A stretch of 64,000 nucleotides of DNA, from the NCBI GenBank assembly GCA_963706045.1, contig CAVPLY010000005.1, positions 8,279 through 72,278 on the forward strand. Reading direction: 5' to 3'. Positions within the stretch are counted from its first letter, which is position 1; the number at the start of each line of letters is the position of its first letter. The notes beneath the pieces are model-generated. The model worked only from the letters and a program-made list of their open reading frames with translations, searched no databases and was not told the DNA's origin. The translations under genes were made by a program, and so were the position numbers. Below are positions 1 through 64,000 of the stretch, one piece after another. This DNA comes from an uncultured Actinomycetota bacterium (GTDB taxonomy: Bacteria; Actinomycetota; Actinomycetes; JAHEKZ01).

Positions 1-1392
1 GGCATCACGTACGCGAAGGGGGCGGCGGTCCTCAAGCAGCTCGTGGCGTGGGTCGGCCGAGACGCCTTCGTCGACGGCGTCCGCTCGTACTTCGACAAGC
101 ACGCGTGGGGAAACACCGAACTCGCCGACCTGCTCGGAGCGCTTGAGCAGACGTCTGGACGCGACCTGTCGAGCTGGGCCAAGGAATGGCTGGAGACTGC
201 AGGGCTCAACACGCTGCGTCCACAGTTCGAGGTCGACGACGACGGACGTTTCACCTCGTTCGACGTTGTTCAAACCGCGCCAGAGAGCCACCCGACCATT
301 CGCTCTCACCGGATCGCAGTCGGACTTTACGAGCATGGGGACGCCGGGTTGGTTCGCACTGGACGCGTCGAGCTCGACGTGGTTGGCGAACGGACCTCGG
401 TCGATGCACTTGTCGGCATGGCACAGCCCGACCTCGTGCTCGTCAATGACGATGACCTCGCCTACACCAAGATCCGCCTCGACGAGCGGTCAGCGACCAC
501 GCTCGTCGACCACATCGGGGAGCTGCCAGACACCCTCGCCCGCGCCCTGTGTTGGACAGCCGCGTGGGACATGACTCGTGACGCCGAGCTCTCGGCACGC
601 GACTGGGTGGCACTCGTCCGGAGCGGACTGCCCCACGAGACCGACATCGGCGTGCTTCAGGTCGTGGTGCGGCAGGCTGTCTCGGCCCTGTACCTGTTCA
701 CACCCGTTGAGCACCGTGAAGACGCGCTGGCCGACTTCGCCGAGTACCTGCAGCATCAAGCCGCTGTCGCCGAGGCGGGCAGCGATCACCAGCTGGCCCT
801 GTACCGAGCATTCGTCAGCATTGCGCGCACCGATGTTCAGCTCGACGCCGTCGCCACGACGCTGGCCGACGGCCCTGACCTCGAGGGCCTCGCGCTCGAT
901 GCCGACCTACGGTGGAGCCTGCTGTATCGGTTGGTGGCAACTGGACGGGTCGATGCCGACGCCATCGACGGTGAGTTCGAGCGCGACCGCACGGCAACAG
1001 GGGAGCGCCAGGCAGCTGCTGCCCGGGCCGCGCTTCCGACGTCCGCCGACAAGGAGCGCGCCTGGCAAGCGGTCGTCGAATCCGACGACCTGCCGAATGC
1101 ATTGCTGAATGCGACCGTGGCGGGTCTCAACACCCCAGACCAGGCCGAGCTCAACCGCGTACTCGTCGAGCGTTACTTCGCAGCGATCGAAAAGGTCTGG
1201 CGCGACCGCACGAACGAGTCGGCGCAGACCATCATCGTGGGGTTGTACCCCTCGTTCTTGATCGAACAGTCCACGATCGATGCGACCGAGGCGCACCTGG
1301 CGTCCAACGACTCACCACCAGCGCTGCGCCGCCTGCTGCTCGAAGCCGCCGACGGGATCCGCCGATCGCTTGCCGCCCAGCGGGCCTACTAG
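1..1392 (+). CDS. pepN: Aminopeptidase N (M1 family), C-terminal part; 5' end lies outside the window
   Basis: Frame 1 is open from base 1 (GITYAKGAAVLKQLVAWVGRDAFVDGVRSYF...). The ERAP1-like C-terminal domain pattern is typical of actinobacterial PepN. Stop at 1390-1392. Confidence 0.85.
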   Translation, partial: GITYAKGAAVLKQLVAWVGRDAFVDGVRSYFDKHAWGNTELADLLGALEQTSGRDLSSWAKEWLETAGLNTLRPQFEVDDDGRFTSFDVVQTAPESHPTIRSHRIAVGLYEHGDAGLVRTGRVELDVVGERTSVDALVGMAQPDLVLVNDDDLAYTKIRLDERSATTLVDHIGELPDTLARALCWTAAWDMTRDAELSARDWVALVRSGLPHETDIGVLQVVVRQAVSALYLFTPVEHREDALADFAEYLQHQAAVAEAGSDHQLALYRAFVSIARTDVQLDAVATTLADGPDLEGLALDADLRWSLLYRLVATGRVDADAIDGEFERDRTATGERQAAAARAALPTSADKERAWQAVVESDDLPNALLNATVAGLNTPDQAELNRVLVERYFAAIEKVWRDRTNESAQTIIVGLYPSFLIEQSTIDATEAHLASNDSPPALRRLLLEAADGIRRSLAAQRAY

Positions 1393-1426
1393 GAGCGCGT
1401 CGAGCCCCTGGAGTGCGGTGGGTGGG

Positions 1427-1831
1427 CTACTCGGTGCGGTCAGCGTGAAGGGTGCGCGGGTGCCGAGCGTGCTCGCTCAGTGTGTGCAGTCCGGCAACGA
1501 TGCCGCCCGCGAGGTCGCCCGCAGCGAAGGACGACGTCATCGACATCGCTCCGAGGGCCGTCGCCCGGTCGTCGAGGTAGCGAGCTGCGGTTGTGCCGGT
1601 CAGGATCTCAAGACGCCGGTGCGCGGGGTCGACCACCACGATCACCGAACGGTCAGCATCGGCGCCGAGGGCACCGAGGAGTTGCCGCCCCTGCTCACGC
1701 AAGTCCCCGTCTGGGGCTCCCACGAAGACTGAGTAGTCAAGATCGCTCTCGGCGTGGGCGTGGGCAAGAGCACGTTCGATCGCGTCGACCTGACCGGCCG
1801 AGAAGGCGTCACCAGCGGGCACTGCAGCCAC
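1427..1831 (-). CDS. DUF5130-family conserved actinobacterial protein
   Basis: 134-aa ORF, convergent with pepN. Sequence (SVFVGAPDGDLREQGRQLLGALG...) recalled as the DUF5130 family that sits next to pepN in mycobacteria (Rv2468c-like). Confidence 0.65.
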   Translation of the reverse strand: MAAVPAGDAFSAGQVDAIERALAHAHAESDLDYSVFVGAPDGDLREQGRQLLGALGADADRSVIVVVDPAHRRLEILTGTTAARYLDDRATALGAMSMTSSFAAGDLAGGIVAGLHTLSEHARHPRTLHADRTE

Positions 1832-2030
1832 CCCCTTCGCGGACCGGGTCGGCCGAGGCGGCGACCTCGAGGTCGGCGCCTCCGATCCAGATCGGCTCGG
1901 CCCACCACGACAACCCTGGTCGGTACTTCGGCCCGCGCACCCATGAGGGTGTGTAGACCAAGAGCATGATCACGCCATACACCAGGAGGGGCAGCAGGAC
2001 GAACCAGCCCAGGATCTCGATGGTCGACAT
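1809..2030 (-). CDS. Small hydrophobic membrane protein (hypothetical)
   Basis: 73 aa with one clear transmembrane helix (ILGWFVLLPLLVYGVIMLLVY). Overlaps the start of the preceding gene by 23 nt, consistent with translational coupling. Confidence 0.4.
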   Translation of the reverse strand: MSTIEILGWFVLLPLLVYGVIMLLVYTPSWVRGPKYRPGLSWWAEPIWIGGADLEVAASADPVREGGGCSARW

Positions 2031-2084
2031 GGCGTCACGGTACCGAAGGTGTGAACCGGAGTCCGCCCCTCCCCTGCCGAGTCG

Positions 2085-2642
2085 CTACGCAGGCATGGCG
2101 ACGTGCTCGACGGCGCGGAGCCCCGCGGCACGTCCAGATCCTCCGCCCGCATGATCGACCAGATACGGAACCCAGGCCGGGTCGGCGCGCCCCGACCCAA
2201 GAATTCGCCAGGCCGGCCCAACCGGCTGGAAGGGAGCGTGCCGCATGTGCCACCCCAGATCGGAGACGCTGCGGTCGGCCTTGACGTGATTGCACCGCCT
2301 GCAGGCTGAGACAACGTTCTCCCAGATGTGGAGCCCGCCACGGCTTCGCGGGATGACGTGGTCAAGGCTGGTCGCCGGTGAGTCGCAGTAGACGCAGCGG
2401 CCGGCGTCGCGGGCGAACACCGCGCGCCTGGTGAGTGGGACCGCAGCCCGGCGCGGCACCCGGACGAAACGCACGAGTCTGACGACCGAAGGAAGCGGCA
2501 CTGCCCGCCGCTCGCTTCGGGCAACGCGGGCGGTGTCCTCGACGGCGTCGGCCTTTCGCGTCAGGACAAGCACCAGCGCCCTGCGGTCCGCGACGACGCA
2601 GAGCGGCTCGTAGGTGGCGTTCAGCACCAGAGCTCGAGACAT
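2085..2642 (-). CDS. HNH endonuclease family protein
   Basis: CVYCDS...LDHVIPRSRGG...NVVSACRRCNHVKADR is an HNH motif with zinc-binding cysteines. Start taken at the internal ATG (MSRALVLNATYEPL). Confidence 0.75.
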   Translation of the reverse strand: MSRALVLNATYEPLCVVADRRALVLVLTRKADAVEDTARVARSERRAVPLPSVVRLVRFVRVPRRAAVPLTRRAVFARDAGRCVYCDSPATSLDHVIPRSRGGLHIWENVVSACRRCNHVKADRSVSDLGWHMRHAPFQPVGPAWRILGSGRADPAWVPYLVDHAGGGSGRAAGLRAVEHVAMPA

Positions 2643-2728
2643 GGCGACACTAGTGTGACCCGACTCACGCCCAGGGGCCAGCAATATCGCCTCAAGGACC
2701 CGCTGGGCATGCCCCTAGGCTGGGCGGC

Positions 2729-4825
2729 ATGCCTGACGCTGCGCGCCCCGCGTACCCCGATGCCGAACGACTCCCGCTGGTCGACACCTTGCATGGCCAC
2801 GAGGTCGCCGACCCGTACCGCTGGCTCGAGGACGCCGACGATCCGCGCACCGAAGAGTGGTCCAAAGATCAAGATGCCCTGTTTAGCGCAGCCCGTAACA
2901 GCTGGCCTGGCAAGGACCACGTGCGTCGCAGAGTCAGCGAGCTGGTGGGTGCCGGCGTCGTGACCGCTCCTGTGTGGCGAGGCGGCAGGCAGTTCATCAT
3001 GCGCCGCACAGCAGAGCAGGAGCACGCGCTCCTCATCGTCATCGAGAGCGATGGCACCGAGCGCACTCTGATCGACCCCATGGCGCTCGATGCCTCCGGA
3101 ACCACCACGCTCGACACCTGGCAGCCGAGCAAAGAAGGTGACCTGCTGGCGTACCAGCTGTCTGAAGGAGGCACCGAGGAGTCGGTGCTGCGCGTGATGG
3201 ACGTCGCAACCGGCGACCTCGTTGACGGCCCGATCGACCGGGCCCGCTACTCACCGGTCGCCTGGCTCCCTGGTGGAAAGTCGTACTACTACGTCCGCCG
3301 CCTGCCAGCCGATCAGGTACCAGATGGCGAGGAGCAGTTCCACCGACGCGTCTGGCTGCACCAGGTGGGTACCGACCCCGCCGGCGACACTTTGGTCTTT
3401 GGCGATGGTCTCGACGCCACCAACTACTACGGCGTCACGGTGAGCCGCGACGGACGGTGGCTCTCGATCATGGCGTCCGCCGGCACCGAGCCACGCAACG
3501 ACCTCTGGGTGGCCGACATCGCCGACTCTCCGCCGGAGAACCCCACGCTGGTGACCGTTCAGGAGGGCGTTGACGCGCAGACGTCCCTGCACTTCGGGCG
3601 CGACGGGCTCATCTACGCCTACACCAACAACCATGCCCCGCGCGGACGCATTCTCGTCACCGAACCAGGTACCTGGTCGCTCGATGAGTGGCGTGACCTC
3701 ATCCCGGAGGACCCCGAGGCGGTGCTCGAAGGCTGGGCGGTCCTGGACGGAGACGCGCTGACCGATCCAGTGCTGCTCGTCGTCAGGAGCCACCACGCCG
3801 TCGGACGCATTCACCGCCATGACCTGCGCTCAGGCGCCGAGACAGGTTCGGTCCCGATGCCTGGCCTCGGCACCGTTGCCGGGATCAGCGACCGACCCGA
3901 GGGCGGGCACGAGGCGTGGTTCGGCTACACCGATCACATCACCCCGCCGTCGGTCTACCACTACGACGCAGTGGCCGACTCCACCTCGCTGTGGGCCAGC
4001 GCACCCGGAACGGTCGACGTCCCCCCTGCCGTGTCCGAGCAGGTGGTTTACAGCTCCAAGGACGGCACAGCGGTGCGCATGTTCGTCATTCGGCGACAGG
4101 ACGCCTCTGCCGGCCCCGCACCGACGATCCTCAACGCCTACGGCGGGTTCGGCGTCCCACTCACCCCGGCCTACTCCGCCACCATCCTTGCCTGGGTCGA
4201 GGCCGGCGGCGTCTACGTCGTCGCGAACCTGCGCGGAGGCGGCGAAGAGGGCGAAGACTGGCACCGTGCCGGCATGCGCGACACGAAACAGAACGTCTTC
4301 GACGACTTTCATGCCGCCGCTGACTGGCTCATCGCGAACGGCGTTACCACCTCAGACCAGCTGACGATCTCAGGTGGCTCCAATGGCGGTCTGCTGGTGG
4401 GTGCCGCGCTCACCCAGCGGCCCGACCTCTACTCAGCTGTCATCTGCGCCGCACCGCTGCTCGACATGGTGCGCTACGAGCTGCATGGTCTTGGCCCCAC
4501 CTGGTCGGACGAGTACGGATCGGCCGGCGACGCGACCGAGCTCGAGTGGCTGCTCTCGTACTCCCCGTATCACCACGTTCGTGACGGAGTCGACTATCCG
4601 GCGTCCCTCTTCACGATCTTCGACGGCGACACACGCGTCGACCCGTTGCACGGCCGCAAGATGGCCGCTGCGCTGCAACACTCCACAACCGGCAGCCGCC
4701 CGATTCTGGTTCGCCGCGAGGCCGACGTGGGGCACGGAACCCGGGCTGTCACCCGCGCCGTCGAGCTGTCGGTCGACACACTGACCTTCGCTGCCGCCCA
4801 AACCGGCCTCACCTGGGAGGTCTGA
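2729..4825 (+). CDS. Prolyl oligopeptidase (S9A family serine peptidase)
   Basis: 698 aa. N-terminal beta-propeller region (ADPYRWLEDADDPRTEEW) and C-terminal alpha/beta-hydrolase with GGSNGG nucleophile motif and the D/H catalytic region. Confidence 0.9.
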   Translation: MPDAARPAYPDAERLPLVDTLHGHEVADPYRWLEDADDPRTEEWSKDQDALFSAARNSWPGKDHVRRRVSELVGAGVVTAPVWRGGRQFIMRRTAEQEHALLIVIESDGTERTLIDPMALDASGTTTLDTWQPSKEGDLLAYQLSEGGTEESVLRVMDVATGDLVDGPIDRARYSPVAWLPGGKSYYYVRRLPADQVPDGEEQFHRRVWLHQVGTDPAGDTLVFGDGLDATNYYGVTVSRDGRWLSIMASAGTEPRNDLWVADIADSPPENPTLVTVQEGVDAQTSLHFGRDGLIYAYTNNHAPRGRILVTEPGTWSLDEWRDLIPEDPEAVLEGWAVLDGDALTDPVLLVVRSHHAVGRIHRHDLRSGAETGSVPMPGLGTVAGISDRPEGGHEAWFGYTDHITPPSVYHYDAVADSTSLWASAPGTVDVPPAVSEQVVYSSKDGTAVRMFVIRRQDASAGPAPTILNAYGGFGVPLTPAYSATILAWVEAGGVYVVANLRGGGEEGEDWHRAGMRDTKQNVFDDFHAAADWLIANGVTTSDQLTISGGSNGGLLVGAALTQRPDLYSAVICAAPLLDMVRYELHGLGPTWSDEYGSAGDATELEWLLSYSPYHHVRDGVDYPASLFTIFDGDTRVDPLHGRKMAAALQHSTTGSRPILVRREADVGHGTRAVTRAVELSVDTLTFAAAQTGLTWEV

Positions 4826-4845
4826 CGCAGTAGCGTTCGAGCACC

Positions 4846-5775
4846 ATGAATCTCCGCGCAGAAGAGTCCGTCGCCGACCGGGTGACCAACTTCATCGACA
4901 ACACCTTCCTGGGTGCGCTCATAGCGGTGGCCATCATCCTCGTGCTGGCGCTGGTCGCCAGGTGGATCTGGCGCCGATTCGTTCGCCGGACCACCTCGAC
5001 TTTCACCCAGTCAGCCGTCACTCGCTACGTCGCCGCAGACAAGGAGTCTGAGCGCGACCGCGACATGGCTATCGGGAGGTATCGCGCACGGGCCGCCGCA
5101 GTGTCAGGAATGCTGACGTCCGTCGGCACCTTTGTCATCGTGGCTGTGGCGCTGCTCTTTGCCCTCAGCGCTCTCGGCGTCAACATCGCGCCGTTGCTGG
5201 CAAGTGCCGGAATTGCAGGTATCGCCATCGGTTTCGGCGCGCAGACGATCGTGCGCGACTTTCTGTCTGGCGTCTTCATGATCCTCGAGAACCAGTACGG
5301 CGTGGGTGACGTGGTCATGATCAACGGCGTGAACGGAACGGTCGAAGACGTTGGTCTGCGGATCACCACCGTGCGCGACTTCGACGGCACCATCTGGTAC
5401 GTCACCAACGGGTCGGTGGCCGAGCTCGGTAACCAAAGCCAAGGCTGGTCGGTGGCCGTCGTCGACATCCCTGTCGCACACGGCGCCGACCTCGAGCAAG
5501 CCAAGCAGGTGTTGGCATCGACAGTCGAGGCCATGCAGAGTGACTCCGACTGGGAGAACAAGATCATGCCTGACCACCCCGTCATCGGGGTGGAGTCGGT
5601 CACCGCCATGTCGGTGACGATCCGAGTCCGGTTGCACACCGTTCACGAGCAGCAGATAGGCGTCGGCCGCGAGCTGCGGGCTCGTGCCGTCGGGGCCCTC
5701 GAGGCGGCGGGTCTCTCGATGCCGCAGCCCGGCCCCTACGGTGCAGCTGACCAAGGGTCGCCGCCCACCACGTGA
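4846..5775 (+). CDS. Mechanosensitive ion channel (MscS family)
   Basis: Transmembrane helices followed by the MscS signature IAGIAIGFGAQTIVRDFLSGVFMILENQYGVGDVV. Confidence 0.9.
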   Translation: MNLRAEESVADRVTNFIDNTFLGALIAVAIILVLALVARWIWRRFVRRTTSTFTQSAVTRYVAADKESERDRDMAIGRYRARAAAVSGMLTSVGTFVIVAVALLFALSALGVNIAPLLASAGIAGIAIGFGAQTIVRDFLSGVFMILENQYGVGDVVMINGVNGTVEDVGLRITTVRDFDGTIWYVTNGSVAELGNQSQGWSVAVVDIPVAHGADLEQAKQVLASTVEAMQSDSDWENKIMPDHPVIGVESVTAMSVTIRVRLHTVHEQQIGVGRELRARAVGALEAAGLSMPQPGPYGAADQGSPPTT

Positions 5776-5930
5776 AAGGGCGGCGGGCCAGGATCACACC
5801 GAGGAGGGTTGGTGCACACCCGACGCCGCCGCCATGGGGTCCGGCGCGATGGCGATGCAGAGGTTCTCCACCGCGTGTTCCGAGCCCCTTGCCCGTTCCC
5901 TGAATCCATCGGTAGGTCGTCACCGCGGCC

Positions 5931-6374
5931 TTGAGCGCACCTGAAAGAATCACCCGCGTGGACCCATCCGAGCAGACCTTCTATGACCGCGTTGGCGGAC
6001 ACGAGACCTTCGTTCGCCTGGTCGAGGTGTTCTACGCCGGCGTCGCCGACGATGAGGTCCTCCGACCCCTCTACCCAGAACAAGACCTCGGTCCGGCCGC
6101 CGACCGTCTGCGCATGTTCCTCGAGCAGTACTGGGGCGGCCCCACGACCTACTCCGACCAGCGCGGGCACCCGCGTCTGCGCATGCGTCACCACCCCTAC
6201 CGGGTGGACGCGCTGGCGCGCGATCAATGGCTGCTGCACATGCGCGCAGGTGTCGAGTCTCTTGATCTCGACCCAGCGCTCGAGAACGAGCTGTGGAGCT
6301 ACCTGGTCATGGCTGCCCACTCCTTGGTCAACACCCTGGACGAACCGCCAGGTGTGGTCAGCCCCGAGCTCTGA
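5931..6374 (+). CDS. glbO: Truncated hemoglobin, group II (GlbO-like)
   Basis: [19 protein letters not shown]...[21 protein letters not shown] is the 2/2-hemoglobin fold signature. The real start may be the GTG at about 5958. Confidence 0.8.
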
Positions 6375-7581
6375 CCACACCCAGTCGGTCCGACGTCAGG
6401 TCGGGGAAGACCGCTGACATCTGCGACCCCTGACATCTCTTCTCGAGAATCTCGGCGAGGATCTGCCGGTAGTCAGTGGTGCCCGCCAGGTCGCCGCCAG
6501 CAAGTGCGTCTTTCTCCAACGTTGGCCACGTGCCGTGTACCTTGCCGCCGTCGACTCCCCCGCCCAGCAGCAGCACGGCCTGTCCGTGGCCATGGTCGAC
6601 TCCGCCTGAGCCGTTCTCGACCAGACTGCGACCGAACTCGGTCAGCGTGACAACGGTCACGTCACCAAACCGCCCACCAAGGTCGGTCGCGAACGCTGCC
6701 AGCGAAAGTGCCAGCTCGCTCAGTTTGTCCTTGAGCCAGCCGGAGTTCACCGTGCCCATGTCGGCATGCATGTCCCAGTCGCCGTAGTCGACGGCCGCCA
6801 CCTGCAGACCGACGTCAGCCTTGATGACGCGGGCAACGTCACGCAGGGCCTTGCCCAGATCGGTATTCGGGTAGCTGGCATCAGGTGTATAGCCGGCGTC
6901 CTGCATCTGTGCGGCTCCGGTCAGAGCACCCAGAGTGGTGGTCGCAGGCGCCGCCACCATCGGCGGCGCCCCGTCATGCAGCGCGGTGAGGGCAGTGGTC
7001 CAGCGCTGGCGCTCGGTGGCGTCCCATGCTCCGGAGAGGTCGAAGTCGTCGACCGAACGCATCGCCAGCTCAGGTGACGACCCCCTGAAGGCAGACGCCG
7101 CCATGCTGCTGCCCATCTGCACGGCTTGAAACGCCGAACTCGTGTCACGAAGGCCCAAGGTGCGGTCGAGCCAACCGGTACGGAGGGACGAACCGGGGGC
7201 AGCGCGCTCCATCTCTTCCATCGCCTCGAAGTGCGAGCGCGTTTGGTTGGCCATTCCGACTGCCTGCACCGCAGCAAGGTCTCCGGAGTTCCACCACGGC
7301 ATCAGCGGAGACATGGCCGGGTGCAGACCAAACATCGAGTCGAGCGGCAGCAAAGTGCTCTGCGGGATTCGAATCGAGGGACGCACCTCTGCGTATCGGG
7401 GGTCCCCTGACGGGACGATCGTGTTCAACCCGTCGAACCCGCCTCGGAGCGACAGCACCACCAGGACATCACCGGAGTAAGGCTCAGCAGCGAAGGCCAT
7501 CTGGGTCGACAGGCCGGCGGACGTCAGGCCAGCCAGAGCCCCGACCGTGCCAAGGCGACCGAGGAAAGCCCGTCTCGACAT
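6358..7581 (-). CDS. DUF1501 domain protein with Tat signal peptide
   Basis: [19 protein letters not shown] is a twin-arginine signal. The remainder matches DUF1501, a sulfatase-like fold. It is paired with the upstream DUF1800 gene as usual. Confidence 0.85.
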
Positions 7582-7711
7582 CGCGTAGTCAGGGCAACCG
7601 CACTCTTGAGTGAGGGTCGTCACTGTGATCACCTGACCCAGTGGTACGGGGAGTCGAGGATGAGCGCGACCAGCTGGGGCAGGCGCCAGCCGACGGCGGC
7701 GCTGTCGGCGT

Positions 7712-8977
7712 TCAGCGGGTCAGAAGCCGAGCGGCCGAGGAATCCCAAGATGGCCTGCCTGTGCGGCGCTGCCAACGTTCGAAGACCAGTCGCTCGGCGA
7801 GGGCGTCCACCAAGGCGCCATGCGTCTTCGGTAGCCGCCTTGGCAGCAGTTCGCGAAGCGGCGGTTGCCTGAGTTCTTTCGGCCACCAGTGGGCCGCAAG
7901 CGACAGGTGGGTGTTCCACCGGGCGAGCGTGCCACCGGCGGACTGCCACGAGAGGGCGACGTCGGGGTACCCGTCCGGCGGACTCCATGCCAGCGGCTGC
8001 TGACCGAGTCCGTCGGAGATCCACACCAGCGCCTGCATCCCAGTGCGACCCTTGCGGTCGGGCTTGTAGCCGAGAACCCGCAGGGTCGCCACGAGATCCT
8101 CGAACGGACGCCTGGTCTTTTCCCCGATGGATCCAGCGAACTCGTCGCTGTTGAACAGCTGGCGGAGCACCGGGGCGATCGACGTGCCCTTGGCCAGGTA
8201 GGTCGCAGCAAGGCGGTTCACCAGCGCCGGCTCGGGGTGGTCGGACACGAATCGCTCACACAGCTTGTAGGCAATGTGGTGCGCCGTGGATGGGTGGTTC
8301 GCCAGGTACTTCAGGTACTTGATCCCCATCGAGTACCCGTCAGCATCCGGGTTCGCGTGTGAGAAGCCCATGACACTCACTGGTCCGCGATGGTGGTCGC
8401 GCCCCGAGTACATGAAGGTGCCCTTGCTCCAGTTGACACCGAAGCCGGTCATGATCAACGTCGAGTTGCGCATGTCTTGCTCGTTGTAGCCACCGTCAAC
8501 GCTGACGGTGTGCAGCTCAAGCAGCTCTCGACCGTAGTTCTCGTTGGGGTTCTCTTTGGTTGAGTCAGCGTTGTTCAGATAGAGCAGCATCGACGGGTGC
8601 GTGGCACTCGCGATGAGCATGTCCTCGAATCGACCGAGCGCGTGCTTGCGAATGACTCGGCGGTCATAGTCCTGACGGTTGTCCCACACTCGGTCGCTGG
8701 GGTTGGTGACATTGAGGTGGTTCGACCAGAACTCACACATCACTTCGAAGAGTTGGCGCTTGCTCCAGGTGGCCCTGGCAACGGTCGCCATGCTGACGTC
8801 GTACATCAAGTCCCAAGAGAACGGCTCGAGGCCGTCTCGCGCTTGGGGAATCGTCCAGCTGACCCGTGGGAAGCGATCCCGGATCAGCCGGTCGCAGGCG
8901 GAGTCGTCGATCGATCCGGGCGACAGCTGCTTGTTAAGCCATTTACTGCGTCCCTGCTTCTTGACCGCTGATTTCAA
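7712..8977 (-). CDS. DUF1800 domain protein; N-terminal Tat signal is encoded in a different frame (8943..9164), so apparently frameshifted
   Basis: 421-aa ORF with DUF1800-like sequence. The upstream ORF 8943..9164 encodes MATLTRRRLFGLAAAGAGGLSVA, a Tat signal, in another frame. Both frames are open over roughly 8980-9120. Confidence 0.75.
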   Translation of the reverse strand: MKSAVKKQGRSKWLNKQLSPGSIDDSACDRLIRDRFPRVSWTIPQARDGLEPFSWDLMYDVSMATVARATWSKRQLFEVMCEFWSNHLNVTNPSDRVWDNRQDYDRRVIRKHALGRFEDMLIASATHPSMLLYLNNADSTKENPNENYGRELLELHTVSVDGGYNEQDMRNSTLIMTGFGVNWSKGTFMYSGRDHHRGPVSVMGFSHANPDADGYSMGIKYLKYLANHPSTAHHIAYKLCERFVSDHPEPALVNRLAATYLAKGTSIAPVLRQLFNSDEFAGSIGEKTRRPFEDLVATLRVLGYKPDRKGRTGMQALVWISDGLGQQPLAWSPPDGYPDVALSWQSAGGTLARWNTHLSLAAHWWPKELRQPPLRELLPRRLPKTHGALVDALAERLVFERWQRRTGRPSWDSSAARLLTR

Positions 8978-9266
8978 CGCGGGAGTTGGGCCGAAGGTGG
9001 CCCGGCGCAGCAGATGAAGGTCGGGGCTCCGCGAGACGAACGTCAGCTCCGCTCCCTGCGTCTGCAGCCGCAGCCGTGCCGCCGGACGTCAGGGAGGCGA
9101 CCGAGAGGCCGCCGGCGCCGGCAGCGGCAAGTCCGAACAGTCGACGTCGCGTCAGGGTGGCCATATCGCGATGTCGTCAGGTCCATGCCCCAGACTTGAC
9201 GAAAGGATCTTCACGTCACCCATTTGGGCTCGTACATGTGGGCTATACAGCGCTGGGCTGAGGATC

Positions 9267-9899
9267 TCAGCCCAGCGGGATCACGGGAATCGACGGCAGC
9301 AGCCCCCGACGGGTCGCAACGCTGCCACCGGGCACTAAGAGCCGCGTCCACGAGGTGGTCGAGTAGGCGACGGCAATACCGTCGCCTGGTCCCATCAACC
9401 CCAGCGACTCGGCAGCGTGCGCACACCGCATGGGGACCTCACCGAGGCAGGTGCGCTCCCAGACGTCGGCGGCGATTTCTTCGAGCGCAGTCCGGTCCGT
9501 GACACCAGCGGCCCGCTCGCGGAAGAAGTGTTTCGCCGAGTCGACCGCAGCCCGGACATTGGCGACGTCACCCCGCATCCGTTCCTCCCAACCGCTTCTG
9601 GGTGGCAGCAGCCCGACCCAGCTCGGGCCGTTCACGGCGGCGGGCACCTCAATACGCTCGCCCTCACTGACGCGCTCGAAGAGCCGCTGGGCAGAGACAG
9701 TCGCATCGACTTCCGCGGCCTCAGCGAGCGCCACTGGCCGGAGGGCCACGACTTCGAAGGGTGGCCCGCTCCATACGCCAAGGGTGGGCCCCGCGGCTTG
9801 AAGGCGAACAGCGGCACGGTTGTCGAGCGCCACGAGCCGTTCCAGGTACCGCTGTAAACCTTGCCGCTCTTGATCGCCCGCAACCAGCAAGGAGGTCAC
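9267..9899 (-). CDS. Conserved hypothetical protein
   Basis: 210-aa ORF with a GTG start and a GGAG upstream. It overlaps the stop of the thioesterase gene by 4 nt, which suggests an operon. Confidence 0.5.
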   Translation of the reverse strand: MTSLLVAGDQERQGLQRYLERLVALDNRAAVRLQAAGPTLGVWSGPPFEVVALRPVALAEAAEVDATVSAQRLFERVSEGERIEVPAAVNGPSWVGLLPPRSGWEERMRGDVANVRAAVDSAKHFFRERAAGVTDRTALEEIAADVWERTCLGEVPMRCAHAAESLGLMGPGDGIAVAYSTTSWTRLLVPGGSVATRRGLLPSIPVIPLG

Positions 9900-10312
9900 A
9901 CGGACTCCAGGAAGGGCTCGAGGGCCGAACGCTCCTCCACGGACACGCGGCGGGGGCGTCCGGCTTCGACGTCGTAAGGAACCAGCACCGTGGCCGCCTG
10001 CGCGTAGAGCGGACCGCCGTCATCGAGCACCTCGTAGCGGAGCTCGAAGGAGGATGTACCGAGCCGCGAGACCCAGACGTCAACCGCGACCGGCTCAGGG
10101 CGGAAGACCAGTGGAGCCTTGTAGTCGATCTCGTGGCGCGCCACCACGATTCCTGACGACAGGCGCTCGCGCGCGACCGTGTCACCTGCATGCACGAAGA
10201 GCAGGTCGACCCGCGCCTCCTCCAGGTAGGTGAAGAAGGTGGTGTTGTTCACGTGGCCGAACGCGTCCATGTCAGACCATCGCAACGAGCACTGGTAACG
10301 GTGCCTGGTCAT
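9896..10312 (-). CDS. Acyl-CoA thioesterase (4HBT/YbgC-like hotdog fold)
   Basis: MTRHRYQCSLRWSDMDAFGHVNNTTFFTYLEEARVDLL is the hotdog thioesterase signature. Start chosen at the internal Met. Confidence 0.8.
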   Translation of the reverse strand: MTRHRYQCSLRWSDMDAFGHVNNTTFFTYLEEARVDLLFVHAGDTVARERLSSGIVVARHEIDYKAPLVFRPEPVAVDVWVSRLGTSSFELRYEVLDDGGPLYAQAATVLVPYDVEAGRPRRVSVEERSALEPFLESV

Positions 10313-10331
10313 CGCATCATCGCAACATCGC

Positions 10332-12002
<1,671 letters not shown>

Positions 12003-12061
12003 GTCGGGCAGCCTAACGATCAGCTGAACGTCACTCCGGCCCGGGCGGTTCCGCCCTCATG

Positions 12062-12508
12062 TCACGCGACATCGCTCGCCGGATGCTCGGACGGTGCGGT
12101 TGCGTGGGTAGGTGACGGTGGCGACGCTGTCGGGCGGTTCTCAGAATCGGGGCGCGGTGGGCGCGCGAACGAGCCCCGCCCGAGCGCAAGGTCGTGACCG
12201 ACCGACGTTGCCAAGATCTCCAAGGTCTGACGGGGCCCGGTCTCGCTCTGCCAGTTCGAGACACGCAGACGACCCCGCACCATCACCGGCTGCCCCTTGG
12301 CCACCGAAGCAGCGACATGGTCAGCGAGACGGCGGAAACAGATGACATCGAGCCACACTGTCTCGCGTTCCATCCACTTGTTGGACTCTCGGTCGAGGTA
12401 GCGCTCGGCCGTGGCGAGGCGGAACCTGGCCCGGTTGCTGCGCTCACCCGACGTCAGCTGCACGTCAGTGCCCACTGTTCCGTTCACGGTCACGAAGATT
12501 TCGTTCAT
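12062..12508 (-). CDS. Single-stranded DNA-binding (SSB)-like protein
   Basis: OB-fold pattern (NEIFVTVNGTVGTDVQLTSGE...WLDVICFRRLADHVAASVAKGQPVMVRGRLRV). AGGAGG Shine-Dalgarno 5 nt upstream. Position is downstream of ettA, as Rv2478c is in mycobacteria. Confidence 0.8.
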   Translation of the reverse strand: MNEIFVTVNGTVGTDVQLTSGERSNRARFRLATAERYLDRESNKWMERETVWLDVICFRRLADHVAASVAKGQPVMVRGRLRVSNWQSETGPRQTLEILATSVGHDLALGRGSFARPPRPDSENRPTASPPSPTHATAPSEHPASDVA

Positions 12509-12662
12509 GCCTGCCTCCTGTTGTCAGAAGTGAGCAGCCTGCGCCAAATCGCGCGACCCATGGGGCGCCCGCGCTCGTTCTGTGGATAGCGCGCGCGGCA
12601 GCCCGGCTAGGGTGGACAAGTCAGTTGGCGCTCACGCGCGCACCTCGCGAAGGAGACCTCAC

Positions 12663-14075
12663 GTGTCTGACGCTCACCCCAGAGCGCGCTCGGCGGACGC
12701 CTGTGACGCCGTCGTGGTCTTCGGGATCACCGGCGACCTCGCCTACAAGAAGATCTTTCCTGCGCTGCACAACATCGCCCGGGCCGGACGACTCAGAGTG
12801 CCGGTCATCGGCGTCGCCCGCGGCGATCGCACCGAAGAGTGGCTGAGAGACCACATCCGTAGCAGCATCAAGGAGCACGCGGCAGACCCGCACGACGCCG
12901 CGACCGACGAGCTCGAGGGCCGATTGGTTTTCATCGCCGGCGACTACGGCGACCCGGCCACGTTCACCAAGCTGGCCGAGACCCTCAAGAACTACCAGCG
13001 CCCACTCTTCTATCTGGCCATTCCCCCGAGTCTGTTCGAGGTGGTCGTCGAGCACCTGGCTGCCGCGGGTCTGGCTAGGCGTGGTCGCGTCGTGGTCGAG
13101 AAGCCGTTCGGGCGTGATCTCAGCTCGATGACCGAGCTCGACGACGTTCTCCGCGGGGCCTTCGGCGAGGAAGACGTCTTCCGCATCGACCACTACCTCG
13201 GCAAGGAGTCGGTCCAGAACCTGCTCTACTTCCGCTTCGCCAACTCGTTCCTCGAGCCACTGTGGAACCGCAACCACGTGTCGAGCGTGCAGATCACGAT
13301 GGCCGAGGAGTTCGGTGTCGAGGGCCGCGGCGGTCTGTACGAAGAGCTCGGTGCGGTTCGCGACGTCGTGCAGAACCACCTTCTGCAGGTGGTCTCACTC
13401 CTCAGCATGGAGCCACCGGTCAGCATGGAGCCCGGTCCGCTGCGAGATGAGCGCGTCAAGGTTCTCGATGCGATTCGCCAACCAAAATATGACGATCTGG
13501 TGCGTGGCCAGTACGTCGGCTACACCGATGAGCCTGACGTTGCGCCGAACTCGACGACCGAGACATACGCAGCCCTACGACTGCACATCGACTCGTGGCG
13601 CTGGAACGACGTGCCATTCCTGATCAGGGCGGGCAAGCACCTTCCGGTGACCGCCACCGAGGTCCTCGCGACATTCCACCGACCGCCGCAACGCCTCTTC
13701 GACGAGACCCTCCCCCGCGACAGCAACCATCTGCGGTTCCGCCTCGGACCCGATCGGGTGTCGATCGCACTTGGCGTGCGCAGCAAGCGACCGGGCGACG
13801 AGCAGGTCGGACGCAACGTCGAGCTCTACATGTGTGACGACGAGGTGGGATCGATGACCGCCTACGAACGTCTGATAGACGACGCCATCGACGGTGACCC
13901 GACGCTGTTTGCCCGGGCCGACGCCGTCGGTGCGTCGTGGCGGATCGTCGACACTCTGCTCGACGGCCGTACCAAGGAGGCGCCCGAGCTCTATCGCAAA
14001 GGCACCTGGGGACCAGCGGCCGGTGACGCCTTGGCCGCCGATGTCGGCGGCTGGCACGAGCCGGGCAACGAGTAG
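12663..14075 (+). CDS. zwf: Glucose-6-phosphate 1-dehydrogenase
   Basis: [20 protein letters not shown] and IDHYLGKE motifs. GTG start with an AAGGAG Shine-Dalgarno 7 nt upstream. The ORF track extends the frame to 12582. Confidence 0.9.
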
Positions 14076-14079
14076 GCCG

Positions 14080-14760
14080 ATGCGCGTCGTCGTGAGCCAT
14101 TCGTCAATCGCGGCGGCGCATAAGGCAGCTGACGCCATCTCAGCGCAGATTTCGAGCGCGATCGACGAACGGGGCCAGGCATTCGTTGCGGTGAGCGGTG
14201 GGTCGACTCCGCAGCCGATGTTCGAACGACTCGCAGCCCTTCCCCTGCCGTGGGCAGACGTGCATGTCTTCCAGGTGGACGAGCGAGCCGTGCCGGTGAC
14301 AGACGTCTCGCGCAACTGGCTGCATCAGCAAACGCTGACGAAACACGTGCCATCGGCCAACCTGCATCCAATGCCGGTGGAAGCGACCAACGGCGACCAG
14401 ATGTATGCCACCGAGATGAGAGCCACCATGGGCAGCCCTCTTACCTTCGACGTCGTGCACCTCGGCATGGGAGATGACGGCCACACCGCGTCACTGTTTC
14501 CGGACGACCCGGCGCTGAGCGTGTTCGACCACGACGTCGTGTGGACCAGCGAACACCGGGGTCATCGGCGCATGACGCTGACCCTCCCCACCCTCGCGCG
14601 CGCTCGCCATCAGGTATGGCTGGCGGCCGGTGCAGACAAGGCACCCGCCGTGCGCGACCTCACTGAGTCTGGAGCCAGGTCGCCTGCAGCAATGGTCGCT
14701 GCGGGAGCCGATGCCACCCTCTTCACCGACGCGGACGCGGCCGCGATGGTGACGAGCTGA
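14080..14760 (+). CDS. pgl: 6-phosphogluconolactonase
   Basis: ATG lies 4 nt after the zwf stop. FVAVSGGSTPQPMFERL...HVFQVDERAV is the Pgl/NagB fold signature. Confidence 0.85.
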   Translation: MRVVVSHSSIAAAHKAADAISAQISSAIDERGQAFVAVSGGSTPQPMFERLAALPLPWADVHVFQVDERAVPVTDVSRNWLHQQTLTKHVPSANLHPMPVEATNGDQMYATEMRATMGSPLTFDVVHLGMGDDGHTASLFPDDPALSVFDHDVVWTSEHRGHRRMTLTLPTLARARHQVWLAAGADKAPAVRDLTESGARSPAAMVAAGADATLFTDADAAAMVTS

Positions 14761-14761
14761 C

Positions 14762-16579
14762 ATGTCACGACCGCTCGAGGACTACGCACTGATCGGCGAT
14801 ACCCGGACGGCTGCCCTGGTGGGTCTCGATGGTGCCATCGACTGGATGTGTGTGCCCCGCTTCGACTCAGGTGCGTGCTTCGCCGCCTTGTTGGGAGACT
14901 CCGAGCACGGGCGGTGGTCGATCCATCCCGACGAAGAGGTGCTCAGCGTCGAGCGCGCCTACCGGGGCGACACACTCGTCGTGGACACGACGATGCACAC
15001 GGTGGCCGGCGCCATCCGCATCACCGATCTCATGGTTCCGGAGGCCGACCATCCAACCGTGATCAGACAGGTAACGGGGCTGTCCGGCCACGTGAGGGTC
15101 ACCACCGAACTGAGGTTGAGGTTCGACTACGGAAGCATCGTTCCCTGGGTGAGCCAGATCGATGGTCGGTTGCACGCCATCGCCGGGCCGGATGCCGTCA
15201 TCGTCGACGCATCCGTGCCACTGGTGGGGCGCAACATGCATACGCAGGCGACCTTCGACGTCGGCGCCGGTGAGTCGGTCTCGTTCGTCTTCATCCACCA
15301 CCCATCGCATGAGCCCTTGCCCGAGCGCATCGACGCAGGAGAGGCCATCACGTCGGCCGTCGACTGGTGGACCTCATGGATGCGGGGGTGCACCGCCTCT
15401 GGCCCCCATGCCGGGGCGATGCGTCGCTCGGCCATCACGCTGAAAGCACTGACGTTCGGCCCCACCGGGGGAATCGTGGCCGCGCCCACCACCTCACTCC
15501 CTGAAGAGATCGGTGGCGAGCGCAACTGGGACTATCGCTTCTGCTGGCTCCGCGACGGCACCTTCACGCTCTACGCCTTAATCGTGAACGGGTTCCACCA
15601 AGAGGCAACGCAGTGGCGCCGCTGGCTGCTCAGAGCAGCTGCCGGACGCCCCGAAGACCTGCAAGTTCTCTACGGCGTCGCTGGTGAGCGCCGCATCCCC
15701 GAGCAGAGCGTCGACTGGCTGCCCGGCTACGCCGACTCCCGTCCAGTACGTATAGGAAACGCTGCGCGGCGCCAGTTCCAGCTGGACGTCTTCGGCGAGG
15801 TGCTCGACGTACTGCACCTCACACGACGCTTCGATGGGGCGCACCCAGAGTCCGATGAGGCGTGGAGCCTGCAGCTGGAGATTCTCAAACATCTCGAGTC
15901 GATCTGGGATCAACCGGACTCATCGCTGTGGGAGGTGCGCGGGCCGCTGCGGCACTTCACCCACAGCAAGGTCATGGCATGGGTGGGATTCGACCGAGCG
16001 GTGAAGGCCGTCGAGCGGTACGGCCGTGAGGGTCCGGTAGACGACTGGCGAAAAACTCGCGACGCCATTCATGCCCAGGTGTTCGAGCACGGGTTCGACG
16101 TCGAGCAGAACACGTTCGTGCAGGCCTATGGCCACGCGTCGGTCGACGCGGCACTGCTGATGCTTCCCCTCGTCGGGTTCATCCGCGCCGACGACCCACG
16201 CATGCTGGGAACCGTCGAGGCCATTGAGCGCACTCTCATGCGTGATGGTCTCGTGCTGCGGTACATCCCCGACCGCCATCTTGAGGGACTGCCCGGCGAT
16301 GAGGGTTGCTTCCTGCCCTGTTCGTTCTGGCTCGCCGACAACTACGCGCTCCAGGGGCGCATGGACGAAGCCCGTCAGCTGTTCGAGCGACTACTCGGGC
16401 TGAGCAATGACGTCGGTCTGCTGGCCGAGGAGTACGACACAGCGAGCGGCCGGATGGTGGGCAACTTCCCTCAGGCCTTCACCCATGTAGCGCTCGTCAA
16501 CACCGCCCACAACCTGTCGTCAGGGGCTAGTCCGGCCCGTCACCGTTCGTCAGAGTCGTCAACCGACGTCACGGGGTGA
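14762..16579 (+). CDS. Glycoside hydrolase family 15 (glucoamylase/glucodextranase-like)
   Basis: MSRPLEDYALIGDTRTAALVGLDGAIDWMCVPRFDSGACFAALLG is the GH15 N-terminal signature. The start lies 1 nt after the pgl stop, so zwf-pgl-GH15 is likely one operon. Confidence 0.85.
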   Translation: MSRPLEDYALIGDTRTAALVGLDGAIDWMCVPRFDSGACFAALLGDSEHGRWSIHPDEEVLSVERAYRGDTLVVDTTMHTVAGAIRITDLMVPEADHPTVIRQVTGLSGHVRVTTELRLRFDYGSIVPWVSQIDGRLHAIAGPDAVIVDASVPLVGRNMHTQATFDVGAGESVSFVFIHHPSHEPLPERIDAGEAITSAVDWWTSWMRGCTASGPHAGAMRRSAITLKALTFGPTGGIVAAPTTSLPEEIGGERNWDYRFCWLRDGTFTLYALIVNGFHQEATQWRRWLLRAAAGRPEDLQVLYGVAGERRIPEQSVDWLPGYADSRPVRIGNAARRQFQLDVFGEVLDVLHLTRRFDGAHPESDEAWSLQLEILKHLESIWDQPDSSLWEVRGPLRHFTHSKVMAWVGFDRAVKAVERYGREGPVDDWRKTRDAIHAQVFEHGFDVEQNTFVQAYGHASVDAALLMLPLVGFIRADDPRMLGTVEAIERTLMRDGLVLRYIPDRHLEGLPGDEGCFLPCSFWLADNYALQGRMDEARQLFERLLGLSNDVGLLAEEYDTASGRMVGNFPQAFTHVALVNTAHNLSSGASPARHRSSESSTDVTG

Positions 16580-17466
16580 CCACCGAAGGAGTTCCGCATC
16601 AGCGCGAGCAGCTGGTTGCCATAGTTGCCGTTGCCTTGGCTTGAGAAACGCTGCATCAGCGCCGCCGTGATCACCGGTGCCGGTACTCCGAGGTCGATCG
16701 CCTCCAAAGCCGTCCAGCGGCCTTCGCCGGAGTCGGCCACGACCGGAGCCACATCGCCCAGAGTGACATCGTTCTCCAGCACGGACGCCGTCAGGTCGAG
16801 CAGCCACGACCGGATCACCGTGCCGTACCGCCATGCCTCGGCGACGCCCGGAATGTCGGTGACCAGGTCGTCCCGCGCCTGCAGCAGCGCGAAACCCTCG
16901 GCAAGGGCCTGCATGGCGCCGTACTCAATCCCGTTGTGGACCATCTTGGTGAAGTGGCCGGCTCCCACGGGGCCGGCGTGCACCCATCCGGAGTCCGGTG
17001 TTGGCGCCAGCGTCCGAAGAACAGGAGACACCCGCTCGATGTCCGCCTTTGTGCCACCGGCCATGAGGCCGTAGCCCTCTGACAAGCCCCACACGCCACC
17101 TGACACCCCGACGTCCACGAAGGTGAGCCCCTCAGCCTGGAGCAGGTCGGCACGCCTAAGCGAGTCGTGGTAGTTGGCGTTGCCGCCGTCGACCACAAGA
17201 TCTCCCTCGGAGAGCAGCCCGCTGACCTCCAGCAGAACGGCGTCAGTCACCGCTCCGGCCGGGAGCATGAGCCACACGACGCGCGGGGCGCTGAGAGCAT
17301 GCACCGCGTCCGCGACCGACGCCACAGCGGTCACTCCCGATTCATCGGCGAGTGCCTTTCGTGCTGCCGGGTCCGGGTCGACGGCGGTGACGAGGTGACC
17401 ACCGCGGGCAAGTCGACGTGTCATGTTGCCGCCCATGCGGCCCAGACCTACTAGCGCCAGCTCCAT
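16540..17466 (-). CDS. gnd: 6-phosphogluconate dehydrogenase, decarboxylating (short ~300-aa form)
   Basis: MELALVGLGRMGGNMTRRL is the NAD-binding Rossmann N-terminus. Length 308 aa. Its 3' end overlaps the convergent GH15 gene by 40 nt. Confidence 0.9.
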   Translation of the reverse strand: MELALVGLGRMGGNMTRRLARGGHLVTAVDPDPAARKALADESGVTAVASVADAVHALSAPRVVWLMLPAGAVTDAVLLEVSGLLSEGDLVVDGGNANYHDSLRRADLLQAEGLTFVDVGVSGGVWGLSEGYGLMAGGTKADIERVSPVLRTLAPTPDSGWVHAGPVGAGHFTKMVHNGIEYGAMQALAEGFALLQARDDLVTDIPGVAEAWRYGTVIRSWLLDLTASVLENDVTLGDVAPVVADSGEGRWTALEAIDLGVPAPVITAALMQRFSSQGNGNYGNQLLALMRNSFGGHPVTSVDDSDER

Positions 17467-17511
17467 GTCGCCTCCGACGAGTCGTGAATCGTCCGGTGTA
17501 CAACAGCGAGC

Positions 17512-18786
17512 CTAGGCGCTGAGGCGCTCCAGCGCGGCGGCGAGTTGTCCAGCACCGATCCGGGCCAGGCGAATCTCGGCCAAGGTCCAGGGGCGCGCCT
17601 CGTCCCGAAAGAGGGTGAGCAGACCGATGGCGTCGCCCTGCGTCACGACGGGCACCAGGAGTAGTGCCCCGTACCCCAGCTCGGCCAGTCGATCCTGCTG
17701 CTGCTGATCAGACATGGGCTCGCCGCGCAGCACCTGCGCTGCTCGTCGCGACTCAATGGTCCACTGCAGAAGCGGATTCTCGTCCAGTGGCCGCACTGGG
17801 CCAACGTTCGCCCAGCTCTGGTGATTCAAGGCAACCAAGCAGCCTTCGCTCTCGTTCACGAGGTCAATGCCGACATCGACTGCGCCCAGCATCCGGGTCA
17901 GTTCGACGACGGCATGCTGCACGTCGACGACTTCCTCGGCCTCGCCGAATCGTTCGGCGACGCGGTCGAGCTGGACCATCTCGTTGAGGAGGATGTCTTG
18001 TCGCGGCGTGGCACTGAGCGCCTGCTGGTGAACGGCTCGGGCCGCCTCCACCGCTTGGCGTCCTGGGAACGTCCACGTAGGCCGAGCTGGCGAGAACAGG
18101 AAGCCTTGGCCGTAGGCAATATCAAGTTCAGCCACCACCTCGAGCGTCGACTGCTCTTCGATGCCCTCGGCGATCACGCCAGCACCAACGCGAGACGCAA
18201 ACCGCACCAGGCTCTCCACCATGATCCGCGAGACCTCGTCGGTCTCCAGCTGAGTCACCAGCGATCGGTCGATCTTGATCAGGTCGGGGCGGACGCTGAC
18301 CAGGCGCTCGAGCCCGGCATACCCCGTGCCCAGGTCGTCGATCGCCAGCCTGGCGCCCCGCGCACGCAACCAGTCGGCGGTGAGCCTTAGCTCGCTGGTC
18401 GGGACGTAGTGCGACTCGGTGAGCTCCACCACAATTCCAGCGAGGTCACGGTCGAAGATGTCACGGACAAGGTCCATGTTGAGTGCTCGCGGGCTGACGT
18501 TGACGGCCAGGTAGGTGCCGGCGGGCCGTCCCTCCATACGTAGTGCGGCCCGGAGGGCCTCGGCCTCAAGATCGGGTCCCATGCCCGTCGCCCAGGCACG
18601 CTCGAAGGCCTCCGCCACCGGACCTCGGTACTCATCGAATCGGGCCAGGGCCTCGAATCCGACGGTCAAGCCGGTGGTGAGCGCCACGATCGGCTGCGCC
18701 CAGGCACGGATGGCGCCAAGCACCGGCCAGGCCGGTGGGCGCTCCGACTCGGTGAGCGAAGCAGTCACGGTCTCCATATCGACCAC
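17512..18786 (-). CDS. EAL-domain cyclic-di-GMP phosphodiesterase with C-terminal GAF-like domain
   Basis: QPIV...GFEALARF, ELTE and DDLGTGYAGL...GVIAEGIE...GQGFLFS motifs cover the EAL catalytic residues. The C-terminal ~150 aa look GAF-like. Confidence 0.8.
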   Translation of the reverse strand: MVDMETVTASLTESERPPAWPVLGAIRAWAQPIVALTTGLTVGFEALARFDEYRGPVAEAFERAWATGMGPDLEAEALRAALRMEGRPAGTYLAVNVSPRALNMDLVRDIFDRDLAGIVVELTESHYVPTSELRLTADWLRARGARLAIDDLGTGYAGLERLVSVRPDLIKIDRSLVTQLETDEVSRIMVESLVRFASRVGAGVIAEGIEEQSTLEVVAELDIAYGQGFLFSPARPTWTFPGRQAVEAARAVHQQALSATPRQDILLNEMVQLDRVAERFGEAEEVVDVQHAVVELTRMLGAVDVGIDLVNESEGCLVALNHQSWANVGPVRPLDENPLLQWTIESRRAAQVLRGEPMSDQQQQDRLAELGYGALLLVPVVTQGDAIGLLTLFRDEARPWTLAEIRLARIGAGQLAAALERLSA

Positions 18787-20086
18787 TCAAGCGCGGTCTG
18801 AAGTCAGCAGGTGGCAGGTCCTCACGTCGTGAGGAGGCAGTTTCGACTTGGTCGCGAACTGGCATCAGGCGCGAGTCGACCACGTTGGGACGCATCGCCG
18901 TGCCGAATGGCTCGAGGTAGCGCCTGATCGCGATCGCCGCCGCCGCGCCTTCACCCGCGGCCGCAGCCGCTTGCTTCGTGCTTCCGCTGCGCACATCACC
19001 GGCAACGAAGACACCGGCCTGCGAGGTCTGCATCCCGGCGTCTGCCGCGACGAATCCTTGCTCGTCGAGATCGACCAGGTCGACCACCAATGAGGCGTTG
19101 GGCGTGAGTCCGATGAACACGAAGGCCGCCGGCGTCGTGATCGTCTCGCGGGCACCGTCGCTGCCTTCCACCACGACCCCGGTGAGCTTGCCGCCTTCGC
19201 CGACGAACTCGACCGGACTGGTGTTGGCGAGGACCTTGATGTCGTCGCTGCGCTGCACCTTCTCGACAGCCGCAGCGCTCGCGCTCAGCCGATCGGAGTT
19301 CGTGACGAGGGTGACCGTCTGGTCGAGTGTGGTGAGGAAGAGGCTCTCTTCGGTCGCGGAGTTGCCGCCACCGACGACCACGACAGACTCGCCGCGGTAG
19401 AAGGCGCCGTCACACGTGGCGCAGAAGTGCACGCCGGAGCCGATGAAGTCTTCCTCGCCCGGGATTCCCAGCCGACGGTAGGTGGAGCCGGTCGCCACCA
19501 GGAGCGCATGCGAGCGGTAGGCGTCCCCAGTGCCAGTTGTCACGACCTTCTGGTCACCTCGTACCGCGATGGAGGAAACCTCGGTGGCAGACAGGATCTC
19601 GACACCGAATCGCTCGGCCTGGCGACGCAAACGGTCAGCGAAGTCACTGCCGGCGACACCGTCAGGAAAGCCAGGGAAGTTGTCGACCTGGTCGGTAATT
19701 CCGATCGTGCCGCCGACTGCACCCGACTCGACGACGAGCGTGGGGATACCCTCGCGTGCGGCGTAGATCGCCGCCGTCAGCCCGGCGACGCCGCTGCCGA
19801 CAATGATGAGCGAGTAGAAGCGATGCTGGGCTTCGGTACGGAGCCCGAGCTTGGCCGCCAGATCGGCATTGCTGGGTTCGACCAGAGTGCTGCCATCGTC
19901 GAACACAAGAACCGGGATAATGAGCTTTCCGTCGTTGACTCGCTCGACTTCGGCACGGCCGGCGGCGTCATCGTCCACGTCGGTGAACTCGTAGGGCACG
20001 CGCTGCTCGCTCAGGAACTGCTTGGCTCTGTGGCAGTCGGGGCACCAGGCAGTTCCGTACATCTGGATCGGACGAGCAGCAGGCAT
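18632..20086 (-). CDS. Glutaredoxin-like (CPDC) domain fused to thioredoxin-disulfide reductase; unusual ~90-aa Arg-rich C-terminal extension
   Basis: N-terminal MYGTAWCPDCHRAKQF is an NrdH/mycoredoxin-like domain. It is followed by a complete TrxR: GSGVAGLTAAIYAARE FAD site, CATC redox centre and GGGNSA NADPH site. GAAGGGA Shine-Dalgarno precedes the ATG at 20086. The frame stays open about 270 nt past the normal TrxR end and overlaps the EAL gene by about 150 nt. Confidence 0.8.
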   Translation of the reverse strand: MPAARPIQMYGTAWCPDCHRAKQFLSEQRVPYEFTDVDDDAAGRAEVERVNDGKLIIPVLVFDDGSTLVEPSNADLAAKLGLRTEAQHRFYSLIIVGSGVAGLTAAIYAAREGIPTLVVESGAVGGTIGITDQVDNFPGFPDGVAGSDFADRLRRQAERFGVEILSATEVSSIAVRGDQKVVTTGTGDAYRSHALLVATGSTYRRLGIPGEEDFIGSGVHFCATCDGAFYRGESVVVVGGGNSATEESLFLTTLDQTVTLVTNSDRLSASAAAVEKVQRSDDIKVLANTSPVEFVGEGGKLTGVVVEGSDGARETITTPAAFVFIGLTPNASLVVDLVDLDEQGFVAADAGMQTSQAGVFVAGDVRSGSTKQAAAAAGEGAAAAIAIRRYLEPFGTAMRPNVVDSRLMPVRDQVETASSRREDLPPADFRPRLSGRYGDRDCFAHRVGAPTGLAGAWRHPCLGAADRGAHHRLDRRIRGPGPIR

Positions 20087-20173
20087 CAAGGGGTCCCTTC
20101 GATGGAGTAACGATCGCAGTAACGCCTTTGGAGGCCGATGCCTTCCCGCGTTCAAACTCCGTAAGGTTGGGCC

Positions 20174-20650
20174 ATGGCGGCAAAGCTCAGTGCCGGTCTC
20201 TTGCCCTACCGCTGGCGCGGCGAGTGGCTTGAGGTCTTCCTCGTCCACCCGGGCGGTCCGTTCTGGGCGACAAAGGACGACGGTGCGTGGTCCATCGCCA
20301 AGGGTGAGTACGACAGGGGCGAAGACCCTTGGCGCACCGCCCTGCGGGAGTGGGAAGAGGAGATTGGCCAACCCGCTCCCAGCGGGGAGGCCACACTGCT
20401 CGGCGAGTACCGGCAGCCGAGCGGCAAGCTCATCACTGGCTTCGCCATCGACGCCGATTTCGAGGTCGACGAAGTGGTCAGCAACACGTTCACGATGGAG
20501 TGGCCACCACGCTCAGGTGTCGTTGGCGAGTTCCCTGAAGTGGACCGGGCCGAGTGGATGCCACTTGAGATTGCCAGACTGAAGCTGATCGCCGGCCAGC
20601 AGCCCTTTCTCGACCGATTGAAGATGCTCCTAGGGACAGTGGGAGCCTGA
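20174..20650 (+). CDS. NUDIX hydrolase
   Basis: Nudix box REWEEEIG within a 158-aa ORF. Divergent from the trxB-fusion gene. Confidence 0.85.
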   Translation: MAAKLSAGLLPYRWRGEWLEVFLVHPGGPFWATKDDGAWSIAKGEYDRGEDPWRTALREWEEEIGQPAPSGEATLLGEYRQPSGKLITGFAIDADFEVDEVVSNTFTMEWPPRSGVVGEFPEVDRAEWMPLEIARLKLIAGQQPFLDRLKMLLGTVGA

Positions 20651-20801
20651 ACACTCCCTCAACGCTTGCGAGTGAAAGTTCCTCGCGCCATCTTCCTGCC
20701 AATGTCACGCAATCACTTGTCTCCGCTCTGTCTGACCCCTACCGTTCACCCAAGATCATTTCCCTCAGGTGCGATCCCCGTCATCTGCCGGCGACGCCCC
20801 T

Positions 20802-20816
20802 TACCCCACAGGGGGA
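20802..20816. promoter_or_regulatory. Candidate copper-repressor (RicR/CsoR-like) operator TACCC-N5-GGGGA overlapping the RBS of the membrane-protein/multicopper-oxidase operon
   Basis: TACCCCACAGGGGGA lies 4 nt before the ATG at 20820. It differs from the mycobacterial RicR palindrome TACCC-N5-GGGTA by one position. Confidence 0.25.
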
Positions 20817-20819
20817 TTC

Positions 20820-21287
20820 ATGAGAACCACCTATCGCGTCATCGCCTACATCATTGCCGCCGAAGTCGCCATCCAGGCCGCGGCGGTGGCCTATGCCCTG
20901 TTCGGTCTGGGGATCTGGATCGACAAGGACGGCGGGGTTCTGGACAAGGCCGCCATAGAGAGCGAGCCCGACTTCCCCGGAGTCATCGGCTTCGCGGTGC
21001 ACGGCATGAACGGGATGATGCTCATCCCGTTGATCGCGCTGATCTTCTTCATCGTCTCTTTCTTCGCCAAGGTCCCCGGTGGCGTCAAGTGGGCGGGCTT
21101 CGTGCTCATCGCCGTGATTGTTCAGGTCACTCTCGGGTTGTTCGGCCACGAAGCTGCGAGCTTGGGTATTTTGCACGGGCTCAACGCGCTTCTGTTGTTC
21201 TCGCTCGCCGTCATGGCCGGCAAGCGTGCTGGGACGGCGAGCTCACAGCCCGCATCCGGAAGCCCAGCGGCTTCCACCTCGGTCTGA
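20820..21287 (+). CDS. Integral membrane protein (hypothetical); first gene of the multicopper-oxidase operon
   Basis: Four predicted transmembrane helices. ATG preceded by an AGGGGGA Shine-Dalgarno. It sits in an atypically low-GC upstream region. Confidence 0.6.
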   Translation: MRTTYRVIAYIIAAEVAIQAAAVAYALFGLGIWIDKDGGVLDKAAIESEPDFPGVIGFAVHGMNGMMLIPLIALIFFIVSFFAKVPGGVKWAGFVLIAVIVQVTLGLFGHEAASLGILHGLNALLLFSLAVMAGKRAGTASSQPASGSPAASTSV

Positions 21288-21321
21288 GCCTTTCCGCAAC
21301 ATCGGACTCAGGATCTCCACG

Positions 21322-22800
21322 GTGAAGCCGCGGCGGGGGCTCGTTCTCGCTGCGGTGGCGACTGCCGTCATCGTTGTACCCCTTGGGTGGCTGTGGTGGT
21401 CGAGCCTGCTGCCTGACGAGTACTCCGTGATGGAGATGGGGTACATGGACTACGGCGGTGGGCAGGCCGGCCACGAGGAAACCGGACACATGGAGTCTGA
21501 TGCGATCAGCATCACCGACCTGACGGTCCCTGCGGACGCGAAGCCGGATGTCACGGTCGAACTGACGGTGCGTAAGGAGACGTTCACGCTGGCATCCGGG
21601 CGACAAGTCGACGGCTACACGGTCAACGGCCAGTCGCCCGGACCCACTATCCGGGCAACCCAGGGGGACCTGGTCGAGGTCAACCTCGTCAACGAGTCAG
21701 TACCGGACGGAGTCGCACTGCACTGGCACGGAGTGGACGTCCCCAACGCGATGGACGGGGTGGCCGGTGTCACTCAGGACGCTGTTGCGGAAGGCGGCAC
21801 GTTCACCTACCGCTTCTACGCCAACCAGGTCGGGACGTACTGGTACCACTCGCATCAGGTGTCACACGAACAGGTCAAGGGCGGACTCCTGGGATCGCTC
21901 ATCGTCAGCCCAAACGGTAGGAGTCAAACCAGTAGGCCCAAGGTCGTGGACGTGCCTGCGCTCGTTCACATCTACGACGGGGTTCGAACCGTCAACGGTG
22001 AGGAAGGGGATGTTGGTGTCAGCTCCGGTGGTCGTGAGACGGCCAGGGTTCGCGTCATCAATACCGACAACGGTCCGATGTCGGTCTGGGTCAGCGGAGC
22101 TGAGTATCGAGTAGTCGCCATCGACGGGTACGACGTCCACCAACCTGAACTGGTGAGTGAAGAGGCGGTGTTGGTAACCGCGGGCGGACGCGTCGACGTC
22201 GAGGTCGCGATCGCAGATTCCGGAGCACGAGTTGAGCTCGGCGGCAACGCCTCCATCCTTCTGGGCGAAGGAGCCGAAGGTGTGACGGAAACCGCGGCTC
22301 CGCACGACTTCGTGGATCTTCTCCAGTACGGCGCACCCACCCCACTCGATTTCGACCCCAACGCGTCGACCCGCGACTTCGAGTACGTCGTCGATCGGCG
22401 ACCAGGTCTTCTCGATGGCAAGCCCGGGTTGTGGTGGACCGTCAACGGGCACATGTACCCCGATGTCCCGATGTTTGCAGTCGCTGAGGGCGACATCGTT
22501 CGCATGACGATCGCGAACCACAGCGGTGAGGTGCACCCGATGCACCTGCACGGACACCACGCGGTCGTACTTGCCCGTGACGGCGAGCCGGCCACCGGGA
22601 GCCCCTGGTGGGTTGACTCTCTCAATGTCCGAGACGGAGAGACGTACGACATCGCCTTCGTGGCGGACAATCCGGGGATCTGGCTGGACCACTGCCACAA
22701 CCTGCCCCACGCTTCAGAGGGACTGCTGGCTCACTTGATGTATATCGGGTACACCACGCCATACATGCTCGGTGGCGCGTCGGGGAACCAGCCCGAGTAG
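21322..22800 (+). CDS. Multicopper oxidase (laccase-like; MmcO/CueO type)
   Basis: HWHG, HSH, HPMHLHGHH and HCHNLPH copper-binding motifs. The GTG at 21322 is the only in-frame start downstream of the previous gene. N-terminal RRG plus a hydrophobic stretch suggests a Tat signal. Confidence 0.85.
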   Translation: MKPRRGLVLAAVATAVIVVPLGWLWWSSLLPDEYSVMEMGYMDYGGGQAGHEETGHMESDAISITDLTVPADAKPDVTVELTVRKETFTLASGRQVDGYTVNGQSPGPTIRATQGDLVEVNLVNESVPDGVALHWHGVDVPNAMDGVAGVTQDAVAEGGTFTYRFYANQVGTYWYHSHQVSHEQVKGGLLGSLIVSPNGRSQTSRPKVVDVPALVHIYDGVRTVNGEEGDVGVSSGGRETARVRVINTDNGPMSVWVSGAEYRVVAIDGYDVHQPELVSEEAVLVTAGGRVDVEVAIADSGARVELGGNASILLGEGAEGVTETAAPHDFVDLLQYGAPTPLDFDPNASTRDFEYVVDRRPGLLDGKPGLWWTVNGHMYPDVPMFAVAEGDIVRMTIANHSGEVHPMHLHGHHAVVLARDGEPATGSPWWVDSLNVRDGETYDIAFVADNPGIWLDHCHNLPHASEGLLAHLMYIGYTTPYMLGGASGNQPE

Positions 22801-22893
22801 CTGGGCGGTGCGAGCATTCGGCCCAACCCACCCGCGACCGTGCCCACCCAGGGGCTTGGACGGGGCCACGTTCTCGGACCTCGCCGAGGCGGG

Positions 22894-23409
22894 TCAGCTG
22901 GACCAACCTACGGCCGCAAGTACCTCTCGAGCGACTCCCTCGATCGGCCACCCGTCGTGATTCGGTACCGAGAAGTCCTCGACACCAGCTGAATGGACAG
23001 CCCTCGCCACAGCGGTGGAGTCCTGGAGCAACTCAGCCAGCTCCCGTCCCACATCTCGGCGACGGATGCGATCCCGTGCCAGGTCACTGGGAACCTCCAA
23101 CCGGACCACCTGAAGATCGGCTGGTTCGACTGCTGCCGCCACCATCTCGCGCTCGCCCATGTCGAAGAGGGCTCCGGCGATCACCAAGCTCTCGACGCCG
23201 ACGGTGGCGAAGTTGGTGACCATCGCCCGAAGGTTCCCCATCTTCACCCGCCACAGTTCAACCGGGTCCAAGTCCGGCCCGACCCAGCACAGCCAGTCCA
23301 GGTCGATGCCGGCCGAGGGGACTCCCTGCTCGGCCAGGAGATGGGTGATCTCGGCGGCGACTGCTGTCTTGCCTGCTCCGTACTCTCCCGTGATCAGCAG
23401 GCCCCTCAT
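22894..23409 (-). CDS. P-loop NTPase (AAA/adenylate-kinase-like; hypothetical)
   Basis: Walker A motif GEYGAGKT in a 171-aa ORF. Confidence 0.6.
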   Translation of the reverse strand: MRGLLITGEYGAGKTAVAAEITHLLAEQGVPSAGIDLDWLCWVGPDLDPVELWRVKMGNLRAMVTNFATVGVESLVIAGALFDMGEREMVAAAVEPADLQVVRLEVPSDLARDRIRRRDVGRELAELLQDSTAVARAVHSAGVEDFSVPNHDGWPIEGVAREVLAAVGWSS

Positions 23410-23426
23410 GGCCCACAGGGTATTGG

Positions 23427-25638
23427 TCAGGTCAAGATCGTCGCTGACGGTCGTGTGTCTAGGGCGATTTGGCCAGAAGCTGGAACTGGTTCCATCATCG
23501 GCTCGGGGAGGCCCGCTTCACCATCGACGTCGATGGCGGGCAGCACCCTGTCGAGCCAGGCAGGGATCCACCAGTTGGCGTCACCCAACAGCTTCATCGT
23601 GGCGGGCACCAGAATGAGTCGTACCACCGTGGCGTCGAAGAAGATGGCAGTCGCCAGACCGAGACCCATCATCTTGGTGGCCGGGTCCTCGCCGAGGATG
23701 AAACCGAAGAACACCGCGATCATGATCAGAGCTGCGGACGTAATGACTCGTCCGGTACTCGCGATGCCACGGACCACAGACGTCTCGTTGTCACCGGTGT
23801 GGATGTACTCCTCACGCACCCGGCTGAGCAGGAAGACCTCGTAGTCCATCGAGAGCCCAAACAAGATCGCGAACATGAACATCGGAATGAATGCGATGAC
23901 CGGAACCGTCTCTTGCAGGCCGATCAGATCCATACCCCACCCCCATTGGAAGACAACGACGAGCACGCCGTACGCAGCTCCAATGCTCAGCAGGTTCATC
24001 ACCGCCGCCTTCAGTGGGACAAGGACCGAGCGGAAGACCACGGTCAGCAGCAAGAAGGACAGCAGCACGACGGCTGAGATGAAGAGCGGCAACCGGTCGC
24101 CGACCCGCCCCCCGAGGTCACCCCAGGTCGCAGTCTGACCCCCGATGTGGGCGCTGGCCGACCTGTCGACAAGGACCCGCGGAAAGACGTCCGTGCGCAG
24201 CCGCTGAACGGTCTCGAACGTTGCCTCATCCTGGGGCTCCGTGGTCGGGATAGCCACCAAGGTGCTGACCGAGCCGTCGGCGCTGACCTCGGCGGGCGAG
24301 ACGGAGGCGATCCCCGGGTCTGCCTCGATGGCCGCGGCGAGCGGCTCGACCACGTCTGGGTCGGCTGACGTGTCGACGGCGATGACGAGCGGACCGTTGA
24401 CTCCGGGCCCGAATCCGTCTGCCAGGAGGTCGTAGGCAAGGCGTTCGGTGCGGGTCTCGGGGAGCGCCCCCTCGTCCGGAAATCCGAGCCGCAGCGACAG
24501 CGCAGGTGCCGCCATGGCGATGAGCAGCGCAGCCCCACCAATGGCATAGACCCACGCGTGCCGCGAGACATGCCGGCCCCACCGGTGCCAGCCCGCGCCT
24601 GCCACGCGTTCTCTGCGCGAGAGGCGGGACCGACGGCGAAGTCCGTTGATGCGGTGTCCCGCAAGGCCGAGGAGGGCCGGCAGCAGCGTCACTGCAGCAG
24701 CGACCATTACCGCTACGACGACCGACACGGCGATACCGGCAGCCGTCATAAAGGGAATGCCCGAGACCGCGAGACCGAGGATCGCGATGACCACGACCCC
24801 TCCCGCAAAGATGACCGACTGCCCGGCGGTTGCTACGGCGCGTCCGACCGACTCCTCCACTGTCATGCCACGTGCCAGGAACTCGCGGTGCCGGGTGACC
24901 AGGAAGAGGGCGTAGTCGATTCCGACTCCGAGACCAACCATGGCACCCACAACGGGTGCGAAGCTCGGAATGTCGACCAGATAGTTGACGAGGGACAACG
25001 CACTGACGCTCACCCCCAGTCCGATCAGAGCGATCCCGATCGGAAGCCCCATCGCGATGACCGATCCGAAGGCGAGGAGCAAGATGATCACAGCGGCGAT
25101 CAGGCCGAGCATCTCGCCCACTCCGGTCTGCGACTCCTCAAAGGCGAAGAATAGGTCACCACTTGTCTCGATCTGCAGTGTCGACCCATCGCGAGCGTCG
25201 GCAGCCAGCTCCTTGAGGTTGTCCAGATCGACCGGGTCGAGTTCTTCGACCACCGGGTACTGAACGCGCACGAGCGCCACGGTGCCATCCGGTGAGACGG
25301 ATGTCGTTGTGCCCAGAACGTGTGGAAGGGTCCGCAGCGACGCCTTGAGCGAGGCAAGATCCTCACGCGCCTGTGCCGAATCGGGAAAGCTCACGTCACT
25401 TGTCGAGCGGGGTGACGACGACCTGGGCTGTCAGGCCGGCCCGGTTCGACTGAGCCGCCTGTTGCAGGTCGACGGCCCGCTGGGAGTCGAGCCCCGGCAC
25501 CGCGAATGAGTCCTCGAGTGCCTTCCCGAAACCAGCCGCGGCCACGATCACCATCACCGAGACGACGAGCCAGGCGCCGATAACCCGCCACGGCCTCCTG
25601 GCGGCAAACCGACCCCACCGATACATCAGACTCGACAT
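23427..25638 (-). pseudogene. MMPL family RND-type transporter, interrupted by a +1 frameshift near 25395
   Basis: The N-terminal 81 aa (MSSLMYRWGRFAARRPWRVIGAWLVV...VVTPLDK) lie in ORF 25396..25974 and end at a TGA. The remaining 655 aa continue 1 nt later in another frame. The combined length of about 737 aa is normal for MMPL. Removing a single T from aagTgacgtgagc restores ...LDKDVSFPDS. Confidence 0.8.
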
Positions 25639-25739
25639 CGTGAACTCCTTGCAGATCCGGGTTTCATCGGCTCGGTCGCCGAGATGCCTCAAGAGTCGCC
25701 TCGGCCGAACTTTCGGGCATCGGCCAGTGCGCCCGACGT

Positions 25740-26966
25740 TTGCCCGAACTATCGGCCGGGCAGAATCTCGAACTTTTGACCGAGCCGCTGGCCGACGCGG
25801 CCCCCTACTGTGAACCCGTGATGCCAGATGCTGTCCGCTCGCTGTGGGACGAACCACGTGCCCCCAACGCGCCCAAGCGCGTGTGGCGAGACTGGGCTCT
25901 TGTAGGCGCTGTTGTGCTCTCGGCCCTCCTCGAGGGCATCTTTCGCAGCAATGTGGTCTGGCGCCCGGCGGCAATGGTTCTGACGCTCGTTCTGGTCTGG
26001 ACTCTGTTGTGGCGCCGGACCCGGCCCCTCGAGATGGTCGCCATCGTCTTCGGCAGCCTGATCGTCTTGTCCGTCTTTTCCATCGCGGGTGAGAAGGGTG
26101 AGGTTGGCCTCTACACGACCGGCTTCGTCTTGCTGCTGCCCTATGCGCTCTTTCGGTGGGGCAGCGGACGCGAGGTGATCCTGGGGCTGCCGATCATCGT
26201 GGTCGCCTATGCCCTGGGAGTCGTTGCGGACTACACCAGCGTTGGTGATGCCGTCGCAGCCTTTGCGTTTGGGCTGTTCCCTGCGGGGCTCGGCGCCTTG
26301 GTGCGCTACCAGGCGAGCTATCAGGCAAACGAGAAGGAGCAGATCAAGCTCCGCGAGCGCGAGCAGCTGGCCCGCGAGCTGCACGACACGGTCGCGCACC
26401 ACGTCTCAGCCATCGCCGTGCGGGCGCAGGCTGGACAGGTCGTGGCAGCGACCAACCCGCAGGCAGCCATCGACTCGCTGCGGGTCGTCGAGGAAGAGGC
26501 CACCCGCGCGCTCACGGAGATGCGTCTGATGGTCGGCACCCTCCGTGAGGGAGAAGAGGCCGACCTCGCCCCGCAACGCGGCATCGCCGACATCGAGCGC
26601 CTCGCACAAGGCTCCGGAGACTCGCCACCGGTGACAGTGACGTTCTCGGGGGCCTTGGACGACGTGCCGCCGTCTGTAGGTGCCGCCGTCTATCGCCTGA
26701 CCCAGGAGTCGATAACGAACGCCCTAAGGCATTCTCGGCACGCGACGTGTATCGACGTCACTCTCGACGCCGACAAGCAGTGGGTTCGTTTGACGGTCAC
26801 CGACGACGGGGATCCGATCCCGGCAGGACGAGGCAAGCCTGGCTACGGGATTGTCGGGATGAGCGAACGAGCCGCACTCCTCGGCGGCACCCTCACCGCA
26901 GGGCCCCAACCTGTCAGGGGCTGGGTCGTCAGCGCGGTGCTTCCAAAAACTGGCGCGACCCCATGA
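25740..26966 (+). CDS. Sensor histidine kinase (HisKA_3 / NarL-partner type)
   Basis: N-terminal transmembrane helices. REQLARELHDTVAHHVSAIAVRAQAG is the HisKA_3 H-box, followed by an HATPase_c region. The start could alternatively be 25821. Confidence 0.85.
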   Translation: MPELSAGQNLELLTEPLADAAPYCEPVMPDAVRSLWDEPRAPNAPKRVWRDWALVGAVVLSALLEGIFRSNVVWRPAAMVLTLVLVWTLLWRRTRPLEMVAIVFGSLIVLSVFSIAGEKGEVGLYTTGFVLLLPYALFRWGSGREVILGLPIIVVAYALGVVADYTSVGDAVAAFAFGLFPAGLGALVRYQASYQANEKEQIKLREREQLARELHDTVAHHVSAIAVRAQAGQVVAATNPQAAIDSLRVVEEEATRALTEMRLMVGTLREGEEADLAPQRGIADIERLAQGSGDSPPVTVTFSGALDDVPPSVGAAVYRLTQESITNALRHSRHATCIDVTLDADKQWVRLTVTDDGDPIPAGRGKPGYGIVGMSERAALLGGTLTAGPQPVRGWVVSAVLPKTGATP

Positions 26967-27616
26967 CCATTCGCGTGATTGTCGCCGATGACCAAGAGAT
27001 TGTGCGCACCGGACTGGCGATGATCCTGGACGCACAGCCTGACATCGACGTGGTTGCCCAGGCTGCTGACGGACAGACCGCAGTAGACCTGGCCCGCAAG
27101 CTGCGCCCCGATGTCTGTCTCTTCGACATCCGGATGCCCGAGATGGACGGGATCGAGGCCACTCGACAGCTCGCCGGCCCAGACGTCGACGCCCCGATCG
27201 CCGTCGTGGTCATCACCACGTTCGATCTCGACGACTACGTGCACGGTGCGCTCAAGGCAGGGGCGCGGGGCTTCCTCCTCAAGGATGCCGGTCCTGAACT
27301 TCTCATTCAGGCAATCCACGCAGCTGCCAACGGTGATGCGCTGATCGCGCCGAACGTGACCGTTCGCCTCCTCGCGGCGTTCAGCGAGTCAGGCGGCCCT
27401 CCCCCCGCCCAGCCGGTGGCGCCGCTCACCGAGCGCGAAGAGGACGTGCTGATCACGGTCGCGCGGGGACGGACCAACTCCGAGATCGCCCAGGACCTCC
27501 ACATCAGCCTGAGCACGGTCAAGACCCACCTCACTGCGCTGATGAACAAGCTAGGGGTCCGGAACCGCGTCGAGCTGGCCATGTGGGCCTACGAAACAGG
27601 TCGCATCAAGAGCTGA
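26963..27616 (+). CDS. Response regulator, NarL/LuxR family
   Basis: ATG overlaps the kinase stop (ATGA). Receiver domain (IRVIVADDQEIVRTGL...DVCLFDIRMPEMDG) plus C-terminal LuxR helix-turn-helix (LTEREEDVL...NSEIAQDLHISLSTVKTHL). Confidence 0.9.
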   Translation: MTIRVIVADDQEIVRTGLAMILDAQPDIDVVAQAADGQTAVDLARKLRPDVCLFDIRMPEMDGIEATRQLAGPDVDAPIAVVVITTFDLDDYVHGALKAGARGFLLKDAGPELLIQAIHAAANGDALIAPNVTVRLLAAFSESGGPPPAQPVAPLTEREEDVLITVARGRTNSEIAQDLHISLSTVKTHLTALMNKLGVRNRVELAMWAYETGRIKS

Positions 27617-27637
27617 CCACAATCCAGGAGGACCACC

Positions 27638-27916
27638 ATGCTCTACCACCTCTCGATCCATCGACCAAAGCCCGAGCACGAACAGGATCTGATTGCGTCG
27701 ATGCACCGCTTTGGCGCGGCCGCGCTGGACCAGGGCGCGACCGAAGCCCACACCTTCAAGGACGTCCGCTCGGACGCGCTTGTCGGGTTGGCGATCTGGC
27801 AGTCCGACGACGACCTCGCCGCCGCGAGACCGGCCCTCGGCGCAGCAGTCGAGCACGACGACTTCGATCTGTGGGAGAGCAGTCCGGTCGAGTCGTTCCT
27901 GCTGCACGACGTCTAG
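27638..27916 (+). CDS. Small ABM/Dabb-like protein (putative antibiotic-biosynthesis-monooxygenase fold)
   Basis: 92-aa ORF with an AGGAGG Shine-Dalgarno. Begins MLYHLSIHRPKPEHEQDL. Confidence 0.55.
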   Translation: MLYHLSIHRPKPEHEQDLIASMHRFGAAALDQGATEAHTFKDVRSDALVGLAIWQSDDDLAAARPALGAAVEHDDFDLWESSPVESFLLHDV

Positions 27917-27948
27917 TCACGCGGAAGCGTTCCTGAACCGTTCTGTGA

Positions 27949-28563
27949 TTACTCGGGGCGAACCGCCACTACCAGGACATCCAGAGCCGATCGAGGTCCG
28001 TCGTCCGTCCGCACCTGGCGTGTGACGCTCTCGGAACGCATCACATCCAAGCCTGTGTCCTTGAGGTCGGCGACCACATCTTCGGGTGTGTACAGAAGTG
28101 CTGCATCTTGAGGACCACCTGATCCGCGCGTGAGGTTGTCGGTGTGGTGACCCACGACGACGAGCTGACCTCCGGGGGCCACGGCACGTGCCGCATGCAG
28201 AAGGGCAGACCGCTGCTCTCGTGCCGGTAGATGGAGGTACGCAACGATGACTAGGTCAAAGTCAGCCGCCCCCCAGGGCCCTTCGGTGACGTCTCCGACC
28301 TTCCCCGTCAGCGAGCCACTCGGCGTTTCACGTTGGGCCCACAACTGTTGGGCGCGACTCACCGCGATGGCGGAGAAGTCGACGATGGTCGCTTGCCACC
28401 CCCGGTCAGCAAGCCAGAGGGCGTTCCGCCCTTCCCCACCCGCTACGTCGAGGGCCCGTCCAACTGGCAGATTCGCCGTCGTCTCGGCGACGAACACATT
28501 CGGTTCGGCGGACCAGACAAGGTCGCGCTCCGCATATCGAGCGTCCCAACCCTTGCTGTCCAT
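27949..28563 (-). CDS. Class I SAM-dependent methyltransferase (TehB-like)
   Basis: LDVAGGEGRNALWLADRGWQATIVDFS is SAM-binding motif I. AGGAAGGA Shine-Dalgarno upstream. Confidence 0.8.
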   Translation of the reverse strand: MDSKGWDARYAERDLVWSAEPNVFVAETTANLPVGRALDVAGGEGRNALWLADRGWQATIVDFSAIAVSRAQQLWAQRETPSGSLTGKVGDVTEGPWGAADFDLVIVAYLHLPAREQRSALLHAARAVAPGGQLVVVGHHTDNLTRGSGGPQDAALLYTPEDVVADLKDTGLDVMRSESVTRQVRTDDGPRSALDVLVVAVRPE

Positions 28564-28603
28564 ACGTGATCCTTCCTACTCGGGCGCAAGCTGCGATGGA
28601 GCC

Positions 28604-29077
28604 TCAGGCAAGAAGACTCCGAAGCATCCAGGCCGTCTTCTGGTGGACGTCAAGTCGACGGACGAGGAGGTCGGTGGTCACGTGATCCGGTACAGCTTCG
28701 GCGACCGGCAGCACCTGACGAATTGTTGCGGAAGTTGCCTCGTGGGCCGACACCAGACGACGAATCATCTCGACCGCGTCGGGAACATCGGTGTCCTCGG
28801 TCACGCTGGAGAGCTCGGCGAACTGCCGGTACGTGCCTGGAGCGGGCGCGTCCAGCGCACGGATCCGCTCGGCGATCTCGTCTACCGCCAGAGCCAGCTC
28901 CGTGTACTCCTCCATGAACATGGCGTGTAGCGAGTGGAACATCGGGCCTACGACATTCCAGTGGTAGCTATGTGTCCGAAGATAGAGAGAGTACGAGTCG
29001 GCGAGGACTCGAGAAAGGCCATGGACGACCTCGTCAAGATGTTCGGTTTCAGACCAGTTGGTGACGGTGGCGCTCAT
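28604..29077 (-). CDS. dps: Dps (DNA protection during starvation; ferritin-like)
   Basis: HSYHWNVVGPMFHSLHAMFMEEYTELALAVDEIAERI is the Dps ferroxidase-centre signature. ATG with a GAGGAG Shine-Dalgarno. Lies immediately downstream of fur. Confidence 0.9.
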   Translation of the reverse strand: MSATVTNWSETEHLDEVVHGLSRVLADSYSLYLRTHSYHWNVVGPMFHSLHAMFMEEYTELALAVDEIAERIRALDAPAPGTYRQFAELSSVTEDTDVPDAVEMIRRLVSAHEATSATIRQVLPVAEAVPDHVTTDLLVRRLDVHQKTAWMLRSLLA

Positions 29078-29087
29078 CGGGTTCTCC

Positions 29088-29522
29088 TCAGGGGGTTCTC
29101 GAAGTCTGCGGCTTGAGCCGACAGGTGGGGCAGTGGCCCCAGAAAACAATCTCGGCCTCGTCGATCTCAAAGCCGTGCACGGAAGGTGGCTCGACGCACG
29201 GCCCTTCCTCGGGATGACAGTCGACGTCGACGACCATTCCGCAGGACCGGCACACCAGATGGTGGTGGTTGTCCCCGACCCGGCGTTCGTAGAGCGCCGG
29301 ACTACCCGCCGGCTCGATGCGGCGAACCAGGCCAACGGTCACCAGTGCATCGAGCACGTGATAGCCGGCCTGTGTGGAGAGTGTCCCGATGCGTTCCCGC
29401 ACGGCTGTGGCCACTTCTTCGGTGGTGAGATGGCTGCGCTCACCCAGGACCTCGAGCGCCGCGACCCGGGGAGCGGTGACACGAAGCTGGTGCTTCCGCA
29501 GGAGTTCGTCGACTGTCGCCAT
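29088..29522 (-). CDS. Fur-family metalloregulator (FurA/PerR-like)
   Basis: HHHLVCRSCGMVVDVDC...HCPTC metal-binding motifs and an N-terminal winged helix. Forms an operon with dps. Confidence 0.9.
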   Translation of the reverse strand: MATVDELLRKHQLRVTAPRVAALEVLGERSHLTTEEVATAVRERIGTLSTQAGYHVLDALVTVGLVRRIEPAGSPALYERRVGDNHHHLVCRSCGMVVDVDCHPEEGPCVEPPSVHGFEIDEAEIVFWGHCPTCRLKPQTSRTP

Positions 29523-29576
29523 AACACCAGAATAGTTCCTAGAATAGAATCACTCAAATCTTAGGAGACGAAACGG
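29523..29576. promoter_or_regulatory. AT-rich divergent promoter/operator region between the fur-dps operon and the nifX-like gene, with three AGAATAG/TAGAAT direct repeats
   Basis: The 54 nt are about 40% GC in a roughly 70%-GC genome: aacaccAGAATAGttcctAGAATAGAATcactcaaatcttaggagacg. The repeated hexamers resemble Fur/PerR-box half-sites. Confidence 0.4.
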
Positions 29577-29912
29577 ATGAAGATCTGTGTCCCGGTCACA
29601 CCCGACGGAACGGTCGACCCACGGTTCGGTCGCGCGCCACGCGTGGCCGTGGCAACCATCACCGACGACGCACTCACCGACTGGAAGGAGTTCGACGTCC
29701 ACTGGGACGTCGAACACGACGCGGGGACGGAGGGAGCGCACCATGCCCGCGTTGCGCGATTCCTCATAGATCACGGGATCAATGTGGTTGCAGCCCGACA
29801 GATGGGTGACGGGATGCAGCGGATGCTCGGCTCTATGGAGATTCGTGCCGACCTCGACTGCACCGGAGACGCTCGTCAAGTCGCGCTGTCGGTGGTTCCC
29901 CACTCCGGCTAG
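29577..29912 (+). CDS. NifX/NifB-type FeMo-cofactor-binding domain protein (dinitrogenase FeMo cofactor biosynthesis fold)
   Basis: MKICVPVTPDGTVDPRFGRAPRVAV...HGINVVAARQMG matches the NifB/NifX/NafY small-domain family. AGGAGA Shine-Dalgarno upstream. Confidence 0.75.
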   Translation: MKICVPVTPDGTVDPRFGRAPRVAVATITDDALTDWKEFDVHWDVEHDAGTEGAHHARVARFLIDHGINVVAARQMGDGMQRMLGSMEIRADLDCTGDARQVALSVVPHSG

Positions 29913-30117
29913 TCCGACCACAGCTTCTGCTGCAGGCGCCCGGACGACAGGCAGTGTTCACGAGATGACCATTCCCCCGAGGCAGCTCAGGAACTGCCCT
30001 TCCCGCCACATCGGTCTCAAAGACTCGGAATGTTCCTGTCCCGTCATCGGGTTAGGGTCGTAGGACATTCGGTTGTCGATTGTGGCCGCCTCGGTTTGTG
30101 GCCCAGGAGGATTTTCC

Positions 30118-31406
30118 ATGCCGACTGAAGAATGGACCACCGACGCCCTGATCAGGCAGTTCGACAATGTCCGGGCCTATACCGAGCAACTCGCGGCGCC
30201 GTTGTCACCAGAGGACCAGACCGTCCAGTCGATGCCCGACGTGTCCCCCACCAAGTGGCACCGGGCCCATGTCACCTGGTTCTTCGAGACGTTCGTCCTG
30301 GCCGAGACCGAAGCCTGGCTTCGCGCCCTATCAAGACGAGTACTGGTACCTGTTCAACAGCTATTACGAGTCTGTCGGGCCCCGCTACTCTCGCCCCGAC
30401 CGCGGGCTGATCAGTCGCCCTGGCGCCCATGAGGTCGGCAGCTACCGCTCAAACGTGAACGATCGGCTGCGCGACATCGTCGCCTCGGTCGACGGCGGAT
30501 CGCTCGAGAAGGTCGCGCCCGTGATCGAGCTCGGTTTCCACCATGAGCAGCAGCACCAAGAGCTGCTGCTCATGGACATCAAACACGTCCTGTCGGTGAA
30601 CCCGATGCAGCCGACATACGCCGGCCAACCGTCCGAGCGTGGCGAACCGGACGCCCTCGGTTGGGTTGACGTCGAAGGCGGGTTGGTCGAGATCGGCCAT
30701 GCAGGCAAGGGTTTCCGGTTCGACAACGAAGAACCTCGGCACCGTGTCTGGCTCGAGCCCGTACCGCCTGGCCGACCGACTCGTCACCAACGGCGAGTGG
30801 CTCGAGTTCATGGCCGATGACGGCTACGGCCGACATGAACTCTGGCTCTCCGACGGCTGGGGCAAGGTGAAGTCCGGCGGATGGCGCTCGCCGTTGTACT
30901 GGACCGAGCTCGACGGCGTCTGGTTTGAGCACACGCTGCACGGCACGTGGCCAGTCAACCCAGCGCTGCCCGTCAGCCACGTGAGCTTCTACGAGGCCGA
31001 GGCTTACGCTTCCTGGTCCGGAAAGCGGCTTCCGAGCGAGGCCGAGTGGGAGCACGCGGTGGTCAGCGACGGTCAGCCGGTTGTGGGCAACCTCGCCGAC
31101 TCGCAGACCTTCCACCCGCGCGCAGCAGGCCCGAAGGCAGGTCGGTTACGCCAGATGTACGGCGACTGCTGGGAGTGGACGTCGTCGGCATACCACCCCT
31201 ATCCCGGGTTCCATCCGCCCGTGGGCGCGATCGGTGAGTACAACGGCAAGTTCATGTCCAACCAGATGGTGCTGCGTGGCGGCTCCGCGCTGACGCCGAG
31301 CGACCACGCTCGTTCGACCTACCGCAACTTCTTCCCGCACGCCGCTCGTTGGGCATTGTCCGGGGTGCGGTTCGCCGACGGCGGTGCACCGGTGGCCGCC
31401 GTATGA
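30118..31406 (+). pseudogene. egtB: Ergothioneine biosynthesis protein EgtB (hercynine sulfoxide synthase), split over three frames by two frameshifts
   Basis: DinB_2 N-terminus in frame 1 to about 30330, middle part in ORF 30167..30820, and the FGE-sulfatase-like C-terminus (GNLADSQTFHPRAAG...MVLRGGSALTPSDHARSTYRNFF) in ORF 30639..31406. AGGAGG Shine-Dalgarno before the ATG at 30118. Total about 429 aa, as in mycobacterial EgtB. Confidence 0.8.
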
Positions 31407-32389
31407 CCAGGTCAAGTCACCGGTCGTCCAGCGACTGCTCGACCCCGACTGGGCTGCCGGCAGCCTCGCCGACGACGTGCGCCGTGGTCTCGGCTCCTTT
31501 CCGCGCACCCTGCCGCCCAAGTGGCTGTACGACGACCGCGGCTCGGCTCTGTTCGATGAGATCACGCGGCTTCCGGAGTACTACCCGACGGAACGAGAGC
31601 GCCACATCCTGAACGAGAACGCCCGCGCGATCGCCAAGGAGTCGACGGCCTCGATCCTCATCGAGCTGGGGAGCGGCACGTCCGACAAGACGCGCACCCT
31701 CCTCGATGCGTTCGTCGCGACTGGGCAGCTCGAACGCTTCGTGCCCGTCGACGTCTCGGAAGCTACGCTCCGTCGCGACCGCCTACGACATCTCTCACGC
31801 CTACCCAGGACTTCAGGTCGAGGCGATCGTCGGCGACTTCACCCTTCATCTTGCTCATTTGCCGCATGGGGGGCCGCGCATGGTGGCGTTCTTGGGCGGG
31901 ACCATTGGCAACCTCTACGTCGAGGAGCGTGCTGCGTTTCTGGGGGCGTTGGCCGACTCCCTCTCAGCTGGTGACTCGTTGTTGCTCGGCTTCGACCTGG
32001 TGAAGGACACGAACCGTCTGATCTCTGCCTACGACGACCCGCAGGGACTGACTGCGGACTTCGTCCTGAACTCCCTTCGGGTGCTCAATCGTGAGCTCGA
32101 TGCCGACTTCGACCTCGACGCCTTCACCTACGTCCCGTTCTGGGACCCGCACATGGAGCGGATGGATCTGAGGCTCCGGTCCGAGATGCCGCAACGGGTA
32201 CGGATTCCAGGTGCGGCGCTCGAGATCGACCTGGGATCAGGCGAGGAGATCCGCGTCGAGATCTCGACGAAGTTTCGACCCGAAGGAATTCGGTCCGAAC
32301 TTGCCGCTGCCGGATTCGACGTCACCGGCACGTACACCGACCCAGGACGCGACTTCGCCGTCGTTCTCGCGAAGCGAACTCCCACGTAG
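31384..32389 (+). pseudogene. egtD: L-histidine N-alpha-methyltransferase EgtD, one frameshift near 31770
   Basis: Residue-by-residue similarity to M. smegmatis EgtD: LPPKWLYDDRGSALFDEITRLPEYYPTERE, ELGSGTSDKTRTLLDA, then in the second frame GDFTLHL, FLGGTIGNL and FDLDAF.... Confidence 0.8.
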
Positions 32390-32491
32390 CGGTAGTTACT
32401 CGGGAGTTGGGGCTTGACGGTCTCTGGGTTCGGGAGCAGATTGTCGAGGCGTCAGGGCGCCGTCCTGCGTCAAATTCACGAGGAGGCCCAC

Positions 32492-33120
32492 GTGAGTCGT
32501 TTCGTCCAGATAATCGAATGGAAGTCGTCCAAGATCGATGAGGTCAGGAAGCTCAACGTGGAGTGGGTGACCGCTTTCCCACCATGGGTCGATCGCGCGT
32601 GCTGCCGTGCTCCGATCGTGAGGACGCGGTGAAGTTCCTGACCATCGTCGAGTTCGCCTCCTACGAAGAGGCGATGAAGAACTCTGCGGACCCAGCAACC
32701 TCGCAGTTTGCCGAGCAAATGGGTGAGTTGTGCGACGGTCCGCCGGCAAACCTCGATGTGCTCGACGAGCAGAACCGGTGGCAAACGATCTTCGGCGCCG
32801 TTGAGACCAACGACACCGGCACTTCACAAGTGACGTATGTGGCGGCGGTTACTGGACCTCGCACCATCTCAGCGACTTACCTACCTACCGTCTTGGGAGA
32901 TCCCGTGACGGGAACGGCGAACTTCGATGTTGCCGAAGCCGTTTCTCAATACATTCCGCCCCAGCCGCGAGCCCTTGTCGGGGTTGGAAACACCCTGGTA
33001 GTTACGCTCTTCGGGCTGGTCATCATCGTCTTCATCATCTTGATCGCCCAGGTGGTGCGGGTGCGCCGGGCTTGTCGGCCGGTGGCTAAGAGATCGGCTG
33101 AGCACGTTCCTGCGACCTGA
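32492..33120 (+). CDS. Hypothetical protein with N-terminal Dabb-like alpha/beta region and a C-terminal transmembrane anchor; probable frameshift near 32600
   Basis: GTG preceded by AGGAGG. The first 45 aa (SRFVQIIEWKSSKIDEVRKLNVEW) are in one frame, and the remainder (VKFLTIVEFASYEEAMK...LVVTLFGLVIIVFIILIAQVV) is in ORF 32563..33120. Confidence 0.4.
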
Positions 33121-33142
33121 TGAGGGGTGATCTGGGCAGTTG

Positions 33143-34426
33143 TCACACGGCATTTGCCAGCCGCTCAACGACGTCCGCTGCCTTCTCTTGTGCCGGAGCC
33201 CCCTGCAGGTTGCGAGAGATTTCCGACATTCGAGCCTTCAGCGCGCTGTCGGCGAGCAGAGTGTCGACCGCTGAGACAATCTCGTCCTGAGTGGCCCCGT
33301 ACGTGTCAAGACGCCGACCGAAGCCCAGCTCTTGCACCCGTTGTGCATTGTCGTACTGGTCCCAGAAGAGCGGGAGGACGATCATCGGCAGTCCGAAGTT
33401 GAAGCCTTCGGTTACGGTGTTGTTTCCCCCATGCGTGATCAACAGGTCGCATTGCGGAAGTATCGACGGCTGCGGCAGGAACTCTCCGCCCCACATCCGC
33501 TCGCCAAGGCGCATCTGCTCGTGCAGCGGACCCATGCTCACGATCACCCGGTGAGGAGTCTGATCGAGGGCGTCAATAAGTCGCTGCATCAGGCTGAGAT
33601 CGTTGCAGCCGAGACTGCCCATGGACAGGTAGACCACCTTCCCGTCGCCAGGCAGAACCGAGTCGACATCGAATGCCTCCTCACCCGTGCGAACCGTGGT
33701 GTCGAGACGTGTCCATGTCGCATCGAGGGGAGTAGCGCGTCTGTAGTCCATGACCTCCGGGAAGAGGTAGAGATTGGCGAAGGGCGAGTTGTACTGGAAA
33801 TGGCCACTCGGCAGCGGGTCGGCACCCACCGAGGTGTTGAAACTACTCAGCTCCTCAATCAGCGGATCGTGAAGGCGCCGGTACTCAGCTTCGAAGTCAG
33901 CCCATTCCGAACGGTCATCAGTGGGGAGGCCGGAGAAGGGTGGTGGCAGGTCAGGGTCTTCCATTTCGAGCGGGTTCGCCGAAACCATCCGGACCCAGGG
34001 CACTCCCGCAAGCGGTACAGCAGCGAACCCCACAACGTTGTCAGAGACAATGACGTCCGGTCGGTGCTCTGCCCAGATTTTCATCAGCCTTTCGTGGGCG
34101 TAGCGCCCGCCGCCAACGAGCTCCTCCCAGATTGGCTTGATCACGGTCGCGAGCTGTTCAATCGTCGGCTTGCGAAACTCGGGGGCGGTAGCCCGGATGA
34201 ACTCGGCCCACCCCTCCCCTGCTGCCTCCGGGTTCTCCGGCGCTGGCCCAAGCCGCATCAGCGCCTCGTCGAATCCCCTACTAGTCAACTTGCCTTCAAA
34301 AGACTCCTCGACAACGAACAGGCACCTCGTCCCACGGGAACGGAGCGTCTCGGCGATGGCCACCAAGTTGTTCGTAGGACCCCAAGCCCCAGGCTCAGGA
34401 AAGAAGGCAACCGTCCTTTGCGACAT
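33143..34426 (-). CDS. Family 1 glycosyltransferase (MGT/UDP-glycosyltransferase type)
   Basis: C-terminal UDP-sugar-binding motif region (LLITHGGNNTVTEGFNFGLPMIVLPLFWDQYDNA). GGAGGGAG Shine-Dalgarno upstream. Confidence 0.85.
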   Translation of the reverse strand: MSQRTVAFFPEPGAWGPTNNLVAIAETLRSRGTRCLFVVEESFEGKLTSRGFDEALMRLGPAPENPEAAGEGWAEFIRATAPEFRKPTIEQLATVIKPIWEELVGGGRYAHERLMKIWAEHRPDVIVSDNVVGFAAVPLAGVPWVRMVSANPLEMEDPDLPPPFSGLPTDDRSEWADFEAEYRRLHDPLIEELSSFNTSVGADPLPSGHFQYNSPFANLYLFPEVMDYRRATPLDATWTRLDTTVRTGEEAFDVDSVLPGDGKVVYLSMGSLGCNDLSLMQRLIDALDQTPHRVIVSMGPLHEQMRLGERMWGGEFLPQPSILPQCDLLITHGGNNTVTEGFNFGLPMIVLPLFWDQYDNAQRVQELGFGRRLDTYGATQDEIVSAVDTLLADSALKARMSEISRNLQGAPAQEKAADVVERLANAV

Positions 34427-34547
34427 GTGCGTCTCCCTCCACCGCGACATTGCACGGCTCGTACGGGATACAACGAACTCCGGATCCTAGTGGAGGGCGT
34501 CGGACATCAGACGTCCTCAGTCGCCGTCACCAGCCAACCCTGCTGCT

Positions 34548-34802
34548 TCACGCCTGCCGCCACCGCGACCAGGCGGCCTGCTTGGTGGTTCCGGCGACGT
34601 CGGCCACCTGGGACCACGACCCATTCTCGGCGAGTGTGCGCGCCGAAATCCCTAGGCACTTCCCCACCTCTTCACTGACTCGAAGCAACTCTTCGAACGC
34701 TTCGAGATCGGGACGAGTTGCCAAGTCGCGCAGCGCACGCACCACAAGGTCACCGATCTGGTCGACCGACTGAGTACCTGCTTGCTCACGACGCTGTGTC
34801 AT
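34548..34802 (-). CDS. Small helix-turn-helix protein (hypothetical regulator)
   Basis: 84 aa with a C-terminal helix-turn-helix-like segment (SWSQVADVAGTTKQAAWSRW). The N-terminal 45 aa are paralogous to the N-terminus of the adjacent C45 hydrolase. Confidence 0.45.
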   Translation of the reverse strand: MTQRREQAGTQSVDQIGDLVVRALRDLATRPDLEAFEELLRVSEEVGKCLGISARTLAENGSWSQVADVAGTTKQAAWSRWRQA

Positions 34803-34856
34803 GCCTCCACTGTCTACTGCAACGCGACCTGGGACAAGTCGCAGTGGACACGTTTC

Positions 34857-36122
34857 CTACCGAAGCCGAACCCTGATCTCGTCCTCCGCCGACGCGAAAG
34901 TACGACTCCACGTCGCGCCAGGCCAGCGATACGTAACCACCCCGTCGTCCGGTCGGTAGTCCGCGGTGTACAAGGTGCCGAAGCCGTTTTCAAAGTCGGT
35001 GCTTCGCAGCGACGGGGACAAGAACTCCTCCGCTGCAACGTCCGCAGGTCGCGATTCTCGGTCGAGCCGGCGCAGCACGTCCTGGCGTTCGACACTCCGG
35101 AACCTGCGCGCTAGGTCGGGTCGGTCTGGCACAAGTCCACGGTGGTTAGTCGCCAACGGCATGTCGAAGTACTCCGGGGCGCGTCCCGGAGCCACGAACG
35201 CGGTGACCACGACCCCTGACCGATCGGTCAACGTCAGGTTGTAGCTAGCGGCGACGGGCATCCGATCGATGACGCGGCGCGCATCGGCGACGCTGTCACA
35301 CACCTCCAGGAGATAGCGCAGGACCAGAGGAATAGCGAAACCGTCGCCGGTTCCTGGCAGCCCTCCGAACGTCAACGAGACTGCCAGACCCCGGTCGTTC
35401 GTCCCGTCCAATAGGCCCCACAGACAGTCGCTGGTACCGATGACGCGTCGTTCACCCCATCTGGTCGACATGCTGACACCTTCGAAGAGGGCAGGGTCGT
35501 AGTCGTAGTTGCGCAGCAGGGCCCGGTGCTGTCCGGATGCCACGAGCTGCGAGCACCCCGGTGCGAAAGCCGGCGGGTTCCACAGCGCGAGCATCCGCGC
35601 AACGTCACTGTCGTTACCGGCCAACGTGACGAGGTGCTGCCACATCGGGAGGAGCTCCGGCATGTGTTGCCTGAGGGCTGACCGGGACTCCGAGAGCGTG
35701 GACCGGCGATCCCAGCCTTCAGAGGCATGCCACGCCCGGTATGACGGCCAAGTCGCCTCGAGCAATGCGCTCCACGCCGGACCGGGACGATCCTCCTGGA
35801 TCCCGGTCATGGTGAGGACCACGGGGACGGGAGCTGCCGCTGGTTCCACCAGCGAAGAGCGCCGCACGGCGCTGGTCCGGCACTCCGCAGCACTCGAGGC
35901 AGGTGGTGCCGTGCGGGGCTGCGCGCGGGTGGGTCGCGTCCTGGGGGAAGCTCCGAGGCAGCGACCGAGGTCACCCATGGATCGGCCCAGGTGCTCGAGA
36001 GTCCGCAGCAGCTGTGCTGCCTCATGGTCGGTGCGTCGACCCAGCTCGTCACAGACCGACGTGAGGTGGCTGGCGAGTTCAGGCGTCGTGAGGGATGTGA
36101 TTGCTGGGTGCTCAGTTGTCAT
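34857..36122 (-). CDS. C45-family (acyl-CoA:6-APA acyltransferase-like) Ntn-hydrolase with an extra N-terminal helical domain
   Basis: The central and C-terminal region (CSQLVASGQHRALLRNYDYDP...GLLDGTNDRGLAVSLTFGG) fits the C45/choloylglycine-hydrolase-like fold. Confidence 0.65.
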   Translation of the reverse strand: MTTEHPAITSLTTPELASHLTSVCDELGRRTDHEAAQLLRTLEHLGRSMGDLGRCLGASPRTRPTRAQPRTAPPASSAAECRTSAVRRSSLVEPAAAPVPVVLTMTGIQEDRPGPAWSALLEATWPSYRAWHASEGWDRRSTLSESRSALRQHMPELLPMWQHLVTLAGNDSDVARMLALWNPPAFAPGCSQLVASGQHRALLRNYDYDPALFEGVSMSTRWGERRVIGTSDCLWGLLDGTNDRGLAVSLTFGGLPGTGDGFAIPLVLRYLLEVCDSVADARRVIDRMPVAASYNLTLTDRSGVVVTAFVAPGRAPEYFDMPLATNHRGLVPDRPDLARRFRSVERQDVLRRLDRESRPADVAAEEFLSPSLRSTDFENGFGTLYTADYRPDDGVVTYRWPGATWSRTFASAEDEIRVRLR

Positions 36123-36235
36123 GCCGTCAAGTTTGCCTTGACGGCATGATCTTCGTCAACTTTCCCTTGACGATGCATGTTGGTCACGCCGGGGAGCACA
36201 TCCTCCGAGCGAACGACAGATCGAACGACAGATAC

Positions 36236-38246
36236 CTACTCGCGAGCGAACGGGACGCCGAGACACACATCGGCATCGGCCTCGCGCGCGTAGCGGTGTC
36301 CCGAGTAGACGGCAGTCGCGATCGTTCCCGGAGCAAGACAGTCGCCGATGCGCTGGATGGGAATGTGCTCGTTCAGCGCGTGGTAGAGGGCGTCCACGGG
36401 CTCGCGGGACGTGACCATCACCACGTTCGCGGCCTCGACCTCTCTGGCGGCCCCGGTATGGATGGACTCGAGCGTCACCGAGCCCTCGTTGACACGGGCC
36501 AAGGCCATTCCCGTTTCGACGTGCGATGCCGAGCCCGAGGATCCTCGCCTGGATTCGATGCTGCTCGTCGGTGTACGTCGTCCAGGTCGAAACCTCATTC
36601 GCGGGCGTTACCAGGGTGACCTCGAGGCCAGCGCGCCGCAGGGCTTCGGCGATGACCCCGCCGAGGTAGTAGTGGTCGTCGTCAAACACGACCACAGGTC
36701 CGCTCGGCATCGTCCCAGCCATGATGTCGTCCGGGGTGAGGACACTTGGCGAGTCCGATCCCGGTATCGCCGACGTATGCCACCGACCGAGGCCATCTCT
36801 TCGCCACTTGGCGCCCGTTGCGACCACCACGCGGTCGGGAGCGAACTCGAGGATCTGTTCGGCGTCGATAGTGCTGTCGAGGTAGACCTCGACGTTCGCC
36901 AGCTTCTCGATCTGGTTGAGCCGCCAATCGCGGACCCGCGCCCACTGACCAAGCCCTGGCAACGACGACTCAAGCGTGACCCGACCCCCAAGCGATCTGC
37001 GGGCCTCCGCCAGGGCGACGTCGTAGCCGCGCTTGCCGAGTGACACCGCCGCTTCGAGACCTGCGGGGCCTCCCCCGACGATCAGGATCCTCGCGTCCGA
37101 CCCCCTCACCGGGATGCGCTCGGGATGCCAGCCCTTCCGCCACTCCTCGCCCATCGTGGGGTTCTGTGTGCAACGGATCGGGGTGCCCGTCTGGTCGCCC
37201 GTGTAGCAGATGTTGCACCCGATGCATTCGCGGATCTCGTCGTCGCGTCCTTCGGCGATCTTCTGGGGCAGGAACGGATCAGCAATCGAAGGACGTGCCG
37301 CGCCCACGAGATCGATGACGCCGTCACGCACGAGCCGCAGCATCGTCTCTGGCGAGGTGAAGCGCCCCACGCTGACGACGGGTTTGCTTGTCACGCTCTT
37401 GACCCATGACGTCGTCGCCTCGAGTGCAGCTTCAGGGGTGAACCGCGATGTCCCCATCTCAATGCTGTAGTCGTGCACTGTGATGTCCCACAGATCCGGA
37501 AGATCCGCCATGAGCGCCAACATCTCCCTGGGCTCCTGCGTGTCCTGATCGTCGTCGTCACCACCGGTGCTCGCGGAGAAGCGCACCGCCACCGCACACG
37601 TGTCCCCGATGGCTTCCTTCGTTTCCACGATCAGTTCTCGTAGGAGCCTGGCCCGGTTCTCGAGTGAGCCGCCGTACTCGTCGGTTCGCTGGTTGGAGGG
37701 CAGCAGGAACTGCCGAATCAGATACTGGTGCGCTGCATAGACATAGACGATGTCGAATCCAGCTCGCTGTGCTCGTCGTGCCGCATCGACGTGCCAGCGT
37801 TTGAACTCCCGGATATCGGCCTTGTCCATCGCTCGGGTCTGAACGGGGTCGTAGACACCAGCCGGAACGCTGGCCGGGCCGAGCGGGGCTTCACGCGAAT
37901 AGTGGTTTGCACTCGAGGCCCCCCCATGCCAGAGCTCGACGCCGGCGAGAGCGCCGTGGGCGTGGACCTTGTCGACCATGAGCGCGTGGCGATCGATGTC
38001 CTGGTCATCCCACAAGGAGGCGGAAGGATACGGCTCGTCATCGGACGATGGGTGAATCGAGCAGTATTCGGTGCACACGGTGCCCCACCCACCCTCGGCC
38101 TTCACCTCGCGCATCCCGGCGAGAGTCTGAGGCCGTCGGTATCCCATGCCCGTGCAGTGGGGAACCTGGTAGAAGCGGTTCGGGGCCGTCACCGGTCCAA
38201 TGCGAACCGGCTCGAAGAGGACGTCGAAGCGAGGATCGCGCGGCAT
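36236..38246 (-). pseudogene. Old-Yellow-Enzyme-type NADH:flavin oxidoreductase fused to an FAD/NAD(P)-binding domain (2,4-dienoyl-CoA reductase-like); frameshift near the C-terminus at about 36600
   Basis: OYE TIM-barrel N-terminus (FEPVRIGPVTAPNRFYQVPHCTGMG), 4Fe-4S cysteines (CIGCNICY) and Rossmann region (ILIVGGGPAGLEAAVSLG). The final ~100 aa of ORF 36156..38246 are Arg-rich junk. The true C-terminus (VDALYHALNEHIPIQRIGDC...) lies in ORF 36236..36598 in another frame. Confidence 0.8.
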
Positions 38247-38481
38247 GTTCGCCCTCCGAGGGTGTGTGGCCCAGCGAACTTATCAACCCCGCACACCCCA
38301 CCAGTCGTTCTGGACGGGACCAGCGACTCCAGCACTCGCCAACCTTCCGCTCCAACATGTCGGTGATCATGTCAGTTGATTCCCCACAGCCCCGCTTCAT
38401 TGCTAGGTTCACCGAACGCACAGACATCGGCGGCAGCCCAAGAAAGTCCGCAGCGGTCAGCACTCAAGGAGGTGGTGAAAG

Positions 38482-39285
38482 GTGAATGTGGACCCCAGCG
38501 GAGCGTCAGCGCCGACAGTCACGAGGCTGTTCACGACCCCAATCAAGGGGTTCACGCTGGGCCAACCTGCAAGCGTCACCCTGGGGAGAAACGGGGCAGA
38601 GGGCGATCGTGACTTCTTCGTCATTGACAGCAACCAGGAGCTCCTGTCGATTACGAGGACAGGTGCCTTTGGGGGTTGGCAGGCTCAGTTTGATCGAGAC
38701 CAAGGTGTCCTGACCCTCGTGTCCTCCGATGGCCGCGTCCTCGAAGACAAGGTCGTCAGGGGTGCTGATGCAGTGGTCGACTTCTGGGGGTCACATGAAG
38801 TCCCAGGTCACATCGTGGATGGCCCTTGGTCGGTCTGGCTGTCTGAGATCGCGGGCCAATCGGTCGACTTGGTGCGCGCGACAGAGCCGGGTGGAGCCAA
38901 CGATGAGACGGCTGTCACGGTGGTCTCGGAGGAGTCCGTCGCTGAGCTGGGGCGAGTGACCAACACCGGGGCGATCGACATCCGCCGATTCCGGATGCTC
39001 ATCAACATCTCCGGTGTTGATTCCTACGAAGAGGAGACCTGGCGCCCCGCCACCGTGCGTATCGGTTCTGCCTTGCTGAAGATGCGGGGCCCGGTGCCTC
39101 GGTGCAACGCCACGACCCGGAATCCTGACACGGGAGAGAAGGACCTGAAGACGCTGCGACTCATCGCCGAGGGCCGCGGGATGCAGCCGGATGAGTTTGG
39201 CGAAGAAGGACTCAATCTGGGCGCTTACGCCGAGGTCGTTGAGCCTGGCGTCGTAAGCGTGGGTGACCGGGTCGAGTTGGTCTAG
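38482..39285 (+). CDS. MOSC domain protein (MOSC_N beta-barrel plus MOSC)
   Basis: RLFTTPIKGFTLGQ is the MOSC_N start. C-terminal MOSC region with the conserved Cys (RGPVPRCNATTRNPDTGEKD). Confidence 0.8.
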   Translation: MNVDPSGASAPTVTRLFTTPIKGFTLGQPASVTLGRNGAEGDRDFFVIDSNQELLSITRTGAFGGWQAQFDRDQGVLTLVSSDGRVLEDKVVRGADAVVDFWGSHEVPGHIVDGPWSVWLSEIAGQSVDLVRATEPGGANDETAVTVVSEESVAELGRVTNTGAIDIRRFRMLINISGVDSYEEETWRPATVRIGSALLKMRGPVPRCNATTRNPDTGEKDLKTLRLIAEGRGMQPDEFGEEGLNLGAYAEVVEPGVVSVGDRVELV

Positions 39286-39374
39286 TCCTCGACATCAATC
39301 CCGGATCAGTACACATTGCGGTGCCCTGGGAATGAGTCGGTGGGGGCGCCTGTTCCCCCACGAGACGACCAAGG

Positions 39375-40124
39375 TTGACCGTGATGGTGAGAAGGGAACT
39401 TGCGGTGCGCGTCTCCGGATTGTGGCGCTACCCGGTCAAGTCACTGGGGGGTGAGACCCTCCAGTCCGCCGAGCTGACTCTCGATGGAGTTGCGGGGGAC
39501 CGGGTGGTACACGTAAGCGGTCCCCGAGGACCACTGACCGGACGGACGCGGTACGGCCTTCTCACGGTCCCGGCGAGCACCGGATCAGATGGTGTTCCGT
39601 ATGTCGCTGGTCATCGCTGGGACTCTGATGAGGCGGCCGAAATCATCAGCCAGAACGGCGGACTGGGCGCGCGGCTCGTCGCAGACGAAGGGCCAGACCG
39701 CTTCGATGTACTCAACCTCCTCGTCGCCACCGACGGAGCGGTTGAACGATTTGGCCATGACGTCCGCAGACTGCGACCGAACCTGCTGCTCGCTGGTGTA
39801 CCAGCCGACATTGAGCCCACGATGCCTGGTCAGGCCATCGCCATTGGGGACGCACTGATCGGCGTCCACTCGGTCCGTGGCCGATGCGTTGTCACGTCGA
39901 TCGACCCAGACTCCGGCGAGCAGGACATGGATGTCTTCCGCCGGATTCACACCGTGTTCGGGGGAGAGTTGGCACTCAACTCTTGGGTCATCCGACCAGG
40001 CACGGTTCGCGTAGGTGATGAGGCAAGCCTGGTGGCCCTCGAGGCCGAGCCAGTTCACCTCGGCGGTTGGGTTGTCGGTGCTCCCTACCCGCACGCGACC
40101 GAGAGCCCGCGCCGGCGGTCGTAG
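39375..40124 (+). CDS. MOSC domain protein (second tandem paralogue)
   Basis: LWRYPVKSLGGE is the MOSC_N start. VRGRCVVTSIDPDSGEQD contains the conserved MOSC cysteine. Confidence 0.75.
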   Translation: MTVMVRRELAVRVSGLWRYPVKSLGGETLQSAELTLDGVAGDRVVHVSGPRGPLTGRTRYGLLTVPASTGSDGVPYVAGHRWDSDEAAEIISQNGGLGARLVADEGPDRFDVLNLLVATDGAVERFGHDVRRLRPNLLLAGVPADIEPTMPGQAIAIGDALIGVHSVRGRCVVTSIDPDSGEQDMDVFRRIHTVFGGELALNSWVIRPGTVRVGDEASLVALEAEPVHLGGWVVGAPYPHATESPRRRS

Positions 40125-40189
40125 GCAGCTGTTACGACTGAACACCACCTCGTGCCGCCCTCGCCCAAAACGCCTAGGCACGCCACACG

Positions 40190-40300
40190 TGGCGGCGGCC
40201 ATCGACGGACAACAGCCACCGCCCCAAGTGGCTGCTTGATTCCCCCGCTTCCACCAAGTCGCGACATCTCGCTCAACCGCGCCCGCTCGCACGACGGATC
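40190..40300. mobile_element. Scar: about 110-bp remnant homologous to the 3' flank of the IS transposase fragments at 49430-49560 and 50960-51090
   Basis: catcgacGgacaacagCcaccGccccaagtGgctgc... aligns with catcgacCgacaacagTcgccAccccaagtAgctgc... at 49430 and with the end of ORF 50447..51007. Confidence 0.5.
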
Positions 40301-40310
40301 AGCCGGCCGG

Positions 40311-40348
40311 GGGCCTGCCTGATCCGCGCGATCAGTTCTTCGTGGAGC
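40311..40348. repeat. 37-bp diverged duplicate of the LuxR gene's 5' coding region (second copy at 46054-46090 inside the LuxR CDS)
   Basis: ggccTgcctgatccgcgcgatcagttcttcgtggagc versus ggccCgcctgatccgcgcgatcagttcttcgtggagc. On the minus strand it encodes LHEELIARIR. Contains the 17-bp near-palindrome ctgatccgcgcgatcag. Confidence 0.6.
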
Positions 40349-40371
40349 AGACGGTCGATCTGCCAGATACC

Positions 40372-41775
40372 TCAGGCAGTAGCCGCGAGACGACCGGCCT
40401 CGGCTCGGTCCGCGGCGGCTTGCGCGCGGTCGCCCAGCTGTTCAGCGAGCGTCGCCTGCTTGAGCCAGTTGTAGGGACTGCACGGCTTGAGGTTGATGCG
40501 TTCACTGAGGAGCTGTCGTGACTGGGCAGATCGGCCGCTGCGCAGGGCGGCCTCGAGCAGGGTGCGCTGGATCGCGTCCCGTTGCGCGTGGCTACCTCCG
40601 AACTCATTGAACCTGTAGCGCAGGGGCATCAGCGCGTCGACGACGGCGTCGTAGTGTCCCGCCCCGAAGTCGAGCATCGCCTTGCACACAGGCAGCCCGA
40701 TTTCGCGAGTCATGGTTGCGTTAGTCACTGCGTCCGGAGCAGTAGCCAGCCAGCTCTCGCGGTCCTGGATCAAGCGTTCTGCGCGGTCGAAACTACCTGC
40801 GCCGACGTAGGACATGACGGCGTGCATGTCGTTGAACGCGTAGCAGGGAGTTTGCATGGCGGGCACCCAAGCATCTGCGAGAGTGCGCCACCGCTCAGTC
40901 TGGTCATCACCCTCTAGATAGAGCCGCCACAGCAGGGCGGCGGCATCGAGCATCTCCATCGCCAGGCCAGCCGACTCGTCGTTGTTGATGACGGAATCGA
41001 AGATTCTGAGTACCCGCTCACGGTCTCCGACCTCGAGCCCAAATAGGCAGCGGTGCCACCAGTTGTGCACGTTGAGGAAGTTCCCGGTGCCCCAGTCGTC
41101 AGTACGGTCATCGAGGTACGAGATCCCCAGGTCGAAGCGTCCCTGCATCTCATAGGTATGCACCACCGCGTGGATACCCCAGACATCGGTCGGGTCCGCT
41201 GCCACGGCGGCAAGGCCGACGTCCTCGGATCGGTCGTAATGACCGGCTTCCTCCAATCCAAAGGAGTACATGCCCAGCAGCTGTGCTCGGTGGGGTTCGT
41301 CGTCGCCCCACGCCGTGAGCGCGCCTCCGACCCGGTCCCGCAGCGAGGTCGCGTCACCGGAGAAGAAGTCAGCTTGGTGACCAACGGCGAGGGCCAGCAC
41401 GTCGCGTGGGTAGGCGACGGTGAGATCGCGAAGGAGTGCCCCGGCTCCTTTCAAGTTTCCGTCCAACCACGCCTGCGCAGCCTCGACGTGCCTGTGCTCT
41501 CGATCGCCCAAGACTGTCTCGTCGGCGCCGGCCCGCCAGCTCACAAAGGCCGTTCGAGCTGCTTGGGTGTCGGCGGCCTCAGTGCCCAGAACGCCGAGGT
41601 AGGCACTGAACACCTGGGCCATCGCCATGTTCGGGTCGACCTCTAGGGCTGCCGCCAATTCGTCGCCCACGGCTGGCCGGAAATGTAGAAGGTGGTCTAT
41701 CGCCGTGTCGTAGTGAGCGACCGCCGCGACATCGGTGGGACCTAAGCCATTGCCGTGTTGATCCGTGTTCGCCAT
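40372..41775 (-). CDS. Tetratricopeptide-repeat (TPR) protein
   Basis: 467 aa of helical repeats from the ATG at 41775 (MANTDQHG...), with an AGGAGC Shine-Dalgarno upstream. The upstream 63 codons of ORF 40372..41964 are discarded. Confidence 0.7.
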
Positions 41776-41910
41776 GGCCGGGATTCTGCTCCTGATGCGG
41801 CAAGATAGCGAGGCTCCCGGGGTCCGCCCTTCCGGTCCCGCGTCAAACGGCCACCACCCAGGGAGATTTCGACGCTGGTAGGACGTGCGGAGGGCCACTA
41901 CAGTGCTGCG

Positions 41911-43340
41911 ATGAGCGCTCAGACGGTAAACACAGTTCCCACTCCAGCGACCTGGCCAGCTCACGACCCGGCCACCTATCGCGTCATCCCCGAGGGCGCC
42001 GCCCCGCTCGACCCGGCACGCGTGGCATCGCTACTCGCGGCCGAATGGGAACGATTCAAGGCACAGACGCCCAACTCCGGTGCTCACCACGCCCGCGCGC
42101 TCGGCTCGCTGCCGCTCGGCGTGCCATCGTCCTTTCAGTACTGGGACCCCTATCCCGTGGCGATCACCAGCGCCAACGGTGCCTGGCTGACCGACGTCGA
42201 CGGCCGCCAGGTACTCGACCTCTCGATGGGCTTCGGCGCCATGCTGGTGGGCCACCTCAACCCCACGGTCGTCGCCGCAGTCGGCAAGGCCCTGGAGACC
42301 GGAACCCTGTTCGTCACCCCGTCACCGTCAGCGACCGAAGCGGCCGAGCGCTTCCAGCGGCGCTTCGGACTCGACAAACTCCGGTTCACCAACTCTGGGA
42401 CCGAAGCCACAATGTACGCAGTCCGCACCGCGCGTGCGTTCACCGAACGCAAGGCGATCATCAAGATCGAGGGCGGCTACCACGGCGGCTACGACGCTCT
42501 GCAGGTCTCGGTGAAACCCGATGTCGCCGACATCGGACCCGAGGAGGCACCTACACCGCAAACACCGTTCGAGGTGGAGGCGGGAACGGTCTACGTCGTT
42601 CCCTACAACAACCTCGCACGCTGGAACAGCTCTTCGCCGAGCACGGTTCCGAGGTTGCCTGCGTCTTCATGGAACCGGTGATGGAAAACATCGGGATCGT
42701 AGTCCCCGACGAGGGTTACCTCGCCAGTGTGCGCGCCATGTGCGATGCCAACGGCGCCCTCCTGGTGTTCGACGAGGTCAAGACCGGCCTCACGGCCGGG
42801 CCTGCCGGAGCCGCGCAACGGCTCGGAGTCACGCCGGATCTGATCTGTCTGGCCAAGAGCATCGGGGGTGGCCTGCCCCTCGCAGCCTTCGGTGGACGCG
42901 AAGAGGTCATGGCCTGCGTGTCCGACGATCGCATGCCGCATTTCGGCACCTACAACGGCAACCCGCTCGTCGTGGCAGCCGCTGTGGCGATCGATGAGAT
43001 CGCCACAGCCGAGGCGCTCTCATCGGCCGAGAAGCTCAATGTCGACGCCCTCGAGGCGATGAACTCGATCATCAACGAGCATGCCCTACCGGCCCACACA
43101 GTGGGCCTGGGCGTCAAGGGTGCGGTCACCTGGTCAACGACCCCAGTGCGCAACTATCGCGACTACAAGCGCACCGACTTCGGTGCCGCCGAGCTCAGTT
43201 GGCTCTGGGGCGTCAACCGCGGCATTCTGACCCCGCCCGGGCTCGACGAGCAGTGGCTGGTGTCGCTGGCTCACACCGCCGACGACATGAACATTCTCGT
43301 CAGCGACTTCCGCGAACTCGCCGAGGCCCTTCGCGGCTGA
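41911..43340 (+). pseudogene. Class III (PLP-dependent) aminotransferase, glutamate-1-semialdehyde aminomutase-like; single frameshift near 42612
   Basis: N-terminal part (FTNSGTEATMYAVRTARAFTERKAIIKIEGGYHG) in ORF 41911..42681. C-terminal part with the PLP lysine region (LLVFDEVKTGLTAGP...CLAKSIGGGLPLAAFGG) in ORF 42045..43340. The junction is ...VYVVPYNNL / EQLFAEHGSEV. Confidence 0.85.
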
Positions 43341-43382
43341 GACTGGACTGAATCGTCGATCTCGAGCGAAAGACGTCAATCC

Positions 43383-44978
43383 ATGACCGACGCCCACCGG
43401 TATGACGCAATCGTTGTCGGAGGCGGCCACAACGGCCTTGTCAACGGCGCCTACCTCGCCAAAGCGGAGATGAACACGCTCATCCTCGAGCAACGTCACC
43501 TCGTGGGGGGCGCCGCTATCACCGAGGAGCTCTACCCCGGCTTCAGCTTCACGACGTTCTCCTACGGGCTGAGTCTGGTCCGACCCGAGGTGATTCGTGA
43601 GCTCGAACTGGTCAAGCACGGATTCAACCCCATCTACATGCCGACGGTATTCGCCCCGATGGAGAACGGCGACTATCTGCTGCTCGGCCCCGACCGGGAC
43701 GAGAACATCCACGAGATCGGGCGGCACTCTCGGCGCGATGCCGACGCCTTCGACCGTTACGAGCACGACCTAGCACGCGTCCTTCAGATGTTGTACCCGC
43801 TGTCCGACCGAGTGCCACCCGACATCTTCGGCAGCACCCCCGAGGACGCCGAGGACGTCGCCTGGCTGCTCGGGCACCTCGGGTCGGCAGACAAGAAGGT
43901 CATCCACGATGCCGTCCGGATCATCACGGGCAGCGTCTCGGACTTCCTGGACGACTACTTCGAGAGCGAGATCGTCAAGGGTTACCTTGCTGCATCCTCC
44001 ACGACGGGCACCAAGGTCGGACCGATGTCAGCGGGCTCGGGTCTGGTCTGGTTGATGCAGATGCTGGGCGAGCACGACGGTCACCTCGGCTCGTGGTCGT
44101 TCCACAAGGGAGGCAACGGCGGGTTCACTCAAGTGCTGGGGCGCGCGGCGCAGTCGTTTGGTGCCGAGATCCTCCTTGACTCGCGCGTTGACCACGTACT
44201 GACCAAGGATGGCAAGGCGGTCGGCGTCGTCCTCACCGACGGAACCGAGTTCCACGCCGACACCGTCGTCAGCGCCCTCGACCCGCGCCAGACGTTCACC
44301 AAGCTTGTCGACCCCCGCGAACTGCCGTCGGACCTGGTCGAGAGCATCGACCGCTACCAGTTCAACGGCACCAGCGCCAAGGTCAACTTCGCGCTCGACG
44401 ATGTACCTCGGTACCCAGCGCTCGGAGACCGCACCGACCAGTACCGCGGCTTCGTCAGCATTGCCCCGTCGATCGAGTACCTCGAGCGCGCCTATGACAC
44501 CTCAAAGTACGGCTGGTACAGCGAGCGTCCGTACCTCGACACCTGCTTTCAGACTTTCCTCGATCCCGATATGGCGCCTCCCGGCAAGCACGTCATGTCG
44601 TGCTTCGTCTCCTACGCGCCGTACCACCTCAAGGGCAGCGACTGGGACACCGAGCGCAACAACCTTGGCGACACGGTGCAAAGCACCATCGAGTCGTTCT
44701 TCCCCGGCTTCGGTGACCTGGTGCTGCACCGAGAGGTCGTCACGCCGCTCGACATCGAGCGGGTCGTCGGGCTCTCCGAAGGCAACATCTACGCCGGCGA
44801 CTACCTACTCCCGCAGCTGTACTTCTTCCGCCCGGCGCCCGGGTGGAGTCAGTACCGCACGCCGATCGAGGGCTACTACCAGTGCGGCTCAGGCACTCAC
44901 CCGGGTGGCTGCGTCACGGGGGCGCCCGGACGCCTGGCAAGCCAGCAGATCCTCAAAGACCGCTCCCTAACGATCTGA
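43383..44978 (+). CDS. FAD/NAD(P)-dependent oxidoreductase, phytoene-desaturase/amine-oxidase superfamily
   Basis: YDAIVVGGGHNGLVNGAYLAKAE is the dinucleotide-binding motif. 531 aa. Start 40 nt after the aminotransferase stop, so a likely operon. Confidence 0.85.
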   Translation: MTDAHRYDAIVVGGGHNGLVNGAYLAKAEMNTLILEQRHLVGGAAITEELYPGFSFTTFSYGLSLVRPEVIRELELVKHGFNPIYMPTVFAPMENGDYLLLGPDRDENIHEIGRHSRRDADAFDRYEHDLARVLQMLYPLSDRVPPDIFGSTPEDAEDVAWLLGHLGSADKKVIHDAVRIITGSVSDFLDDYFESEIVKGYLAASSTTGTKVGPMSAGSGLVWLMQMLGEHDGHLGSWSFHKGGNGGFTQVLGRAAQSFGAEILLDSRVDHVLTKDGKAVGVVLTDGTEFHADTVVSALDPRQTFTKLVDPRELPSDLVESIDRYQFNGTSAKVNFALDDVPRYPALGDRTDQYRGFVSIAPSIEYLERAYDTSKYGWYSERPYLDTCFQTFLDPDMAPPGKHVMSCFVSYAPYHLKGSDWDTERNNLGDTVQSTIESFFPGFGDLVLHREVVTPLDIERVVGLSEGNIYAGDYLLPQLYFFRPAPGWSQYRTPIEGYYQCGSGTHPGGCVTGAPGRLASQQILKDRSLTI

Positions 44979-45003
44979 GTAATCACCGCCTCTGAAGAAC
45001 TAC

Positions 45004-46164
45004 TCAGGATTCGGCGCTATGGGTCGTCGGCGCCTGCAGGTGGCCGCCAGCGTTGAGCGGGTCATGCGCCACGATGCCCGGCAGCTGGTCGTGGAAGAAC
45101 ACCTGCGCCAACAGCTCCTTGCGGGAGCGCGTGTCGGTCTTGGCGAAGATCGCCTTGAGATGGTCCTGCACCGTCCACGGGGAAATGACGAGCCTGTCCG
45201 CGATGGCCGCGGTGTCCAGCCCGCGGGCAACCAGGCTGGCCACCTCCTGCTCCCGCGCGGTGAGACCGAAAGCCTCCAGCCGCAGCGGCACCGCGTACTC
45301 CTCGCCCGCTCGCTGCACGACGATCGCGACCCGTCCGGTCGACGCCTCGTCGGGCAGCGAGCCGTGCAGCGTCAACCACCCATCAGACGTCGGGATGTGC
45401 AACGGCTGGGCGAACCGACCCTCGCGTCCCTGTCGACGTACCTCGGCGGCCAAGGCCAGCGCCGGAACTGGGACGTTTCGTTCGATCGGGTCGTCGCGCA
45501 ACACCGGGGCGAGCAGCGCGGTGGTGGTTGGCGTGGACAGCTCGACGTCGTCGTTGGCGTCAAGGATCAGCAGGCCGGGGGCGCGGTGCTCGTCGTGTCG
45601 TAGGGCGGCGTCGAACCGGTAGGAGTTGCGCAAAGCCTCGGCGATCGGCCGCGACATTCGAGCCATCAGGCGGGCGTCTTGCGCGGTGAAGTCGCCTGTG
45701 TCCTTGGTCCGGTGCATGACGACGCAGCCCCAGGCTCGTCCGCGTGTGACCATCGCCACCCGCATTTCGTATGGAGTCCCGATCGGTTCCAGAAACTCGC
45801 GGTAGCGGGCGCTTCGCTCCGGGCGGCCCCGCGTGGTCTCGCTGAGGATCCCGACGGGGATGCGCCGCGCTGCAAGCACGGCAAACTGGTTAATGTCGTC
45901 GCGCAGGTATTCGCTGGTGACGACGGCCTGGGCTGCCGCCTGTTCGGTCGCCGGCGTGAGGAACCCACCGGTCATCAGCTCCATCGGGTTCGCCGTGGTG
46001 AGCAGCTTGGTCTCGGGGTCGAGGCCGTGCCAGCAGGCGGCGTCGACCGGGAAGGCCCGCCTGATCCGCGCGATCAGTTCTTCGTGGAGCCGTGCGTAAG
46101 GCAGGCCGCGGGTGCCGAGGCGTTCCACGTCGGCTACGAGCCTGTCGCCATCCGAGGGGGACAT
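45004..46164 (-). CDS. LuxR-family transcriptional regulator (N-terminal sensor-like domain plus C-terminal LuxR helix-turn-helix)
   Basis: C-terminal FGLTAREQEVASLVARGLDTAAIADRLVISPWTVQDHLKAIFAKT is a LuxR helix-turn-helix. The first ~173 codons of ORF 45004..46683 look like non-coding sequence, so start is taken at MSPSDGDRLV. Confidence 0.7.
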   Translation of the reverse strand: MSPSDGDRLVADVERLGTRGLPYARLHEELIARIRRAFPVDAACWHGLDPETKLLTTANPMELMTGGFLTPATEQAAAQAVVTSEYLRDDINQFAVLAARRIPVGILSETTRGRPERSARYREFLEPIGTPYEMRVAMVTRGRAWGCVVMHRTKDTGDFTAQDARLMARMSRPIAEALRNSYRFDAALRHDEHRAPGLLILDANDDVELSTPTTTALLAPVLRDDPIERNVPVPALALAAEVRRQGREGRFAQPLHIPTSDGWLTLHGSLPDEASTGRVAIVVQRAGEEYAVPLRLEAFGLTAREQEVASLVARGLDTAAIADRLVISPWTVQDHLKAIFAKTDTRSRKELLAQVFFHDQLPGIVAHDPLNAGGHLQAPTTHSAES

Positions 46165-46308
46165 CCCCCCATAGTGCCCCCGCGCTGACGGATCGGCGCC
46201 CACATGCACGAAAGATCCCAGGCACGGGGGGATGTCTGAGGTGCCTGGCTGCGAGCACCGTGGAGTTGTCGCAAAGGTGCGGCATCGAAACCAACCCGAG
46301 GAGATCCC

Positions 46309-46680
46309 ATGAACACCTCCAGCCCCACGAAGCTCGCAACCCAGACGGTCTGCTTCGCCGCCCCCCTGCTCACCGGCACCACATCGGTGGATCGCGAGGA
46401 GATGCTCTCCTGCTGGACCGGCGTGCGACACGACGAGCACGCCGCCTCCCGCCGGCAGCACGGCATTACCCGCGAGGCGGTATGGATCCAGCCCACGCCG
46501 GGCGGAGACTTCGCATTGGTCCTCCTCGAGTCGGCCGACCTGCCGAGGGCATTGCTCGGCATCGCGACATCGCAAGAGCCGTTCGACGTGTGGTTCCGCG
46601 AGCACCTGAAAACCGTCCACGGCATGGACTTGTCGCAGGGAATGACGCTGCCGGAGACGGTCCTCGACTACCGAGCCTGA
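46309..46680 (+). CDS. Hypothetical protein (about 123 aa)
   Basis: ATG with a GAGGAG Shine-Dalgarno 7 nt upstream. Divergent from the LuxR gene. No recognisable motif. Confidence 0.5.
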   Translation: MNTSSPTKLATQTVCFAAPLLTGTTSVDREEMLSCWTGVRHDEHAASRRQHGITREAVWIQPTPGGDFALVLLESADLPRALLGIATSQEPFDVWFREHLKTVHGMDLSQGMTLPETVLDYRA

Positions 46681-46832
46681 CACTGCATCTGCCTGCCGGC
46701 GTCAGTCGGTCGAAATTCATCGGGCTCCTTGGGGACGAGAGCGGCACAGCGCCCTCAACTACTCAAGGAGCCCGGCGCGAAAGACCTGCTGGGACCTAGG
46801 GCAGCTGAATCCTCACGCAGACACTCGTTCTG

Positions 46833-47031
46833 GGGCGGATGCGAGCAAGAATCCGCCCGTTGGACTTGATCCGCCCCGATCGCGGCCGGGCCCAGCCGGT
46901 TTCCCACAGGAATTCCGAATGTCCCGCCCCGTAGGGCGTGCGTGAAACTCCTGACACCCCCGCTGACCTGAGTGTTCACCGGTACGCGAATGCACCGCGC
47001 AAGCGAACCTGCGCAGATCCGGAAGTGGCGG
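46833..47031 (+). repeat. Copy 1 of a ~190-bp structured intergenic repeat with hairpin core CGCAcGTCC-N10-GGgCGTGCG
   Basis: Modules cttgatccgccccgatc / ggtttcccacaggaattccgaatgtcccgccccgtagggcgtgcgtgaaactcc / ctgacctgagtgttcacc / atccggaagtggcgg. Preceded by an 8-bp-stem hairpin gggcggat-N10-atccgccc. Confidence 0.75.
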
Positions 47032-47271
47032 CTCTCCTACGTGCTGGGTCTGCGACCGCCCTCCATCGACGGCGAGGGCTCTCCTCCCCCGCTCACCTCT
47101 TCAGAGGTCTCATCATCGCGGGCACAGGGACTCTTCCGAGTCCCTGTCGGCGGCCTTTACGACTACTCCTCGAAACCCAGACACCGAACCCAAAGGCACC
47201 CTTCGTGGCGCCGCTTCATCAGGCAGCTGCAAGCGCCGGGCCAACGGGACCGGTTGCGCCGATCGGTGATG

Positions 47272-49263
47272 TCAGGGCAAGGGGCCGACGGGCACCGAAA
47301 CGGCTGCCGCATCCGCTGCGGTGGGTCCGTCGAGACCTGGCACTTGCGGTTCGGGGGGTCGGTGCCAGTTCAAGTACGTCAGGATTACGCCGGTTATGAC
47401 GGTGTATGCCAGCAAGACACCCAGCGATTGCCCTATGCCGTTGCCATTGAAATAGACCGTGTTGCGCAACAGCTCATAGGCGTTGCGGGGAGGTAGAAAC
47501 GGCCCAAGATCTCGCCAGAAATTGGTCAGATACACCGCACCGTTCGACCCACCAGACGACGGATTGCCGAACTGCAGAAAGATGATCACCGTCAGCAGAA
47601 TTCCGGCTGGTCCCAAGAGTCGCCGTAGAACAGCGGCAAACAAGGACACCGTGAGGATGATCAGCGACATGATCGGCCACACGACCCAGAAGGAATCGCT
47701 TGGTATTCCCTGAAGCCAGAAAGTGGCGATGAGGTCAACCACGAGACCGGCAACGACTGCGAACCCGAGGAGCCATTCCCCTCTCCAATGGCCGGAGGCG
47801 GATTTGAATGCATTCGTCAACAACGCCGTGGCCATGTAGCCACCCACGAGCAGGGGAACCAGCAGCGTGGCTAGTACCAACGCAAACGGATCCTTAGGTG
47901 CGAGCGGCGTCGGCACGTAGGACTTGACGGTGATCTGCTCCGACGAAGCCTGGGCTGCCTTCTCGAAGTTCCCGGCAATATCTAGCGGCGCGATGTCGCT
48001 GATCGACGGGACCACGATGAGTTCTCCCGGGGACTCGGTGGCGATGAGAGCTCCATAGATTTCCCCACGATCGATGGCCCCCATCGCGGCCTGCCGGTCC
48101 GGGTACTCCGTAACGTCCAGGGAGAACAGATCGTTCTGCGCCGCATCGACCAGCGGGGAAGACCCAACGCTGCCGAAGGGCATGTCGTCCGCGATTGGTT
48201 CGTGGCCCGAACTCATGTAGTTGAACGCAAAGAGCGCGCTCAGGATCAGCGCCAGGGTCACCGGCGCTACGAGATTCCTCGGAACAAAGCGGCGCCGTCC
48301 CGATCCCGAGCTGGACTCGTCGTCAGCTGGTGCGCCAACGGCGGGTTCGATGGTGACGCGCCTACCCATGAGGACGACAAGCACCACGCCGACAACGGCG
48401 TAGAGGCTCAGCACGAGGATTGGAACAGCGATGCCGTTGCCATCGAAGTAACGGACATTGCGGTAGAGCTCGACGGCGTGCCGTGGCGGGAAGAGGGCGC
48501 CGATGTACTGCCAATACGTGGGGAGCAGTGACACCCCACCGCCGCCGGCGCCCGCACCACCGACCACAACGAAGGCCAACGCCACCACGAGCGTGCCCGC
48601 TTTGCCGAGAACCGCCTGGAGGCCAATCGCCGCGAGGGCAACCGCCGCAGTAACGAGCGCAAAGCAGGGTAGTAGGCCCCACACTGCGCTCGATGGAACC
48701 CCACCTACCGCTCGCGCAGCCACGGCGGTGATCACCGCGACGGCGACCGCAAAGCCAAGAACCACCGAGATGCGACGCCACGCTGACGCAGTCCGGGCGT
48801 AGGGGAAGATCATGGAAGCGATCAGGTATCCGCCAATGAGGGTGGGGAGCAGGAGAAGTCCCACCAGCCCACCCGTTCGGTCCGACGTGGGAAGCGGGGC
48901 TACGACTGTTGTATCGAAGGTTCGGCCCGACTTCTTCGCCGCGTCGGCGAAACCACCGCGCACGAACACTTCGCCGAAGAAGCTTTTGGCTGGGACGGTG
49001 ATGAGGGTGTCGTTGGGTGTTCCCGGGATGTAGCCGCCGTAGATTTCGCCGTCCTCAGCGGCCTGCTTCAGGTCTTCCTCTGATTCGTAAGTGATGAGGT
49101 CCAGGGAGTACTCGGTCTGAACGGCGGTGACGACTGGCGAAGGCCCCGTGACCCCGAATGGCATGTTTCGTGGCGTGAGAAGTTGCAGGGCGCTCACCAG
49201 GCAGATCGCGAAGACGGCGACCAACACCACGACGGTCACTAGCGCCACGATTGGCTTTCTCAC
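47272..49263 (-). CDS. YhgE/Pip-like (ABC-2/DUF3533-type) membrane protein with internal tandem duplication
   Basis: 663 aa. Two about 320-aa halves each with an N-terminal transmembrane helix, a large extracytoplasmic domain and a C-terminal five-helix bundle ending LLPTYWQYIGALFPPRHAVELYRNVRYFDGNGI / AVYLTNFWRDLGPFLPPRNAYELLRNTVYFNGNGI. GTG start with a GGAGGAAG Shine-Dalgarno. Confidence 0.75.
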   Translation of the reverse strand: MRKPIVALVTVVVLVAVFAICLVSALQLLTPRNMPFGVTGPSPVVTAVQTEYSLDLITYESEEDLKQAAEDGEIYGGYIPGTPNDTLITVPAKSFFGEVFVRGGFADAAKKSGRTFDTTVVAPLPTSDRTGGLVGLLLLPTLIGGYLIASMIFPYARTASAWRRISVVLGFAVAVAVITAVAARAVGGVPSSAVWGLLPCFALVTAAVALAAIGLQAVLGKAGTLVVALAFVVVGGAGAGGGGVSLLPTYWQYIGALFPPRHAVELYRNVRYFDGNGIAVPILVLSLYAVVGVVLVVLMGRRVTIEPAVGAPADDESSSGSGRRRFVPRNLVAPVTLALILSALFAFNYMSSGHEPIADDMPFGSVGSSPLVDAAQNDLFSLDVTEYPDRQAAMGAIDRGEIYGALIATESPGELIVVPSISDIAPLDIAGNFEKAAQASSEQITVKSYVPTPLAPKDPFALVLATLLVPLLVGGYMATALLTNAFKSASGHWRGEWLLGFAVVAGLVVDLIATFWLQGIPSDSFWVVWPIMSLIILTVSLFAAVLRRLLGPAGILLTVIIFLQFGNPSSGGSNGAVYLTNFWRDLGPFLPPRNAYELLRNTVYFNGNGIGQSLGVLLAYTVITGVILTYLNWHRPPEPQVPGLDGPTAADAAAVSVPVGPLP

Positions 49264-49369
49264 CGGCTACTTCCTCCACGATCGTTGGCGCTCGGAGTGC
49301 GTCAGACTAGCGTCTTGGACGGCCCTCCGACTGGTGCCTGCTGCTGTTCGGCGTCTGGGTCGGAGTCAT

Positions 49370-49560
49370 TGCCAGCACAACCAGACCGTCATCGTGCTGA
49401 TGGCAGCACTCGCCCAGAACGCTTGGGCACGCCATACCTGGCAGCGGGCCATCGACCGACAACAGTCGCCACCCCAAGTAGCTGCCTAACTCCCCGCCTC
49501 ACAACCTCACTCCACCTGGTTCAGCCGCGCCCACGACCGGGCTCGAGCGCCCGAAATCGC
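49370..49560 (+). mobile_element. Remnant of the 3' end of a DDE-transposase gene plus its downstream flank (IS scar)
   Basis: Encodes ...HNQTVIVLMAALAQNAWARHTWQRAIDRQQSPPQ, about 90% identical at the nucleotide level to 50895-51005. Immediately followed by repeat copy 2. Confidence 0.6.
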
Positions 49561-49574
49561 TCACTGACACTCCA

Positions 49575-49715
49575 CTGAGGGCCAAACCCACAAGGAATGC
49601 CGCACGTCCCGCCCCCGTAGGACATGCGTGAAACTCCGTCAGCCTCACCTGACCTGTGTGTTCATTGGAGCCCGAGGGTGTGGCGGAAGTGGATCGGGTC
49701 AGTTCCGGAAGTGAC
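49575..49715 (+). repeat. Copy 2 of the ~190-bp hairpin repeat; lacks the left about 70 bp
   Basis: ggggccaaacccacaaggaatgccgcacgtcccgcccccgtaggacatgcgtgaaactcc...cacctgacctgtgtgttcattg...ttccggaagtgac. Confidence 0.75.
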
Positions 49716-49973
49716 TCAATCGAAAGAGCCCACGCTGAAGTTTTCTAGGCCCGGCATCTGGCGGCCGATGACATCGTCGCCGCGGCTAAGTTCGAAGACG
49801 CCTGTCCTGAGGTCGAGTGTGAGCTCGTCGTAGAGACCGTATCCTCTAGACAGCTCTGCTGAATCTCTCCGACCTGGCCCACCGGATATCACCAGACCCG
49901 AGGTAGGCACGATGTTGTGGTAGATGGCGTCCCAGTCACCCGCGCTCCTCCCCCGTGAGGAACCAGTCGTCAA
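49716..49973 (-). CDS. Hypothetical small protein (85 aa); could be a gene fragment
   Basis: ORF only. Located between repeat copy 2 and the transposase remnant. No motif recognised. Confidence 0.25.
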   Translation of the reverse strand: MTTGSSRGRSAGDWDAIYHNIVPTSGLVISGGPGRRDSAELSRGYGLYDELTLDLRTGVFELSRGDDVIGRQMPGLENFSVGSFD

Positions 49974-50076
49974 AGCGCACGCTCTGTAAGGTGCGCAGAG
50001 ATCGTTGGCACCAAACTTAAGCCTGACGCGGCCAGATGCTTCGCTGCGCCCGAGCTCAGTGGCCTAGGTTGGGCTC

Positions 50077-50343
50077 GTGAGCAAGAGCGACGCCCAGCGG
50101 GCATTGAGAGAAGCCAACTTCGCCCGTCGTAAGGCGGCCCAGACAGAGCGGGTTCCCAAGCGAACGGCAGAGGCGAAACATTCCCCCGCCGGCGAACCTG
50201 AAAGAGCACAGGCCACTAGGCCCTCAGCGGTCAAGACGCCATCGACAAGCGCGACCGAACCCCTTTGCGGTCACCGCAACATGGGGGGCAAGAAATGTAG
50301 TCGCCCCGCTGGCCACGCGGAGAAGAACCATCGCTACAAATAG
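50077..50343 (+). CDS. Hypothetical small basic protein with a C-terminal Cys/His cluster (CGHRNMGGKKCSRPAGHAEKNH)
   Basis: 88-aa ORF upstream of the transposase fragment. Possibly a zinc-ribbon remnant of the same disrupted IS. Confidence 0.3.
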   Translation: MSKSDAQRALREANFARRKAAQTERVPKRTAEAKHSPAGEPERAQATRPSAVKTPSTSATEPLCGHRNMGGKKCSRPAGHAEKNHRYK

Positions 50344-50446
50344 CGACGTCCCAACAACATCCCGAGCCGACAGTCGGGGGTCGGGGCGGGAAACCGTTTG
50401 GCACATCTTCCCCGCTCGCCGCAAGAGCAAAGAACGAGGCGGCATC

Positions 50447-51007
50447 GTGATCAGCAAGTACGGCCACGCCGCCACCCAGCTCCCGCCAAGCCGAACACGC
50501 GCAGCGTGGATAGAAGAATGCGGAGGGCACGTCCTCTACGCGGCCGGCGGGACGATCTACGAGCGCGTCGTGACCGCCGACGGAAGCCTCGACTTCGTCG
50601 AAGTCACCCGCCACCAGACCAAACGAGACCGCAAGGCTGATGGGAACTGGGCGTTCTACGCCCGGCACACCCTGACCTGCCGATCTACCGGCGACCTGCA
50701 CGACTGGTGGGAGCCGCTCACCCCGACCCAGACGGACGAGGCACACAAGTTCAATCGCAGCGACTACCTGCGCGTCCTGCCCCCGACCGACCCCGACTAC
50801 AGCCGCGTCTACGGCATGCGGGCTGACACCGAGTCGCTGAACGCGCAGTTTGAGCGCGCCTTCTACAACCGAAGGCTCCCGGCCTGGGGCCTCCACAACC
50901 AGACGGTCATCGTGCTCATGGCAGCACTCGCCCAGAACGCCTGGGCCCGTCACACCTGGCAACGGGCGATCGACCGACAACAGTCACCGCCACAAGCAGC
51001 TGCCTGA
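50447..51007 (+). mobile_element. DDE transposase C-terminal fragment (IS pseudogene; IS4/ISAs1- or IS256-like C-terminal motif, family uncertain)
   Basis: YSRVYGMRADTESLNAQFERAFYNRRLPAWGLHNQTVIVLMAALAQNAW resembles transposase C-terminal Y-R-E / ESLN...LxxL signatures. There is no N-terminal HTH or DDE domain, so it is truncated. Confidence 0.55.
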
Positions 51008-51093
51008 CCCCCCCACTTCACACCGAAGCCAAACCGGGCTCAACCACGTCCCCACACCGATCCACAGTCACAAAATCGTTCCCTGACAGCCCC

Positions 51094-51310
51094 ATCGGGG
51101 CCAAACCAGCGCCAAAGCCCGCCCCCTAGACTTAATCCGCCCCGATCCCAACCGATCGCGGCAGGGTCCAGCAGGTTTCCCACAAGGAATCCCGCACGTC
51201 CCGCCCGCGTAGGACGTGCGGAAAACTCCCCGCGCCGCACCTGACCTGCGAGTTCACCATGGCGCGAGCGCCTACTGGAAGCGAATATGGCCAGATCCGG
51301 AAGTGGCCGC
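51094..51310 (+). repeat. Copy 3 of the ~190-bp hairpin repeat (full length)
   Basis: ctagacttaatccgccccgatc...cgcggcagggtccagcaggtttcccacaaggaatcccgcacgtcccgcccgcgtaggacgtgcggaaaactcc...cacctgacctgcgagttcacc...atccggaagtggccg. Confidence 0.8.
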
Positions 51311-51608
51311 GGCCTACGGGATCGGGTTCGTTGTCCAATCTCTGCCACTTGTCGGCGTCCTCCGCGATCGGTCTCAGGTCGACGACGGCGAAGTACAGGC
51401 CGTACGCCTTGGCTAGCTCCTCGCCGCGCCGCCGCCGGCGTCTGCGGCACCGTAGCTCGCCATTGCGGTCGGCAGCGATGAACGTTCTGAACGGAGACCG
51501 GACCAAAGGCTCTAGCCCCCCGACGGTCATGCGCGATACCGCTTGGGCGGAGTGACGTCATGGTGCGACAGGCACGTGGTTCGAGGGTCGACCGTTGGGA
51601 GGTGCGGG

Positions 51609-52082
51609 ATGCAGGACGAGACGCTCATCGATCTCGTCGAGCGCTATCACGAGTACTACACGGCGCGTGACATCGACGCGATCATGGCGCTGTTCACCGA
51701 CGACGCCGTGGTGAACTGGGCTGGGGGCACTTTCCGGGGTAAGGCAAAGATCCGCAAGGTTGTGGAGTGGGACTTCGACCAGTCCCCCTCGGCCAGAGTG
51801 GACATCACCGGCATCGGCATCGTCACCGGGGATCGTCTGGCCATCGCCGAACGGGTTGTCCACCTCACCGCCGACGAGATCCCGTATGAGGAACCGGCCC
51901 TCACCGTGTTCGAGGTCGACGATCAAGGAGCGATCGTCGAGATGCGCTCGTACTACGACAAGCTGGGGTTGATGCACCAGATCGCTTCGAAGTACCCGGG
52001 CATCAAGGGGCGGCTGTTCCGCGCAATGACCGGCTTCCTCGTGAAGATGGGACGTCAGGGATTGGACGCCTCGCCCGACTGA
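51609..52082 (+). CDS. SnoaL-like / NTF2-like (ketosteroid-isomerase fold) protein
   Basis: LIDLVERYHEYYTARDIDAIMALFTDDAVVNWAGG is an NTF2-like pattern. ATG with a GGGAGG Shine-Dalgarno. Flanked by repeat copies 3 and 4. Confidence 0.7.
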   Translation: MQDETLIDLVERYHEYYTARDIDAIMALFTDDAVVNWAGGTFRGKAKIRKVVEWDFDQSPSARVDITGIGIVTGDRLAIAERVVHLTADEIPYEEPALTVFEVDDQGAIVEMRSYYDKLGLMHQIASKYPGIKGRLFRAMTGFLVKMGRQGLDASPD

Positions 52083-52250
52083 CGGGCGCACACTCACGCA
52101 CAGTGGCCAAGGGAAGTGTCCGGTCGAACTGACCGAGAGGGTGTCCTCGGCTCGCCCGCCACCTTGCCTTCAGCAGATGGGAATCCAGGCCTGACCTGGT
52201 CGCTGCGCGTGTCCCCCTCGACACCGCAGCAACGACCGAACAGCCACTGA

Positions 52251-52445
52251 GTCCCGCCCTCTAGACTTGATCCGCCCCGATCCGAACGGTTCGCGGCAGG
52301 GTCCAGCAGGTTTCCCACAAGGAATTCCGCACGTCCCGCCCCCGTAGGACGTGCGTAAAACGCCCGGCACTGCACCTGACCTGCGTGTTCATCAGAGTGT
52401 GAGTGCACGGTGGAAGTAGAAATGGTCGAATCTGGAAGTAGCGTC
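52251..52445 (+). repeat. Copy 4 of the ~190-bp hairpin repeat (full length)
   Basis: ctagacttgatccgccccgatc...cgcggcagggtccagcaggtttcccacaaggaattccgcacgtcccgcccccgtaggacgtgcgtaaaacgcc...cacctgacctgcgtgttcatc...atctggaagtagcg. Confidence 0.8.
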
Positions 52446-52479
52446 ACCTGGCGCAAGATTGGGTTCGTTTCGACAAAAG

Positions 52480-53460
52480 TCACTCGTCAGCTACCGGCCT
52501 CCTCGCCTGGAGACTGCTGAGCCTTTCCTCGGCCTTCTCCAGTTGCTTGGCGATCCGGCCCCGGAGCTGGGTGGTGCGGTCGAGTTCGGTCAGTGCGCTC
52601 GTGGCTGTCACTGAGCCTTCGAGGACCTGACGGTTGTCCAGCTGCTCGATGAGCTTTGCTCGACGCTCGTGGATCCAGACCCTGACCTCGCGCGGCTCCT
52701 TGAACAGGTGCTTGTAGTACGCGCGGAAGACGCGGTACCACTCTTCCTCGGTGACCGGGGTGATCTCATCGGTCCACTGATCCTCGACGTCCTTGTTACC
52801 CGACTTCATCCGCATGAGCGGGGCCAGCACGTCGTAGCGGAAGTCATGCGGGTCATCTGAGGCTCCAAGCTCTTCGGAGGGCTCCACACCTTCGAGCCGC
52901 GCATCTTCGGCGAAGGTCCACTCCCACAGTCGGTCCAGCCACTCCAGGTTCAGGGTCAGACCTTCCTCTCGGCCGTAGGAGTTGGTGGCTCTCTTGGCCC
53001 CCGTGTGGGCAGAGGCCTCGAGCAGGGCCTCTTCGTAGCAGTCGAGACGGCGGAGCTGCAGCAGGAGCATCAGGATCTGGTCGACTGCTCGCTGCTCGAC
53101 GGCACCTTGCGGGGCGTAGGCCTCAAGCAGTGAGACTAGGAACCCATCAACCTCGGTTGGGTCCTCGGCCATCGACCCCCGGGTGATAACTCGACGCTTG
53201 GCCGCGAAGACGCCATGCGTGGTGGCCTTCTGCGAGGAGCGCTGCTTGCCTTCCTCGGTCCGCGGCCCGGTGCTCTTCTGGGCGTTGGCGGCGTTGGCGC
53301 GCTTCTGCGCCTCGGTGGGCTTGGTCGACCTGGCTTGACTCTTCGCCCTGGTGGGCTTCTGCTTGGTAGGTGGCGCTGAAGTGGTCTTCCGCGGCATCGC
53401 CTTGCGGGCGGCCGCCTTCGGTGCCTTGCCTGCGCCGGCTGGGGTGCTGTCCTCTGCCAT
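52480..53460 (-). CDS. Hypothetical protein with a Lys/Ala/Pro-rich histone-H1-like N-terminal tail and a conserved acidic C-terminal domain
   Basis: ATG with a GAAGGAG Shine-Dalgarno. The N-terminal 95 aa are about 25% K/R and A/P-rich (AGKAPKAAARKAMPRKTTSAPPTKQKPTRAKSQ...). The MAEDPTEV motif is repeated. Confidence 0.6.
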   Translation of the reverse strand: MAEDSTPAGAGKAPKAAARKAMPRKTTSAPPTKQKPTRAKSQARSTKPTEAQKRANAANAQKSTGPRTEEGKQRSSQKATTHGVFAAKRRVITRGSMAEDPTEVDGFLVSLLEAYAPQGAVEQRAVDQILMLLLQLRRLDCYEEALLEASAHTGAKRATNSYGREEGLTLNLEWLDRLWEWTFAEDARLEGVEPSEELGASDDPHDFRYDVLAPLMRMKSGNKDVEDQWTDEITPVTEEEWYRVFRAYYKHLFKEPREVRVWIHERRAKLIEQLDNRQVLEGSVTATSALTELDRTTQLRGRIAKQLEKAEERLSSLQARRPVADE

Positions 53461-53921
53461 GACTGCTCCTTCAATAGATGGCTCTTACACCCCTTCTGTG
53501 GTCTCGACATGGGTCAGACAGGACGGGACCGGCAACCGTTTTGATGGCACTTCCAGGTCGGGTACCCATGGGCCTCGCGGCGTCTGGAACGTGACGACGC
53601 GTCTCACGAGATCGACATCGCGCCGTCTCGTGAAGCGTCACATGAACGCAGGGTGGGAAGTCAGTCCCGAGGTCGGCGAGGCGGCTGATCCCGCGGCCCC
53701 GGCCAGGCCGCTGTTAACCGGTGCGCCGCACATTCCGGCGGCTGGTAGGGATCCATCGGTCCGAGGTCCGAATGAGGGTGCGGAGGCACCTTCGTGAGCG
53801 GGCCGGGCCCCGGGATCAGAAGCTTGACGGTCCGATTAACGGGTTGAAGCCTTCCTGGAAAGCCCTACCAGGCCGTGAGGTGACGACATCTGACCTTCGG
53901 GGCACGACTAGCACCGCACTT

Positions 53922-54323
53922 CTAGACCCTGGTGATGTCGCGACCGTGTGCGGTGACCGCCCAAATGACGAACACGTCGATCGCGATGACGATGACGCTC
54001 CACCAGGGCTGATACGGAAGCCACAGGAAGTTCGCGACGGCACTGATCGAAGCAACGATCACGGCCACAGTGCGACCCCACACTGCACCCTGCAGCAGGG
54101 CGATCCCCGCGAGGAACATGATGATGCCGATGAGCAGGTGGATCCAGCCCCACGTTGTCGTGTCGAACTTGAAGACGTATTCCTGGCCGATCACGAAGGT
54201 CTCGTCGTTGACGATCGCTGCCAGACCCGCGAGGAATTGAAAGGTACCGACAATCATGAGCATCACGCTCGCAAAGGTGATGCCGGCGACCGCTGAACCG
54301 CTGTACTCAGTCTGTTCGGACAT
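53922..54323 (-). CDS. Integral membrane protein (DUF7144-like, four transmembrane helices)
   Basis: ATG (MSEQTEY) preceded by an AAGGAG Shine-Dalgarno. Hydrophobic helices follow (ITFASVMLMIVGTFQFLAGLAAIV ... WIHLLIGIIMFLAGIALL). Confidence 0.65.
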   Translation of the reverse strand: MSEQTEYSGSAVAGITFASVMLMIVGTFQFLAGLAAIVNDETFVIGQEYVFKFDTTTWGWIHLLIGIIMFLAGIALLQGAVWGRTVAVIVASISAVANFLWLPYQPWWSVIVIAIDVFVIWAVTAHGRDITRV

Positions 54324-54491
54324 TTCTGCTCCTTTGTCCATGTTCTATCCATGACGGTTCGATTCGATCGACACCACCGGCGTTGGTTGTCCGGCTCCTG
54401 AACGATGGCAGACAGCCGCTTCGTTCCTATGCCAGGAGAGGACTGACTCACCCGGGTGATCACGGATTGCGGCGATCGGGCATCCCCAGAC

Positions 54492-54692
54492 TCAGAGGGC
54501 GTGCGAACGGTCCAGTTCGGCCAGCACAGCCCGCTCGACAAGCACCGGTATGTAGGCACGAACGGTGGCTCCTTCGTACGTCCGCCACTCTTGCCGCACG
54601 ACGGAACGAATGTCATCTATAGGAACCCGGGGGTACTTGCGGGTCAGCCCCTCAGTGAGAGCCGCTACGACCTGCGTCTCGTCCAGCGACAT
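54492..54692 (-). CDS. Small hypothetical protein (66 aa)
   Basis: Internal ATG (MSLDETQVVAALTEGL...) with an AAAGGAA Shine-Dalgarno. The upstream part of the ORF is discarded. Confidence 0.4.
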   Translation of the reverse strand: MSLDETQVVAALTEGLTRKYPRVPIDDIRSVVRQEWRTYEGATVRAYIPVLVERAVLAELDRSHAL

Positions 54693-54853
54693 TTCGCATT
54701 CCTTTGACCTGTTGAGCCTGACAGTTACCCACGACCGCCGAGCTACGTCCGACAGCGCGACCTTCGCCTGGCGAACGGCACCACCTCGCTGCGGCACGGG
54801 CAACTAGCCCCAGGCCACAGCGAGGGTGAGCGTGCTCAGCTGACCGCAACCCC

Positions 54854-55240
54854 TCAGGACGCGAGAGCCTTGGCCTTGATCTGGTCGAACTCCGACTGCG
54901 TGATAGCCCCGCTGTCCAGCAATCCCTTGGCGTTCGCGATCTCGTCCGTACTGCTCGTGGGTACCGCGACGGACTTGATGTATTCAGCCTGGGCCTTCTG
55001 TGCCTCCCTCATCTGCTCTGCCTGACGCTGCTCCATGCCATGCCCCCTGACAAGCAGGTAGATCAGCATGCCCAGCAGAGGGAGGACAATCACGAACAGC
55101 ACCCACAGCGTCTTGACGCCGCCGCCGATGTCCCTGCTGCGGAAGATGTCACCAAAGATCCAGAAGAGGCACATGAACCACGCGAAGAAGAGAAAGAACT
55201 CGAACAAAGCCAGAAGAAACGAGCCATTGTCATCGAACAT
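54854..55240 (-). CDS. PLDc_N-domain membrane protein with C-terminal SHOCT domain
   Basis: Two transmembrane helices (LALFEFFLFFAWFMCLFWIFGDIFRSRD...LWVLFVIVLPLLGMLIYLLVRG), then DEIANAKGLLDSGAITQSEFDQIKAKAL, a SHOCT motif. Confidence 0.75.
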   Translation of the reverse strand: MFDDNGSFLLALFEFFLFFAWFMCLFWIFGDIFRSRDIGGGVKTLWVLFVIVLPLLGMLIYLLVRGHGMEQRQAEQMREAQKAQAEYIKSVAVPTSSTDEIANAKGLLDSGAITQSEFDQIKAKALAS

Positions 55241-55415
55241 CAGTCGTCCTCTCAGTCCAGCATCCAAGATCCCTCACTGGCGACACCCACCGTGGTCCAG
55301 CAACAGCGACGCTACTCCCGCCTGCTGGTGTCCACTGGGCGCTGAAGGTGGCTCACCCGGGTGAAACAGTAGAAGCCCGACCTTCACAGAGGCGTAACTG
55401 ACTAGCCTGCCGCAC

Positions 55416-56772
55416 ATGGGAGAAGACCAGCCCGGAGCCTGGCGCCGTCTCGCTGCCATCTCGTCCATCCTGCTCGCCATTGGTGTGGCGGTGACTTCGC
55501 TAGCGTGGGGTTTGGACGAGCCCTTCCGGATCCTCGCGCAACTCGGCCTCATGGTCGTCCTCTTGGGTGCAGCCTGGGTGGCACTGACCCGGACGGGTAC
55601 GCAGCGACTTGGAGCAGGGCTGGTTGCTGTGATCGCCATGGCTGGCCTGGCGGTGTCCCTGGTCAGCGCCGATGGCTGGCTCGGCGTGTCCGTGGTGGTG
55701 CGAGTGCTCGCGCTTGCTCGTGGCGGTTGCGCTCGCTCGGTATGCCCTCGGTGCCACGATGCAGGCTCTGAAGGGGGCCGACGTAGAAGGCACCCCCGTG
55801 GCGGCAGCGAAGCGTGGAGTTCTGTTCATGAACCTCAAGTCCGGTGGGGGCAAGGCCGAGCGGTTCCATCTGGTCGATGAGTGCACCCGCCGAGGGATTG
55901 AGCCGATCGTTCTGCAGCCTGGAGAGGACTGGCTGCAACGTGTGCGCGATGTGGCTGCAAGTGGGGTCGACGTGATCGGCATGGCTGGTGGCGACGGTTC
56001 GCAGGCCATGGTCGGCACCGTCGCTGCGGAGTTCGGTCTGCCTATGGTGGTCGTTCCCGCCGGCACAAGGAACCACCTCGCGCTCGACCTCGGCATCGAC
56101 CGCGATGACGTCGTCGGCGCCCTCGACGCCTATGGAGACGCTGTCGAGCGGCGTCTCGACCTGGCCGACGTGAATGGCCACGTCTTCGTCAACAATGTGT
56201 CGCTCGGCCTCTACGCGGCGATCGTTCGTTCCCCCGAGTACCGCGACGCCAAGGTCGACACAACCCTTGCAACGCTGCCGCAAGTCCTCGGTCCGGAAAC
56301 CGAAGCCTTCGACCTGAGGTTCATCGGGGCCGACGGCAAGAGGCACCAGAGCGCGCACGTGATCCAGATCTCGAACAACCCTTACGGTACGACCGTCCGG
56401 GGCATGGGTAGCCGTCCACGCCTGGACAGTGGTCAGCTGGGCGTCACGTCCCTCGATCTCGGGGAGGGCGCCGGCGTCTCCGGCTTCCTGGCCGCAGGCG
56501 CGACCGGACATCCGGACCGGTACGCAGGATTCATGTCTTGGGCGACGCCGACCTTCGAGGTCACTTCGGACGCTCCCATCGAGCTGGGACTCGACGGCGA
56601 AGCGCTGGTGATGAACCCGCCGCTGAGGTTCTCGATGCGGGAGCCGGTGCGCGTCAGGCTTCCCCACCAGGCCATCGGTTACTCACCAGCGGCGCGCTCA
56701 ATCGGATGGCGTCAGAGTCTGCACGAACTCTGGGGGGTCGCCCTCGGCCACCGCTCACACTTCGAGCGCTAG
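55416..56772 (+). pseudogene. Diacylglycerol-kinase-catalytic-domain (DAGK_cat/LCB5-like) lipid kinase with N-terminal transmembrane domain; frameshift near 55720
   Basis: N-terminal transmembrane region lies in ORF 55416..55880. The kinase domain (VLFMNLKSGGGKAERF...IGMAGGDGSQAMV...VVVPAGTRNHLALDLG) lies in ORF 55672..56772 in another frame. Confidence 0.7.
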
Positions 56773-56812
56773 CGGTCGCCGGACCTTCGGAGTGACCTAG
56801 AGAGGATTCGAG

Positions 56813-58225
56813 ATGAAAATGACCAAGGTTCAGCACCCGACCCTCGACGAGCGCCGCGAACGTGGCAAGGAGGCTCGCACCCAAACACCCCGCTCGGCCC
56901 TTGAGCTGTGGGAACCAGCACCGGATCGGCCCGATCCGGTCGGACTGCTCGGCGAGCAGGACGCGGTTCGCGAGCCGGACCTCGTGCCCGTACGGCACGG
57001 ACGCATGGCTGTTTCGCCATTCACCTTCTACCGCGGTGCCGCGAAGATCATGGCAGCTGATTTGGCATCGATACCCCGGTCTGGGATCGACGTCCAGCTG
57101 TGCGGGGATGCGCACCTGTCGAACTTCGGCGCCTTCGCCTCACCGGAGAGGACCCTGTTGTTCGACCTCAACGACTTCGACGAAACCCTCCCGGGTCCGT
57201 TCGAGTACGACGTCGCGCGCCTTGCCGCGAGTTTCTTCGTGGCCTCGCGCCAGGCCGGATTCGCTGAGGCAGACGCGCGAACTTCCGCGACTGCCTCGGT
57301 CGCGGCCTATCGGCAGGCCATGGCCGAGTTTGCCGAAATGCGGACACTTGACATCTGGTATTCGAGGCTGGACGCCGAGATGGTCGTGCAAGGCGGCATC
57401 CTCGCGCTGGGCAAAGGTAACCGCAAGCTCGCCAAGCGGGCCGAGAAGAATCTCCAGAAGGCGCGGAGCAAGGACAGTCTGCAGGCGCTGTCGAAGCTCA
57501 CCGAGGTCAGCGGAGGCGTGCGCCAGATCATCAGTGACCCCCCGGTTGTAGTTCCGATCCGTGATCTGGCCGAAGGAATGGGGTACTCAATCGAGACGAT
57601 CTTGGACGGCATTCACACGTTGCTCCGGTCCTACCGGTCGTCGTTGGCCGGGGACCGCCGGCTTCTGCTCGAACGGTTCGAGCTCGTCGACGTCGCGCGC
57701 AAGGTTGTGGGCGTGGGCAGCGTGGGGACTCGCGCCTGGATCGTGCTCCTACGCGGACGCGATGGCGACGACCCGTTGTTCCTCCAGGTCAAGGAGGCCA
57801 CCCGATCTGTGCTCGAAGACCATCTCCCGCAGAGCCGGTACAGGCAGCCCGGCGAACGGGTCGTGCAGGGGCAACGCCTGATGCAGGCGGCGAGTGACAT
57901 CTTCCTGGGGTGGGCGAAGGCGATCGTCGATGACCGCTACTACTACTGGCGCCAGCTACGTGACATGAAGGGGTCAGCGCTCGTCGACAGCTTCGACGCA
58001 GCGGCGATGAACTACTACGCCGGCGTCTGCGGATGGACGCTTGCACGGGCGCATGCACGCTCCGGTGATCCGGTCACCCTTTCCTCCTACTTGGGGCGAG
58101 GTGATCGATTCGACCGCTCCATGACGGCCTTCGCCGAGCGATACGCAGATCTCAACGAGCGCGACTACCTCGCGTTCACGACCGCGATCAGCGAGGGGCG
58201 CCTCGAGGCGTTGGCAGGGGTCTAG
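56813..58225 (+). CDS. DUF2252 domain protein
   Basis: 470 aa. Sequence features (RHGRMAVSPFTFYRGAAKIMAADLAS...CGDAHLSNFG) recalled as DUF2252. GAGAGGA Shine-Dalgarno upstream. Confidence 0.8.
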   Translation: MKMTKVQHPTLDERRERGKEARTQTPRSALELWEPAPDRPDPVGLLGEQDAVREPDLVPVRHGRMAVSPFTFYRGAAKIMAADLASIPRSGIDVQLCGDAHLSNFGAFASPERTLLFDLNDFDETLPGPFEYDVARLAASFFVASRQAGFAEADARTSATASVAAYRQAMAEFAEMRTLDIWYSRLDAEMVVQGGILALGKGNRKLAKRAEKNLQKARSKDSLQALSKLTEVSGGVRQIISDPPVVVPIRDLAEGMGYSIETILDGIHTLLRSYRSSLAGDRRLLLERFELVDVARKVVGVGSVGTRAWIVLLRGRDGDDPLFLQVKEATRSVLEDHLPQSRYRQPGERVVQGQRLMQAASDIFLGWAKAIVDDRYYYWRQLRDMKGSALVDSFDAAAMNYYAGVCGWTLARAHARSGDPVTLSSYLGRGDRFDRSMTAFAERYADLNERDYLAFTTAISEGRLEALAGV

Positions 58226-58282
58226 CGACAAGGGCGCGAACCTTCGCGTTAGAGCCTGCGCGAGCTCTGGGGCGTCACCCGC

Positions 58283-58954
58283 TCAGAGTTCGTTCACGGC
58301 GCGTGCCACAACGAGACCGATCAATGCGAGGGAGATCGCCGACTGTGTCATCAACCAGAGCTTGGACCAGTGCCTGATTGGCGAGACATCGGTCGGACCG
58401 AACGTGGTCGACGTATTGAAGGACAGCGCAAGGTAGTCGACAAACTGTGGGTACCAGTTGCCGTAGCCGGGGCCCTCGAGATCCTGCTCACGAAAGTGGA
58501 AGGCCGGCAGCCCCTGGAACGAGGCTTGAACGCGCGCCCCCGGTCCGCCGCTGTCGAGATGCCAGTACCAGAGGGCAAAGGCGATGACCGCCATGACCCA
58601 GATGATCGCGCCGGTGGCGAGCAACTGTCCTGTGCCACTGAGAGTCTCTCGCTCCAAGATCAGGACCACGAGCCGGACTGCGGACGCCGCGGTTGCCACC
58701 GTCATTGCTCCGATCATCACGCCGGTCACGGTGCGGAGCCACCGGGTTTCCCGGTCGATCCGTCCCGGGTCTCCCAGGATGAGAACGGCTACGAGTACCA
58801 GCAGGAATGCCGGGTAAGCGAAGGCTCCGAGGTCCGAGACCCGGAACTGGGCGGGAAGGAGGAGGTAGAGGAGGCCGTTCACGACCACGGCGGCCGCCAT
58901 CGGCAGGCGCCTCTCTCCCCGTCTCTCAGGGCCAACTGCAGGTGGCTCGGCCAT
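58283..58954 (-). CDS. DUF1345 membrane protein
   Basis: Start at the ATG (MAEPPAVG...) with a GGAGGA Shine-Dalgarno. Multiple transmembrane helices. The upstream 104 codons of the ORF are rejected. Confidence 0.65.
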   Translation of the reverse strand: MAEPPAVGPERRGERRLPMAAAVVVNGLLYLLLPAQFRVSDLGAFAYPAFLLVLVAVLILGDPGRIDRETRWLRTVTGVMIGAMTVATAASAVRLVVLILERETLSGTGQLLATGAIIWVMAVIAFALWYWHLDSGGPGARVQASFQGLPAFHFREQDLEGPGYGNWYPQFVDYLALSFNTSTTFGPTDVSPIRHWSKLWLMTQSAISLALIGLVVARAVNEL

Positions 58955-58980
58955 GCGGATCCTCCAGATTGTTCCGGGCC

Positions 58981-60741
58981 TCAGGCAGGATCCCTGGGGG
59001 TTGCTGGAGGGGCTGTCGGATCGGAGGCCGAGCCCTCGGACTCCCCTTCGATCCCCGACAACGCCATGTCGATCGATGGATAGACGTGCTGGCGCGTGAA
59101 GGTTGCAAACAAGCCGTACCGATCGAGGAGGTCTTCGATGCGGCTGCGCATCTCGACGAACACCACATTCACACCTTGACTGTTCAGCTCCTTGTCGAGC
59201 TGATCCAGCACATCCGCAGCCGTGACGTCGATGTCGGTGATCGCTTCGCACTGCAGCACGACCCATCGCGGCTTACGGCGCCGCACGAGCCTACGGATCT
59301 CCTGGCGGAAGATCCCTGCGTTCGCGAAGAACAGCGGAGCCTCCCAGCGGTAGACGACGATTCCGTCCATCTCTTCGGCCTCGGGGTAGCGATCGGTGCT
59401 GTGCCACCCATCGAGCTCGGCGACGTCGCCCCAGCACCTCTCCCTCCGGCCACCAGTTGCGCCGGAAGAACAGCAGGATCGACAGTACGACGGCGATCAG
59501 GATGCCCTGGAGCACACCGAAGAGGATCACGCCGAGGGACGTCACGAGTGAGATCACGAGGGCGGTCTTACGCATGCGGAGGTACGTGCGAAGGATCGAG
59601 AAATCGAAGAGAGTCAGCGCCGCCACGATCACCACGGCGGCGAGCGCCGGTTGTGGAAGGTTCTGTAGGAGCGAAGGCAGGAACAGAAGCAGGACGACCA
59701 CGACGGCTGGCGCCGGCGAGGCCCGTGACCTGCGACTTCGAGCCCGACTGCTCGGCGACCGCCGTTCGCGATCCGCTCGCCGAGATCGCGAAGCCCTGGA
59801 ACAGGCCGGCGGCAATGTTCGCTCCGCCCATCCCGATCATCTCTTGGTTGGGATTGACGTCGTCGCCCCTGCGGGCCGCGAAACTAGTCGATGTGGCGAT
59901 CGTGTCCGTCAGTGACACGAGGACGATGCCGAAGGAGGCCAGGAGCAAGGCCCCGAGAGTGTCGAGGGGGACGGAGGGGAAGGCAGGCGTCGGCAGCCCC
60001 TGCGGCAGCGCACCTACGACGTCGACACCTTCCGCGGCCAGGTCGAGGACGCCGGTGACCACCGTCGCGCCGACGACCGCAACGAGCACCGCGGGAATCT
60101 TCGACATAACGAGTGGAAGGATCAGCAGCACTGCCAGGGTGGCCAGGCCGATGGCCAGTGCCGTGGTATTCCGTCTGGTCCAGTCCCTCCAAGAACGATG
60201 TCACCTCGTCGACGAACCCGTCCGCGTCGGTCGAGAACCCGAAGAGCTTCGGCAGCTGGCCAACGATGATCGTGATCGCCAGGCCGTTCATGTAGCCGAC
60301 CTGCACTTCCTTGGAGAGCAGGTCGGCGACGAACCCCAGCTTCCCGAGGCCGAGACCGACCTCGATCGCGCCGACCATCAGGGCCATCATCCCCGCGAGC
60401 GCAACCGCTTCGGCGGGGTCGTCAGTCACCATCAGTGGCACGATCGCAGCGAAGATCAGCGGTGCAACAGAGGAGTCCGGGCCCAGTACCAGGATGCGGG
60501 AGGGGCCGAAGATCGCGTACCCGACGAGACAGGCGATCGTCGTGTACAGGCCGTTAACCGCGGGGACCCCTGCGAGCTCGGCGTAGGCCATGCCCTGCGG
60601 CACGAGGATTGCCGCTAGCACGATACCCGCGACGAGATCGTACCGAAGCCACGAGGGTCGGTAAGAGCGGAGCATCCCGATCCCCGGCGCCCACCGCAGG
60701 AGCGGGGATCGCTTGGTGCTAGCCGTCTGCTCCATGTTCAT
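58981..60741 (-). pseudogene. SulP-family anion (sulfate/bicarbonate) permease with C-terminal STAS domain, broken by at least three frameshifts
   Basis: Consecutive SulP segments lie in four different frame-ORFs: 59884..60882 (transmembrane helices 1-5, LVAGIVLAAILVPQGMAYAELAG), 59568..60131, 59291..59815 and 58981..59370 (STAS: VVYRWEAPLFFANAGIF...). Confidence 0.8.
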
Positions 60742-60742
60742 G

Positions 60743-62017
60743 TCACCTCGACATCCGCTCGGTCGTCCGCTGGATGTGGCGACGTACGTGGGGCTCTGGC
60801 ACGTCCACAAGCTCCGGTAGGTCGTCGCCTGCTTGGATCCTGTCGCCGTATGCTCTGGCCAACGGACGGGCGGTGAGTCCATGAAGGATGACGGACAGTA
60901 AAATCGTCCAGGTCGCGACCTCGAACAACGGGGTCTCGATGCCAGTCCCCTGCAGCTCTTCCACGGCGATCAGCGTGAAGACGACGGAGGCGAGGCCCCG
61001 CGGACCGAACCATCCCATGAACCCTGTCGTCACGGGGCGGAATCCCTTGCCCATCAGCGCGATGGCCACCGGCACCATGCGGATGAGGGTCAGGCTGAGC
61101 AGGGCATAGGCGACCGCTGAGACATTCAGACCCCCGGAGAGCACGGGTCCGGCGAAGTAGGCACCGAAGATGACCCAGACCAGAAGCGAGGCGAACATCG
61201 CGACGTCCTCGGTGAAGGTGATGGCTGCTCGGTTGCCCTTGTCGACCGCTCCAAACACCAGCCCGGCGACAAAGGCAGCCACAAAGCCGTTTCCGCCGAG
61301 CTCCACAGCACCGACATAGGCGACGAAGGCAAGGGCAAGGACGAACAGCTGCCTGGATGTGTGCGACGACAACGCGCGCTGCGTTCCCCACGCCAGCAGT
61401 CGACCTCCAGCACCGCCGACGACAACCGCGACACCGATCGCGATCGCAATCTGCACGAGGGCGTCGAGAACTGGTGAGCCGCCCTGACCCGTCGTCTCCC
61501 CGACAACGACGGCGAGGAAGACCGTGACGAATGGCGTAGCAATGCCATCGTTCAGTCCACTTTCGATGTTGAGGGCCCGGCGTATCCGTACAGGAACTGC
61601 CTTGTCCGTCACCACCGCCATGCCCAGGGCCGCGTCAGTTGGGGCAAGGACCACGGCGATGAGGGCTGCCTCAGCCCAGCTCACATCCGGCACCACGAGC
61701 ACCGCTACAAGGGCGCCCAGCACCATGGTCAGGAACAGTCCTACGCTCAACAACCTGCCCGGCACGCCCGCATCACCCTTCAGAGCACGAAGCGGCACGG
61801 TGGTCGCATCGGTGAACAGCAGGGCAGCTAGCGTCAACTCGGTGAAGGAGAGCACCACATGGCTACCACCCTCCAAATGCAGCAGGTCAGCACCCTCTGG
61901 TCCAATCGCCAAGCCCGCCGCGACGAACACCATCGGGGCACTGATCCACAGTCGATCGAGGCGGCGTGAAAAGGCCCCATAGGCCACCGCTACGAGCAAC
62001 AGGATGAGGCCGCCCAC
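60743..62017 (-). CDS. Cation:proton antiporter (CPA1 / Na+/H+ exchanger family)
   Basis: 424 aa with about 12 transmembrane helices. Matches Na_H_Exchanger-like patterns (LAPTDAALGMAVV...FGPRGLASVVF). Confidence 0.8.
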   Translation of the reverse strand: MGGLILLLVAVAYGAFSRRLDRLWISAPMVFVAAGLAIGPEGADLLHLEGGSHVVLSFTELTLAALLFTDATTVPLRALKGDAGVPGRLLSVGLFLTMVLGALVAVLVVPDVSWAEAALIAVVLAPTDAALGMAVVTDKAVPVRIRRALNIESGLNDGIATPFVTVFLAVVVGETTGQGGSPVLDALVQIAIAIGVAVVVGGAGGRLLAWGTQRALSSHTSRQLFVLALAFVAYVGAVELGGNGFVAAFVAGLVFGAVDKGNRAAITFTEDVAMFASLLVWVIFGAYFAGPVLSGGLNVSAVAYALLSLTLIRMVPVAIALMGKGFRPVTTGFMGWFGPRGLASVVFTLIAVEELQGTGIETPLFEVATWTILLSVILHGLTARPLARAYGDRIQAGDDLPELVDVPEPHVRRHIQRTTERMSR

Positions 62018-62038
62018 CGCGCACCTCCGGTCATTGCG

Positions 62039-62401
62039 CTAGCCAGCTGCAGATTCGTTCCGCCCAACGATTCTGAGAACCGTCTCGTAGCCGCCGCCAT
62101 TGACGACTTCGAAGCCATTCTCAGCAAGGATGTCCCGGGCTTTCCCGGCTCGGCCGCCGGTCTTGCAGTAGGTGACGATGGTTCGGTCGCGCGGCAACTC
62201 GTCTAGGTGGCGTCCCAGAACGAGCATGTCGATGTTCTTCGCTCCCGGCACCATCCCCTTCTTGGTTTCGGGGCCGAGGCGGACGTCGAGGATGAAGGCA
62301 CCCTCCTTGATGGATTCGGCGACCTCATCTTCGGGACTGATGGAACTTGTCCCGGATCCGAGGAAGTGTTTGTCGAAGAATCTCTCCAGCCATTCGAGCA
62401 T
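62039..62401 (-). CDS. Rhodanese-like (sulfurtransferase) domain protein
   Basis: ATG with a GAGGAGGAG Shine-Dalgarno. The active-site loop YCKTGGRAG has the catalytic Cys. Confidence 0.8.
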   Translation of the reverse strand: MLEWLERFFDKHFLGSGTSSISPEDEVAESIKEGAFILDVRLGPETKKGMVPGAKNIDMLVLGRHLDELPRDRTIVTYCKTGGRAGKARDILAENGFEVVNGGGYETVLRIVGRNESAAG

Positions 62402-62542
62402 CTCACTCCTCCTCGCGGTCGGACACGCATGTACCTCTCGGGTTGGGAGGCACTCAGAACAACATTTCCAAGCGACTTGTCCGCGTCCACCACCTAGAAG
62501 CATGGCAGGGGAACGACTGTGGGGCCCAGGACCGGCATGGCA

Positions 62543-63034
62543 TCACCCGGGTGATCGCGTCCCGCGGCGAGGACGCACCGTGGCTGCAATGACGTGTTGG
62601 AAGCTGTTCTGTCCTGCGCGCTCTGGTCGAGCTGCGAAACGAAGGCCAGCCACACCATCGAAGAGTTCGTCGCCACCCTGCACCTCGAGCACAGTGTTCA
62701 GGCGACGAGCAACTCTGGCTGCATGCGCCAGAACAGCCACACCGGACAGCCCCATCTGGCTGCACCTGCTCAGGTCAACCGTGACGAGGGCTGGCCGGCT
62801 TACCACCAACTGCATGACCGCGTCCCGTAGCAAGTGGCAGTCCTGCGGTCGCACCTCACCGATGACAGTGATGCACGACTCGCGAACGTCGAGACTGATC
62901 TGAACCCGGAAGTCCTCGCCACTTGCCGATCGTGCTGGTTGAGTCTCTTCAGCGGTCACGGCGATCGTCGCGGCGGTCGCCGCGGTCGTCGCGGTCGTCG
63001 CGGCGATCTTCTCTGCGGTTGTGACCGTGAGCAA
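62543..63034 (-). CDS. STAS-domain protein (anti-sigma-factor-antagonist-like) with N-terminal Ala/Thr low-complexity repeat
   Basis: TTG start with an AGGAGGA Shine-Dalgarno. N-terminal AATTATTAATAATIAVTA tract, then a SpoIIAA-like STAS fold (ITVIGEVRPQDCHLLRDAVMQLV...VTVDLSRCSQMGLSGVAVL). Confidence 0.6.
   Translation of the reverse strand: MLTVTTAEKIAATTATTAATAATIAVTAEETQPARSASGEDFRVQISLDVRESCITVIGEVRPQDCHLLRDAVMQLVVSRPALVTVDLSRCSQMGLSGVAVLAHAARVARRLNTVLEVQGGDELFDGVAGLRFAARPERAGQNSFQHVIAATVRPRRGTRSPG
62947..63012. repeat. Imperfect 9-bp tandem repeat (gcggtcgtc / gcggcggtc units, about 7 copies) encoding the Ala/Thr tract of the STAS protein
   Basis: cggcgatcgtcgcggcggtcgccgcggtcgtcgcggtcgtcgcggcgatc. 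Confidence 0.5.
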
Positions 63035-63096
63035 CCACAGCGGCTCCTCCTACTGCGGCGACTCTCCTGCGTCTACGTCGGTTTGCCATTGGCATG

Positions 63097-63549
63097 TCAG
63101 GCTCCTTCCGCGGCGTCGGCTTCGATTGCCGCTATCACCGCTTGAGTCGGGATTCGTCCCGTGGCCACAAGTTGCCCCCCGGCCTTACGGACGGCTGATC
63201 CGAAAGGTGCTGCCCAAAGGTTCTCCCACACCAGCACCGCGGCGGTACTCCCAGGCTCGATGGTCTCGGCAAGGTCCAGCACGTCCTGCTCGCTGAGAAC
63301 CATGGCCAAGTCGGCTTCGGTCGTGCGGATCTCGCCGAGGTCACTTGGATCGAGGTCCGACAGTTCCGAGACGTTCAGGGTGCCGTCCGTCTCCTTCTGA
63401 AGGACCATCAAGTCCAGCACTCGTACCAGTCCGCGGTCGACCAGGTCTTTCAAGTAGGGCGCGACCTGTCCTGTTGGTTGTTTGCCCGGGAACTCGAGCA
63501 CGAGCCAGTCCACTGGCCCCAATTGATCGATGTCTGCCATGCGTACCAC
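63097..63549 (-). CDS. Conserved hypothetical protein (acidic, 150 aa)
   Basis: ORF with coding-like composition. No motif recognised. Confidence 0.5.
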   Translation of the reverse strand: MVRMADIDQLGPVDWLVLEFPGKQPTGQVAPYLKDLVDRGLVRVLDLMVLQKETDGTLNVSELSDLDPSDLGEIRTTEADLAMVLSEQDVLDLAETIEPGSTAAVLVWENLWAAPFGSAVRKAGGQLVATGRIPTQAVIAAIEADAAEGA

Positions 63550-63653
63550 TCCGTTCGATTTCCGCCCTCACCTCAGCAGTTGCCGGGAGCGTGCGGCGGC
63601 CATGCCTGAAGCATCGCAGCAGTGCCGCCCTCTGCTCCCGGCTCAGGGGTACA

Positions 63654-63992
63654 TCACCCGGGTGAGTACGGATCCAGCAGGCCAAGAACTTCAGCGCGCG
63701 CGATGGCGTCTTCTCGGGAGTGCACGCCCAGCTTGCGGTAGAGCGATCGCCTGTGCGTGCGCACGGTGTTCTCCGATACGAACAATCGGTCCGCGCTTTC
63801 GCGGACCGAGAGGTCCTCAGCGAGAAGTCGAAGGACGGACAGCTCGGCGTCGCTGGGCATCGCAACCAGGTCACCGGCGCCCGCGCGTTCGCGCGTGAGC
63901 ACGATTTCGCGGTCGGCCGCGTCCAGCTGGGTGACCAAGGTGCCAGCGTCCGGAATCTCAGCCAGCATGTCGCGGGCGCTCTGAGCTGCCAC
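63654..63992 (-). CDS. LuxR-type helix-turn-helix transcriptional regulator (small; start lies near the window edge)
   Basis: C-terminal LSVRESADRLFVSENTVRTHRRSLYRKLGV is a LuxR/GerE helix-turn-helix. Confidence 0.65.
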   Translation of the reverse strand: MAAQSARDMLAEIPDAGTLVTQLDAADREIVLTRERAGAGDLVAMPSDAELSVLRLLAEDLSVRESADRLFVSENTVRTHRRSLYRKLGVHSREDAIARAEVLGLLDPYSPG

Positions 63993-64000
63993 TGAGGCCT

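Follow-up and report, generated by a model that had tools for sequence, protein, structure and literature searches.

Fifteen frame breaks interrupt ten genes of the window, the whole 64-kb stretch of DNA that was analysed, and they are very probably one-base consensus errors left uncorrected in a long-read metagenome assembly of low coverage, not gene decay. Each break is exactly one base, eleven being insertions and four deletions; all are private to this sequence and can be repaired to give full-length conserved proteins without detectable relaxed selection. Break coordinates were set by nucleotide alignment to intact relatives, codon-usage segmentation places a same-strand frame switch at each of those described beforehand, and Pfam divides single families over several frames (Methyltransf_33 of egtD, SulP, Aminotran_3). 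About 17% of the roughly 58 genes are affected, at 0.26 breaks per kb of coding sequence, a density that we know of in no intact genome. A preliminary description of the window had counted about 15 breaks in at least 11 genes. Every frame break on its list was recovered, some 10-80 nt at most from the coordinate it gave; the breaks at 7781 and 31407 are new. The recount gives 15 breaks and ten genes. The genes, each followed by its breaks, are listed below by position in the window; labels beginning with L denote relatives.

7629..9164, minus strand: DUF1800 gene with Tat signal peptide (MATLTRRRLF...), two breaks
7781, minus strand: one-base deletion in the DUF1800 C-terminus; gap in the window against L167, 92% nucleotide identity
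9042, minus strand: one-base insertion right behind the DUF1800 signal peptide, no homopolymer; gap in L167
18864..20086 (expected extent), minus strand: glutaredoxin-thioredoxin reductase (Grx-TrxR) fusion gene, Pfam Glutaredoxin and Pyr_redox_2
18871, minus strand: one-base insertion in Grx-TrxR; gap in L167 and also in L087
23427..25638, minus strand: MMPL transporter gene; frame -2 matches residues 1-213 of the L001 orthologue, frame -3 residues 215-849
25395..25398, minus strand: one-base insertion in MMPL, inside four bases TGAC (minus strand); one-base gap in both L001 and L002
30118..31406, plus strand: egtB-like sulfoxide synthase gene (DinB_2 and FGE-sulfatase), read in three frames
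30311, plus strand: one-base insertion in egtB, A in GAAG; gap in 7 of 7 relatives
30758, plus strand: one-base insertion in egtB, C in CCC; gap in 7 of 7 relatives
31403..32389, plus strand: egtD histidine methyltransferase gene; Pfam Methyltransf_33 2-105 and 105-303 in two frames
31407..31408, plus strand: one-base deletion in egtD, CCC to CC; the window alone is gapped among 8 sequences
31778, plus strand: one-base insertion in egtD, A between G and C, no homopolymer; gap in 7 of 7 relatives
32492..32790 (end taken from the orthologue), plus strand: small Dabb-like gene behind an AGGAGG ribosome-binding site
32566..32567, plus strand: one-base deletion in the Dabb-like gene; window GAGTGG-GTGACC, L002 GAGTGGCGGGACC
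36239..38246, minus strand: OYE and FAD/NAD(P) oxidoreductase gene, trimethylamine dehydrogenase-like (OYE/TMADH-like); 669 aa when repaired
36521, minus strand: one-base insertion in the OYE/TMADH-like gene, no homopolymer; gap in both L084 and L085
41911..43340, plus strand: class III aminotransferase gene; repair gives 476 aa, with 96% identity to protein P0121 (also 476 aa)
42619..42620, plus strand: one-base deletion in the aminotransferase; the relative has GG
55416..56772, plus strand: diacylglycerol-kinase-like (DAGK-like) gene with N-terminal membrane segment; 453-aa orthologue in L081
55722, plus strand: one-base insertion in the DAGK-like gene; gap in L081
58984..60741, minus strand: SulP anion transporter gene with STAS domain; Pfam pieces in four ORFs
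59426, minus strand: one-base insertion in SulP, no homopolymer; gap in L081 and L082
59710, minus strand: one-base insertion in SulP; gap in L081, L082 and L166
60172, minus strand: one-base insertion in SulP; gap in L081, L082 and L166

The DUF1800 Pfam match covers only positions 1-385 of the 419-position profile, the Tat signal lies in a different frame, and at 9042 the window reads GACGAACGTCAG where L167 has GACGAAC-TGAG. With both sites repaired, the protein has 511 aa and the same stop as the 511-aa L167 orthologue, with which its C-terminus agrees up to ...LILDSPYHWVR*. Homologues of Grx-TrxR stop 2-10 residues past 'VVD', and the extra base at 18871 (window CAGGCGCGAGTCGAC, L167 CAGGC-CGCGTCGAC) takes the TGA stop out of frame, so that the gene runs on into the EAL-GAF gene for about 250 nt; this explains the reading past the expected end that had been noticed at the outset. 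The MMPL Pfam match begins only at profile position 65, and the break is, as had been described, an insertion that gives an in-frame TGA outside a homopolymer. The aminotransferase had correctly been said to have lost one base from a two-base run, the GG of the relative being CC on the opposite strand; this is the single gap in 1.44 kb against L083 at 92% nucleotide identity, and the Aminotran_3 match falls into pieces 8-135 and 178-338. Position 36521 is the sole indel in 2 kb of OYE alignment to L084 and L085 at 90% nucleotide identity, and the reconstruction shares 94% identity with 669-aa homologues along 100% of its length.

In egtD the deletion sits 2 nt past the ATG and cuts the start codon off the gene body. 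The Dabb-like gene is one ORF in L002, matched by the two pieces in the window in two frames; at the orthologous position the window has no stop codon for this gene. For DAGK, frame 3 of the window matches residues 1-100 of the L081 orthologue and frame 1 residues 100-452, and SulP is spread as Pfam pieces 1-162, 155-321 and 324-380 plus STAS over four frames, the 585-aa reconstruction being 86% identical to 583-aa homologues. Only 2 of the 13 located sites fall in runs of at least three identical bases, which make up 11.6% of the background, and several of the inserted bases match neither neighbour, a pattern unlike replication slippage.

At all 15 sites the relatives (2-7 compared, 75-92% nucleotide identity) are continuous; among them are L002 and L084, assembled from short reads with SPAdes. 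The comparison with orthologues that the preliminary description had suggested found the breaks in none of the relatives compared, and the closest of them, L001/L167 (92% nucleotide identity), shares no lesion and is intact at the break sites. Of eight genes measured after repair, six return exactly to the orthologue length (MMPL 2367 nt; egtB 1329 nt, equal to L001; egtD 969 nt; aminotransferase 1428 nt; OYE 2007 nt; DUF1800 511 aa), and SulP and DAGK become full-length within 1-2 codons of the orthologue. The reconstructions are 86-96% identical to homologues across 98-100% of the length, with no unavoidable internal stop in any repaired gene.

Where does the sequence come from? A single contig of 88,557 bp, deposited at NCBI and ENA unannotated and without protein accessions, is the only one on record with the products of the window, among them an OYE read-through of 696 aa and an aminotransferase fragment of 256 aa. 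This is the same kind of record as the Microflora Danica (MFD) long-read contigs L081, L166 and L167, and the closest relative is itself contig_12785 of MFD09779.bin.1.42, a Nanopore-only Microflora Danica MAG. That relative carries private insertions of its own in GH15 (+1), a gnd-like gene (+1) and Grx-TrxR (+2), at all three of which the window is intact, and the second long-read MAG, L166, has private +1 insertions in a Na/H exchanger and in SulP. The MFD catalogue was built from Nanopore reads only, with Flye as assembler and a single round of Medaka polishing, and its authors report Nanopore-associated errors where coverage is lower (PMC12313526). Many annotated bacterial pseudogenes are attributable to assembler, platform and coverage (Cooley & Wright 2024, PMC11017572).

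Its type of record and its relatives indicate that the source assembly is most likely Nanopore-only, and coverage that was low, or very low in places, would be the cause of the breaks. The organism would be an uncultured soil or sediment actinobacterium in which the underlying genes are probably intact and functional, and a gene caller run on the sequence as deposited would give products that are split or read through. The breaks show modest clustering (P about 0.01-0.03): 6 of 14 spacings are below 800 nt (P = 0.013), just 10 distinct genes are hit (P = 0.03), and the breaks crowd locally to about 2 per kb within 30.3-32.6 kb and 4 per kb within 59.4-60.2 kb, compared with 0.26 per kb overall. 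The two crowded stretches may be places with very few reads behind the consensus. Clustering counts against consensus errors to the extent that dead genes or operons gathering further hits would also give it; local low coverage can explain it as well as gene decay can. Classic Nanopore errors concentrate in long homopolymers, so an error profile that does not gather there is somewhat atypical for the platform, and nothing specific accounts for the surplus of insertions (11 to 4) as consensus error.

Could the genes instead have been lost in the organism itself? Pseudogenes and assembly indels had initially been offered side by side; our results favour the assembly indels and count against an accumulation of pseudogenes. 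It is unlikely that the lineage has very recently lost genes of accessory transport and secondary metabolism (the egtB-egtD operon, SulP, MMPL, DUF1800 and others) to real one-base frameshifts. Such a loss would fit the clustering, with 5 of the 15 breaks in egtB, egtD and the adjoining small gene and three in SulP, the mostly accessory nature of the affected genes and the missing stop of the Dabb-like gene, but not one break is common to any relative. Genes with two or three frameshifts should drift neutrally, yet on the window branch MMPL, egtB and egtD have 112 synonymous and 16 nonsynonymous codon changes, a ratio of 0.14 that is lower than the 0.21 and 0.24 of intact L001 and L002. The repaired genes have dN/dS of 0.064-0.121, compared with 0.063-0.258 in intact neighbours, and three of them, SulP, the aminotransferase and OYE, keep every invariant column (97, 181 and 196, together 474; 120 homologues each); neither dN/dS, branch-specific codon changes nor invariant residues give any sign of relaxed selection. 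The lesions are one-base indels only, away from slippage-prone runs: no nonsense lesion or large deletion was seen in the ten genes, nor an IS-like gene among the ORFs scanned with Pfam in the annotated part of the window. Finally, the sister long-read assemblies have similar private small insertions elsewhere.

That core genes are intact, as the preliminary description had also seen, is poor evidence for selective decay, because 15 random hits on 58 genes leave most genes untouched and because the private breaks of the sister assembly fall in the gnd-like gene as well as in GH15 and Grx-TrxR. That the indels are real, and that about 17% of the genes of a free-living soil actinobacterium have very recently taken a burst of one-base frameshifts biased to insertions and unlike slippage, is decidedly improbable. 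Were they real, they would be a mark of an unusual mutator state specific to indels or of the first step of genome decay, with the relatives independently doing likewise, and the onset of pseudogenisation would be unusually abrupt for such an organism.

Still less probable is a mixture, in which most breaks are assembly errors and one locus, such as the egtB-egtD-Dabb block or SulP, is in real decay. The local densities in these two stretches would suit it, but the multi-hit genes are those with the clearest evidence of constraint, with dN/dS of 0.08-0.09 in egtB and egtD and all 97 invariant columns of SulP kept over all four frame segments. Programmed ribosomal frameshifting or transcriptional slippage, by which the genes would be expressed in full despite the breaks, has almost no likelihood and is effectively refuted by the non-conservation of the sites, since recoding sites are normally conserved and every orthologue examined here is single-frame; the MMPL site AAG TGA C (coding strand) loosely recalls the prfB +1 site CUU UGA C, but corrections in both directions (+1 and -1) are required, the sites have no common motif, their contexts inspected by eye contain no X XXY YYZ heptamer (as had already been remarked), and 15 programmed sites in 64 kb would be without bacterial precedent known to us.

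The main value of reading the breaks as consensus errors lies in quality control. Taken at face value, the contig would suggest a false loss of ergothioneine synthesis, a sulfate-family transporter, an MMPL exporter and other functions, and a false case of genome decay. Artefact can be told from decay without reads when lesions are private and all of one base, when repair restores the orthologue length, exactly or to within 1-2 codons, when the nonsynonymous-to-synonymous ratio of the lineage is unchanged and invariant residues are kept, and when the private breaks of sister assemblies differ.

Mycobacterium leprae and Sodalis glossinidius have pseudogene-rich genomes in reductive evolution, and the window is like them in its high fraction of interrupted genes and in having some genes with several lesions. 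However, their lesions are mixed (nonsense, deletions, IS) and common to related strains, with relaxed dN/dS and lowered coding density, none of which is seen here. The prfB +1 and dnaX -1 frameshifts likewise change frame by one base within an otherwise continuous coding sequence; unlike them, the sites in the window are unconserved in orthologues, have no slippery motif and need shifts in both directions. Compared with the consensus-error pseudogenes of long-read assemblies (PMC11017572; MFD-LR, PMC12313526), the window differs in that its errors do not gather in long homopolymers, insertions outnumber deletions and the platform is inferred rather than documented. It resembles them in its one-base indels private to one assembly, in genes that are split or read through and that removal of one base repairs perfectly, the rest being normal and conserved, and in the long-read MAGs of related organisms, which show the same defect in other genes.

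What interrupted the reading frames of conserved genes in this window? The preliminary description posed two readings, decay into pseudogenes and uncorrected indels of the assembly, and the second is strongly favoured because the lesions are private and of one base, their repair is clean and selection is not relaxed; the feature very probably belongs to the assembly and not to the organism. The G+C content of the window is about 65%, and most of its approximately 58 genes can be named by Pfam:

1-17.5 kb: pepN C-terminus, prolyl oligopeptidase, MscS, globin, DUF1501, DUF1800, ettA, SSB, zwf, pgl, GH15, gnd-like gene
17.5-32.4 kb: EAL-GAF protein, Grx-TrxR fusion, multicopper oxidase, MMPL, two-component pair, Fur, Dps, egtB, egtD
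36-61 kb: OYE/TMADH-like oxidoreductase, class III aminotransferase, DAGK-like kinase, SulP

A genome scan finds the nearest public sequences in metagenome-assembled genomes (MAGs) of uncultured Actinomycetota, the best being contig_12785 of MFD09779.bin.1.42 (the sister contig, L001/L167), which is collinear with the window at 4.7-20.6 kb and 23.5-32.4 kb with 90-92% nucleotide identity. Collinearity is lost at 20616-23483, where the window encodes a membrane protein, a multicopper oxidase and a P-loop protein, and L167 an NPCBM-domain gene and small ORFs. Also missing from L001 is a segment of about 340 nt (27617-27956), flanked by the response regulator and a methyltransferase; its 100-aa plus-strand ORF (27617-27916) scores well as coding sequence and matches no Pfam family. 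The Fur gene ends four codons earlier than in L001. The egtB and egtD genes (30118-32389) form a two-gene ergothioneine unit with an ATGA stop/start overlap, and no egtA, egtC or egtE adjoins them in the window or its relatives. Coding signal is weak or ambiguous in two stretches: at 46.2-46.7 kb, the N-terminal third of the LuxR/GAF gene, where the coding score is low, and across about 1 kb at 49300-50400, where no gene is convincing; a 242-aa protein from L083, a relative's contig, gives short matches at 49375-49494 and 50866-51111.

The breaks were located by a codon-usage log-odds scan, then Pfam, then nucleotide alignment of each gene to intact relatives drawn from the genome scan, a metagenome scan and contigs encoding the best protein matches. 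At each position named in the preliminary description, a long coding stretch switches frame on the same strand, and Pfam families are split over frames in egtD (profile 2-105 then 105-303), SulP (1-162, 155-321, 324-380, then STAS) and the aminotransferase (8-135 then 178-338). In the alignments all resolve to a single base each, giving 15 breaks (11 insertions and 4 deletions) in 10 genes, where at least 11 genes had been claimed; those at 7781 and 31407 had gone unlisted.

Breaks located by alignment to relatives (+1, inserted base; -1, deleted base)
DUF1800: -1 at 7781, +1 at 9042
Grx-TrxR: +1 at 18871
MMPL: +1 at 25395-25398
egtB: +1 at 30311, +1 at 30758
egtD: -1 after 31407, +1 at 31778
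Dabb-like gene: -1 after 32566
OYE/TMADH-like gene: +1 at 36521
Aminotransferase: -1 after 42619
DAGK-like gene: +1 at 55722
SulP: +1 at 59426, 59710 and 60172

The insertion at 18871 shifts the TGA stop of Grx-TrxR out of frame, which explains the overrun of about 270 nt that had been observed. The Dabb-like ORF has TGG in place of the TAG stop of the relative L002 and stays open to 33120 (region 32790-33168); a 95-aa ORF on the other strand (32881-33168), matching only residues 42-126 of a 231-aa L083 protein, may be a gene fragment. Four further pairs suspected of a break are separate genes: TPM/DUF5130 and HNH (1.4-2.7 kb), DUF8010 and 4HBT (9.3-10.3 kb), the membrane protein and multicopper oxidase (20.7-22.8 kb), and the histidine kinase and response regulator (25.6-27.6 kb). 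Compensating +1/-1 pairs against L167 (9259/9267, 9871/9875, 17482/17488, 19559/19563) reflect noisy alignment of variable or intergenic DNA, and one-base differences from the sister contig at 5778, 7628, 18816, 28595, 29079 and 29091 are intergenic and not gene breaks. Several such intergenic differences fall in G runs (GGG vs GG, GGGGG vs GGGG).

The broken genes are otherwise undamaged. Once repaired, six of the eight genes measured match their orthologue in length exactly, SulP and DAGK being 1-2 codons off, and no repaired gene contains an unavoidable internal stop. The reconstructed SulP (585 aa) is 86% identical to full-length 583-aa homologues, the aminotransferase (476 aa) 96% identical to a full-length 476-aa homologue, and OYE (669 aa) 94% identical to full-length 669-aa homologues. 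The window keeps every column that is invariant among 120 homologues per protein (deviations at 0/97 in SulP, 0/181 in the aminotransferase and 0/196 in OYE), and several database proteins encoded on long-read contigs depart at 5-31 columns; the proteins P0088, P0055 and P0066 have numerous unusual residues where the column is otherwise invariant. For the repaired genes, pairwise dN/dS ranges from 0.064 to 0.121, versus 0.063-0.258 for intact neighbours.

Could the genes nevertheless have been lost extremely recently? Such genuine pseudogenisation is improbable. Drift long enough for two or three frameshifts should raise the nonsynonymous share, whereas in three-way comparisons of MMPL, egtB and egtD the changes unique to the window branch show a deficit (16 nonsynonymous to 112 synonymous, 0.14) relative to L001 (29 to 141, 0.21) and L002 (58 to 244, 0.24), which argues against prior drift. 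This ratio comparison is a stronger argument than a Poisson test of the nonsynonymous counts by themselves, the outcome of which varies with the assumed substitution-to-indel ratio and falls short of decisive when that ratio is below about 5:1. The breaks are modestly clustered (6/14 spacings under 800 nt, P = 0.013; only 10 distinct genes affected, P = 0.03), as the decay of a dead operon would also yield, but purifying selection is clearest in the clustered genes. For uncorrected assembly indels, clustering would arise where very few reads back the consensus. The lesions themselves also speak against decay: all 15 are exactly one base; nonsense codons, indels of several bases and large deletions were not seen in the ten genes, nor was an IS-like gene in any ORF scanned with Pfam. 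Inserted bases at 9042, 25395, 31778, 36521 and 59426 differ from both neighbours, unlike slippage mutations, and runs of at least three identical bases occur at 2/13 located sites versus a background of 11.6%. The insertion excess and missing homopolymer link are not the textbook Nanopore profile. A mixture of assembly errors and real decay is less probable still. Programmed frameshifting can be dismissed, as no break site is shared with any of the relatives compared at each site and, by eye, the 15 sites have no common sequence, methylation-like motif or, as the preliminary description had noted, slippery heptamer.

Assembly indels also fit the relatives. Over the 15.9 kb common to both, L167 is intact at the window's breaks and the window is intact at the private insertions of L167, listed here with those of a second relative, L166:

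L167:10870 (window 15631): +1 in GH15, called as 313 + 259 aa
L167:12540 (window 17300): +1 in the gnd-like gene, product shortened from 308 to 242 aa
L167:14485 (window 19254): +2 in Grx-TrxR, reduced to a fragment of 102 aa
L166:9034 and L166:9967 (another long-read contig, ERZ25039459 contig_35674): private +1 insertions in the Na/H exchanger (241 aa as called) and SulP (500 aa as called)

No break appears anywhere in the regions compared for L002 and L084, which are SPAdes short-read contigs, or for L082 and L085, which are MAG contigs from NCBI (platform not known). Different private small insertions in each long-read assembly are predicted by technical error and not by shared biology, and likewise count against pseudogenisation. 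Eight window products, including the 696-aa OYE read-through and the 256-aa aminotransferase fragment, occur in a 15-billion-protein collection, each on record from one contig only (88,557 bp; NCBI and ENA, without protein accessions), the same record type as the Microflora Danica (MFD) long-read contigs. For the window itself, sequencing platform and coverage are inferred. The breaks are of value as a quality-control warning for its MAG. The MFD catalogue was built from Nanopore data alone, with Flye as the assembler and a single round of Medaka polishing, and its authors state that lower-coverage MAGs carry Nanopore-associated errors (PMC12313526); many apparent pseudogenes are generated by assembler, platform and coverage (Cooley & Wright, PMC11017572).

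Follow-up and report, generated by a model that had tools for sequence, protein, structure and literature searches.

The interval between the convergent genes MOSC2 and TPR in this uncultured actinomycete raises the question of whether it holds a functional element, the edge of an acquired gene block or the debris of past rearrangement. The locus was analyzed within a stretch of 64,000 nucleotides, referred to here as the window. A sequence-only reading had proposed a recombination scar linking an element remnant to a LuxR-derived stretch, and the sequence matches bear this out. The scar, at 40154–40348, consists of two pieces, one cut from the interior of a transposase-like element that occurs in multiple copies, the other a 69-nt relic of a GAF-LuxR regulator gene. 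On balance we favor a composite rearrangement scar without a function of its own, in which an old element fragment lies beside a young LuxR relic left by duplication and subsequent collapse. The scar is ordinary genome decay, a pseudogene and not a new system, and the surrounding region of this genome is very prone to rearrangement.

MOSC2 (39405–40124, plus strand), the second of two MOSC-domain genes, matches Pfam MOSC and MOSC_N. Its start was placed by homology to 239-aa homologues, and from residue 11 onward it shares 91% identity with P0172. The native 3' flank of MOSC2 extends over 40125–40150 (plus strand), where the blastn match between L047 (213–1968) and the window (38429–40150) stops. 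On the other side of the scar, TPR (40372–41772, minus strand) encodes a 466-aa TPR-like protein with a weak Pfam TPR_14 match. It is followed by a class-III aminotransferase gene, AT (41911–43340, plus strand; Aminotran_3), and a flavin amine-oxidase-type oxidoreductase gene, FAD (43383–44978, plus strand; Pfam Amino_oxidase). One frameshift near 42620–42640 splits AT into ORFs 41911–42681 (Aminotran_3 positions 8–135) and 42045–43340 (positions 178–339); in L001 the gene is unbroken. The parent of the relic, an intact 386-aa regulator (45004–46164, minus strand; Pfam GerE and weak GAF), has more than 600 homologues. Its conserved divergent partner orf123 (46309–46680, plus strand), which adjoins LuxR in L019, L020, L021 and L025, gave no family match. 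Exact-sequence look-ups for the LuxR, TPR and MOSC2 proteins of the window returned no match on record. Over the whole window, Rfam at gathering thresholds gave no match and a tRNA scan found none.

The LuxR-derived part of the scar is made of three blocks on the minus strand. The first, p1, had been reported as a 37-bp copy at 40311–40348; the one-mismatch match to 46054–46090 is real (36/37), but the exact coordinates are 40312–40348. It covers LuxR from the third base of codon 25 through codon 37, RLHEELIARIRRA, and includes the palindrome described earlier (CTGATC-CGCGC-GATCAG). None of 100 dinucleotide shuffles contained a match to the 37-mer, so that its expectation by chance is about 0. 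A 23-nt spacer (40349–40371) separates p1 from the TPR stop codon (40372–40374); it could not be aligned significantly with the sequence 3' of TPR in six relatives or with the 5' region of LuxR. The second block, p2 (40296–40314), matches codons 195–201 (APGLLIL; 18/19 to 45564–45582), where 0.02 matches with up to two mismatches are expected in the whole window. The third, p3 (40280–40296), corresponds to codons 281–288 (45303–45322) with the Q284 codon deleted, giving 11/11 to 45303–45313 and 6/6 to 45317–45322, or 17/17 with a 3-nt gap. Alone, p3 has a p of about 0.02. Chained colinearly with p2 it scores 27, against 15.8 ± 1.7 in 400 shuffles (maximum 21), none of which reached the score. 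The weaker homology once noted about 20 bp beyond the 37-mer is better read as p2, taken 474 nt further into LuxR. A gapped extension (CGGCCGGG--GGCC against 46044–46057) was rejected, the statistics of p2 being far stronger.

In the scar the three blocks follow one another directly, are colinear with LuxR and share its strand, and 71 of 73 aligned bases are identical. Together, the 69 nt of 40280–40348 represent a LuxR span of 788 nt, from which 474, 242 and 3 nt have been lost. Short microhomologies lie at the internal deletion junctions; p1 and p2 have GGC in common across the 474-nt deletion, which is in-frame, and p3 overlaps the element fragment by the 5-nt microhomology CGCCC. Coding integrity is gone, as codons 1–24 and 289–386 are absent, the interior carries deletions and the frame ends after 26 codons. 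Since three colinear blocks survive, the second LuxR copy reached at least codon 288. The fragment is thus LuxR-derived as first described, but it is not confined to the 5' part of the gene, and the same blocks support the earlier suggestion of a former two-copy state of the regulator. At the silent sites of codons 26–30 the relic agrees with the LuxR gene of the window (CTC CAC GAA GAA CTG) and not with L019, L020 and L021 (CTG CAT GAG GAG...), and orthologous LuxR genes differ at 5–7 of the 37 positions of p1. The one mismatch of p1, CAG for CGG at codon 36, is shared with the orthologues in L019 and L021, CAG being the ancestral state. Because the silent sites fit the window LuxR and the lone difference is the ancestral CAG, the source of the relic is the LuxR gene of its own lineage. 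With multi-block identity, lost integrity and own-lineage origin combined, 40280–40348 is, judged by its sequence, best regarded as a gene relic, the decayed paralogue of the resident GAF-LuxR gene. The scar is absent from every other contig compared, and a search for a LuxR relic 3' of TPR in L002, L024–L026, L040, L043 and L045 found none. The 10-mers noted in L043 are in the wrong order and were taken as chance.

The other part of the scar had been described as an IS 3' remnant at 40190–40300. The remnant is real, but it spans 40154–40284 on the plus strand and comprises the last 28 codons of a repeated, transposase-like ORF (frameshifted), a stop codon at 40237–40239 and 45 nt of 3' non-coding sequence. 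It matches 49403–49532 (102/132, 77% identity) and 50921–51051 (101/133, 76%), and was also found by tblastn with the 186-aa ORF 50447–51007. Copies of the element are present as three fragments in the window and in L002, L022, L023, L028, L040 and L045, and its protein is found in 652 representative clusters at E ≤ 1e-3. The element is therefore multi-copy and transposase-like, as the label "IS" implied, but its identity as an IS is putative, its protein lying below Pfam and NCBIfam thresholds. Pfam has no match for the fragment or for the ~500-aa full-length homologues (450–570 aa), in which GxDGK, xDGAxRG and DTESLNAQxER are conserved. As for a DDE transposase, the only NCBIfam matches were to IS5 (17 bits at E = 0.0027, against a cut-off of 140) and to IS1182 (E about 0.07–0.1; cut-off 270), both short of threshold. 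A PDB sequence search with the protein gave no match, and its AF2 model (pLDDT 49.6) is too poor for a fold search. No complete copy occurs in any sequence examined; the right end alone was seen, ending ...CCGGAAGTGGC. The fragment in the scar is internal. It is cut at both ends and lacks the ~190-nt terminal repeat (D1) that follows in other copies, which makes its junction with LuxR the product of a deletion and not an insertion site.

The arrangement of the genes in relatives bears on the proposal that the region between the LuxR copies is an acquired islet. TPR, AT, FAD and LuxR combine differently from relative to relative and in none examined form a four-gene unit. L001 has OYE-TPR-AT-FAD without LuxR; L020, L024 and L025 have orf123-LuxR-TPR without AT-FAD, so that three independent contigs place LuxR immediately upstream of TPR in the same orientation. 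TPR and FAD are convergent in L043, L047 has AT-MOSC1-MOSC2, and some relatives carry TPR alone. The sequence 3' of the TPR stop differs in every relative examined, and in L002, L040 and L045 TPR has on its 3' side, convergent with it as in the window, a member of the element family found in the scar. Composition is unremarkable, the GC of the block lying within the range of the flanking genes. GC is 0.647 window-wide (sliding 0.59–0.70), and the GC3 of the block genes (0.76–0.86) is within the range of the other genes (0.66–0.86). The islet reading thus fails on both composition and co-occurrence, and the block is not present or absent as a unit across relatives. The LuxR copies do not bracket an acquired islet or a composite transposon. 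The comparison also shows that breaks at gene boundaries have rearranged the neighborhood among genomes with a divergence of only about 10%. The sequence-only reading had kept a chance conserved motif in reserve, for the case of an identical arrangement in close relatives. That case does not arise because no relative has the arrangement of the window, and the shuffles of the 37-mer speak against such a motif as well. An annotation should enter 40125–40371 as a LuxR pseudogene relic with a mobile-element fragment and should avoid the name island for the TPR-AT-FAD-LuxR block.

The comparisons establish the sequence matches, the colinear order of the blocks, the origin of the relic within this lineage and the differing contexts in relatives; the order of events and the mechanism we infer. 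Our best model, and the one we consider somewhat probable, is a direct duplication followed by collapse of the second copy, LuxR', through deletions. The LuxR sequences form a direct repeat on the same strand at an offset of 5,742, and the right end of p1 (equivalent to 46090) adjoins the TPR 3' flank as the b|a junction of a direct duplication of 40349–46090 would. A duplication with a 5,742-bp period would join the sequence immediately past the TPR stop to LuxR codon 25; a circle with this segment, re-inserted in the Campbell manner, would lead to the same outcome. The product would be a promoterless, 5'-truncated LuxR' immediately 3' of TPR, which, being redundant, would then be lost by deletion. 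One large deletion may have run from codon 288 of LuxR' into the 3' region of an element already downstream of TPR, with CGCCC at the junction, and smaller ones inside LuxR' would have removed the 474, 242 and 3 nt at 3–4-nt microhomologies. Two contexts in relatives also favor this model, namely LuxR upstream of TPR in L020, L024 and L025 and the element family 3' of TPR in L002, L040 and L045. The element fragment is ~77% identical to its paralogues versus 97% for the relic and LuxR, a gap consistent with long residence of the element and a duplication of recent date. The adjacency of FAD and TPR in L043, where the two genes face each other, would be the expected product of such a duplication once LuxR' had wholly gone, a compatible but not specific observation. 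However, L043 has no AT upstream of FAD and is therefore not a simple descendant of the duplication. Also counting against duplication, intermediates (a full LuxR' or a second TPR-AT-FAD) are absent from the window and the relatives examined, the spacer lacks an alignable match in the TPR flanks of relatives, and the element fragment resembles the copies beside TPR in L040, L045 and L002 (67–81% identity) no more closely than it does others. In L001, the closest relative with long flanks, OYE follows TPR after 26 nt, without element, MOSC genes or LuxR; therefore, further events must have occurred in either L001 or the window.

This same layout of L001 speaks for a different account, possible but on the unlikely side, in which a 2.1-kb segment (38259–40371) with MOSC1, MOSC2, the element fragment and the relic was inserted between TPR and OYE. 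Illegitimate or element-mediated recombination would have brought it in from another locus or a very close relative. The donor would already have had a LuxR copy beside the element and the MOSC genes, and the relic would be the eroded end of the import. In L001 only 26 nt separate the TPR stop from the OYE start, and its homology to the window resumes 12 nt upstream of the OYE ATG, hence 38259–40371 acts as a single indel, and the MOSC pair does occur in other contexts (L047, L048 and L049). Yet LuxR lies beside MOSC genes in no relative examined. The native flank of MOSC2 stops at 40150 and both ends of the element fragment are cut, which makes the segment a patchwork drawn from three or more sources. 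Because the silent sites of the relic equal those of the resident LuxR, any donor would need a genome almost identical to this one.

Distinctly unlikely, in our estimate, is that a full second LuxR never existed and that a break 3' of TPR was mended by template switching, whether microhomology-mediated (MMBIR/FoSTeS-like) or by end-joining with filler, with three LuxR stretches and one element stretch copied into the gap. The 3–5 nt of microhomology at every junction (GGC, ATC, CGCCC), the short pieces (16–37 nt, and 131 nt) and templates all within 11 kb are in keeping with such repair. On the other hand, strict colinearity and a single orientation are expected from deletions in one copy and merely optional under template switching. 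The element piece, at 77% to the available templates versus 97% for the LuxR pieces, could not stem from one event on the present copies, and we know of no multi-patch repair of this kind documented in actinomycetes. We find it very improbable that the scar retains a function, either through read-through RNA of the MOSC operon, antisense to LuxR mRNA in its 5' part, or as a hairpin terminator for the convergent genes. The plus strand of 40312–40348, 188 nt past the MOSC2 stop, is complementary to LuxR mRNA codons 25–37, and a hairpin (CTGATC-N5-GATCAG, then TTCTT) provides one terminator-like match at 40319–40335. However, its stem has just 6 bp, the terminator scan yields no excess over shuffles (1 versus 0.4 ± 0.6), and promoter and terminator scans of the scar gave nothing above background. 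No second genome has the scar in which conservation could show; p2 and p3 next door are plainly decayed, and youth accounts for the high identity of p1. Chance similarity or a conserved protein motif, for which nothing but the GC-rich composition speaks, can practically be dismissed. No shuffle matched the 37-mer (0/100) or exceeded the chain of the extra blocks (0/400), the region is non-coding, and orthologous LuxR genes themselves depart from p1 at 5–7 of 37 positions.

Duplication followed by collapse has parallels in known systems. The join points and collapse of tandem duplications are known from gene amplification in Salmonella and E. coli. As there, we find a direct repeat whose period equals the duplicated unit and a novel b|a junction between unrelated sequences, a gene 3' flank and mid-gene, with loss of one copy to follow under the model. 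Here, however, the duplication itself is deduced, and illegitimate deletions would have left crumbs, unlike homologous recombination, which is traceless. IS elements are associated with adjacent deletions and rearrangement hot spots, and a transposase-like multi-copy element likewise adjoins the deletion junction here. That junction is off the element terminus and the element family is unclassified, so a classical transposase-mediated adjacent deletion is not what survives. Deletional decay of bacterial pseudogenes is well established, and a similar fate is described under deletional bias (Kuo & Ochman, PMC2916853, PMC2817411; Danneels et al., PMC6054270), with a redundant, promoterless copy shrunk by serial deletions to short colinear intergenic blocks. 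In our case the parent is 5.7 kb away at the same locus, the relic is tiny (69/1,161 nt), and three internal junctions with their microhomologies can be read. The scar is a clean, small case of the erasure of a redundant gene copy in a free-living actinomycete, its deletion junctions and microhomologies still legible. The parent regulator resembles the BagY/FevT GAF-LuxR regulators (NCBIfam NF041232) in its N-terminal GAF-like sensor and C-terminal GerE HTH, with residues 24–357 aligned. Its score of 151.7 bits, far below the cut-off of 700, does not make it an equivalog, and its genomic partners (orf123, TPR) differ.

The repeated element with its unclassified ~500-aa protein is a separate lead and the item most deserving of its own study. 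It is conceivable, though we regard it as unlikely, that the scar is the footprint of an uncharacterized mobile-element family that shuffles genes and gene pairs like cassettes among close actinomycetes. Such a family would combine the ~500-aa protein, with D..D..E and YREK-like motifs and no Pfam or NCBIfam model, with a conserved, partly structured 190-nt right end after the protein gene. Element activity, or recombination between scattered right ends, would move TPR, AT-FAD, LuxR-orf123, the MOSC pair, an ABC-2 gene and a SnoaL gene as units. No motif common to the module boundaries was found within 38.2–47.1 kb. A solo copy of the element terminal repeat D1/D4 lies at 46853–47032 on the plus strand (repeat families D2 and D4; alignment A3). 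Related element copies are scattered through the neighboring 6 kb, where they mark breakpoints in relatives.

The 37-mer GGCCTGCCTGATCCGCGCGATCAGTTCTTCGTGGAGC at 40312-40348 recurs at 46054-46090 with one mismatch. No dinucleotide-preserving shuffle of the window gave such a match (0/100), confirming the copy of a LuxR gene described in the sequence-only reading. The second occurrence lies within a 386-codon minus-strand gene (45004-46164) encoding a GerE/LuxR helix-turn-helix domain and a weak GAF match, and spans the third base of codon 25 to codon 37. This LuxR gene resembles BagY/FevT in its GAF-like plus GerE architecture but, at 151.7 bits against a model cut-off of 700, is not a member. 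The 40312-40348 copy is non-coding. It occupies part of the 247 nt separating a TPR-like gene (466 aa; minus strand, 40372-41772) from a convergent MOSC-domain gene ending at 40124, and lies 23 nt beyond the TPR stop codon, on its 3' side.

The LuxR fragment proved larger than originally stated, extending over 40280-40348. Sensitive self-comparison matched 40296-40314 to 45564-45582 (LuxR codons 195-201) with 18/19 bases identical. When at most two mismatches are allowed, 0.02 occurrences of this pattern are expected per whole window, and it recurs just once, within LuxR on the same strand. Directly to its left, 40280-40296 equals 45303-45322 minus one CAG codon (codons 281-288). Taken singly, this block and the middle block, less the three bases the latter has in common with the 37-mer, each have a shuffle p of about 0.02, while as a colinear two-block chain they score 27 against 15.8 ± 1.7 (maximum 21) in 400 shuffles. 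The three blocks make 40280-40348 a 69-nt relic that covers 788 nt of LuxR, with order and orientation preserved. Its offsets to LuxR (5742, 5268, 5026 and 5023) point to three deletions, an in-frame one of 474 nt and two others of 242 nt and 3 nt, and the relic junctions carry microhomologies of GGC, roughly ATC, and CGCCC, the last with the adjoining segment.

Relic codons 26-30 (CTC CAC GAA GAA CTG) are identical to those of the window's LuxR, and LuxR orthologues from three relatives (contigs L019, L020 and L021; protein identity 89-93%) show 5-7 differences over the 37 positions. The lone difference within the 37-mer is at codon 36, CAG in the relic versus CGG in the resident gene. Because L019 and L021 also have CAG, the relic retains the ancestral base and the live LuxR changed afterwards. 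The silent-site match, together with identity at 71/73 aligned bases, indicates that the LuxR copy arose recently, inside the present lineage.

Adjoining the relic, 40154-40284 aligns to 49403-49532 (102/132) and 50921-51051 (101/133), both at the 3' end of a repeated ORF that is represented there by its last 37 codons (49376-49486) and by a 186-aa C-terminal fragment (50447-51007). The part in the scar (40154-40348) comprises the last 28 codons, frameshifted, their stop codon (40237-40239) and 45 nt past it. Other element copies continue from there into a ~190-nt repeat, D1/D4, which has a conserved hairpin (CGCACGTCC-N10-GGACGTGCG) and right ends near 47032, 49718, 51310 and 52445. The scar lacks this repeat, so its fragment is truncated at both ends, and where it meets the LuxR relic there is a deletion junction, not an insertion site. 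The proposed IS remnant is a fragment of a repeated element.

The repeated ORF has no match at accepted thresholds in Pfam, NCBIfam, PHROG or PDB sequences. A profile search gave 652 representative clusters, whose full-length proteins run to 450-570 aa; the family includes 50447-51007, 49376-49486 and 40154-40239 in the window and homologues P0121-P0171 and P0292-P0426. Full-length members have sub-threshold NCBIfam matches to IS5 (E=0.0027) and the IS1182 transposase C-terminus (E ~0.07-0.1). The conserved motifs GxDGK, xDGAxRG and YGMRxDTESLNAQxERAFY, the multi-copy distribution and the occurrence mostly on short contigs make a putative DDE transposase likely, and the element may represent an undescribed IS family. 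An AlphaFold model of the protein (pLDDT 49.6) was too poor for use. On contig L022, a homologue is preceded by frameshifted ORFs that, by eye from translations, resemble a tyrosine recombinase and an excisionase.

Close relatives of the TPR protein occur only in uncultured actinomycete assemblies, in mutually different contexts. L001 (TPR 94%) is colinear with window 36236-38258 and 40383-44959, with OYE and TPR genes pointing left and a class-III aminotransferase and a flavin amine-oxidase-type (FAD) oxidoreductase pointing right; another gene replaces LuxR. Its TPR stop lies 26 nt from the OYE start codon, and therefore window 38259-40371, containing both MOSC genes, the element fragment and the relic, is an indel relative to L001. 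In L020, L024 and L025 (TPR 90%), LuxR stands immediately upstream of TPR in the same direction and divergent from its neighbour orf123, without the aminotransferase-FAD pair. In L002, L040 and L045 (TPR 92-98%), TPR is followed by a convergent element-family 3' end, as in the window, and in L043 (94% over 81 aa) TPR and FAD converge. Of the contigs without TPR, L019 and L021 (LuxR anchor) carry the orf123-LuxR pair, and L047 (MOSC2 anchor) has the aminotransferase, MOSC1 and MOSC2 facing a GT gene (window 33143-34450), its homology to the MOSC2 flank stopping at 40150. L003 and L019 lie on one 2.27-Mb contig, the two genes ~190 kb apart. In all comparisons, homology to the window breaks off at the TPR stop or no more than about 10 nt from it, and the LuxR relic 3' of TPR is absent in all relatives examined.

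A comparison of window 33143-46680 with L001, L020, L024, L025, L043 and L047 shows a shuffled gene order with its breaks at gene boundaries; shared genes have ~83-90% DNA identity, and no common motif was found at the boundaries. orf123 (46309-46680), with no family in Pfam or NCBIfam, is the divergent LuxR neighbour in all orthologous contigs seen (L019, L020, L021, L025). Homology ends at 44959 for L001 and at 45027 for L020, L024 and L025; the intervening 44960-45026, unique to the window, holds the last codons of FAD and LuxR with 25 nt between. The FAD/LuxR joint is therefore a rearrangement junction too, both C-termini having been remodelled.

Very probably the scar is a decayed second LuxR copy beside element debris. 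Its geometry agrees with direct duplication of 40349-46090 or, equivalently, with single-crossover re-insertion of a circle bearing that interval. The left unit would then end at the right edge of the 37-mer (equal to 46090), which abuts the point, a short way 3' of TPR, where the right unit begins, and the LuxR' in the left unit would have lacked a promoter and codons 1-24. If, as in L002, L040 and L045, an element copy already stood 3' of TPR and converged on it, a single deletion that began in the element's 3' non-coding region and ended at LuxR' codon 288 would have removed the redundant unit, leaving the observed order of element fragment, three relic blocks, spacer and TPR; smaller deletions within LuxR' would have finished the decay. 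An age contrast fits this history, the element fragment being 77% identical to its paralogues versus 97% for the relic and LuxR.

We favour the full duplication-and-collapse history by a modest degree. Its weak points are that no duplication intermediate was found among relatives, that the 23-nt spacer aligned neither to TPR 3' flanks from six relatives nor to the LuxR 5' region, that the scar's element fragment is no closer to the TPR-adjacent copies (67-81% identity) than to others, and that the tight TPR-OYE junction in L001 needs at least one further event. An imported mosaic segment is a doubtful alternative, and templated patch repair, which involves no full second LuxR copy, is less probable again. 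A retained antisense or terminator function seems very improbable, and chance, given the shuffles, is negligible. The suggestion of an acquired islet at 40.3-46.2 kb, bracketed by LuxR copies, was ruled out. GC is 0.62-0.70 across 34-52 kb, GC3 of the TPR, aminotransferase, FAD and LuxR genes (0.76-0.86) lies within the range of other window genes (0.66-0.86), the four never form one unit in other sequences found, and in comparison with the nearest long relative it is 38259-40371 that behaves as an indel. The original observation is thus confirmed and extended, its interpretation partly supported.

Erosion of bacterial pseudogenes under deletional bias is a standard process (PMC2916853, PMC2817411 and PMC6054270). 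The scar reflects the same process at a duplication/rearrangement junction beside a mobile-element fragment, and is a fresh instance of a known feature type, not a new system. Two features alone might merit more work, the repeated element, which is unclassified, and the cassette-like shuffling of genes in this neighbourhood.

D1/D4 occurs as four direct-orientation, non-coding, ~190-nt copies spaced 1.1-2.7 kb (46853-47032, 49371-49718, 50889-51310 and 52253-52445), each with the hairpin and a shared right end ...CCGGAAGTGGC. Between them, cassette-like, lie an ABC-2 gene, a transposase-like fragment and a SnoaL gene. The repeat also occurs in L002 (2856-2998 and 4809-4997, flanking TPR (92%) on both sides), L040 (752-1323) and L045 (256-428 and 1174-1319). 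Covariation in the consensus fold is slight (3 pairs). Adjoining the last copy is a 326-aa minus-strand ORF (52480-53460) with an N-terminus rich in K, A and P and no family match in Pfam, NCBIfam or PHROGs.

The aminotransferase gene (41911-43340) is split by one frameshift near 42620-42640 into ORFs 41911-42681 (N-terminal half) and 42045-43340 (C-terminal half); L001 has an unbroken orthologue (minus strand, 2121-3761), and the split marks a pseudogene or else reflects an error of sequencing or assembly. A 39-nt inverted repeat (45570-45608 / 46418-46456; 79% complementary, 15-nt exact core) has its arms in LuxR and orf123 coding sequence, each encoding RHDEH in its own reading direction. 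Its left arm begins within 45564-45582, the parent of the middle relic block, and the repeat may be due to chance.

Follow-up and report, generated by a model that had tools for sequence, protein, structure and literature searches.

The four repeat copies in the window (the whole 64-kb stretch of DNA analysed here) are very probably head-to-tail junctions of site-specific Actinomycetota DNA transposons that inserted in tandem and are now mostly decayed and non-autonomous. Each copy is the right end (RE) of one transposon, a target duplication and the left end (LE) of the next; that is, two different transposon ends abut around a duplicated target, and the repeat is neither one element nor an RNA. 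All of our evidence is comparative: the anatomy of the repeats, their linkage to tRNA-Arg, the target duplications and an occupied/empty site comparison support this reading directly, and a predicted structure points to a DDE transposase fold.

Sequence alignment and nhmmer confirmed four copies (46851-47032, 49589-49718, 51117-51309 and 52252-52446) in the same orientation on the + strand, and an nhmmer profile built from them found no fifth copy anywhere in the window's 64 kb. At ≤1 mismatch, the 29-nt core CCGCACGTCCCGCCCCCGTAGGACGTGCG is present three times vs. 0 expected (100 shuffles). The first-pass annotation had assigned a perfect hairpin to every copy, which holds for copies 3 and 4; the hairpin of copy 2 carries one mismatch (GGACATGCG), and that of copy 1 differs at three arm positions and has its loop shortened by 1 nt. 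The extra hairpin preceding copy 1 lies at 46834-46859 and is absent from the other copies. Alignment bore out the ~70-bp deletion in the left module of copy 2, which is a truncated RE that has lost its TAGACT box, and the cassette-like gene blocks between copies are real (Table 1). At junction 1, the −10-like box of the RE has mutated to TGGACT (46861-46866), and its terminal repeat has decayed to CGAATGTCC; the LE begins GGGCGTGCGTGAAAC, with the motifs TGACCTG and CCGGAAGT present. The RE of junction 3 has TAGACT at 51127-51132, 76 nt ahead of the target copy, as well as GGTTTCCCACAAGGAAT and the terminal CCGCACGTCCC.

Table 1. Junctions, genes and transposase remnants in the window
Feature	Position	Strand	Evidence
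Older, decayed TnpX C-terminus remnant (third)	40154..40236	+	tblastn, sequence
Junction 1, RE of element to its left	46851..46925	+	nhmmer left-arm profile, alignment
Junction 1, target copy GCCCCGTA	46926..46933	+	tRNA-Arg nt 1-9 minus 1 nt; sequence
Junction 1, LE of element 1	46934..47032	+	nhmmer right-arm profile, LE comparison
ABC-2/YhgE-like membrane protein, 663 aa, passenger of element 1	47272..49263	-	Pfam ABC2_membrane_3, 1e-15
TnpX C-terminus remnant, aa 478-514, right side of element 1	49376..49486	+	tblastn
Junction 2, truncated RE	49589..49610	+	Alignment, repeat search
Junction 2, target copy GCCCCCGTA	49611..49619	+	Sequence
Junction 2, LE of element 2, GGACATGCGTGAAAC...	49620..49718	+	nhmmer profile, LE comparison
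TnpX C-terminal 191 aa (aa 315-505), element 2	50405..50977	+	tblastn
Junction 3, RE of element 2	51117..51202	+	nhmmer profile, box-position analysis
Junction 3, target copy GCCCGCGTA	51203..51211	+	Sequence
Junction 3, LE of element 3	51212..51309	+	nhmmer profile, LE comparison
SnoaL-like protein, passenger of element 3	51543..52082	+	Pfam SnoaL_2, 3e-16
Junction 4, RE of element 3	52252..52337	+	nhmmer profile; TAGACT at 52262-52267
Junction 4, target copy GCCCCCGTA	52338..52346	+	L018 counterpart is start of intact tRNA-Arg(TCT)
Junction 4, LE of further element (element 4)	52347..52446	+	nhmmer profile
326-aa gene, unknown function, adjoining element 4 LE	52480..53460	-	Recurs with LE in L119 and L198

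The “stem” CGCACGTCC/GGACGTGCG consists of two terminal inverted repeats and is no RNA stem; the hairpin spacer is the duplicated 9-10 bp tRNA piece between them. A structured small RNA or cis-regulatory RNA with the 9-bp hairpin as its functional core could draw on the perfect GC-rich stem of two copies, on two of the three arm changes in copy 1, which would preserve G-U pairs on the + strand, and on the RE, which probably drives transcription over the junction. We nevertheless consider such an RNA, one of the four options of the first-pass annotation, extremely improbable: Rfam at gathering thresholds returned no family; folding energies equal those of shuffles (z = +0.51, +0.87, −0.42 and −0.28; minus strand −1.04); the arms belong to separable units that are apart at most loci; and arm variants elsewhere are uncompensated (e.g. 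RE CGCACGCCCC with LE GGACGTGCG in L080). The two repeat halves indeed occur apart elsewhere, the RE fused to tRNA-Arg and the LE beside unrelated flanks. The option “subterminal part of a degenerate IS” came closest, although the repeat is not a single element with one orientation.

The RE is ~90 bp and the LE ~100 bp long. The LE reads GGACGTGCGGAAAAC; TGACCTG follows near position 30, and a GGAAGT box occurs twice, near positions 64 and 87. These positions are fixed, without indels, over ~45 diverse copies. The RE comprises TAGACT at −76, GGTTTYCCNCA and the terminal CGCACGTCCC; among 45 dereplicated RE sequences, 33 have a TANNNT between −82 and −72, most often at −76. This box, 76 nt upstream of the tRNA, is probably a replacement promoter; an E. 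coli-type promoter scan of the RE gave no match. The exact element tips are ambiguous, as either reading accommodates the base beside each end. Upstream of five intact modules (L002, L060, L068, L079 and L085), the available 2-7 kb yielded no LE.

The target duplication, GCCCNCGTA(G), corresponds to nt 1-9/10 of tRNA-Arg, a link wholly absent from the first-pass annotation; its length may be read as 9 or 10 bp, the end-adjacent base being compatible with either. In a scan of other Actinomycetota genomes for the RE core plus target (CGCACGTCCCGCCCNCGTAG), with CGCACGTCCC required in every match, the sequence continued as CTCAG... of an ARAGORN-confirmed tRNA-Arg (cct or tct) at ~55 of 76 loci, and the LE followed at 13; at ~50 loci the RE half alone runs directly into an intact tRNA-Arg(CCU or UCU). 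Where loci were chosen by protein identity alone, a tRNA-Arg lies ~190-200 nt 3′ of the gene in six of seven distinct elements (L001, L002, L079, L080, L084 and L085). Two complete elements have perfect direct repeats GCCCTCGTA on both sides (L080, 2429/6564; L067, 7841/4455), and that of L072 is flanked by the non-identical GCCCTCGTAG and GCCCCCGTAG (T vs. C at position 5).

It is very unlikely that the left halves are instead the host's own tRNA-Arg promoter/leader and 5′ end, multiplied by segmental duplication into pseudo-tRNA upstream regions. The TANNNT box does resemble a genuine promoter, and the GGTTTYCC...CGCACGTCCC leader precedes tRNA-Arg at ~20 loci with no TnpX (transposase) gene seen upstream; but such loci are readily read as RE remnants, kept because the RE would now carry the tRNA promoter. 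Moreover, the left half is physically joined to the TnpX 3′ end with constant spacing at ~25 loci, and also in subfamilies that are only 45-57% identical; it pairs with the LE as a 12-bp inverted repeat; and the left flanks of complete elements (L080, L067, L092, L121 and L153) are unrelated to it.

A single MAG contig, syntenic with the window, contains L043 and L018 side by side and provides the occupied/empty comparison: L018 matches window 51360-52347 at 98.8% identity, after which it runs into tRNA-Arg(TCT) where the window has an LE. The window and L043 differ upstream of junction 3, for which tRNA-proximal insertion alone is insufficient; explaining these differences takes deletions, recombination of one junction with another, or insertion at junctions inside the array. 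Extra partial target copies are present at three to four metagenome junctions (e.g. L106, ...cgcacgtccc GCCCTCGT GCCCTCGTAG gacgtgcg), which fits the footprints that staggered-cut insertion or excision would leave.

The autonomous element is ordered LE, optional cargo, a small, oppositely oriented helix-turn-helix (HTH) gene (some copies), a recombinase-like gene (most copies), TnpX and RE. TnpX (~500 aa; 514-aa reference) has no Pfam match, and its sequence does not significantly resemble that of Tn5 or any Pfam/NCBIfam IS model. In its predicted model, however, the near-invariant D199 lies on strand 195-203, D301 just past strand 297-300, and E466 in helix 462-478 within a Y-x2-R-x3-E motif, with a β-rich insertion between the second D and E. 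By its predicted fold TnpX is a Tn5-like DDE transposase, and we infer that it is the catalytic enzyme. The partner, a 310-330-aa tyrosine-recombinase-like protein, matches Phage_int_SAM_1 but lacks XerD's Arg, His-x-x-Arg, His and Tyr in seven of seven aligned members; this dead protein may act in end or target recognition.

These genes bear on a different reading, which we regard as unlikely: the junctions could belong to integrative cassettes, each acting as an attP-like (P-O-P′) site whose 9-10 bp core lies within the 5′ end of tRNA-Arg; the cassettes would move by conservative site-specific recombination in the manner of tandemly accreting integrative elements or integron cassettes, with the tyrosine-recombinase-like partner or another enzyme as recombinase and TnpX accessory or domesticated. 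Tandem arrays with conserved arms around a short common core look alike under both models; most intact modules carry a recombinase-like and an HTH/excisionase-like gene; the flanking copies of L072 differ; and 9 of the 36 tRNA-Arg(CCT) genes next to an RE have a T:G wobble at acceptor pair 5:68, which could reflect an element-borne core. However, the catalytic residues are missing in every aligned recombinase-like member, including plasmid homologues (30% identity); the L072 copy has no such gene between its LE and RE; TnpX has a predicted DDE fold with conserved acidic residues; the 10-nt spacer between the 9-12 bp inverted repeats exceeds the overlap regions used by tyrosine recombinases, which span 6-8 bp; and conservative recombination does not make the partial tandem target copies seen at some junctions.

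The transposase remnants reported upstream of copies 2 and 3 were both real by tblastn, although recognizing them as transposase required structure. The first is 97% identical to L085 TnpX. Element 2 has lost the TnpX N-terminus and the upstream partner gene, a truncated form that recurs in L007, L026 and L047 (85-89% identity). The LE and 326-aa gene of element 4 occur together in two metagenome contigs, L119 and L198 (93% identity); neither a right end nor a tRNA is reached for this element up to the window end (64000). The third remnant, at 40154-40236, suggests that mobile-element-derived material already starts upstream of the region first reported. No intact transposase gene or tRNA lies within the 64-kb window, where the array is not visibly anchored.

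Among known systems, IS4-family DDE transposases have a Y-R-E-K signature and a β-strand insertion domain, and Tn5 and Tn10 duplicate 9 bp of target. The new element resembles IS50/Tn5 in the modelled placement of D, D and E and of the β-rich insertion, in Y-x2-R-x3-E, in its short terminal inverted repeats and in a comparable target duplication (9-10 bp); unlike them, it does not conserve the K of YREK, is strictly site- and orientation-specific for the tRNA-Arg 5′ end, has long functional ends (~90-100 bp) with internal repeated boxes, usually carries the dead partner and sometimes an HTH gene, and in many copies holds cargo. Tn7-like elements use attTn7 beside glmS, or tRNA genes for type V-K and I-B CRISPR-associated transposons. 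They share orientation-specific insertion at one conserved, essential-gene-associated site that leaves the gene intact, cargo between transposition genes and far end, long ends with repeated motifs resembling binding sites and, possibly, a separate DNA-binding target selector. However, called genes of the fetched modules gave no TnsA, TnsB (rve), TnsC or TniQ-type Pfam match, no CRISPR component was seen, a single Tn5-like enzyme stands in place of a heteromeric machine, and the element enters the gene's 5′ end with a 9-10 bp duplication, whereas Tn7-like elements insert downstream with 5 bp.

tRNA-targeting islands, prophages and actinomycete integrative elements with tyrosine integrases share the tRNA anchor, tandem accretion at one tRNA, gene restoration by element-borne sequence and an integrase-like plus HTH/Xis-like gene pair; the new element instead occupies the initial 9-10 nt of the tRNA rather than its anticodon loop, T-loop or 3′ end, supplies a leader and a probable promoter, not the tRNA 3′ part, and its integrase-like protein lacks all catalytic residues. 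Integron cassette arrays also have one- to three-gene blocks, same-oriented imperfect palindromic repeats and variability between related genomes, but here no IntI turned up; the repeat, rather than being an attC, resolves into a pair of transposon ends and one target copy; the genes within the cassettes face either way; and a tRNA gene anchors the array. The eukaryotic elements Ty3 and Dictyostelium TRE5/DGLT-A insert where tRNA genes begin or immediately before that point, a safe-haven strategy shared by the new element; these are retrotransposons recognising Pol III factors, whereas the new element, as a bacterial DNA transposon, must recognise DNA sequence or structure.

Taken together, sequence comparison suggests an insertion order of the copies and a promoter function of the RE, and we propose the following scheme. 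The transposase would place the element right where a tRNA-Arg(CCU or UCU) gene begins, at its first base pairs, and duplicate GCCCYCGTA(G), thereby regenerating an intact tRNA at the element's right end; the native tRNA promoter would be shifted far left, and the putative outward-facing RE promoter would take over tRNA transcription. Since every insertion would remake the target beside the tRNA, later arrivals would insert there and push older copies leftwards, leaving an array of RE-target-LE junctions. Older copies would then lose their transposase genes and keep their ends and passenger genes, here the YhgE-like, SnoaL-like and other genes. The first-pass annotation had allowed for the repeats being the termini of an IS family already annotated: termini of an IS or transposon they are, but Pfam, NCBIfam and RefSeq annotation do not recognise the family. 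We conclude that this family most probably represents previously unannotated, site-specific IS4/Tn5-type transposons, of which the copies in the window would be decayed, cargo-carrying derivatives.

The four same-oriented repeats are real, and they are explained as the signature of a transposon family: each is a junction at which the right end (RE, ~90 bp) of one element, a copy of the target and a left end (LE, ~100 bp) meet. Sequence reading of 46500-52800, a repeat finder and a four-way alignment recover the four plus-strand copies with common ordered blocks described in the first-pass annotation; a profile of these copies matches exactly those four in the 64-kb window, and the core CCGCACGTCCCGCCCCCGTAGGACGTGCG occurs three times at no more than one mismatch vs. 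none in 100 shuffles. The ~70 bp said to be deleted from the left module of copy 2 are indeed missing, and copy 1 is the most degraded of the four. The repeat finder places copies 2 and 3 each downstream of the 3' end of one same ORF, and blastn of one repeat copy against plasmids returned no match. The 9-bp stem noticed in each copy exists, but it is the terminal inverted repeat of LE and RE, and its 10-nt loop is the duplicated target. A further hairpin reported before copy 1 (46834-46859, GGGCGGAT-N10-ATCCGCCC) is present, at copy 1 alone; it overlaps a stretch in which the ATCCGCCC motif is locally repeated, and RE contains this motif too (GATCCGCCCCGATC).

Repeat copies (RE-target-LE junctions) and the elements that lie between or after them, in window positions
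Feature	Position	Strand	Basis or content
repeat copy 1	46843-47032	+	profile built from the copies
repeat copy 2	49548-49717	+	profile built from the copies
repeat copy 3	51109-51309	+	profile built from the copies
repeat copy 4	52245-52445	+	profile built from the copies
element 1	46934-49610		LE, YhgE/ABC-2-like gene (-), 37-aa TnpX tail, truncated RE
element 2	49620-51202		LE, small ORFs, TnpX C-terminal 191 aa, RE
element 3	51212-52337		LE, SnoaL-like gene, RE
element 4	52347 onward		LE, 326-aa gene without a family match, followed up to the window end by various membrane and stress genes

The suggestion that the repeat is a structured RNA family is rejected: the whole window has no match in Rfam at gathering thresholds; the four copies fold much as their dinucleotide shuffles do (MFE z of -0.4 to +0.9 on the plus strand and -1.0 on the minus strand); and the hairpin arms are parts of separable units, with arm variants that are uncompensated in loci from scans with one arm fixed. 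Group II intron 3' ends, IS110 bridge RNA, TnpB omega RNA and REP/RAYT were rejected likewise, given the absence of an Rfam match and a linked protein predicted to be a Tn5-like DDE enzyme.

The 186-aa ORF at 50447-51007 has numerous unnamed homologues, no Pfam domain and, in NCBIfam, no more than a faint resemblance to IS1182 and IS1380 transposases at their C-termini (sub-threshold matches of the window's C-terminal fragment at E 0.018 and E 0.036, respectively). At two homologous loci fetched with their flanks (L001 and L002), the left half of the repeat lies 3' of the gene and runs straight into tRNA-Arg(CCT) (...CCGCACGTCCC|GCCCTCGTAGCTCAG...), so the hairpin "loop" corresponds to the first 10 nt of tRNA-Arg. 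A scan of one genome per species with the pattern CGCACGTCCCGCCCNCGTAG yielded 76 loci, nearly all in Actinomycetota MAGs: ~55 continue with CTCAG... into a tRNA-Arg with anticodon CCT or TCT (ARAGORN-confirmed); 13 continue with GACGTGCG[GT][AG]AAAC, as do the window copies; and ~8 are chance matches in coding DNA. At L007, L033 and L070, the tRNA-fused copy is preceded, 1.2-3.3 kb upstream, by one of junction type, a layout that indicates the existence of tRNA-anchored arrays. At L007, L033 and L085, an intact tRNA-Arg(UCU) has tRNA-His ~2.8 kb beyond it. The gene for TnpX, our working name for the predicted DDE transposase linked to RE and LE, ends 100-200 nt upstream of the tRNA in ~25 loci; and loci fetched by protein identity alone, an unbiased check on the pattern-based scan, have tRNA-Arg ~190-200 nt past the TnpX stop codon in six of seven distinct elements. 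As the common sequence of tRNA-Arg(CCT) and tRNA-Arg(TCT) is limited to the first ~26 nt, the target determinant probably lies there or in the adjacent leader. At acceptor pair 5:68, distinct RE-adjacent tRNA-Arg(CCT) genes (L001-L085) have C:G in 11 cases, T:A in 16, the T:G wobble in nine and C:A in none, and RE-adjacent tRNA-Arg(TCT) genes have C:G in 16 of 16; ordinary drift and exchange of the first 9-10 nt are candidate causes of the wobble cases.

Two complete elements, of 4.1 kb (L080) and 3.4 kb (L067), have the same layout: unrelated flank, GCCCTCGTA, GGACGTGCGG...(LE), interior, (RE)...CGCACG(T/C)CCC, GCCCTCGTA and GCTCAG...tRNA, with perfect GCCCTCGTA direct repeats on both sides. 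A 2.25-kb unit (L072) has LE and RE around a sole gene, a frameshifted TnpX, between flanks GCCCTCGTAG and GCCCCCGTAG. LE and RE have in common a 12-bp terminal inverted repeat (GGACGTGCGGAA / TTCCGCACGTCC), and the short terminal inverted repeats and 9-12 bp target duplication of IS4/Tn5-type transposons are found in all three units. The repeated part of the tRNA is limited to nt 1-9/10, and the junction lies at the tRNA 5' end. Across ~45 diverse copies, LE comprises the blocks GGACGTGCG[GT][GA]AAAC (1-15), TGACCTG (~30), GGAAGTRG (~64) and CCGGAAGT (~87), whose positions are fixed, with no indels in the variable sequence between them; these blocks look like protein-binding sites, a putative assignment. 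For ten loci whose gene modules are intact or remnants, no LE motif was found in the DNA fetched upstream; their left ends either lie beyond that DNA or differ in sequence.

Comparison with a MAG contig syntenic with the window contrasts an occupied with an empty site. Two contiguous parts of that contig (L043 and L018) correspond to 37178-44996 at 93-97% identity and to 50929-51359 at 83%; L018 then follows the window over 51360-52347, which holds the SnoaL cassette, its RE and GCCCCCGTAG, at 98.8% identity. Past 52347, L018 continues with CTCAGTGGATAGAGC... into tRNA-Arg(TCT) and the window with GACGTGCGTAAAAC, an LE; the window genome thus has one further element, placed precisely where the tRNA begins. 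The 64-kb window is itself devoid of tRNA genes and has no TnpX downstream of junction 4, and the other end of element 4 lies beyond the window. The stretch 38292-41894 of the window is wholly absent from L043.

Elements 1-3 fit non-autonomous derivatives of an IS, MITE-like or cargo-carrying: each has LE, RE and target copies and, inside, TnpX remnants only or none, with no functional transposase gene. The structure of element 2 is found again in L007, L026 and L047 at 85-89% identity. The LE of element 4 and the 326-aa gene (52348-53584, gene on the minus strand) also occur together in two metagenome contigs (L119 and L198, 93% identity), beyond which the window, L119 and L198 diverge; the gene, which has a lysine/alanine-rich N-terminus and no family match, may be part of an element-4 subtype. 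At 40154-40236 there is a third TnpX C-terminal remnant (aa 487-514), in heavy decay, which is followed by a spacer like that after the copy-3 gene and is truncated by a minus-strand gene at 40372-41964; this tail suggests that mobile-element-derived material starts upstream of the repeats. Small minus-strand ORFs at 49716-49973 and 51316-51530 end beside the LE of elements 2 and 3 and have a common stretch ...(R/K)(G/A)YGLY...; either chance or decay of a gene once common to the elements could explain this.

In metagenomes, a scan for target plus LE gave at least 121 pattern matches in at least 120 loci. Among the 121 matches listed, 84 are chance occurrences in coding DNA and ~37 are genuine LE; the genuine ones include 17 clean RE-target-LE junctions, ~7 LE beside unrelated flanks, and 3-4 junctions with extra partial target copies. 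Such extra copies between RE and LE occur in L104, L106, L108 and L184/L191, where L106 reads cgcacgtccc-GCCCTCGT-GCCCTCGTAG-gacgtgcg, and may be footprints of excision or re-insertion: they are as expected of staggered-cut insertion followed by excision and end-joining, whereas conservative recombination leaves none.

In 33 of 45 dereplicated RE sequences, whose identity is <60% further upstream, a TANNNT hexamer (TAGACT, TAGAAT or TAAAAT in most) is located at -82 to -72, with a peak at -76; in another nine it is at -52 to -46, and it is almost absent elsewhere. Besides this hexamer, only GGTTTYCCNCA at ~-40 and the terminal CGCACGTCCC are conserved as blocks. We read the hexamer as a putative outward promoter that would serve the tRNA once the tRNA's own promoter has been displaced. 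A sigma-70 scan with an E. coli-type consensus found no site in RE, as expected of actinobacterial promoters that are -10-only, this consensus being uninformative for such high-GC promoters. An outward promoter of this kind would account for the RE-like leaders kept at ~20 tRNA-Arg loci without TnpX upstream.

Full-length TnpX (~500-525 aa) has no Pfam match at E<=1, an NCBIfam match to IS1182 only at E 0.16, and nothing relevant in PDB sequence searches with either the single sequence or the profile. By sequence it falls within none of the curated families compared (Pfam DDE_Tnp_1 or related; NCBIfam IS4, IS701, IS1380 and IS1182), a comparison confined to Pfam and NCBIfam models. When its AlphaFold model (from a 25-sequence alignment; pLDDT 86.9, pTM 0.86) was compared with the PDB by Foldseek, the five best matches were Tn5 transposase (E 2.5e-6 to 9e-6, probability 1.00, ~470 aligned columns), and the Tn5 inhibitor came next. 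On this predicted structure, TnpX has an RNase-H-like DDE core structurally related to Tn5 transposase. Three residues conserved at >=90% in the alignment are placed in the model as a DDE core expects: D199 (VVGIDGKVF) is on a strand; D301 (ADGAWRG) comes after another; and E466 (YGMRxDTESLNAQLE) is in helix 462-478. Strands 319-427 form a beta-rich insertion between D301 and this helix, just as the IS4 family has one between the second D and E. The signature Y-(2)-R-(3)-E-(6)-K is present as Y459-x2-R462-x3-E466, with E473 or a variable residue at the K position. As hhalign of the TnpX profile with a Tn5 sequence gave no alignment, D199, D301 and E466 are putative counterparts of Tn5 D97, D188 and E326. 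The profile retrieves 1,240 clusters at 50% identity (E<=1e-3), none of them named; ten distant members are without a Pfam domain, save one sub-threshold DDE_Tnp_1 match (E 0.003), and homologues on Mycobacterium and Streptomyces plasmids are labelled "hypothetical protein" in RefSeq.

A second gene, encoding 310-330 aa, lies directly upstream of TnpX in six of seven intact copies (L060, L068, L079, L081, L085 and pMK12478) and is split in L080; in several intact copies there is, besides, a small opposite-strand HTH gene. This partner protein matches phage integrases over their N-terminal SAM-like domain and, weakly, over their catalytic domain. Alignment with XerD shows that Arg-I (S/A/H instead), His-II (R/G/A/S), His-III (L/R/G/N/S) and the tyrosine (position F/L/R/K/Y) are lacking in all seven members examined, and the partner therefore cannot be a conventional recombinase; our guess is a role in end or target recognition. 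The alternative that the repeats are attP-like sites of a tyrosine recombinase is made less probable by this loss and by L072, which is bounded by LE and RE without a partner gene. Plasmids pMK12478 of M. kansasii (L086, 36081-38458) and pI of S. mirabilis (L087) have a recombinase-like gene and then a TnpX-like gene (~30% identity) with no tRNA nearby; their recombinase-like protein lacks the catalytic residues too, and in pMK12478 an HTH gene on the other strand adjoins the recombinase-like gene upstream. An intact partner-TnpX pair in L081-L083 (TnpX family member P0092), found on seven contigs, has no tRNA after it and a 475-aa minus-strand gene that begins 38 nt past TnpX; this subfamily may have a different target. 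Another family member, P0169 (898 aa; N-terminus ~400 aa longer, profile match 465-893, no Pfam domain), may have arisen by fusion to the upstream partner. A partial tRNA-like 3' fragment (T-arm and acceptor; Thr(CGU)-like in L002) lies on the minus strand of L002 (~1040-1110) and L068 (~1800-1840), left of the gene module, where it overlaps the 3' end of a small excisionase-like HTH gene; it has the look of a leftover from a classical integrative element of the tRNA-3'-end kind, and no other locus checked showed one.

To judge from its fold, the structure of its ends and the length of its duplication, the element probably works like an IS4/Tn5-type cut-and-paste transposon; it differs from these in its strict site and orientation specificity, its long ends, its putative outward promoter and its dead recombinase-like partner. 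Tn7-like homing elements are closest in behaviour, but none of their proteins is in the element: Pfam searches of the called genes of the fetched modules found neither TnsA/TnsB/TnsC nor a TniQ/TnsD-type target selector. Tyrosine-recombinase integrative elements at tRNA genes have a catalytic R-K-H-R-H/W-Y integrase, cross over in the anticodon loop, T-loop or 3' end and carry the 3' part of the tRNA, whereas here that integrase is missing and the junction is at the 5' end. Integron cassettes have a single attC (R''-L''/L'-R' symmetry) beside intI-attI, whereas the repeat splits into an independent RE and LE, and tblastn with the partner protein found no recombinase-like gene in the window. 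No description of such elements was found in the literature searched.

We tentatively propose, with somewhat more doubt than conviction for the proposal as a whole, an undescribed class of homing transposon that would unite a dead partner as recognition subunit, promoter replacement, integron-like arrays, and plasmid relatives with other targets. A Tn5-like DDE transposase would act with a dead tyrosine-recombinase-like protein as the end- or target-recognition subunit for the tRNA-Arg 5' end; the element would swap the tRNA promoter for its own, and the host could then not lose the right end, which, if true, would explain RE-like leaders at tRNA-Arg genes that are now without transposase; serial insertion and decay would lead, throughout Actinomycetota, to accessory-gene cassettes being arrayed upstream of tRNA-Arg much as in integrons; and the Mycobacterium and Streptomyces plasmid gene pair would represent relatives with other targets.

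The surprise is the element family behind the repeat, not the repeat itself: a puzzling repeat turns out to be the mark of a large transposase family (~1,240 clusters at 50% identity) that is without annotation. Annotators of genomes and MAGs can delimit such islands with the RE-target-LE motif and the TnpX profile. A single-enzyme, predicted Tn5-like transposase with a fixed chromosomal landing site would be of interest for targeted DNA insertion, as is a separable DNA-binding specificity subunit, which is possibly present; and the dead recombinase partner would be a new case of recombinase-fold exaptation. The family adds a DNA transposon of bacteria whose target is the very first bases of a tRNA gene, a class of site unused by known tRNA-targeting islands, and marks a hot spot upstream of tRNA-Arg where Actinomycetota gather accessory genes.

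Follow-up and report, generated by a model that had tools for sequence, protein, structure and literature searches.

A tandem array of defective transposon copies, probably specific for the start of tRNA genes, in an uncultured actinobacterium

The region analysed here lies within a 64,000-nt stretch of DNA from an uncultured Actinomycetota bacterium (the window) and probably represents defective copies, stacked in tandem and carrying cargo, of an unannotated family of actinobacterial DDE transposons or insertion sequences that is site-specific for the start of tRNA-Arg(CCT/TCT) and tRNA-Lys(TTT) genes. Four junctions in the window delimit units that carry an ABC-2 membrane protein gene, an 88-aa ORF together with a truncated transposase gene, and a SnoaL-like gene (Table 1). 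Neither an intact element of the family nor, by ARAGORN, a tRNA gene was detected in the window, so that the window alone shows remnants only, and the target is seen in related loci. The initial annotation, which had described decayed insertion sequence remnants followed by a hairpin repeat, was right in part; the specificity for a target, the organization as an array and the constraint on the coding sequence of the truncated ORF had escaped it.

Table 1. Coordinates of the array components within the window.
Feature	Position	Strand	Remarks
Third, diverged remnant: transposase 3′ end and start of right end	40154..40290	+	No inverted repeat after it
Oldest junction	46780..47032	+	Right-end remnant and degenerate right repeat CCGAATGTCC (46915-46924); spacer CGCCCCGTA (46925-46933); left repeat GGGCGTGCGTGAAAC and left end (46934-47032)
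ABC-2 / YhgE-Pip-like membrane protein gene	47272..49263	-	Cargo of unit 46934-49609
Remnant: last ∼31 transposase codons and right end	49376..49609	+	Right inverted repeat 49600-49609
Spacer, left inverted repeat and left end of mini-element	49610..49715	+	Spacer CGCCCCCGTA (49610-49619), then left inverted repeat GGACATGCGTGAAAC; unit 49620-51201
88-aa ORF upstream of truncated gene	50077..50343	+	Invariant Cys/His-rich C-terminus (EPLCGHRNMGGKKCSRPAGHAEKNHRYK)
5′-truncated DDE transposase-like gene	50405..51007	+	Homology to full-length proteins begins at 50405, ∼residue 293 of 490
ORF within truncated gene (186 aa)	50447..51007	+	GTG start; sequence identical to that in the initial annotation
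Mini-element right end	51008..51201	+	TAGACT -10-like box 51127-51132; right inverted repeat ..GGTTTCCCACAAGGAATCCCGCACGTCC ends at 51201
Junction spacer CGCCCGCGTA	51202..51211	+	C plus tRNA-Arg nucleotides 1-9
Left inverted repeat (GGACGTGCGGAAAAC) and conserved left end of SnoaL unit	51212..51310	+
SnoaL-like cargo gene	51609..52082	+	Unit 51212-52336
SnoaL unit right end	52212..52336	+	TAGACT 52262-52267; right inverted repeat 52327-52336
Spacer, left inverted repeat and left end of further element	52337..52442	+	Spacer CGCCCCCGTA (52337-52346)

Truncated transposase gene

The 186-aa ORF had been described as the C-terminal fragment of a DDE transposase with a Y-R-E/ESLN signature, and this description is borne out. 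The ORF corresponds to the last 40% of a DDE-type protein of ∼490-530 aa, aligning with residues ∼293-490 of full-length homologues, and it contains the motif Y-x2-R-x3-E (YGMRADTESLN). Retained in the gene are the insertion domain, rich in beta strands, and the helices of the C-terminus, including the catalytic Glu, which lies in that motif and is all that is left of the DDE triad, both catalytic Asp residues having been lost; the ORF is catalytically dead. It is part of a 1.4-1.6 kb mini-element, consisting of the 88-aa ORF and the C-terminal domain, whose architecture recurs in other genomes. The 88-aa ORF, which is intact and 89-93% identical at three other loci (L018, L019, and L023), is preceded by a TAGGCT -10-like box ending 6 nt 5′ of its GTG start and has no match in Pfam, NCBIfam or PDB. 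Exact-sequence look-ups found no record of the 186-aa ORF, the 88-aa ORF, a 326-aa ORF or the DUF2252 protein, and for the ABC-2 protein they led to a contig that has no DNA attached.

That the 186-aa ORF is simply decaying, as was initially supposed, is not in keeping with its pattern of substitution. Among truncated copies that share the 88-aa ORF architecture dN/dS is 0.09-0.18 (∼0.1) and indels are almost absent, with 0.7 gap openings per 100 mismatches in the truncated gene versus 10.3 in the adjacent non-coding end, which suggests that the ORF is under coding constraint.

Transposase family and partner protein

With the fragment as query 51 homologues were retrieved, and with the full-length protein (490-530 aa) 103; the family comprises 1706 representatives of 50%-identity clusters. 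Intact homologues in other genomes, proposed initially as a check on the fragment, do exist, so that the alternative for which their absence had been one requirement, a degenerate host gene, is not called for on that ground. Residues D196, D298, and E464 reach a conservation of at least 90% among 28 members. A confident structure model (pLDDT 87.7) has an RNase-H-like core (beta1-3/alpha/beta4/alpha/beta5), a beta-rich insertion domain and a Glu-bearing helix. The order of secondary-structure elements fits the RNase-H-like fold that, together with an Asp, Asp, Glu triad, characterizes DDE transposases generally. The sole significant PDB fold match is the piggyBat transposase (Foldseek; E 4e-4, probability 0.94), with a low TM-score of 0.24.

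All records examined annotate the family as "hypothetical," and it has no Pfam or NCBIfam model; sequence searches of Pfam, NCBIfam, and PDB failed to place the fragment, the full-length protein or any of ten distant members in a usable family. The Y-x2-R-x3-E motif is the only stretch of the 186-aa ORF that touches known transposase models, namely NF033551 (IS1182), with 13.9 bits (E 0.018) for the ORF and 11-22 bits for homologues, over the C-terminal ∼50 residues only, against a cut-off of 270, and NF033539 (IS1380), with 12.3-12.7 bits (E 0.036 for the ORF) against a cut-off of 180. Both fall far below the cut-offs, and with 12-22 bits where 180-270 are required, family assignment of the ISfinder type appears to be impossible. 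Pfam DDE domains (DDE_Tnp_1 and relatives) were absent from the ORF, from four partial homologues (278-324 aa) and from the full-length protein of locus L006 (encoded at 4482-5954 of that locus by an intact gene of Nocardioides agariphilus KCTC 19276), and one distant member scored 13.9 bits against a Pfam DDE domain with a cut-off of 23.

Full-length elements carry, in addition, an Xer-like gene and a divergently oriented excisionase-like HTH gene with a palindromic operator. The Xer-like partner, whose gene lies outside the window, matches XerD by profile (E 2e-7), and its Mycobacterium kansasii member is labeled 'site-specific integrase' by PGAP. The catalytic residues of tyrosine recombinases (R..H-x-x-R..Y) are not found in it, the XerD catalytic Arg (Arg-I) aligning to Ser, Thr or Ala and the C-terminal motif containing no conserved Tyr. 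The 2.24-kb element at locus L012 has both ends and the DDE gene only, with no Xer-like partner. Two full-length copies (L012 and L019) were seen in the subfamily to which the window belongs, and both, which come from MAG assemblies, are frameshifted. At eight loci of a distant subfamily no left inverted repeat was found upstream of the Xer-like genes, leaving its left boundary undefined. Literature searches retrieved no description of such an element.

Repeat copies and junctions in the window

The 3′ end of the transposase gene recurs at 49371-49495 with 87% identity in a gapless alignment, and with gaps 49376-49588 matches 50894-51107 (77% over 216 nt, E 2e-40). The second copy of about 120 bp recorded in the initial annotation is hence real, with a length of 125-215 nt depending on the alignment, and the 'about 90%' identity given for it is somewhat high because 87% and 77% were obtained. 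Its right end has suffered a ∼70-nt internal deletion that removed the TAGACT box. The third copy is likewise real, shifted from 40190-40300 to 40154-40255 (or 40290); it is 80% identical to 50921-51024 (E 3e-19) and sits in a 3.6-kb segment (38292-41866) missing from the relative L042.

A hairpin motif, GCACGTCCCGCCCNCGTAGGACGTGC, occurs at 49602, 51194, and 52329 (expected number zero, from 100 shuffles), with a degenerate fourth copy at 46915-46948. It had been taken for a repeat that follows both the fragment and its second copy, and it does follow these two transposase 3′ ends, though not the one at 40154. It is not an independent repeat, being composed of one element's right inverted repeat (..TTCCGCACGTCC), 10 nt of spacer (CGCCCCCGTA) and, from the element that abuts it, the left inverted repeat (GGACGTGCGGAA..). 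The spacer equals C plus tRNA-Arg nucleotides 1-9, and we read that at 51202-51211 as a putative target duplication. The terminal inverted repeats, GGACGTGCGGAAAAC at the left and, as the reverse complement, GGACGTGCGGAATTC at the right, match at every one of the 12 terminal bases, within the window as well as at dozens of loci. The further element that starts at 52347 has its right end outside the window.

The structure of these junctions bears on two readings of the region. In the first, which is closest to the three or more decayed insertions proposed initially, three ordinary insertion sequences would have inserted independently and decayed in place, the hairpin being a separate repeat that follows them by chance. 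Three copies of the gene's 3′ end with unequal truncation are indeed present, truncation points at other loci form a continuum from residue 283 to residue 460, and the copies at L019 and L023 have a stop codon and a 24-aa deletion, respectively. This reading nevertheless seems quite improbable given that the hairpin is made up of the elements' own two ends and the tRNA 5′ nonamer, that the truncated gene evolves under the low dN/dS and gap frequency described above, and that the units are contiguous and co-oriented and match an array at the tRNA-Arg(TCT) locus of relatives; the remnants are better regarded as units of a tandem array at tRNA-Arg nucleotides 1-9 than as scattered decay. The second reading, that the ∼190-nt repeats are host intergenic repeats (REP-like, a terminator or a duplicated tRNA promoter) with no relation to mobility, can be given hardly any credence. 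The hairpin does score as a terminator-like stem on the minus strand, and Rfam has no match in the whole window, hairpin included, but in dozens of genomes the repeats run on directly from the 3′ end of the transposase gene, and the presence or absence of repeat-bounded units between 98%-identical genomes already contradicts it.

An integron was also considered and rejected, there being no integrase in the window and no Rfam match, and the repeats being transposon ends plus the tRNA nonamer. To our knowledge, Actinomycetota are reported to be without integrons.

tRNA target and filled and empty sites

A tRNA-Arg or tRNA-Lys gene lies ∼200 nt downstream on the same strand at 26 of 39 related loci, and in all 26 the right repeat is followed by C and then by nucleotide 1 of an intact tRNA, either tRNA-Arg(CCT/TCT) or tRNA-Lys(TTT). 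Left ends are preceded by tRNA nucleotides 1-9, and at true left ends, of which L010 and L012 are two of seven examples, unrelated upstream DNA gives way to GCCC[C/T]CGTA and then to the left repeat. The two flanks are identical in element 1 of L010 (GCCCTCGTA) and in L018 and L020 (CGCCCCCGTA) and differ by one base in L012 (GCCCTCGTA versus GCCCCCGTA). The spacers of five loci contain 2-4 tandem copies of GCCCCCGT, resembling footprints.

Filled and empty states of one site can be compared directly. Positions 51087-52347 of the window are 97.9% identical to L040, L043, and L044, where the right repeat of the SnoaL unit abuts an intact tRNA-Arg(TCT), and homology ends exactly at 52347, the start of the left repeat. 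The site is thus unoccupied in the three relatives, whereas at the same nucleotide the window has an insertion and L041 another element, a presence/absence polymorphism at a defined site of the kind expected of an insertion sequence or transposon. The samples that contain L040-L045 are ERZ25039600 and JGI 3300068094-96. An identical SnoaL-like protein is encoded on 21 other contigs.

At the level of sequence, a 9-bp target duplication and the identical core of a site-specific recombination site look the same. An alternative that we consider unlikely is that the units are integrative elements which move by conservative site-specific recombination between the hairpin, as an attP-like core (9-bp inverted arms and an 8-10 bp overlap), and an attB where the tRNA begins at its 5′ end; the recombinase would then not be the DDE-like protein. 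The junction is palindromic (CGCACGTCC-N10-GGACGTGCG), full-length elements possess Xer-like and excisionase-like genes, the PGAP label of the M. kansasii partner points the same way, and islands driven by integrases typically accrete in tandem at tRNA genes. Conservative recombination would not, however, be expected to leave 2-4 tandem copies of the 8-9 nt target in spacers, the Xer-like family lacks the conserved nucleophile Tyr and has Ser, Thr or Ala for Arg-I, the L012 element has both ends with the DDE gene alone, and the DDE triad is conserved. Three observations spoke against taking the hairpin, as the main reading, for an attP- or attC-like site in an integron-like array: the elements end in inverted repeats, some spacers are multi-copy, and the Xer-like protein is without its catalytic residues. 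With their spacer of 8-10 bp, the inverted arms do resemble a tyrosine-recombinase core site, and this similarity is a point against the favored reading.

Proposed mechanism and significance

In the favored reading, a DDE transposon specific for tRNA gene starts, the DDE protein would make staggered cuts that duplicate tRNA nucleotides 1-9, so that the right-hand tRNA remains intact. The tRNA would then be transcribed from a promoter of the TAGACT type in the right end of the element. In right ends a -10-like box (TAGACT) is conserved ∼76 nt 5′ of the first tRNA nucleotide, and a TANNNT box at -71 to -85 is found in almost all of ∼50 right ends, including those of subfamilies with unrelated flanking sequence; the box may well be a promoter for the tRNA. 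A scan for sigma-70 consensus promoters of the Escherichia coli type, which is ill-suited to actinomycetes, found nothing. Each new insertion would enter the same target and displace older copies upstream, which would lose the 5′ half of the transposase gene and carry or acquire cargo. The Xer-like partner could act as a DNA-binding accessory factor and perhaps as the target selector. According to this model, the element that begins at 52347 should end with ..TAGACT..GGTTTCCCACAAGGAATTCCGCACGTCC-C, followed by an intact tRNA-Arg(TCT) and then by genes for Usp, nitroreductase, RNase T and tRNA-His.

A more speculative extension, which we put forward tentatively, is that the elements form a gene-capture platform at tRNA-Arg/Lys in Actinomycetota, in which end-bounded cassettes would be mobilized in trans by the DDE transposase and inserted at the first nine bases of the tRNA with their own promoter. 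The inactivated tyrosine-recombinase homologue would be the target selector, and the truncated transposase with the 88-aa Cys/His protein might be a trans-acting regulator or inhibitor, comparable to the Tn5 inhibitor protein. Cargo bounded by left and right ends includes SnoaL, ABC-2 transporter, ArsR/permease, and ECF sigma genes, among others.

For the window itself the outcome is more modest, the annotated feature being a set of defective copies. If the favored reading is true, bacteria would possess a family of DDE transposons whose specificity for the 5′ start of tRNA genes is exact to the nucleotide and which meet the 'do no harm' requirement through duplication of nine bases at that start and substitution of the promoter; the bacterial tRNA-using elements known to us use either the 3′ part of the gene, with tyrosine integrases, or a site downstream of it (Tn7-like). 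It would also give a name to a large protein family now called 'hypothetical' by pipelines, explain strain-variable gene islands beside tRNA-Arg in uncultured freshwater and soil actinomycetes, and offer a compact, programmable-looking system for safe-site integration in high-GC Gram-positive bacteria.

Comparison with known systems

The family shares with DDE insertion sequences of the IS1182/IS5/IS4 type the DDE triad, in which a long insertion domain separates the second Asp from the Glu, the Y-x2-R-x3-E motif around the Glu, and short terminal inverted repeats with a flanking direct repeat, and its N-terminal 'GGRPxxYPDW..FGSAS' segment resembles the DUF772-type N-terminus of IS5/IS1182 transposases. 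It differs in its low scores (12-22 bits versus 270 for IS1182, and no Pfam DDE_Tnp match), its strict targeting of nucleotides 1-9 of particular tRNA genes, the conserved putative outward promoter in the right end, the Xer-like partner gene, and the cargo of its units, which can exceed 10 kb. In the piggyBac superfamily (piggyBat, PDB 9c0f) a beta-rich insertion domain likewise interrupts the RNase-H-like core, although sequence identity is 9%, the TM-score 0.24 and the rmsd 18.9 Å. piggyBac elements target TTAA and excise precisely, whereas the putative duplication in the present family is 9 bp and its junctions show footprint-like multiplication of the spacer.

Tn7 and Tn7-like elements, which use attTn7 downstream of glmS or, in type V-K CRISPR-associated transposons, sites by tRNA genes, provide a parallel in that a single 'safe' site at an essential conserved gene is used, the target gene stays functional after insertion, cargo is carried, and a dedicated non-catalytic DNA-binding protein may choose the target. 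Tn7, however, inserts downstream of its target gene and replaces no promoter, and its TnsABC and TnsD/TniQ machinery is unrelated, no such genes having been seen in the family, where the putative selector would be an inactivated tyrosine-recombinase homologue. Elements that use tyrosine integrases at tRNA genes (prophages, ICEs, and actinomycete AICEs) also integrate with restoration of the tRNA, accrete in tandem islands, and carry integrase-like and excisionase-like genes. Classical members reportedly recombine in the 3′ part of the tRNA gene (anticodon loop, T loop or 3′ end) and bring along a substitute 3′ portion, whereas the present family uses the 5′ nonamer, supplies a putative promoter and has an integrase-like protein without catalytic residues.

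With mobile insertion cassettes (MICs) and integron cassette arrays the family has in common short units, bounded by element ends, that lack a working transposase and contain unrelated genes, one or a few per unit (the SnoaL and ABC-2 units), and a single orientation and site, with a composition that varies between close strains. Movement of the cassettes in trans is putative here. Unlike integron arrays, the family has no IntI, attI or attC, and its boundaries are transposon inverted repeats with a tRNA-derived spacer.

Transposase remnants and their family

The 186-aa ORF that the initial annotation had read as the C-terminal part of a DDE transposase is present as described and aligns with residues ~293-490 of the full-length protein; its start falls beyond both catalytic Asp residues and it is therefore catalytically dead, as had been proposed. 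The recurrence of its last ~35 codons and flank was confirmed at 49371-49495, at 87% ungapped identity rather than ~90%, and a gapped match extends this second copy to 49588 (77% over 216 nt, E 2e-40). The third copy is also real (80% over 104 nt, E 3e-19) and lies at 40154-40290, slightly left of the position first assigned. No Pfam match to the ORF was found, and in NCBIfam residues 115-165 gave only sub-threshold matches to IS1182 and IS1380 transposases, in both cases at the C-terminus.

When 5.8 billion proteins were searched, 51 homologues were retrieved, none of which is named or bears a Pfam domain; the motifs VGLDGKVF, ADGAWRGTH and YGMRxDTESLN are visible in the longer relatives. An intact homologue exists in the isolate Nocardioides agariphilus KCTC 19276 (positions 4482-5954 of related locus L006), and this full-length copy retrieved 103 proteins of 490-530 aa. 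D196, D298 and E464 are conserved in at least 90% of the sequences in an alignment of 28 full-length-type members. In the AlphaFold model (pLDDT 87.7) an RNase-H-like core is accompanied by a beta-rich insertion domain (about residues 331-425), and E464 sits on a C-terminal helix; among PDB structures, only the piggyBat transposase matched the model significantly (E 4e-4). An exhaustive profile search yielded 1706 cluster representatives; ten distant ones carry no annotation, and 'hypothetical protein' is the label given to plasmid-borne homologues from Mycobacterium and Streptomyces.

Element ends and the tRNA nonamer

The hairpin motif occurs three times in the window (none in 100 shuffles), with a degenerate fourth copy, and all four lie within ~190-nt direct repeats. 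At 26 of 39 related loci (other genomes or metagenome contigs, designated L) a tRNA-Arg(CCT), tRNA-Arg(TCT) or tRNA-Lys(TTT) is found on the same strand ~200 nt downstream of the gene, and the 5' half of the window repeat stands immediately upstream of these tRNAs (..GGTTTCCCACAAGGAATTCCGCACGTCC, C, tRNA nucleotide 1). In the window the tRNA sequence breaks off after nine bases (GCCCCCGTA) and is followed by GGACGTGCGGAAAAC.., the inverted complement of the 12 preceding bases. Because the half-repeat adjoins tRNAs elsewhere and its inverted complement follows the nonamer, the hairpin is two element ends: one element closes with its right inverted repeat, the next opens with its left inverted repeat, and C plus tRNA nucleotides 1-9 stands between them as a spacer. 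L012, L010 and at least five metagenome contigs have true left ends, in which unrelated DNA runs into GCCC[C/T]CGTA and then the left repeat, and element 1 of L010 has the identical nonamer on either side.

Some junctions (L024, L025, L033, L054 and L057) carry the 8-9 nt spacer in 2-4 tandem copies. Conservative recombination would not be expected to produce these copies, which look like transposon footprints. The tRNA-Lys 5' end of L030 is partly duplicated directly before the intact tRNA (1404-1440; GGGCCCC GGGCCCCTAGCTC), and four spacer copies stand in tandem at ~1495-1540 of L054, which suggests repeated cycles of insertion and excision at one site. The terminal inverted repeat also occurs once on its own, as a 12-nt copy (GGACGTGCGGAG) with GGTA before it, and this amounts to an insertion of 12-13 nt against L042, to which the window otherwise aligns; its orientation is 'wrong' for an element end, and it may be a footprint.

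Features of the array and its surroundings in window coordinates
Feature	Position	Strand	Content
Solo terminal repeat	41881-41892		
Amine oxidase gene	43359-44962		
Direct repeats (~190 nt)	46853-47032; 49526-49715; 51118-51307; 52253-52442		
Degenerate hairpin	46915-46948		
Unit	46934-49609		ABC-2/YhgE-like gene (-), 31-codon transposase remnant, deleted right end
Unit (mini-element)	49620-51201		88-aa ORF and truncated transposase
88-aa ORF	50077-50343		Invariant C-terminus EPLCGHRNMGGKKCSRPAGHAEKNHRYK (C-x9-C-x5-H-x4-H)
Truncated transposase ORF	50447-51007	+	186 aa
TAGACT-type boxes	51127-51132; 52262-52267		
Unit	51212-52336		SnoaL
SnoaL gene	51609-52082		
Element	52347 onward		Right end beyond the window, presumably with the tRNA

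Insertion polymorphism and cargo

A SnoaL protein identical to the one in the window was found on 21 other contigs. In L040, L043 and L044, which share 97.9% identity with window 51087-52347, the SnoaL unit ends with its right repeat directly against an intact tRNA-Arg(TCT), after which come Usp, nitroreductase, RNase T and tRNA-His. Their homology stops exactly at 52347, reported as the final spacer base, beyond which the window carries a left repeat and left end; at the identical nucleotide, L041, which shares its sample with L042, carries a different element of >9.7 kb. The amine oxidase gene is the common upstream flank, and its distance to the SnoaL unit is 6.1 kb in the window (holding LuxR, the ABC-2 unit and the mini-element) versus 0.86 kb in L040. 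Yet other last units occupy the orthologous tRNA-Arg(TCT)...tRNA-His locus in L018 and L025. This presence and absence of units at one site is taken as proof of insertion polymorphism.

Relative to L042, the window has an additional 3.6 kb at 38292-41866 (two MOSC genes and a TPR-type ORF as well as the third transposase remnant) and, around 43341-43361, lacks a 2.5-kb FAO/GCV_T gene between aminotransferase and amine oxidase; rearrangement of the neighbourhood therefore extends far outside the array. Two 37-nt stretches (GGCC[T/C]GCCTGATCCGCGCGATCAGTTCTTCGTGGAGC) form a direct repeat with 97% identity, one just 3' of the TPR-type ORF (40312-40348) and the other within the LuxR/GAF regulator gene (46054-46090); this may be the trace of a paralogous regulator fragment.

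The cargo of units from other genomes comprises cysteine synthase/GNAT, ArsR/permease/OsmC, ABC ATPase/MarR, an FAD oxidase together with an ECF sigma factor, and a 1137-aa repeat protein. Long minus-strand ORFs spanning the junction repeats (51132-51530, 52094-52483 and 51040-51561; e.g. ..HVLRGRDVR.SLWETCWTLP..) are read-through of the repeat, as are some database 'proteins' such as the C-terminal tails of P0002 and P0050, and are probably spurious gene calls.

Partner genes

In most full-length elements a ~320-aa ORF lies upstream of the DDE gene, with a divergent HTH gene still further upstream. Between the two, in the divergent promoter region of L001, L003, L006 and L007, there is a palindrome, perfect or nearly so (TGTCTATAATTATAGACA and variants), that is a likely operator for the HTH protein. 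The 320-aa family profile matches XerD (E 2e-7), with Ser, Thr or Ala opposite the catalytic Arg of XerD and an unconserved Tyr motif, and the 2.24-kb element of L012 has both ends and the DDE gene only. Catalysis therefore probably lies with the DDE protein, and the Xer-like protein is probably accessory. The trio recurs around distant plasmid homologues, with no tRNA nearby. On the left side of the full-length element in L001, a tRNA 3'-half-like fragment (~1040-1110, minus strand; ..GTGGGTTCGAGTCCCACAGGCGG..) adjoins the HTH gene and may be the left boundary of that subfamily or part of another integrated element.

A putative promoter in the right end

Almost all of ~50 right ends contain a TANNNT hexamer, mostly as cccTAGACT, at a distance of 71-85 nt before tRNA nucleotide 1, which is kept even where the surrounding sequence of subfamilies is unrelated and which we take to fit the actinobacterial -10 consensus; an E. 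coli-type promoter scan was uninformative. From this sequence pattern we infer that the right end replaces the tRNA promoter with a putative one of its own. The box is deleted from the 49610 copy, which has no further need of it.

Constraint or decay in the mini-element

The mini-element layout (TAGGCT box, 88-aa ORF, gene truncated at ~residue 293) is also found in L018, L019 and L023, with 88-93% nucleotide identity upstream of the truncated gene. The remnants had been described as decayed, which agrees with a stop codon in the L019 copy and a 24-aa deletion in that of L023, and truncation points at other loci are spread over residues 283 to 460. Set against decay, the truncated copies have dN/dS of 0.08-0.21 (dS 0.4-0.9) and 0.7 gap openings per 100 mismatches in the coding part versus 10.3 in the adjacent right end, evidence for what would be constraint on the ORF. 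Gene conversion from intact copies could mimic such constraint, and a function for the truncated protein is possible, on the doubtful side. In the 88-aa ORF, ~100 nt are almost identical in four genomes while neighbouring sequence differs by ~10%; it has no match in Pfam, NCBIfam or PDB. The TAGGCT box ends 6 nt ahead of the GTG start of this ORF, whose mRNA looks leaderless.

Comparison with known systems

What the window contains is a group of defective copies, whose interest lies in the family that they reveal. This DDE family misses every curated family threshold in Pfam and NCBIfam, and no description of such an element was found in the literature searched. It is closest by sequence to IS1182/IS5/IS4-type transposases and by fold to those of the piggyBac type. 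The cargo units, stacked as they are, look like mobile insertion cassettes or integron arrays, although the present array is without any integron component. At the functional level, the family is akin to Tn7-type insertion at a safe site and to tRNA-targeted islands, but differs in using the tRNA 5' nonamer and in what would be the supply of a promoter.
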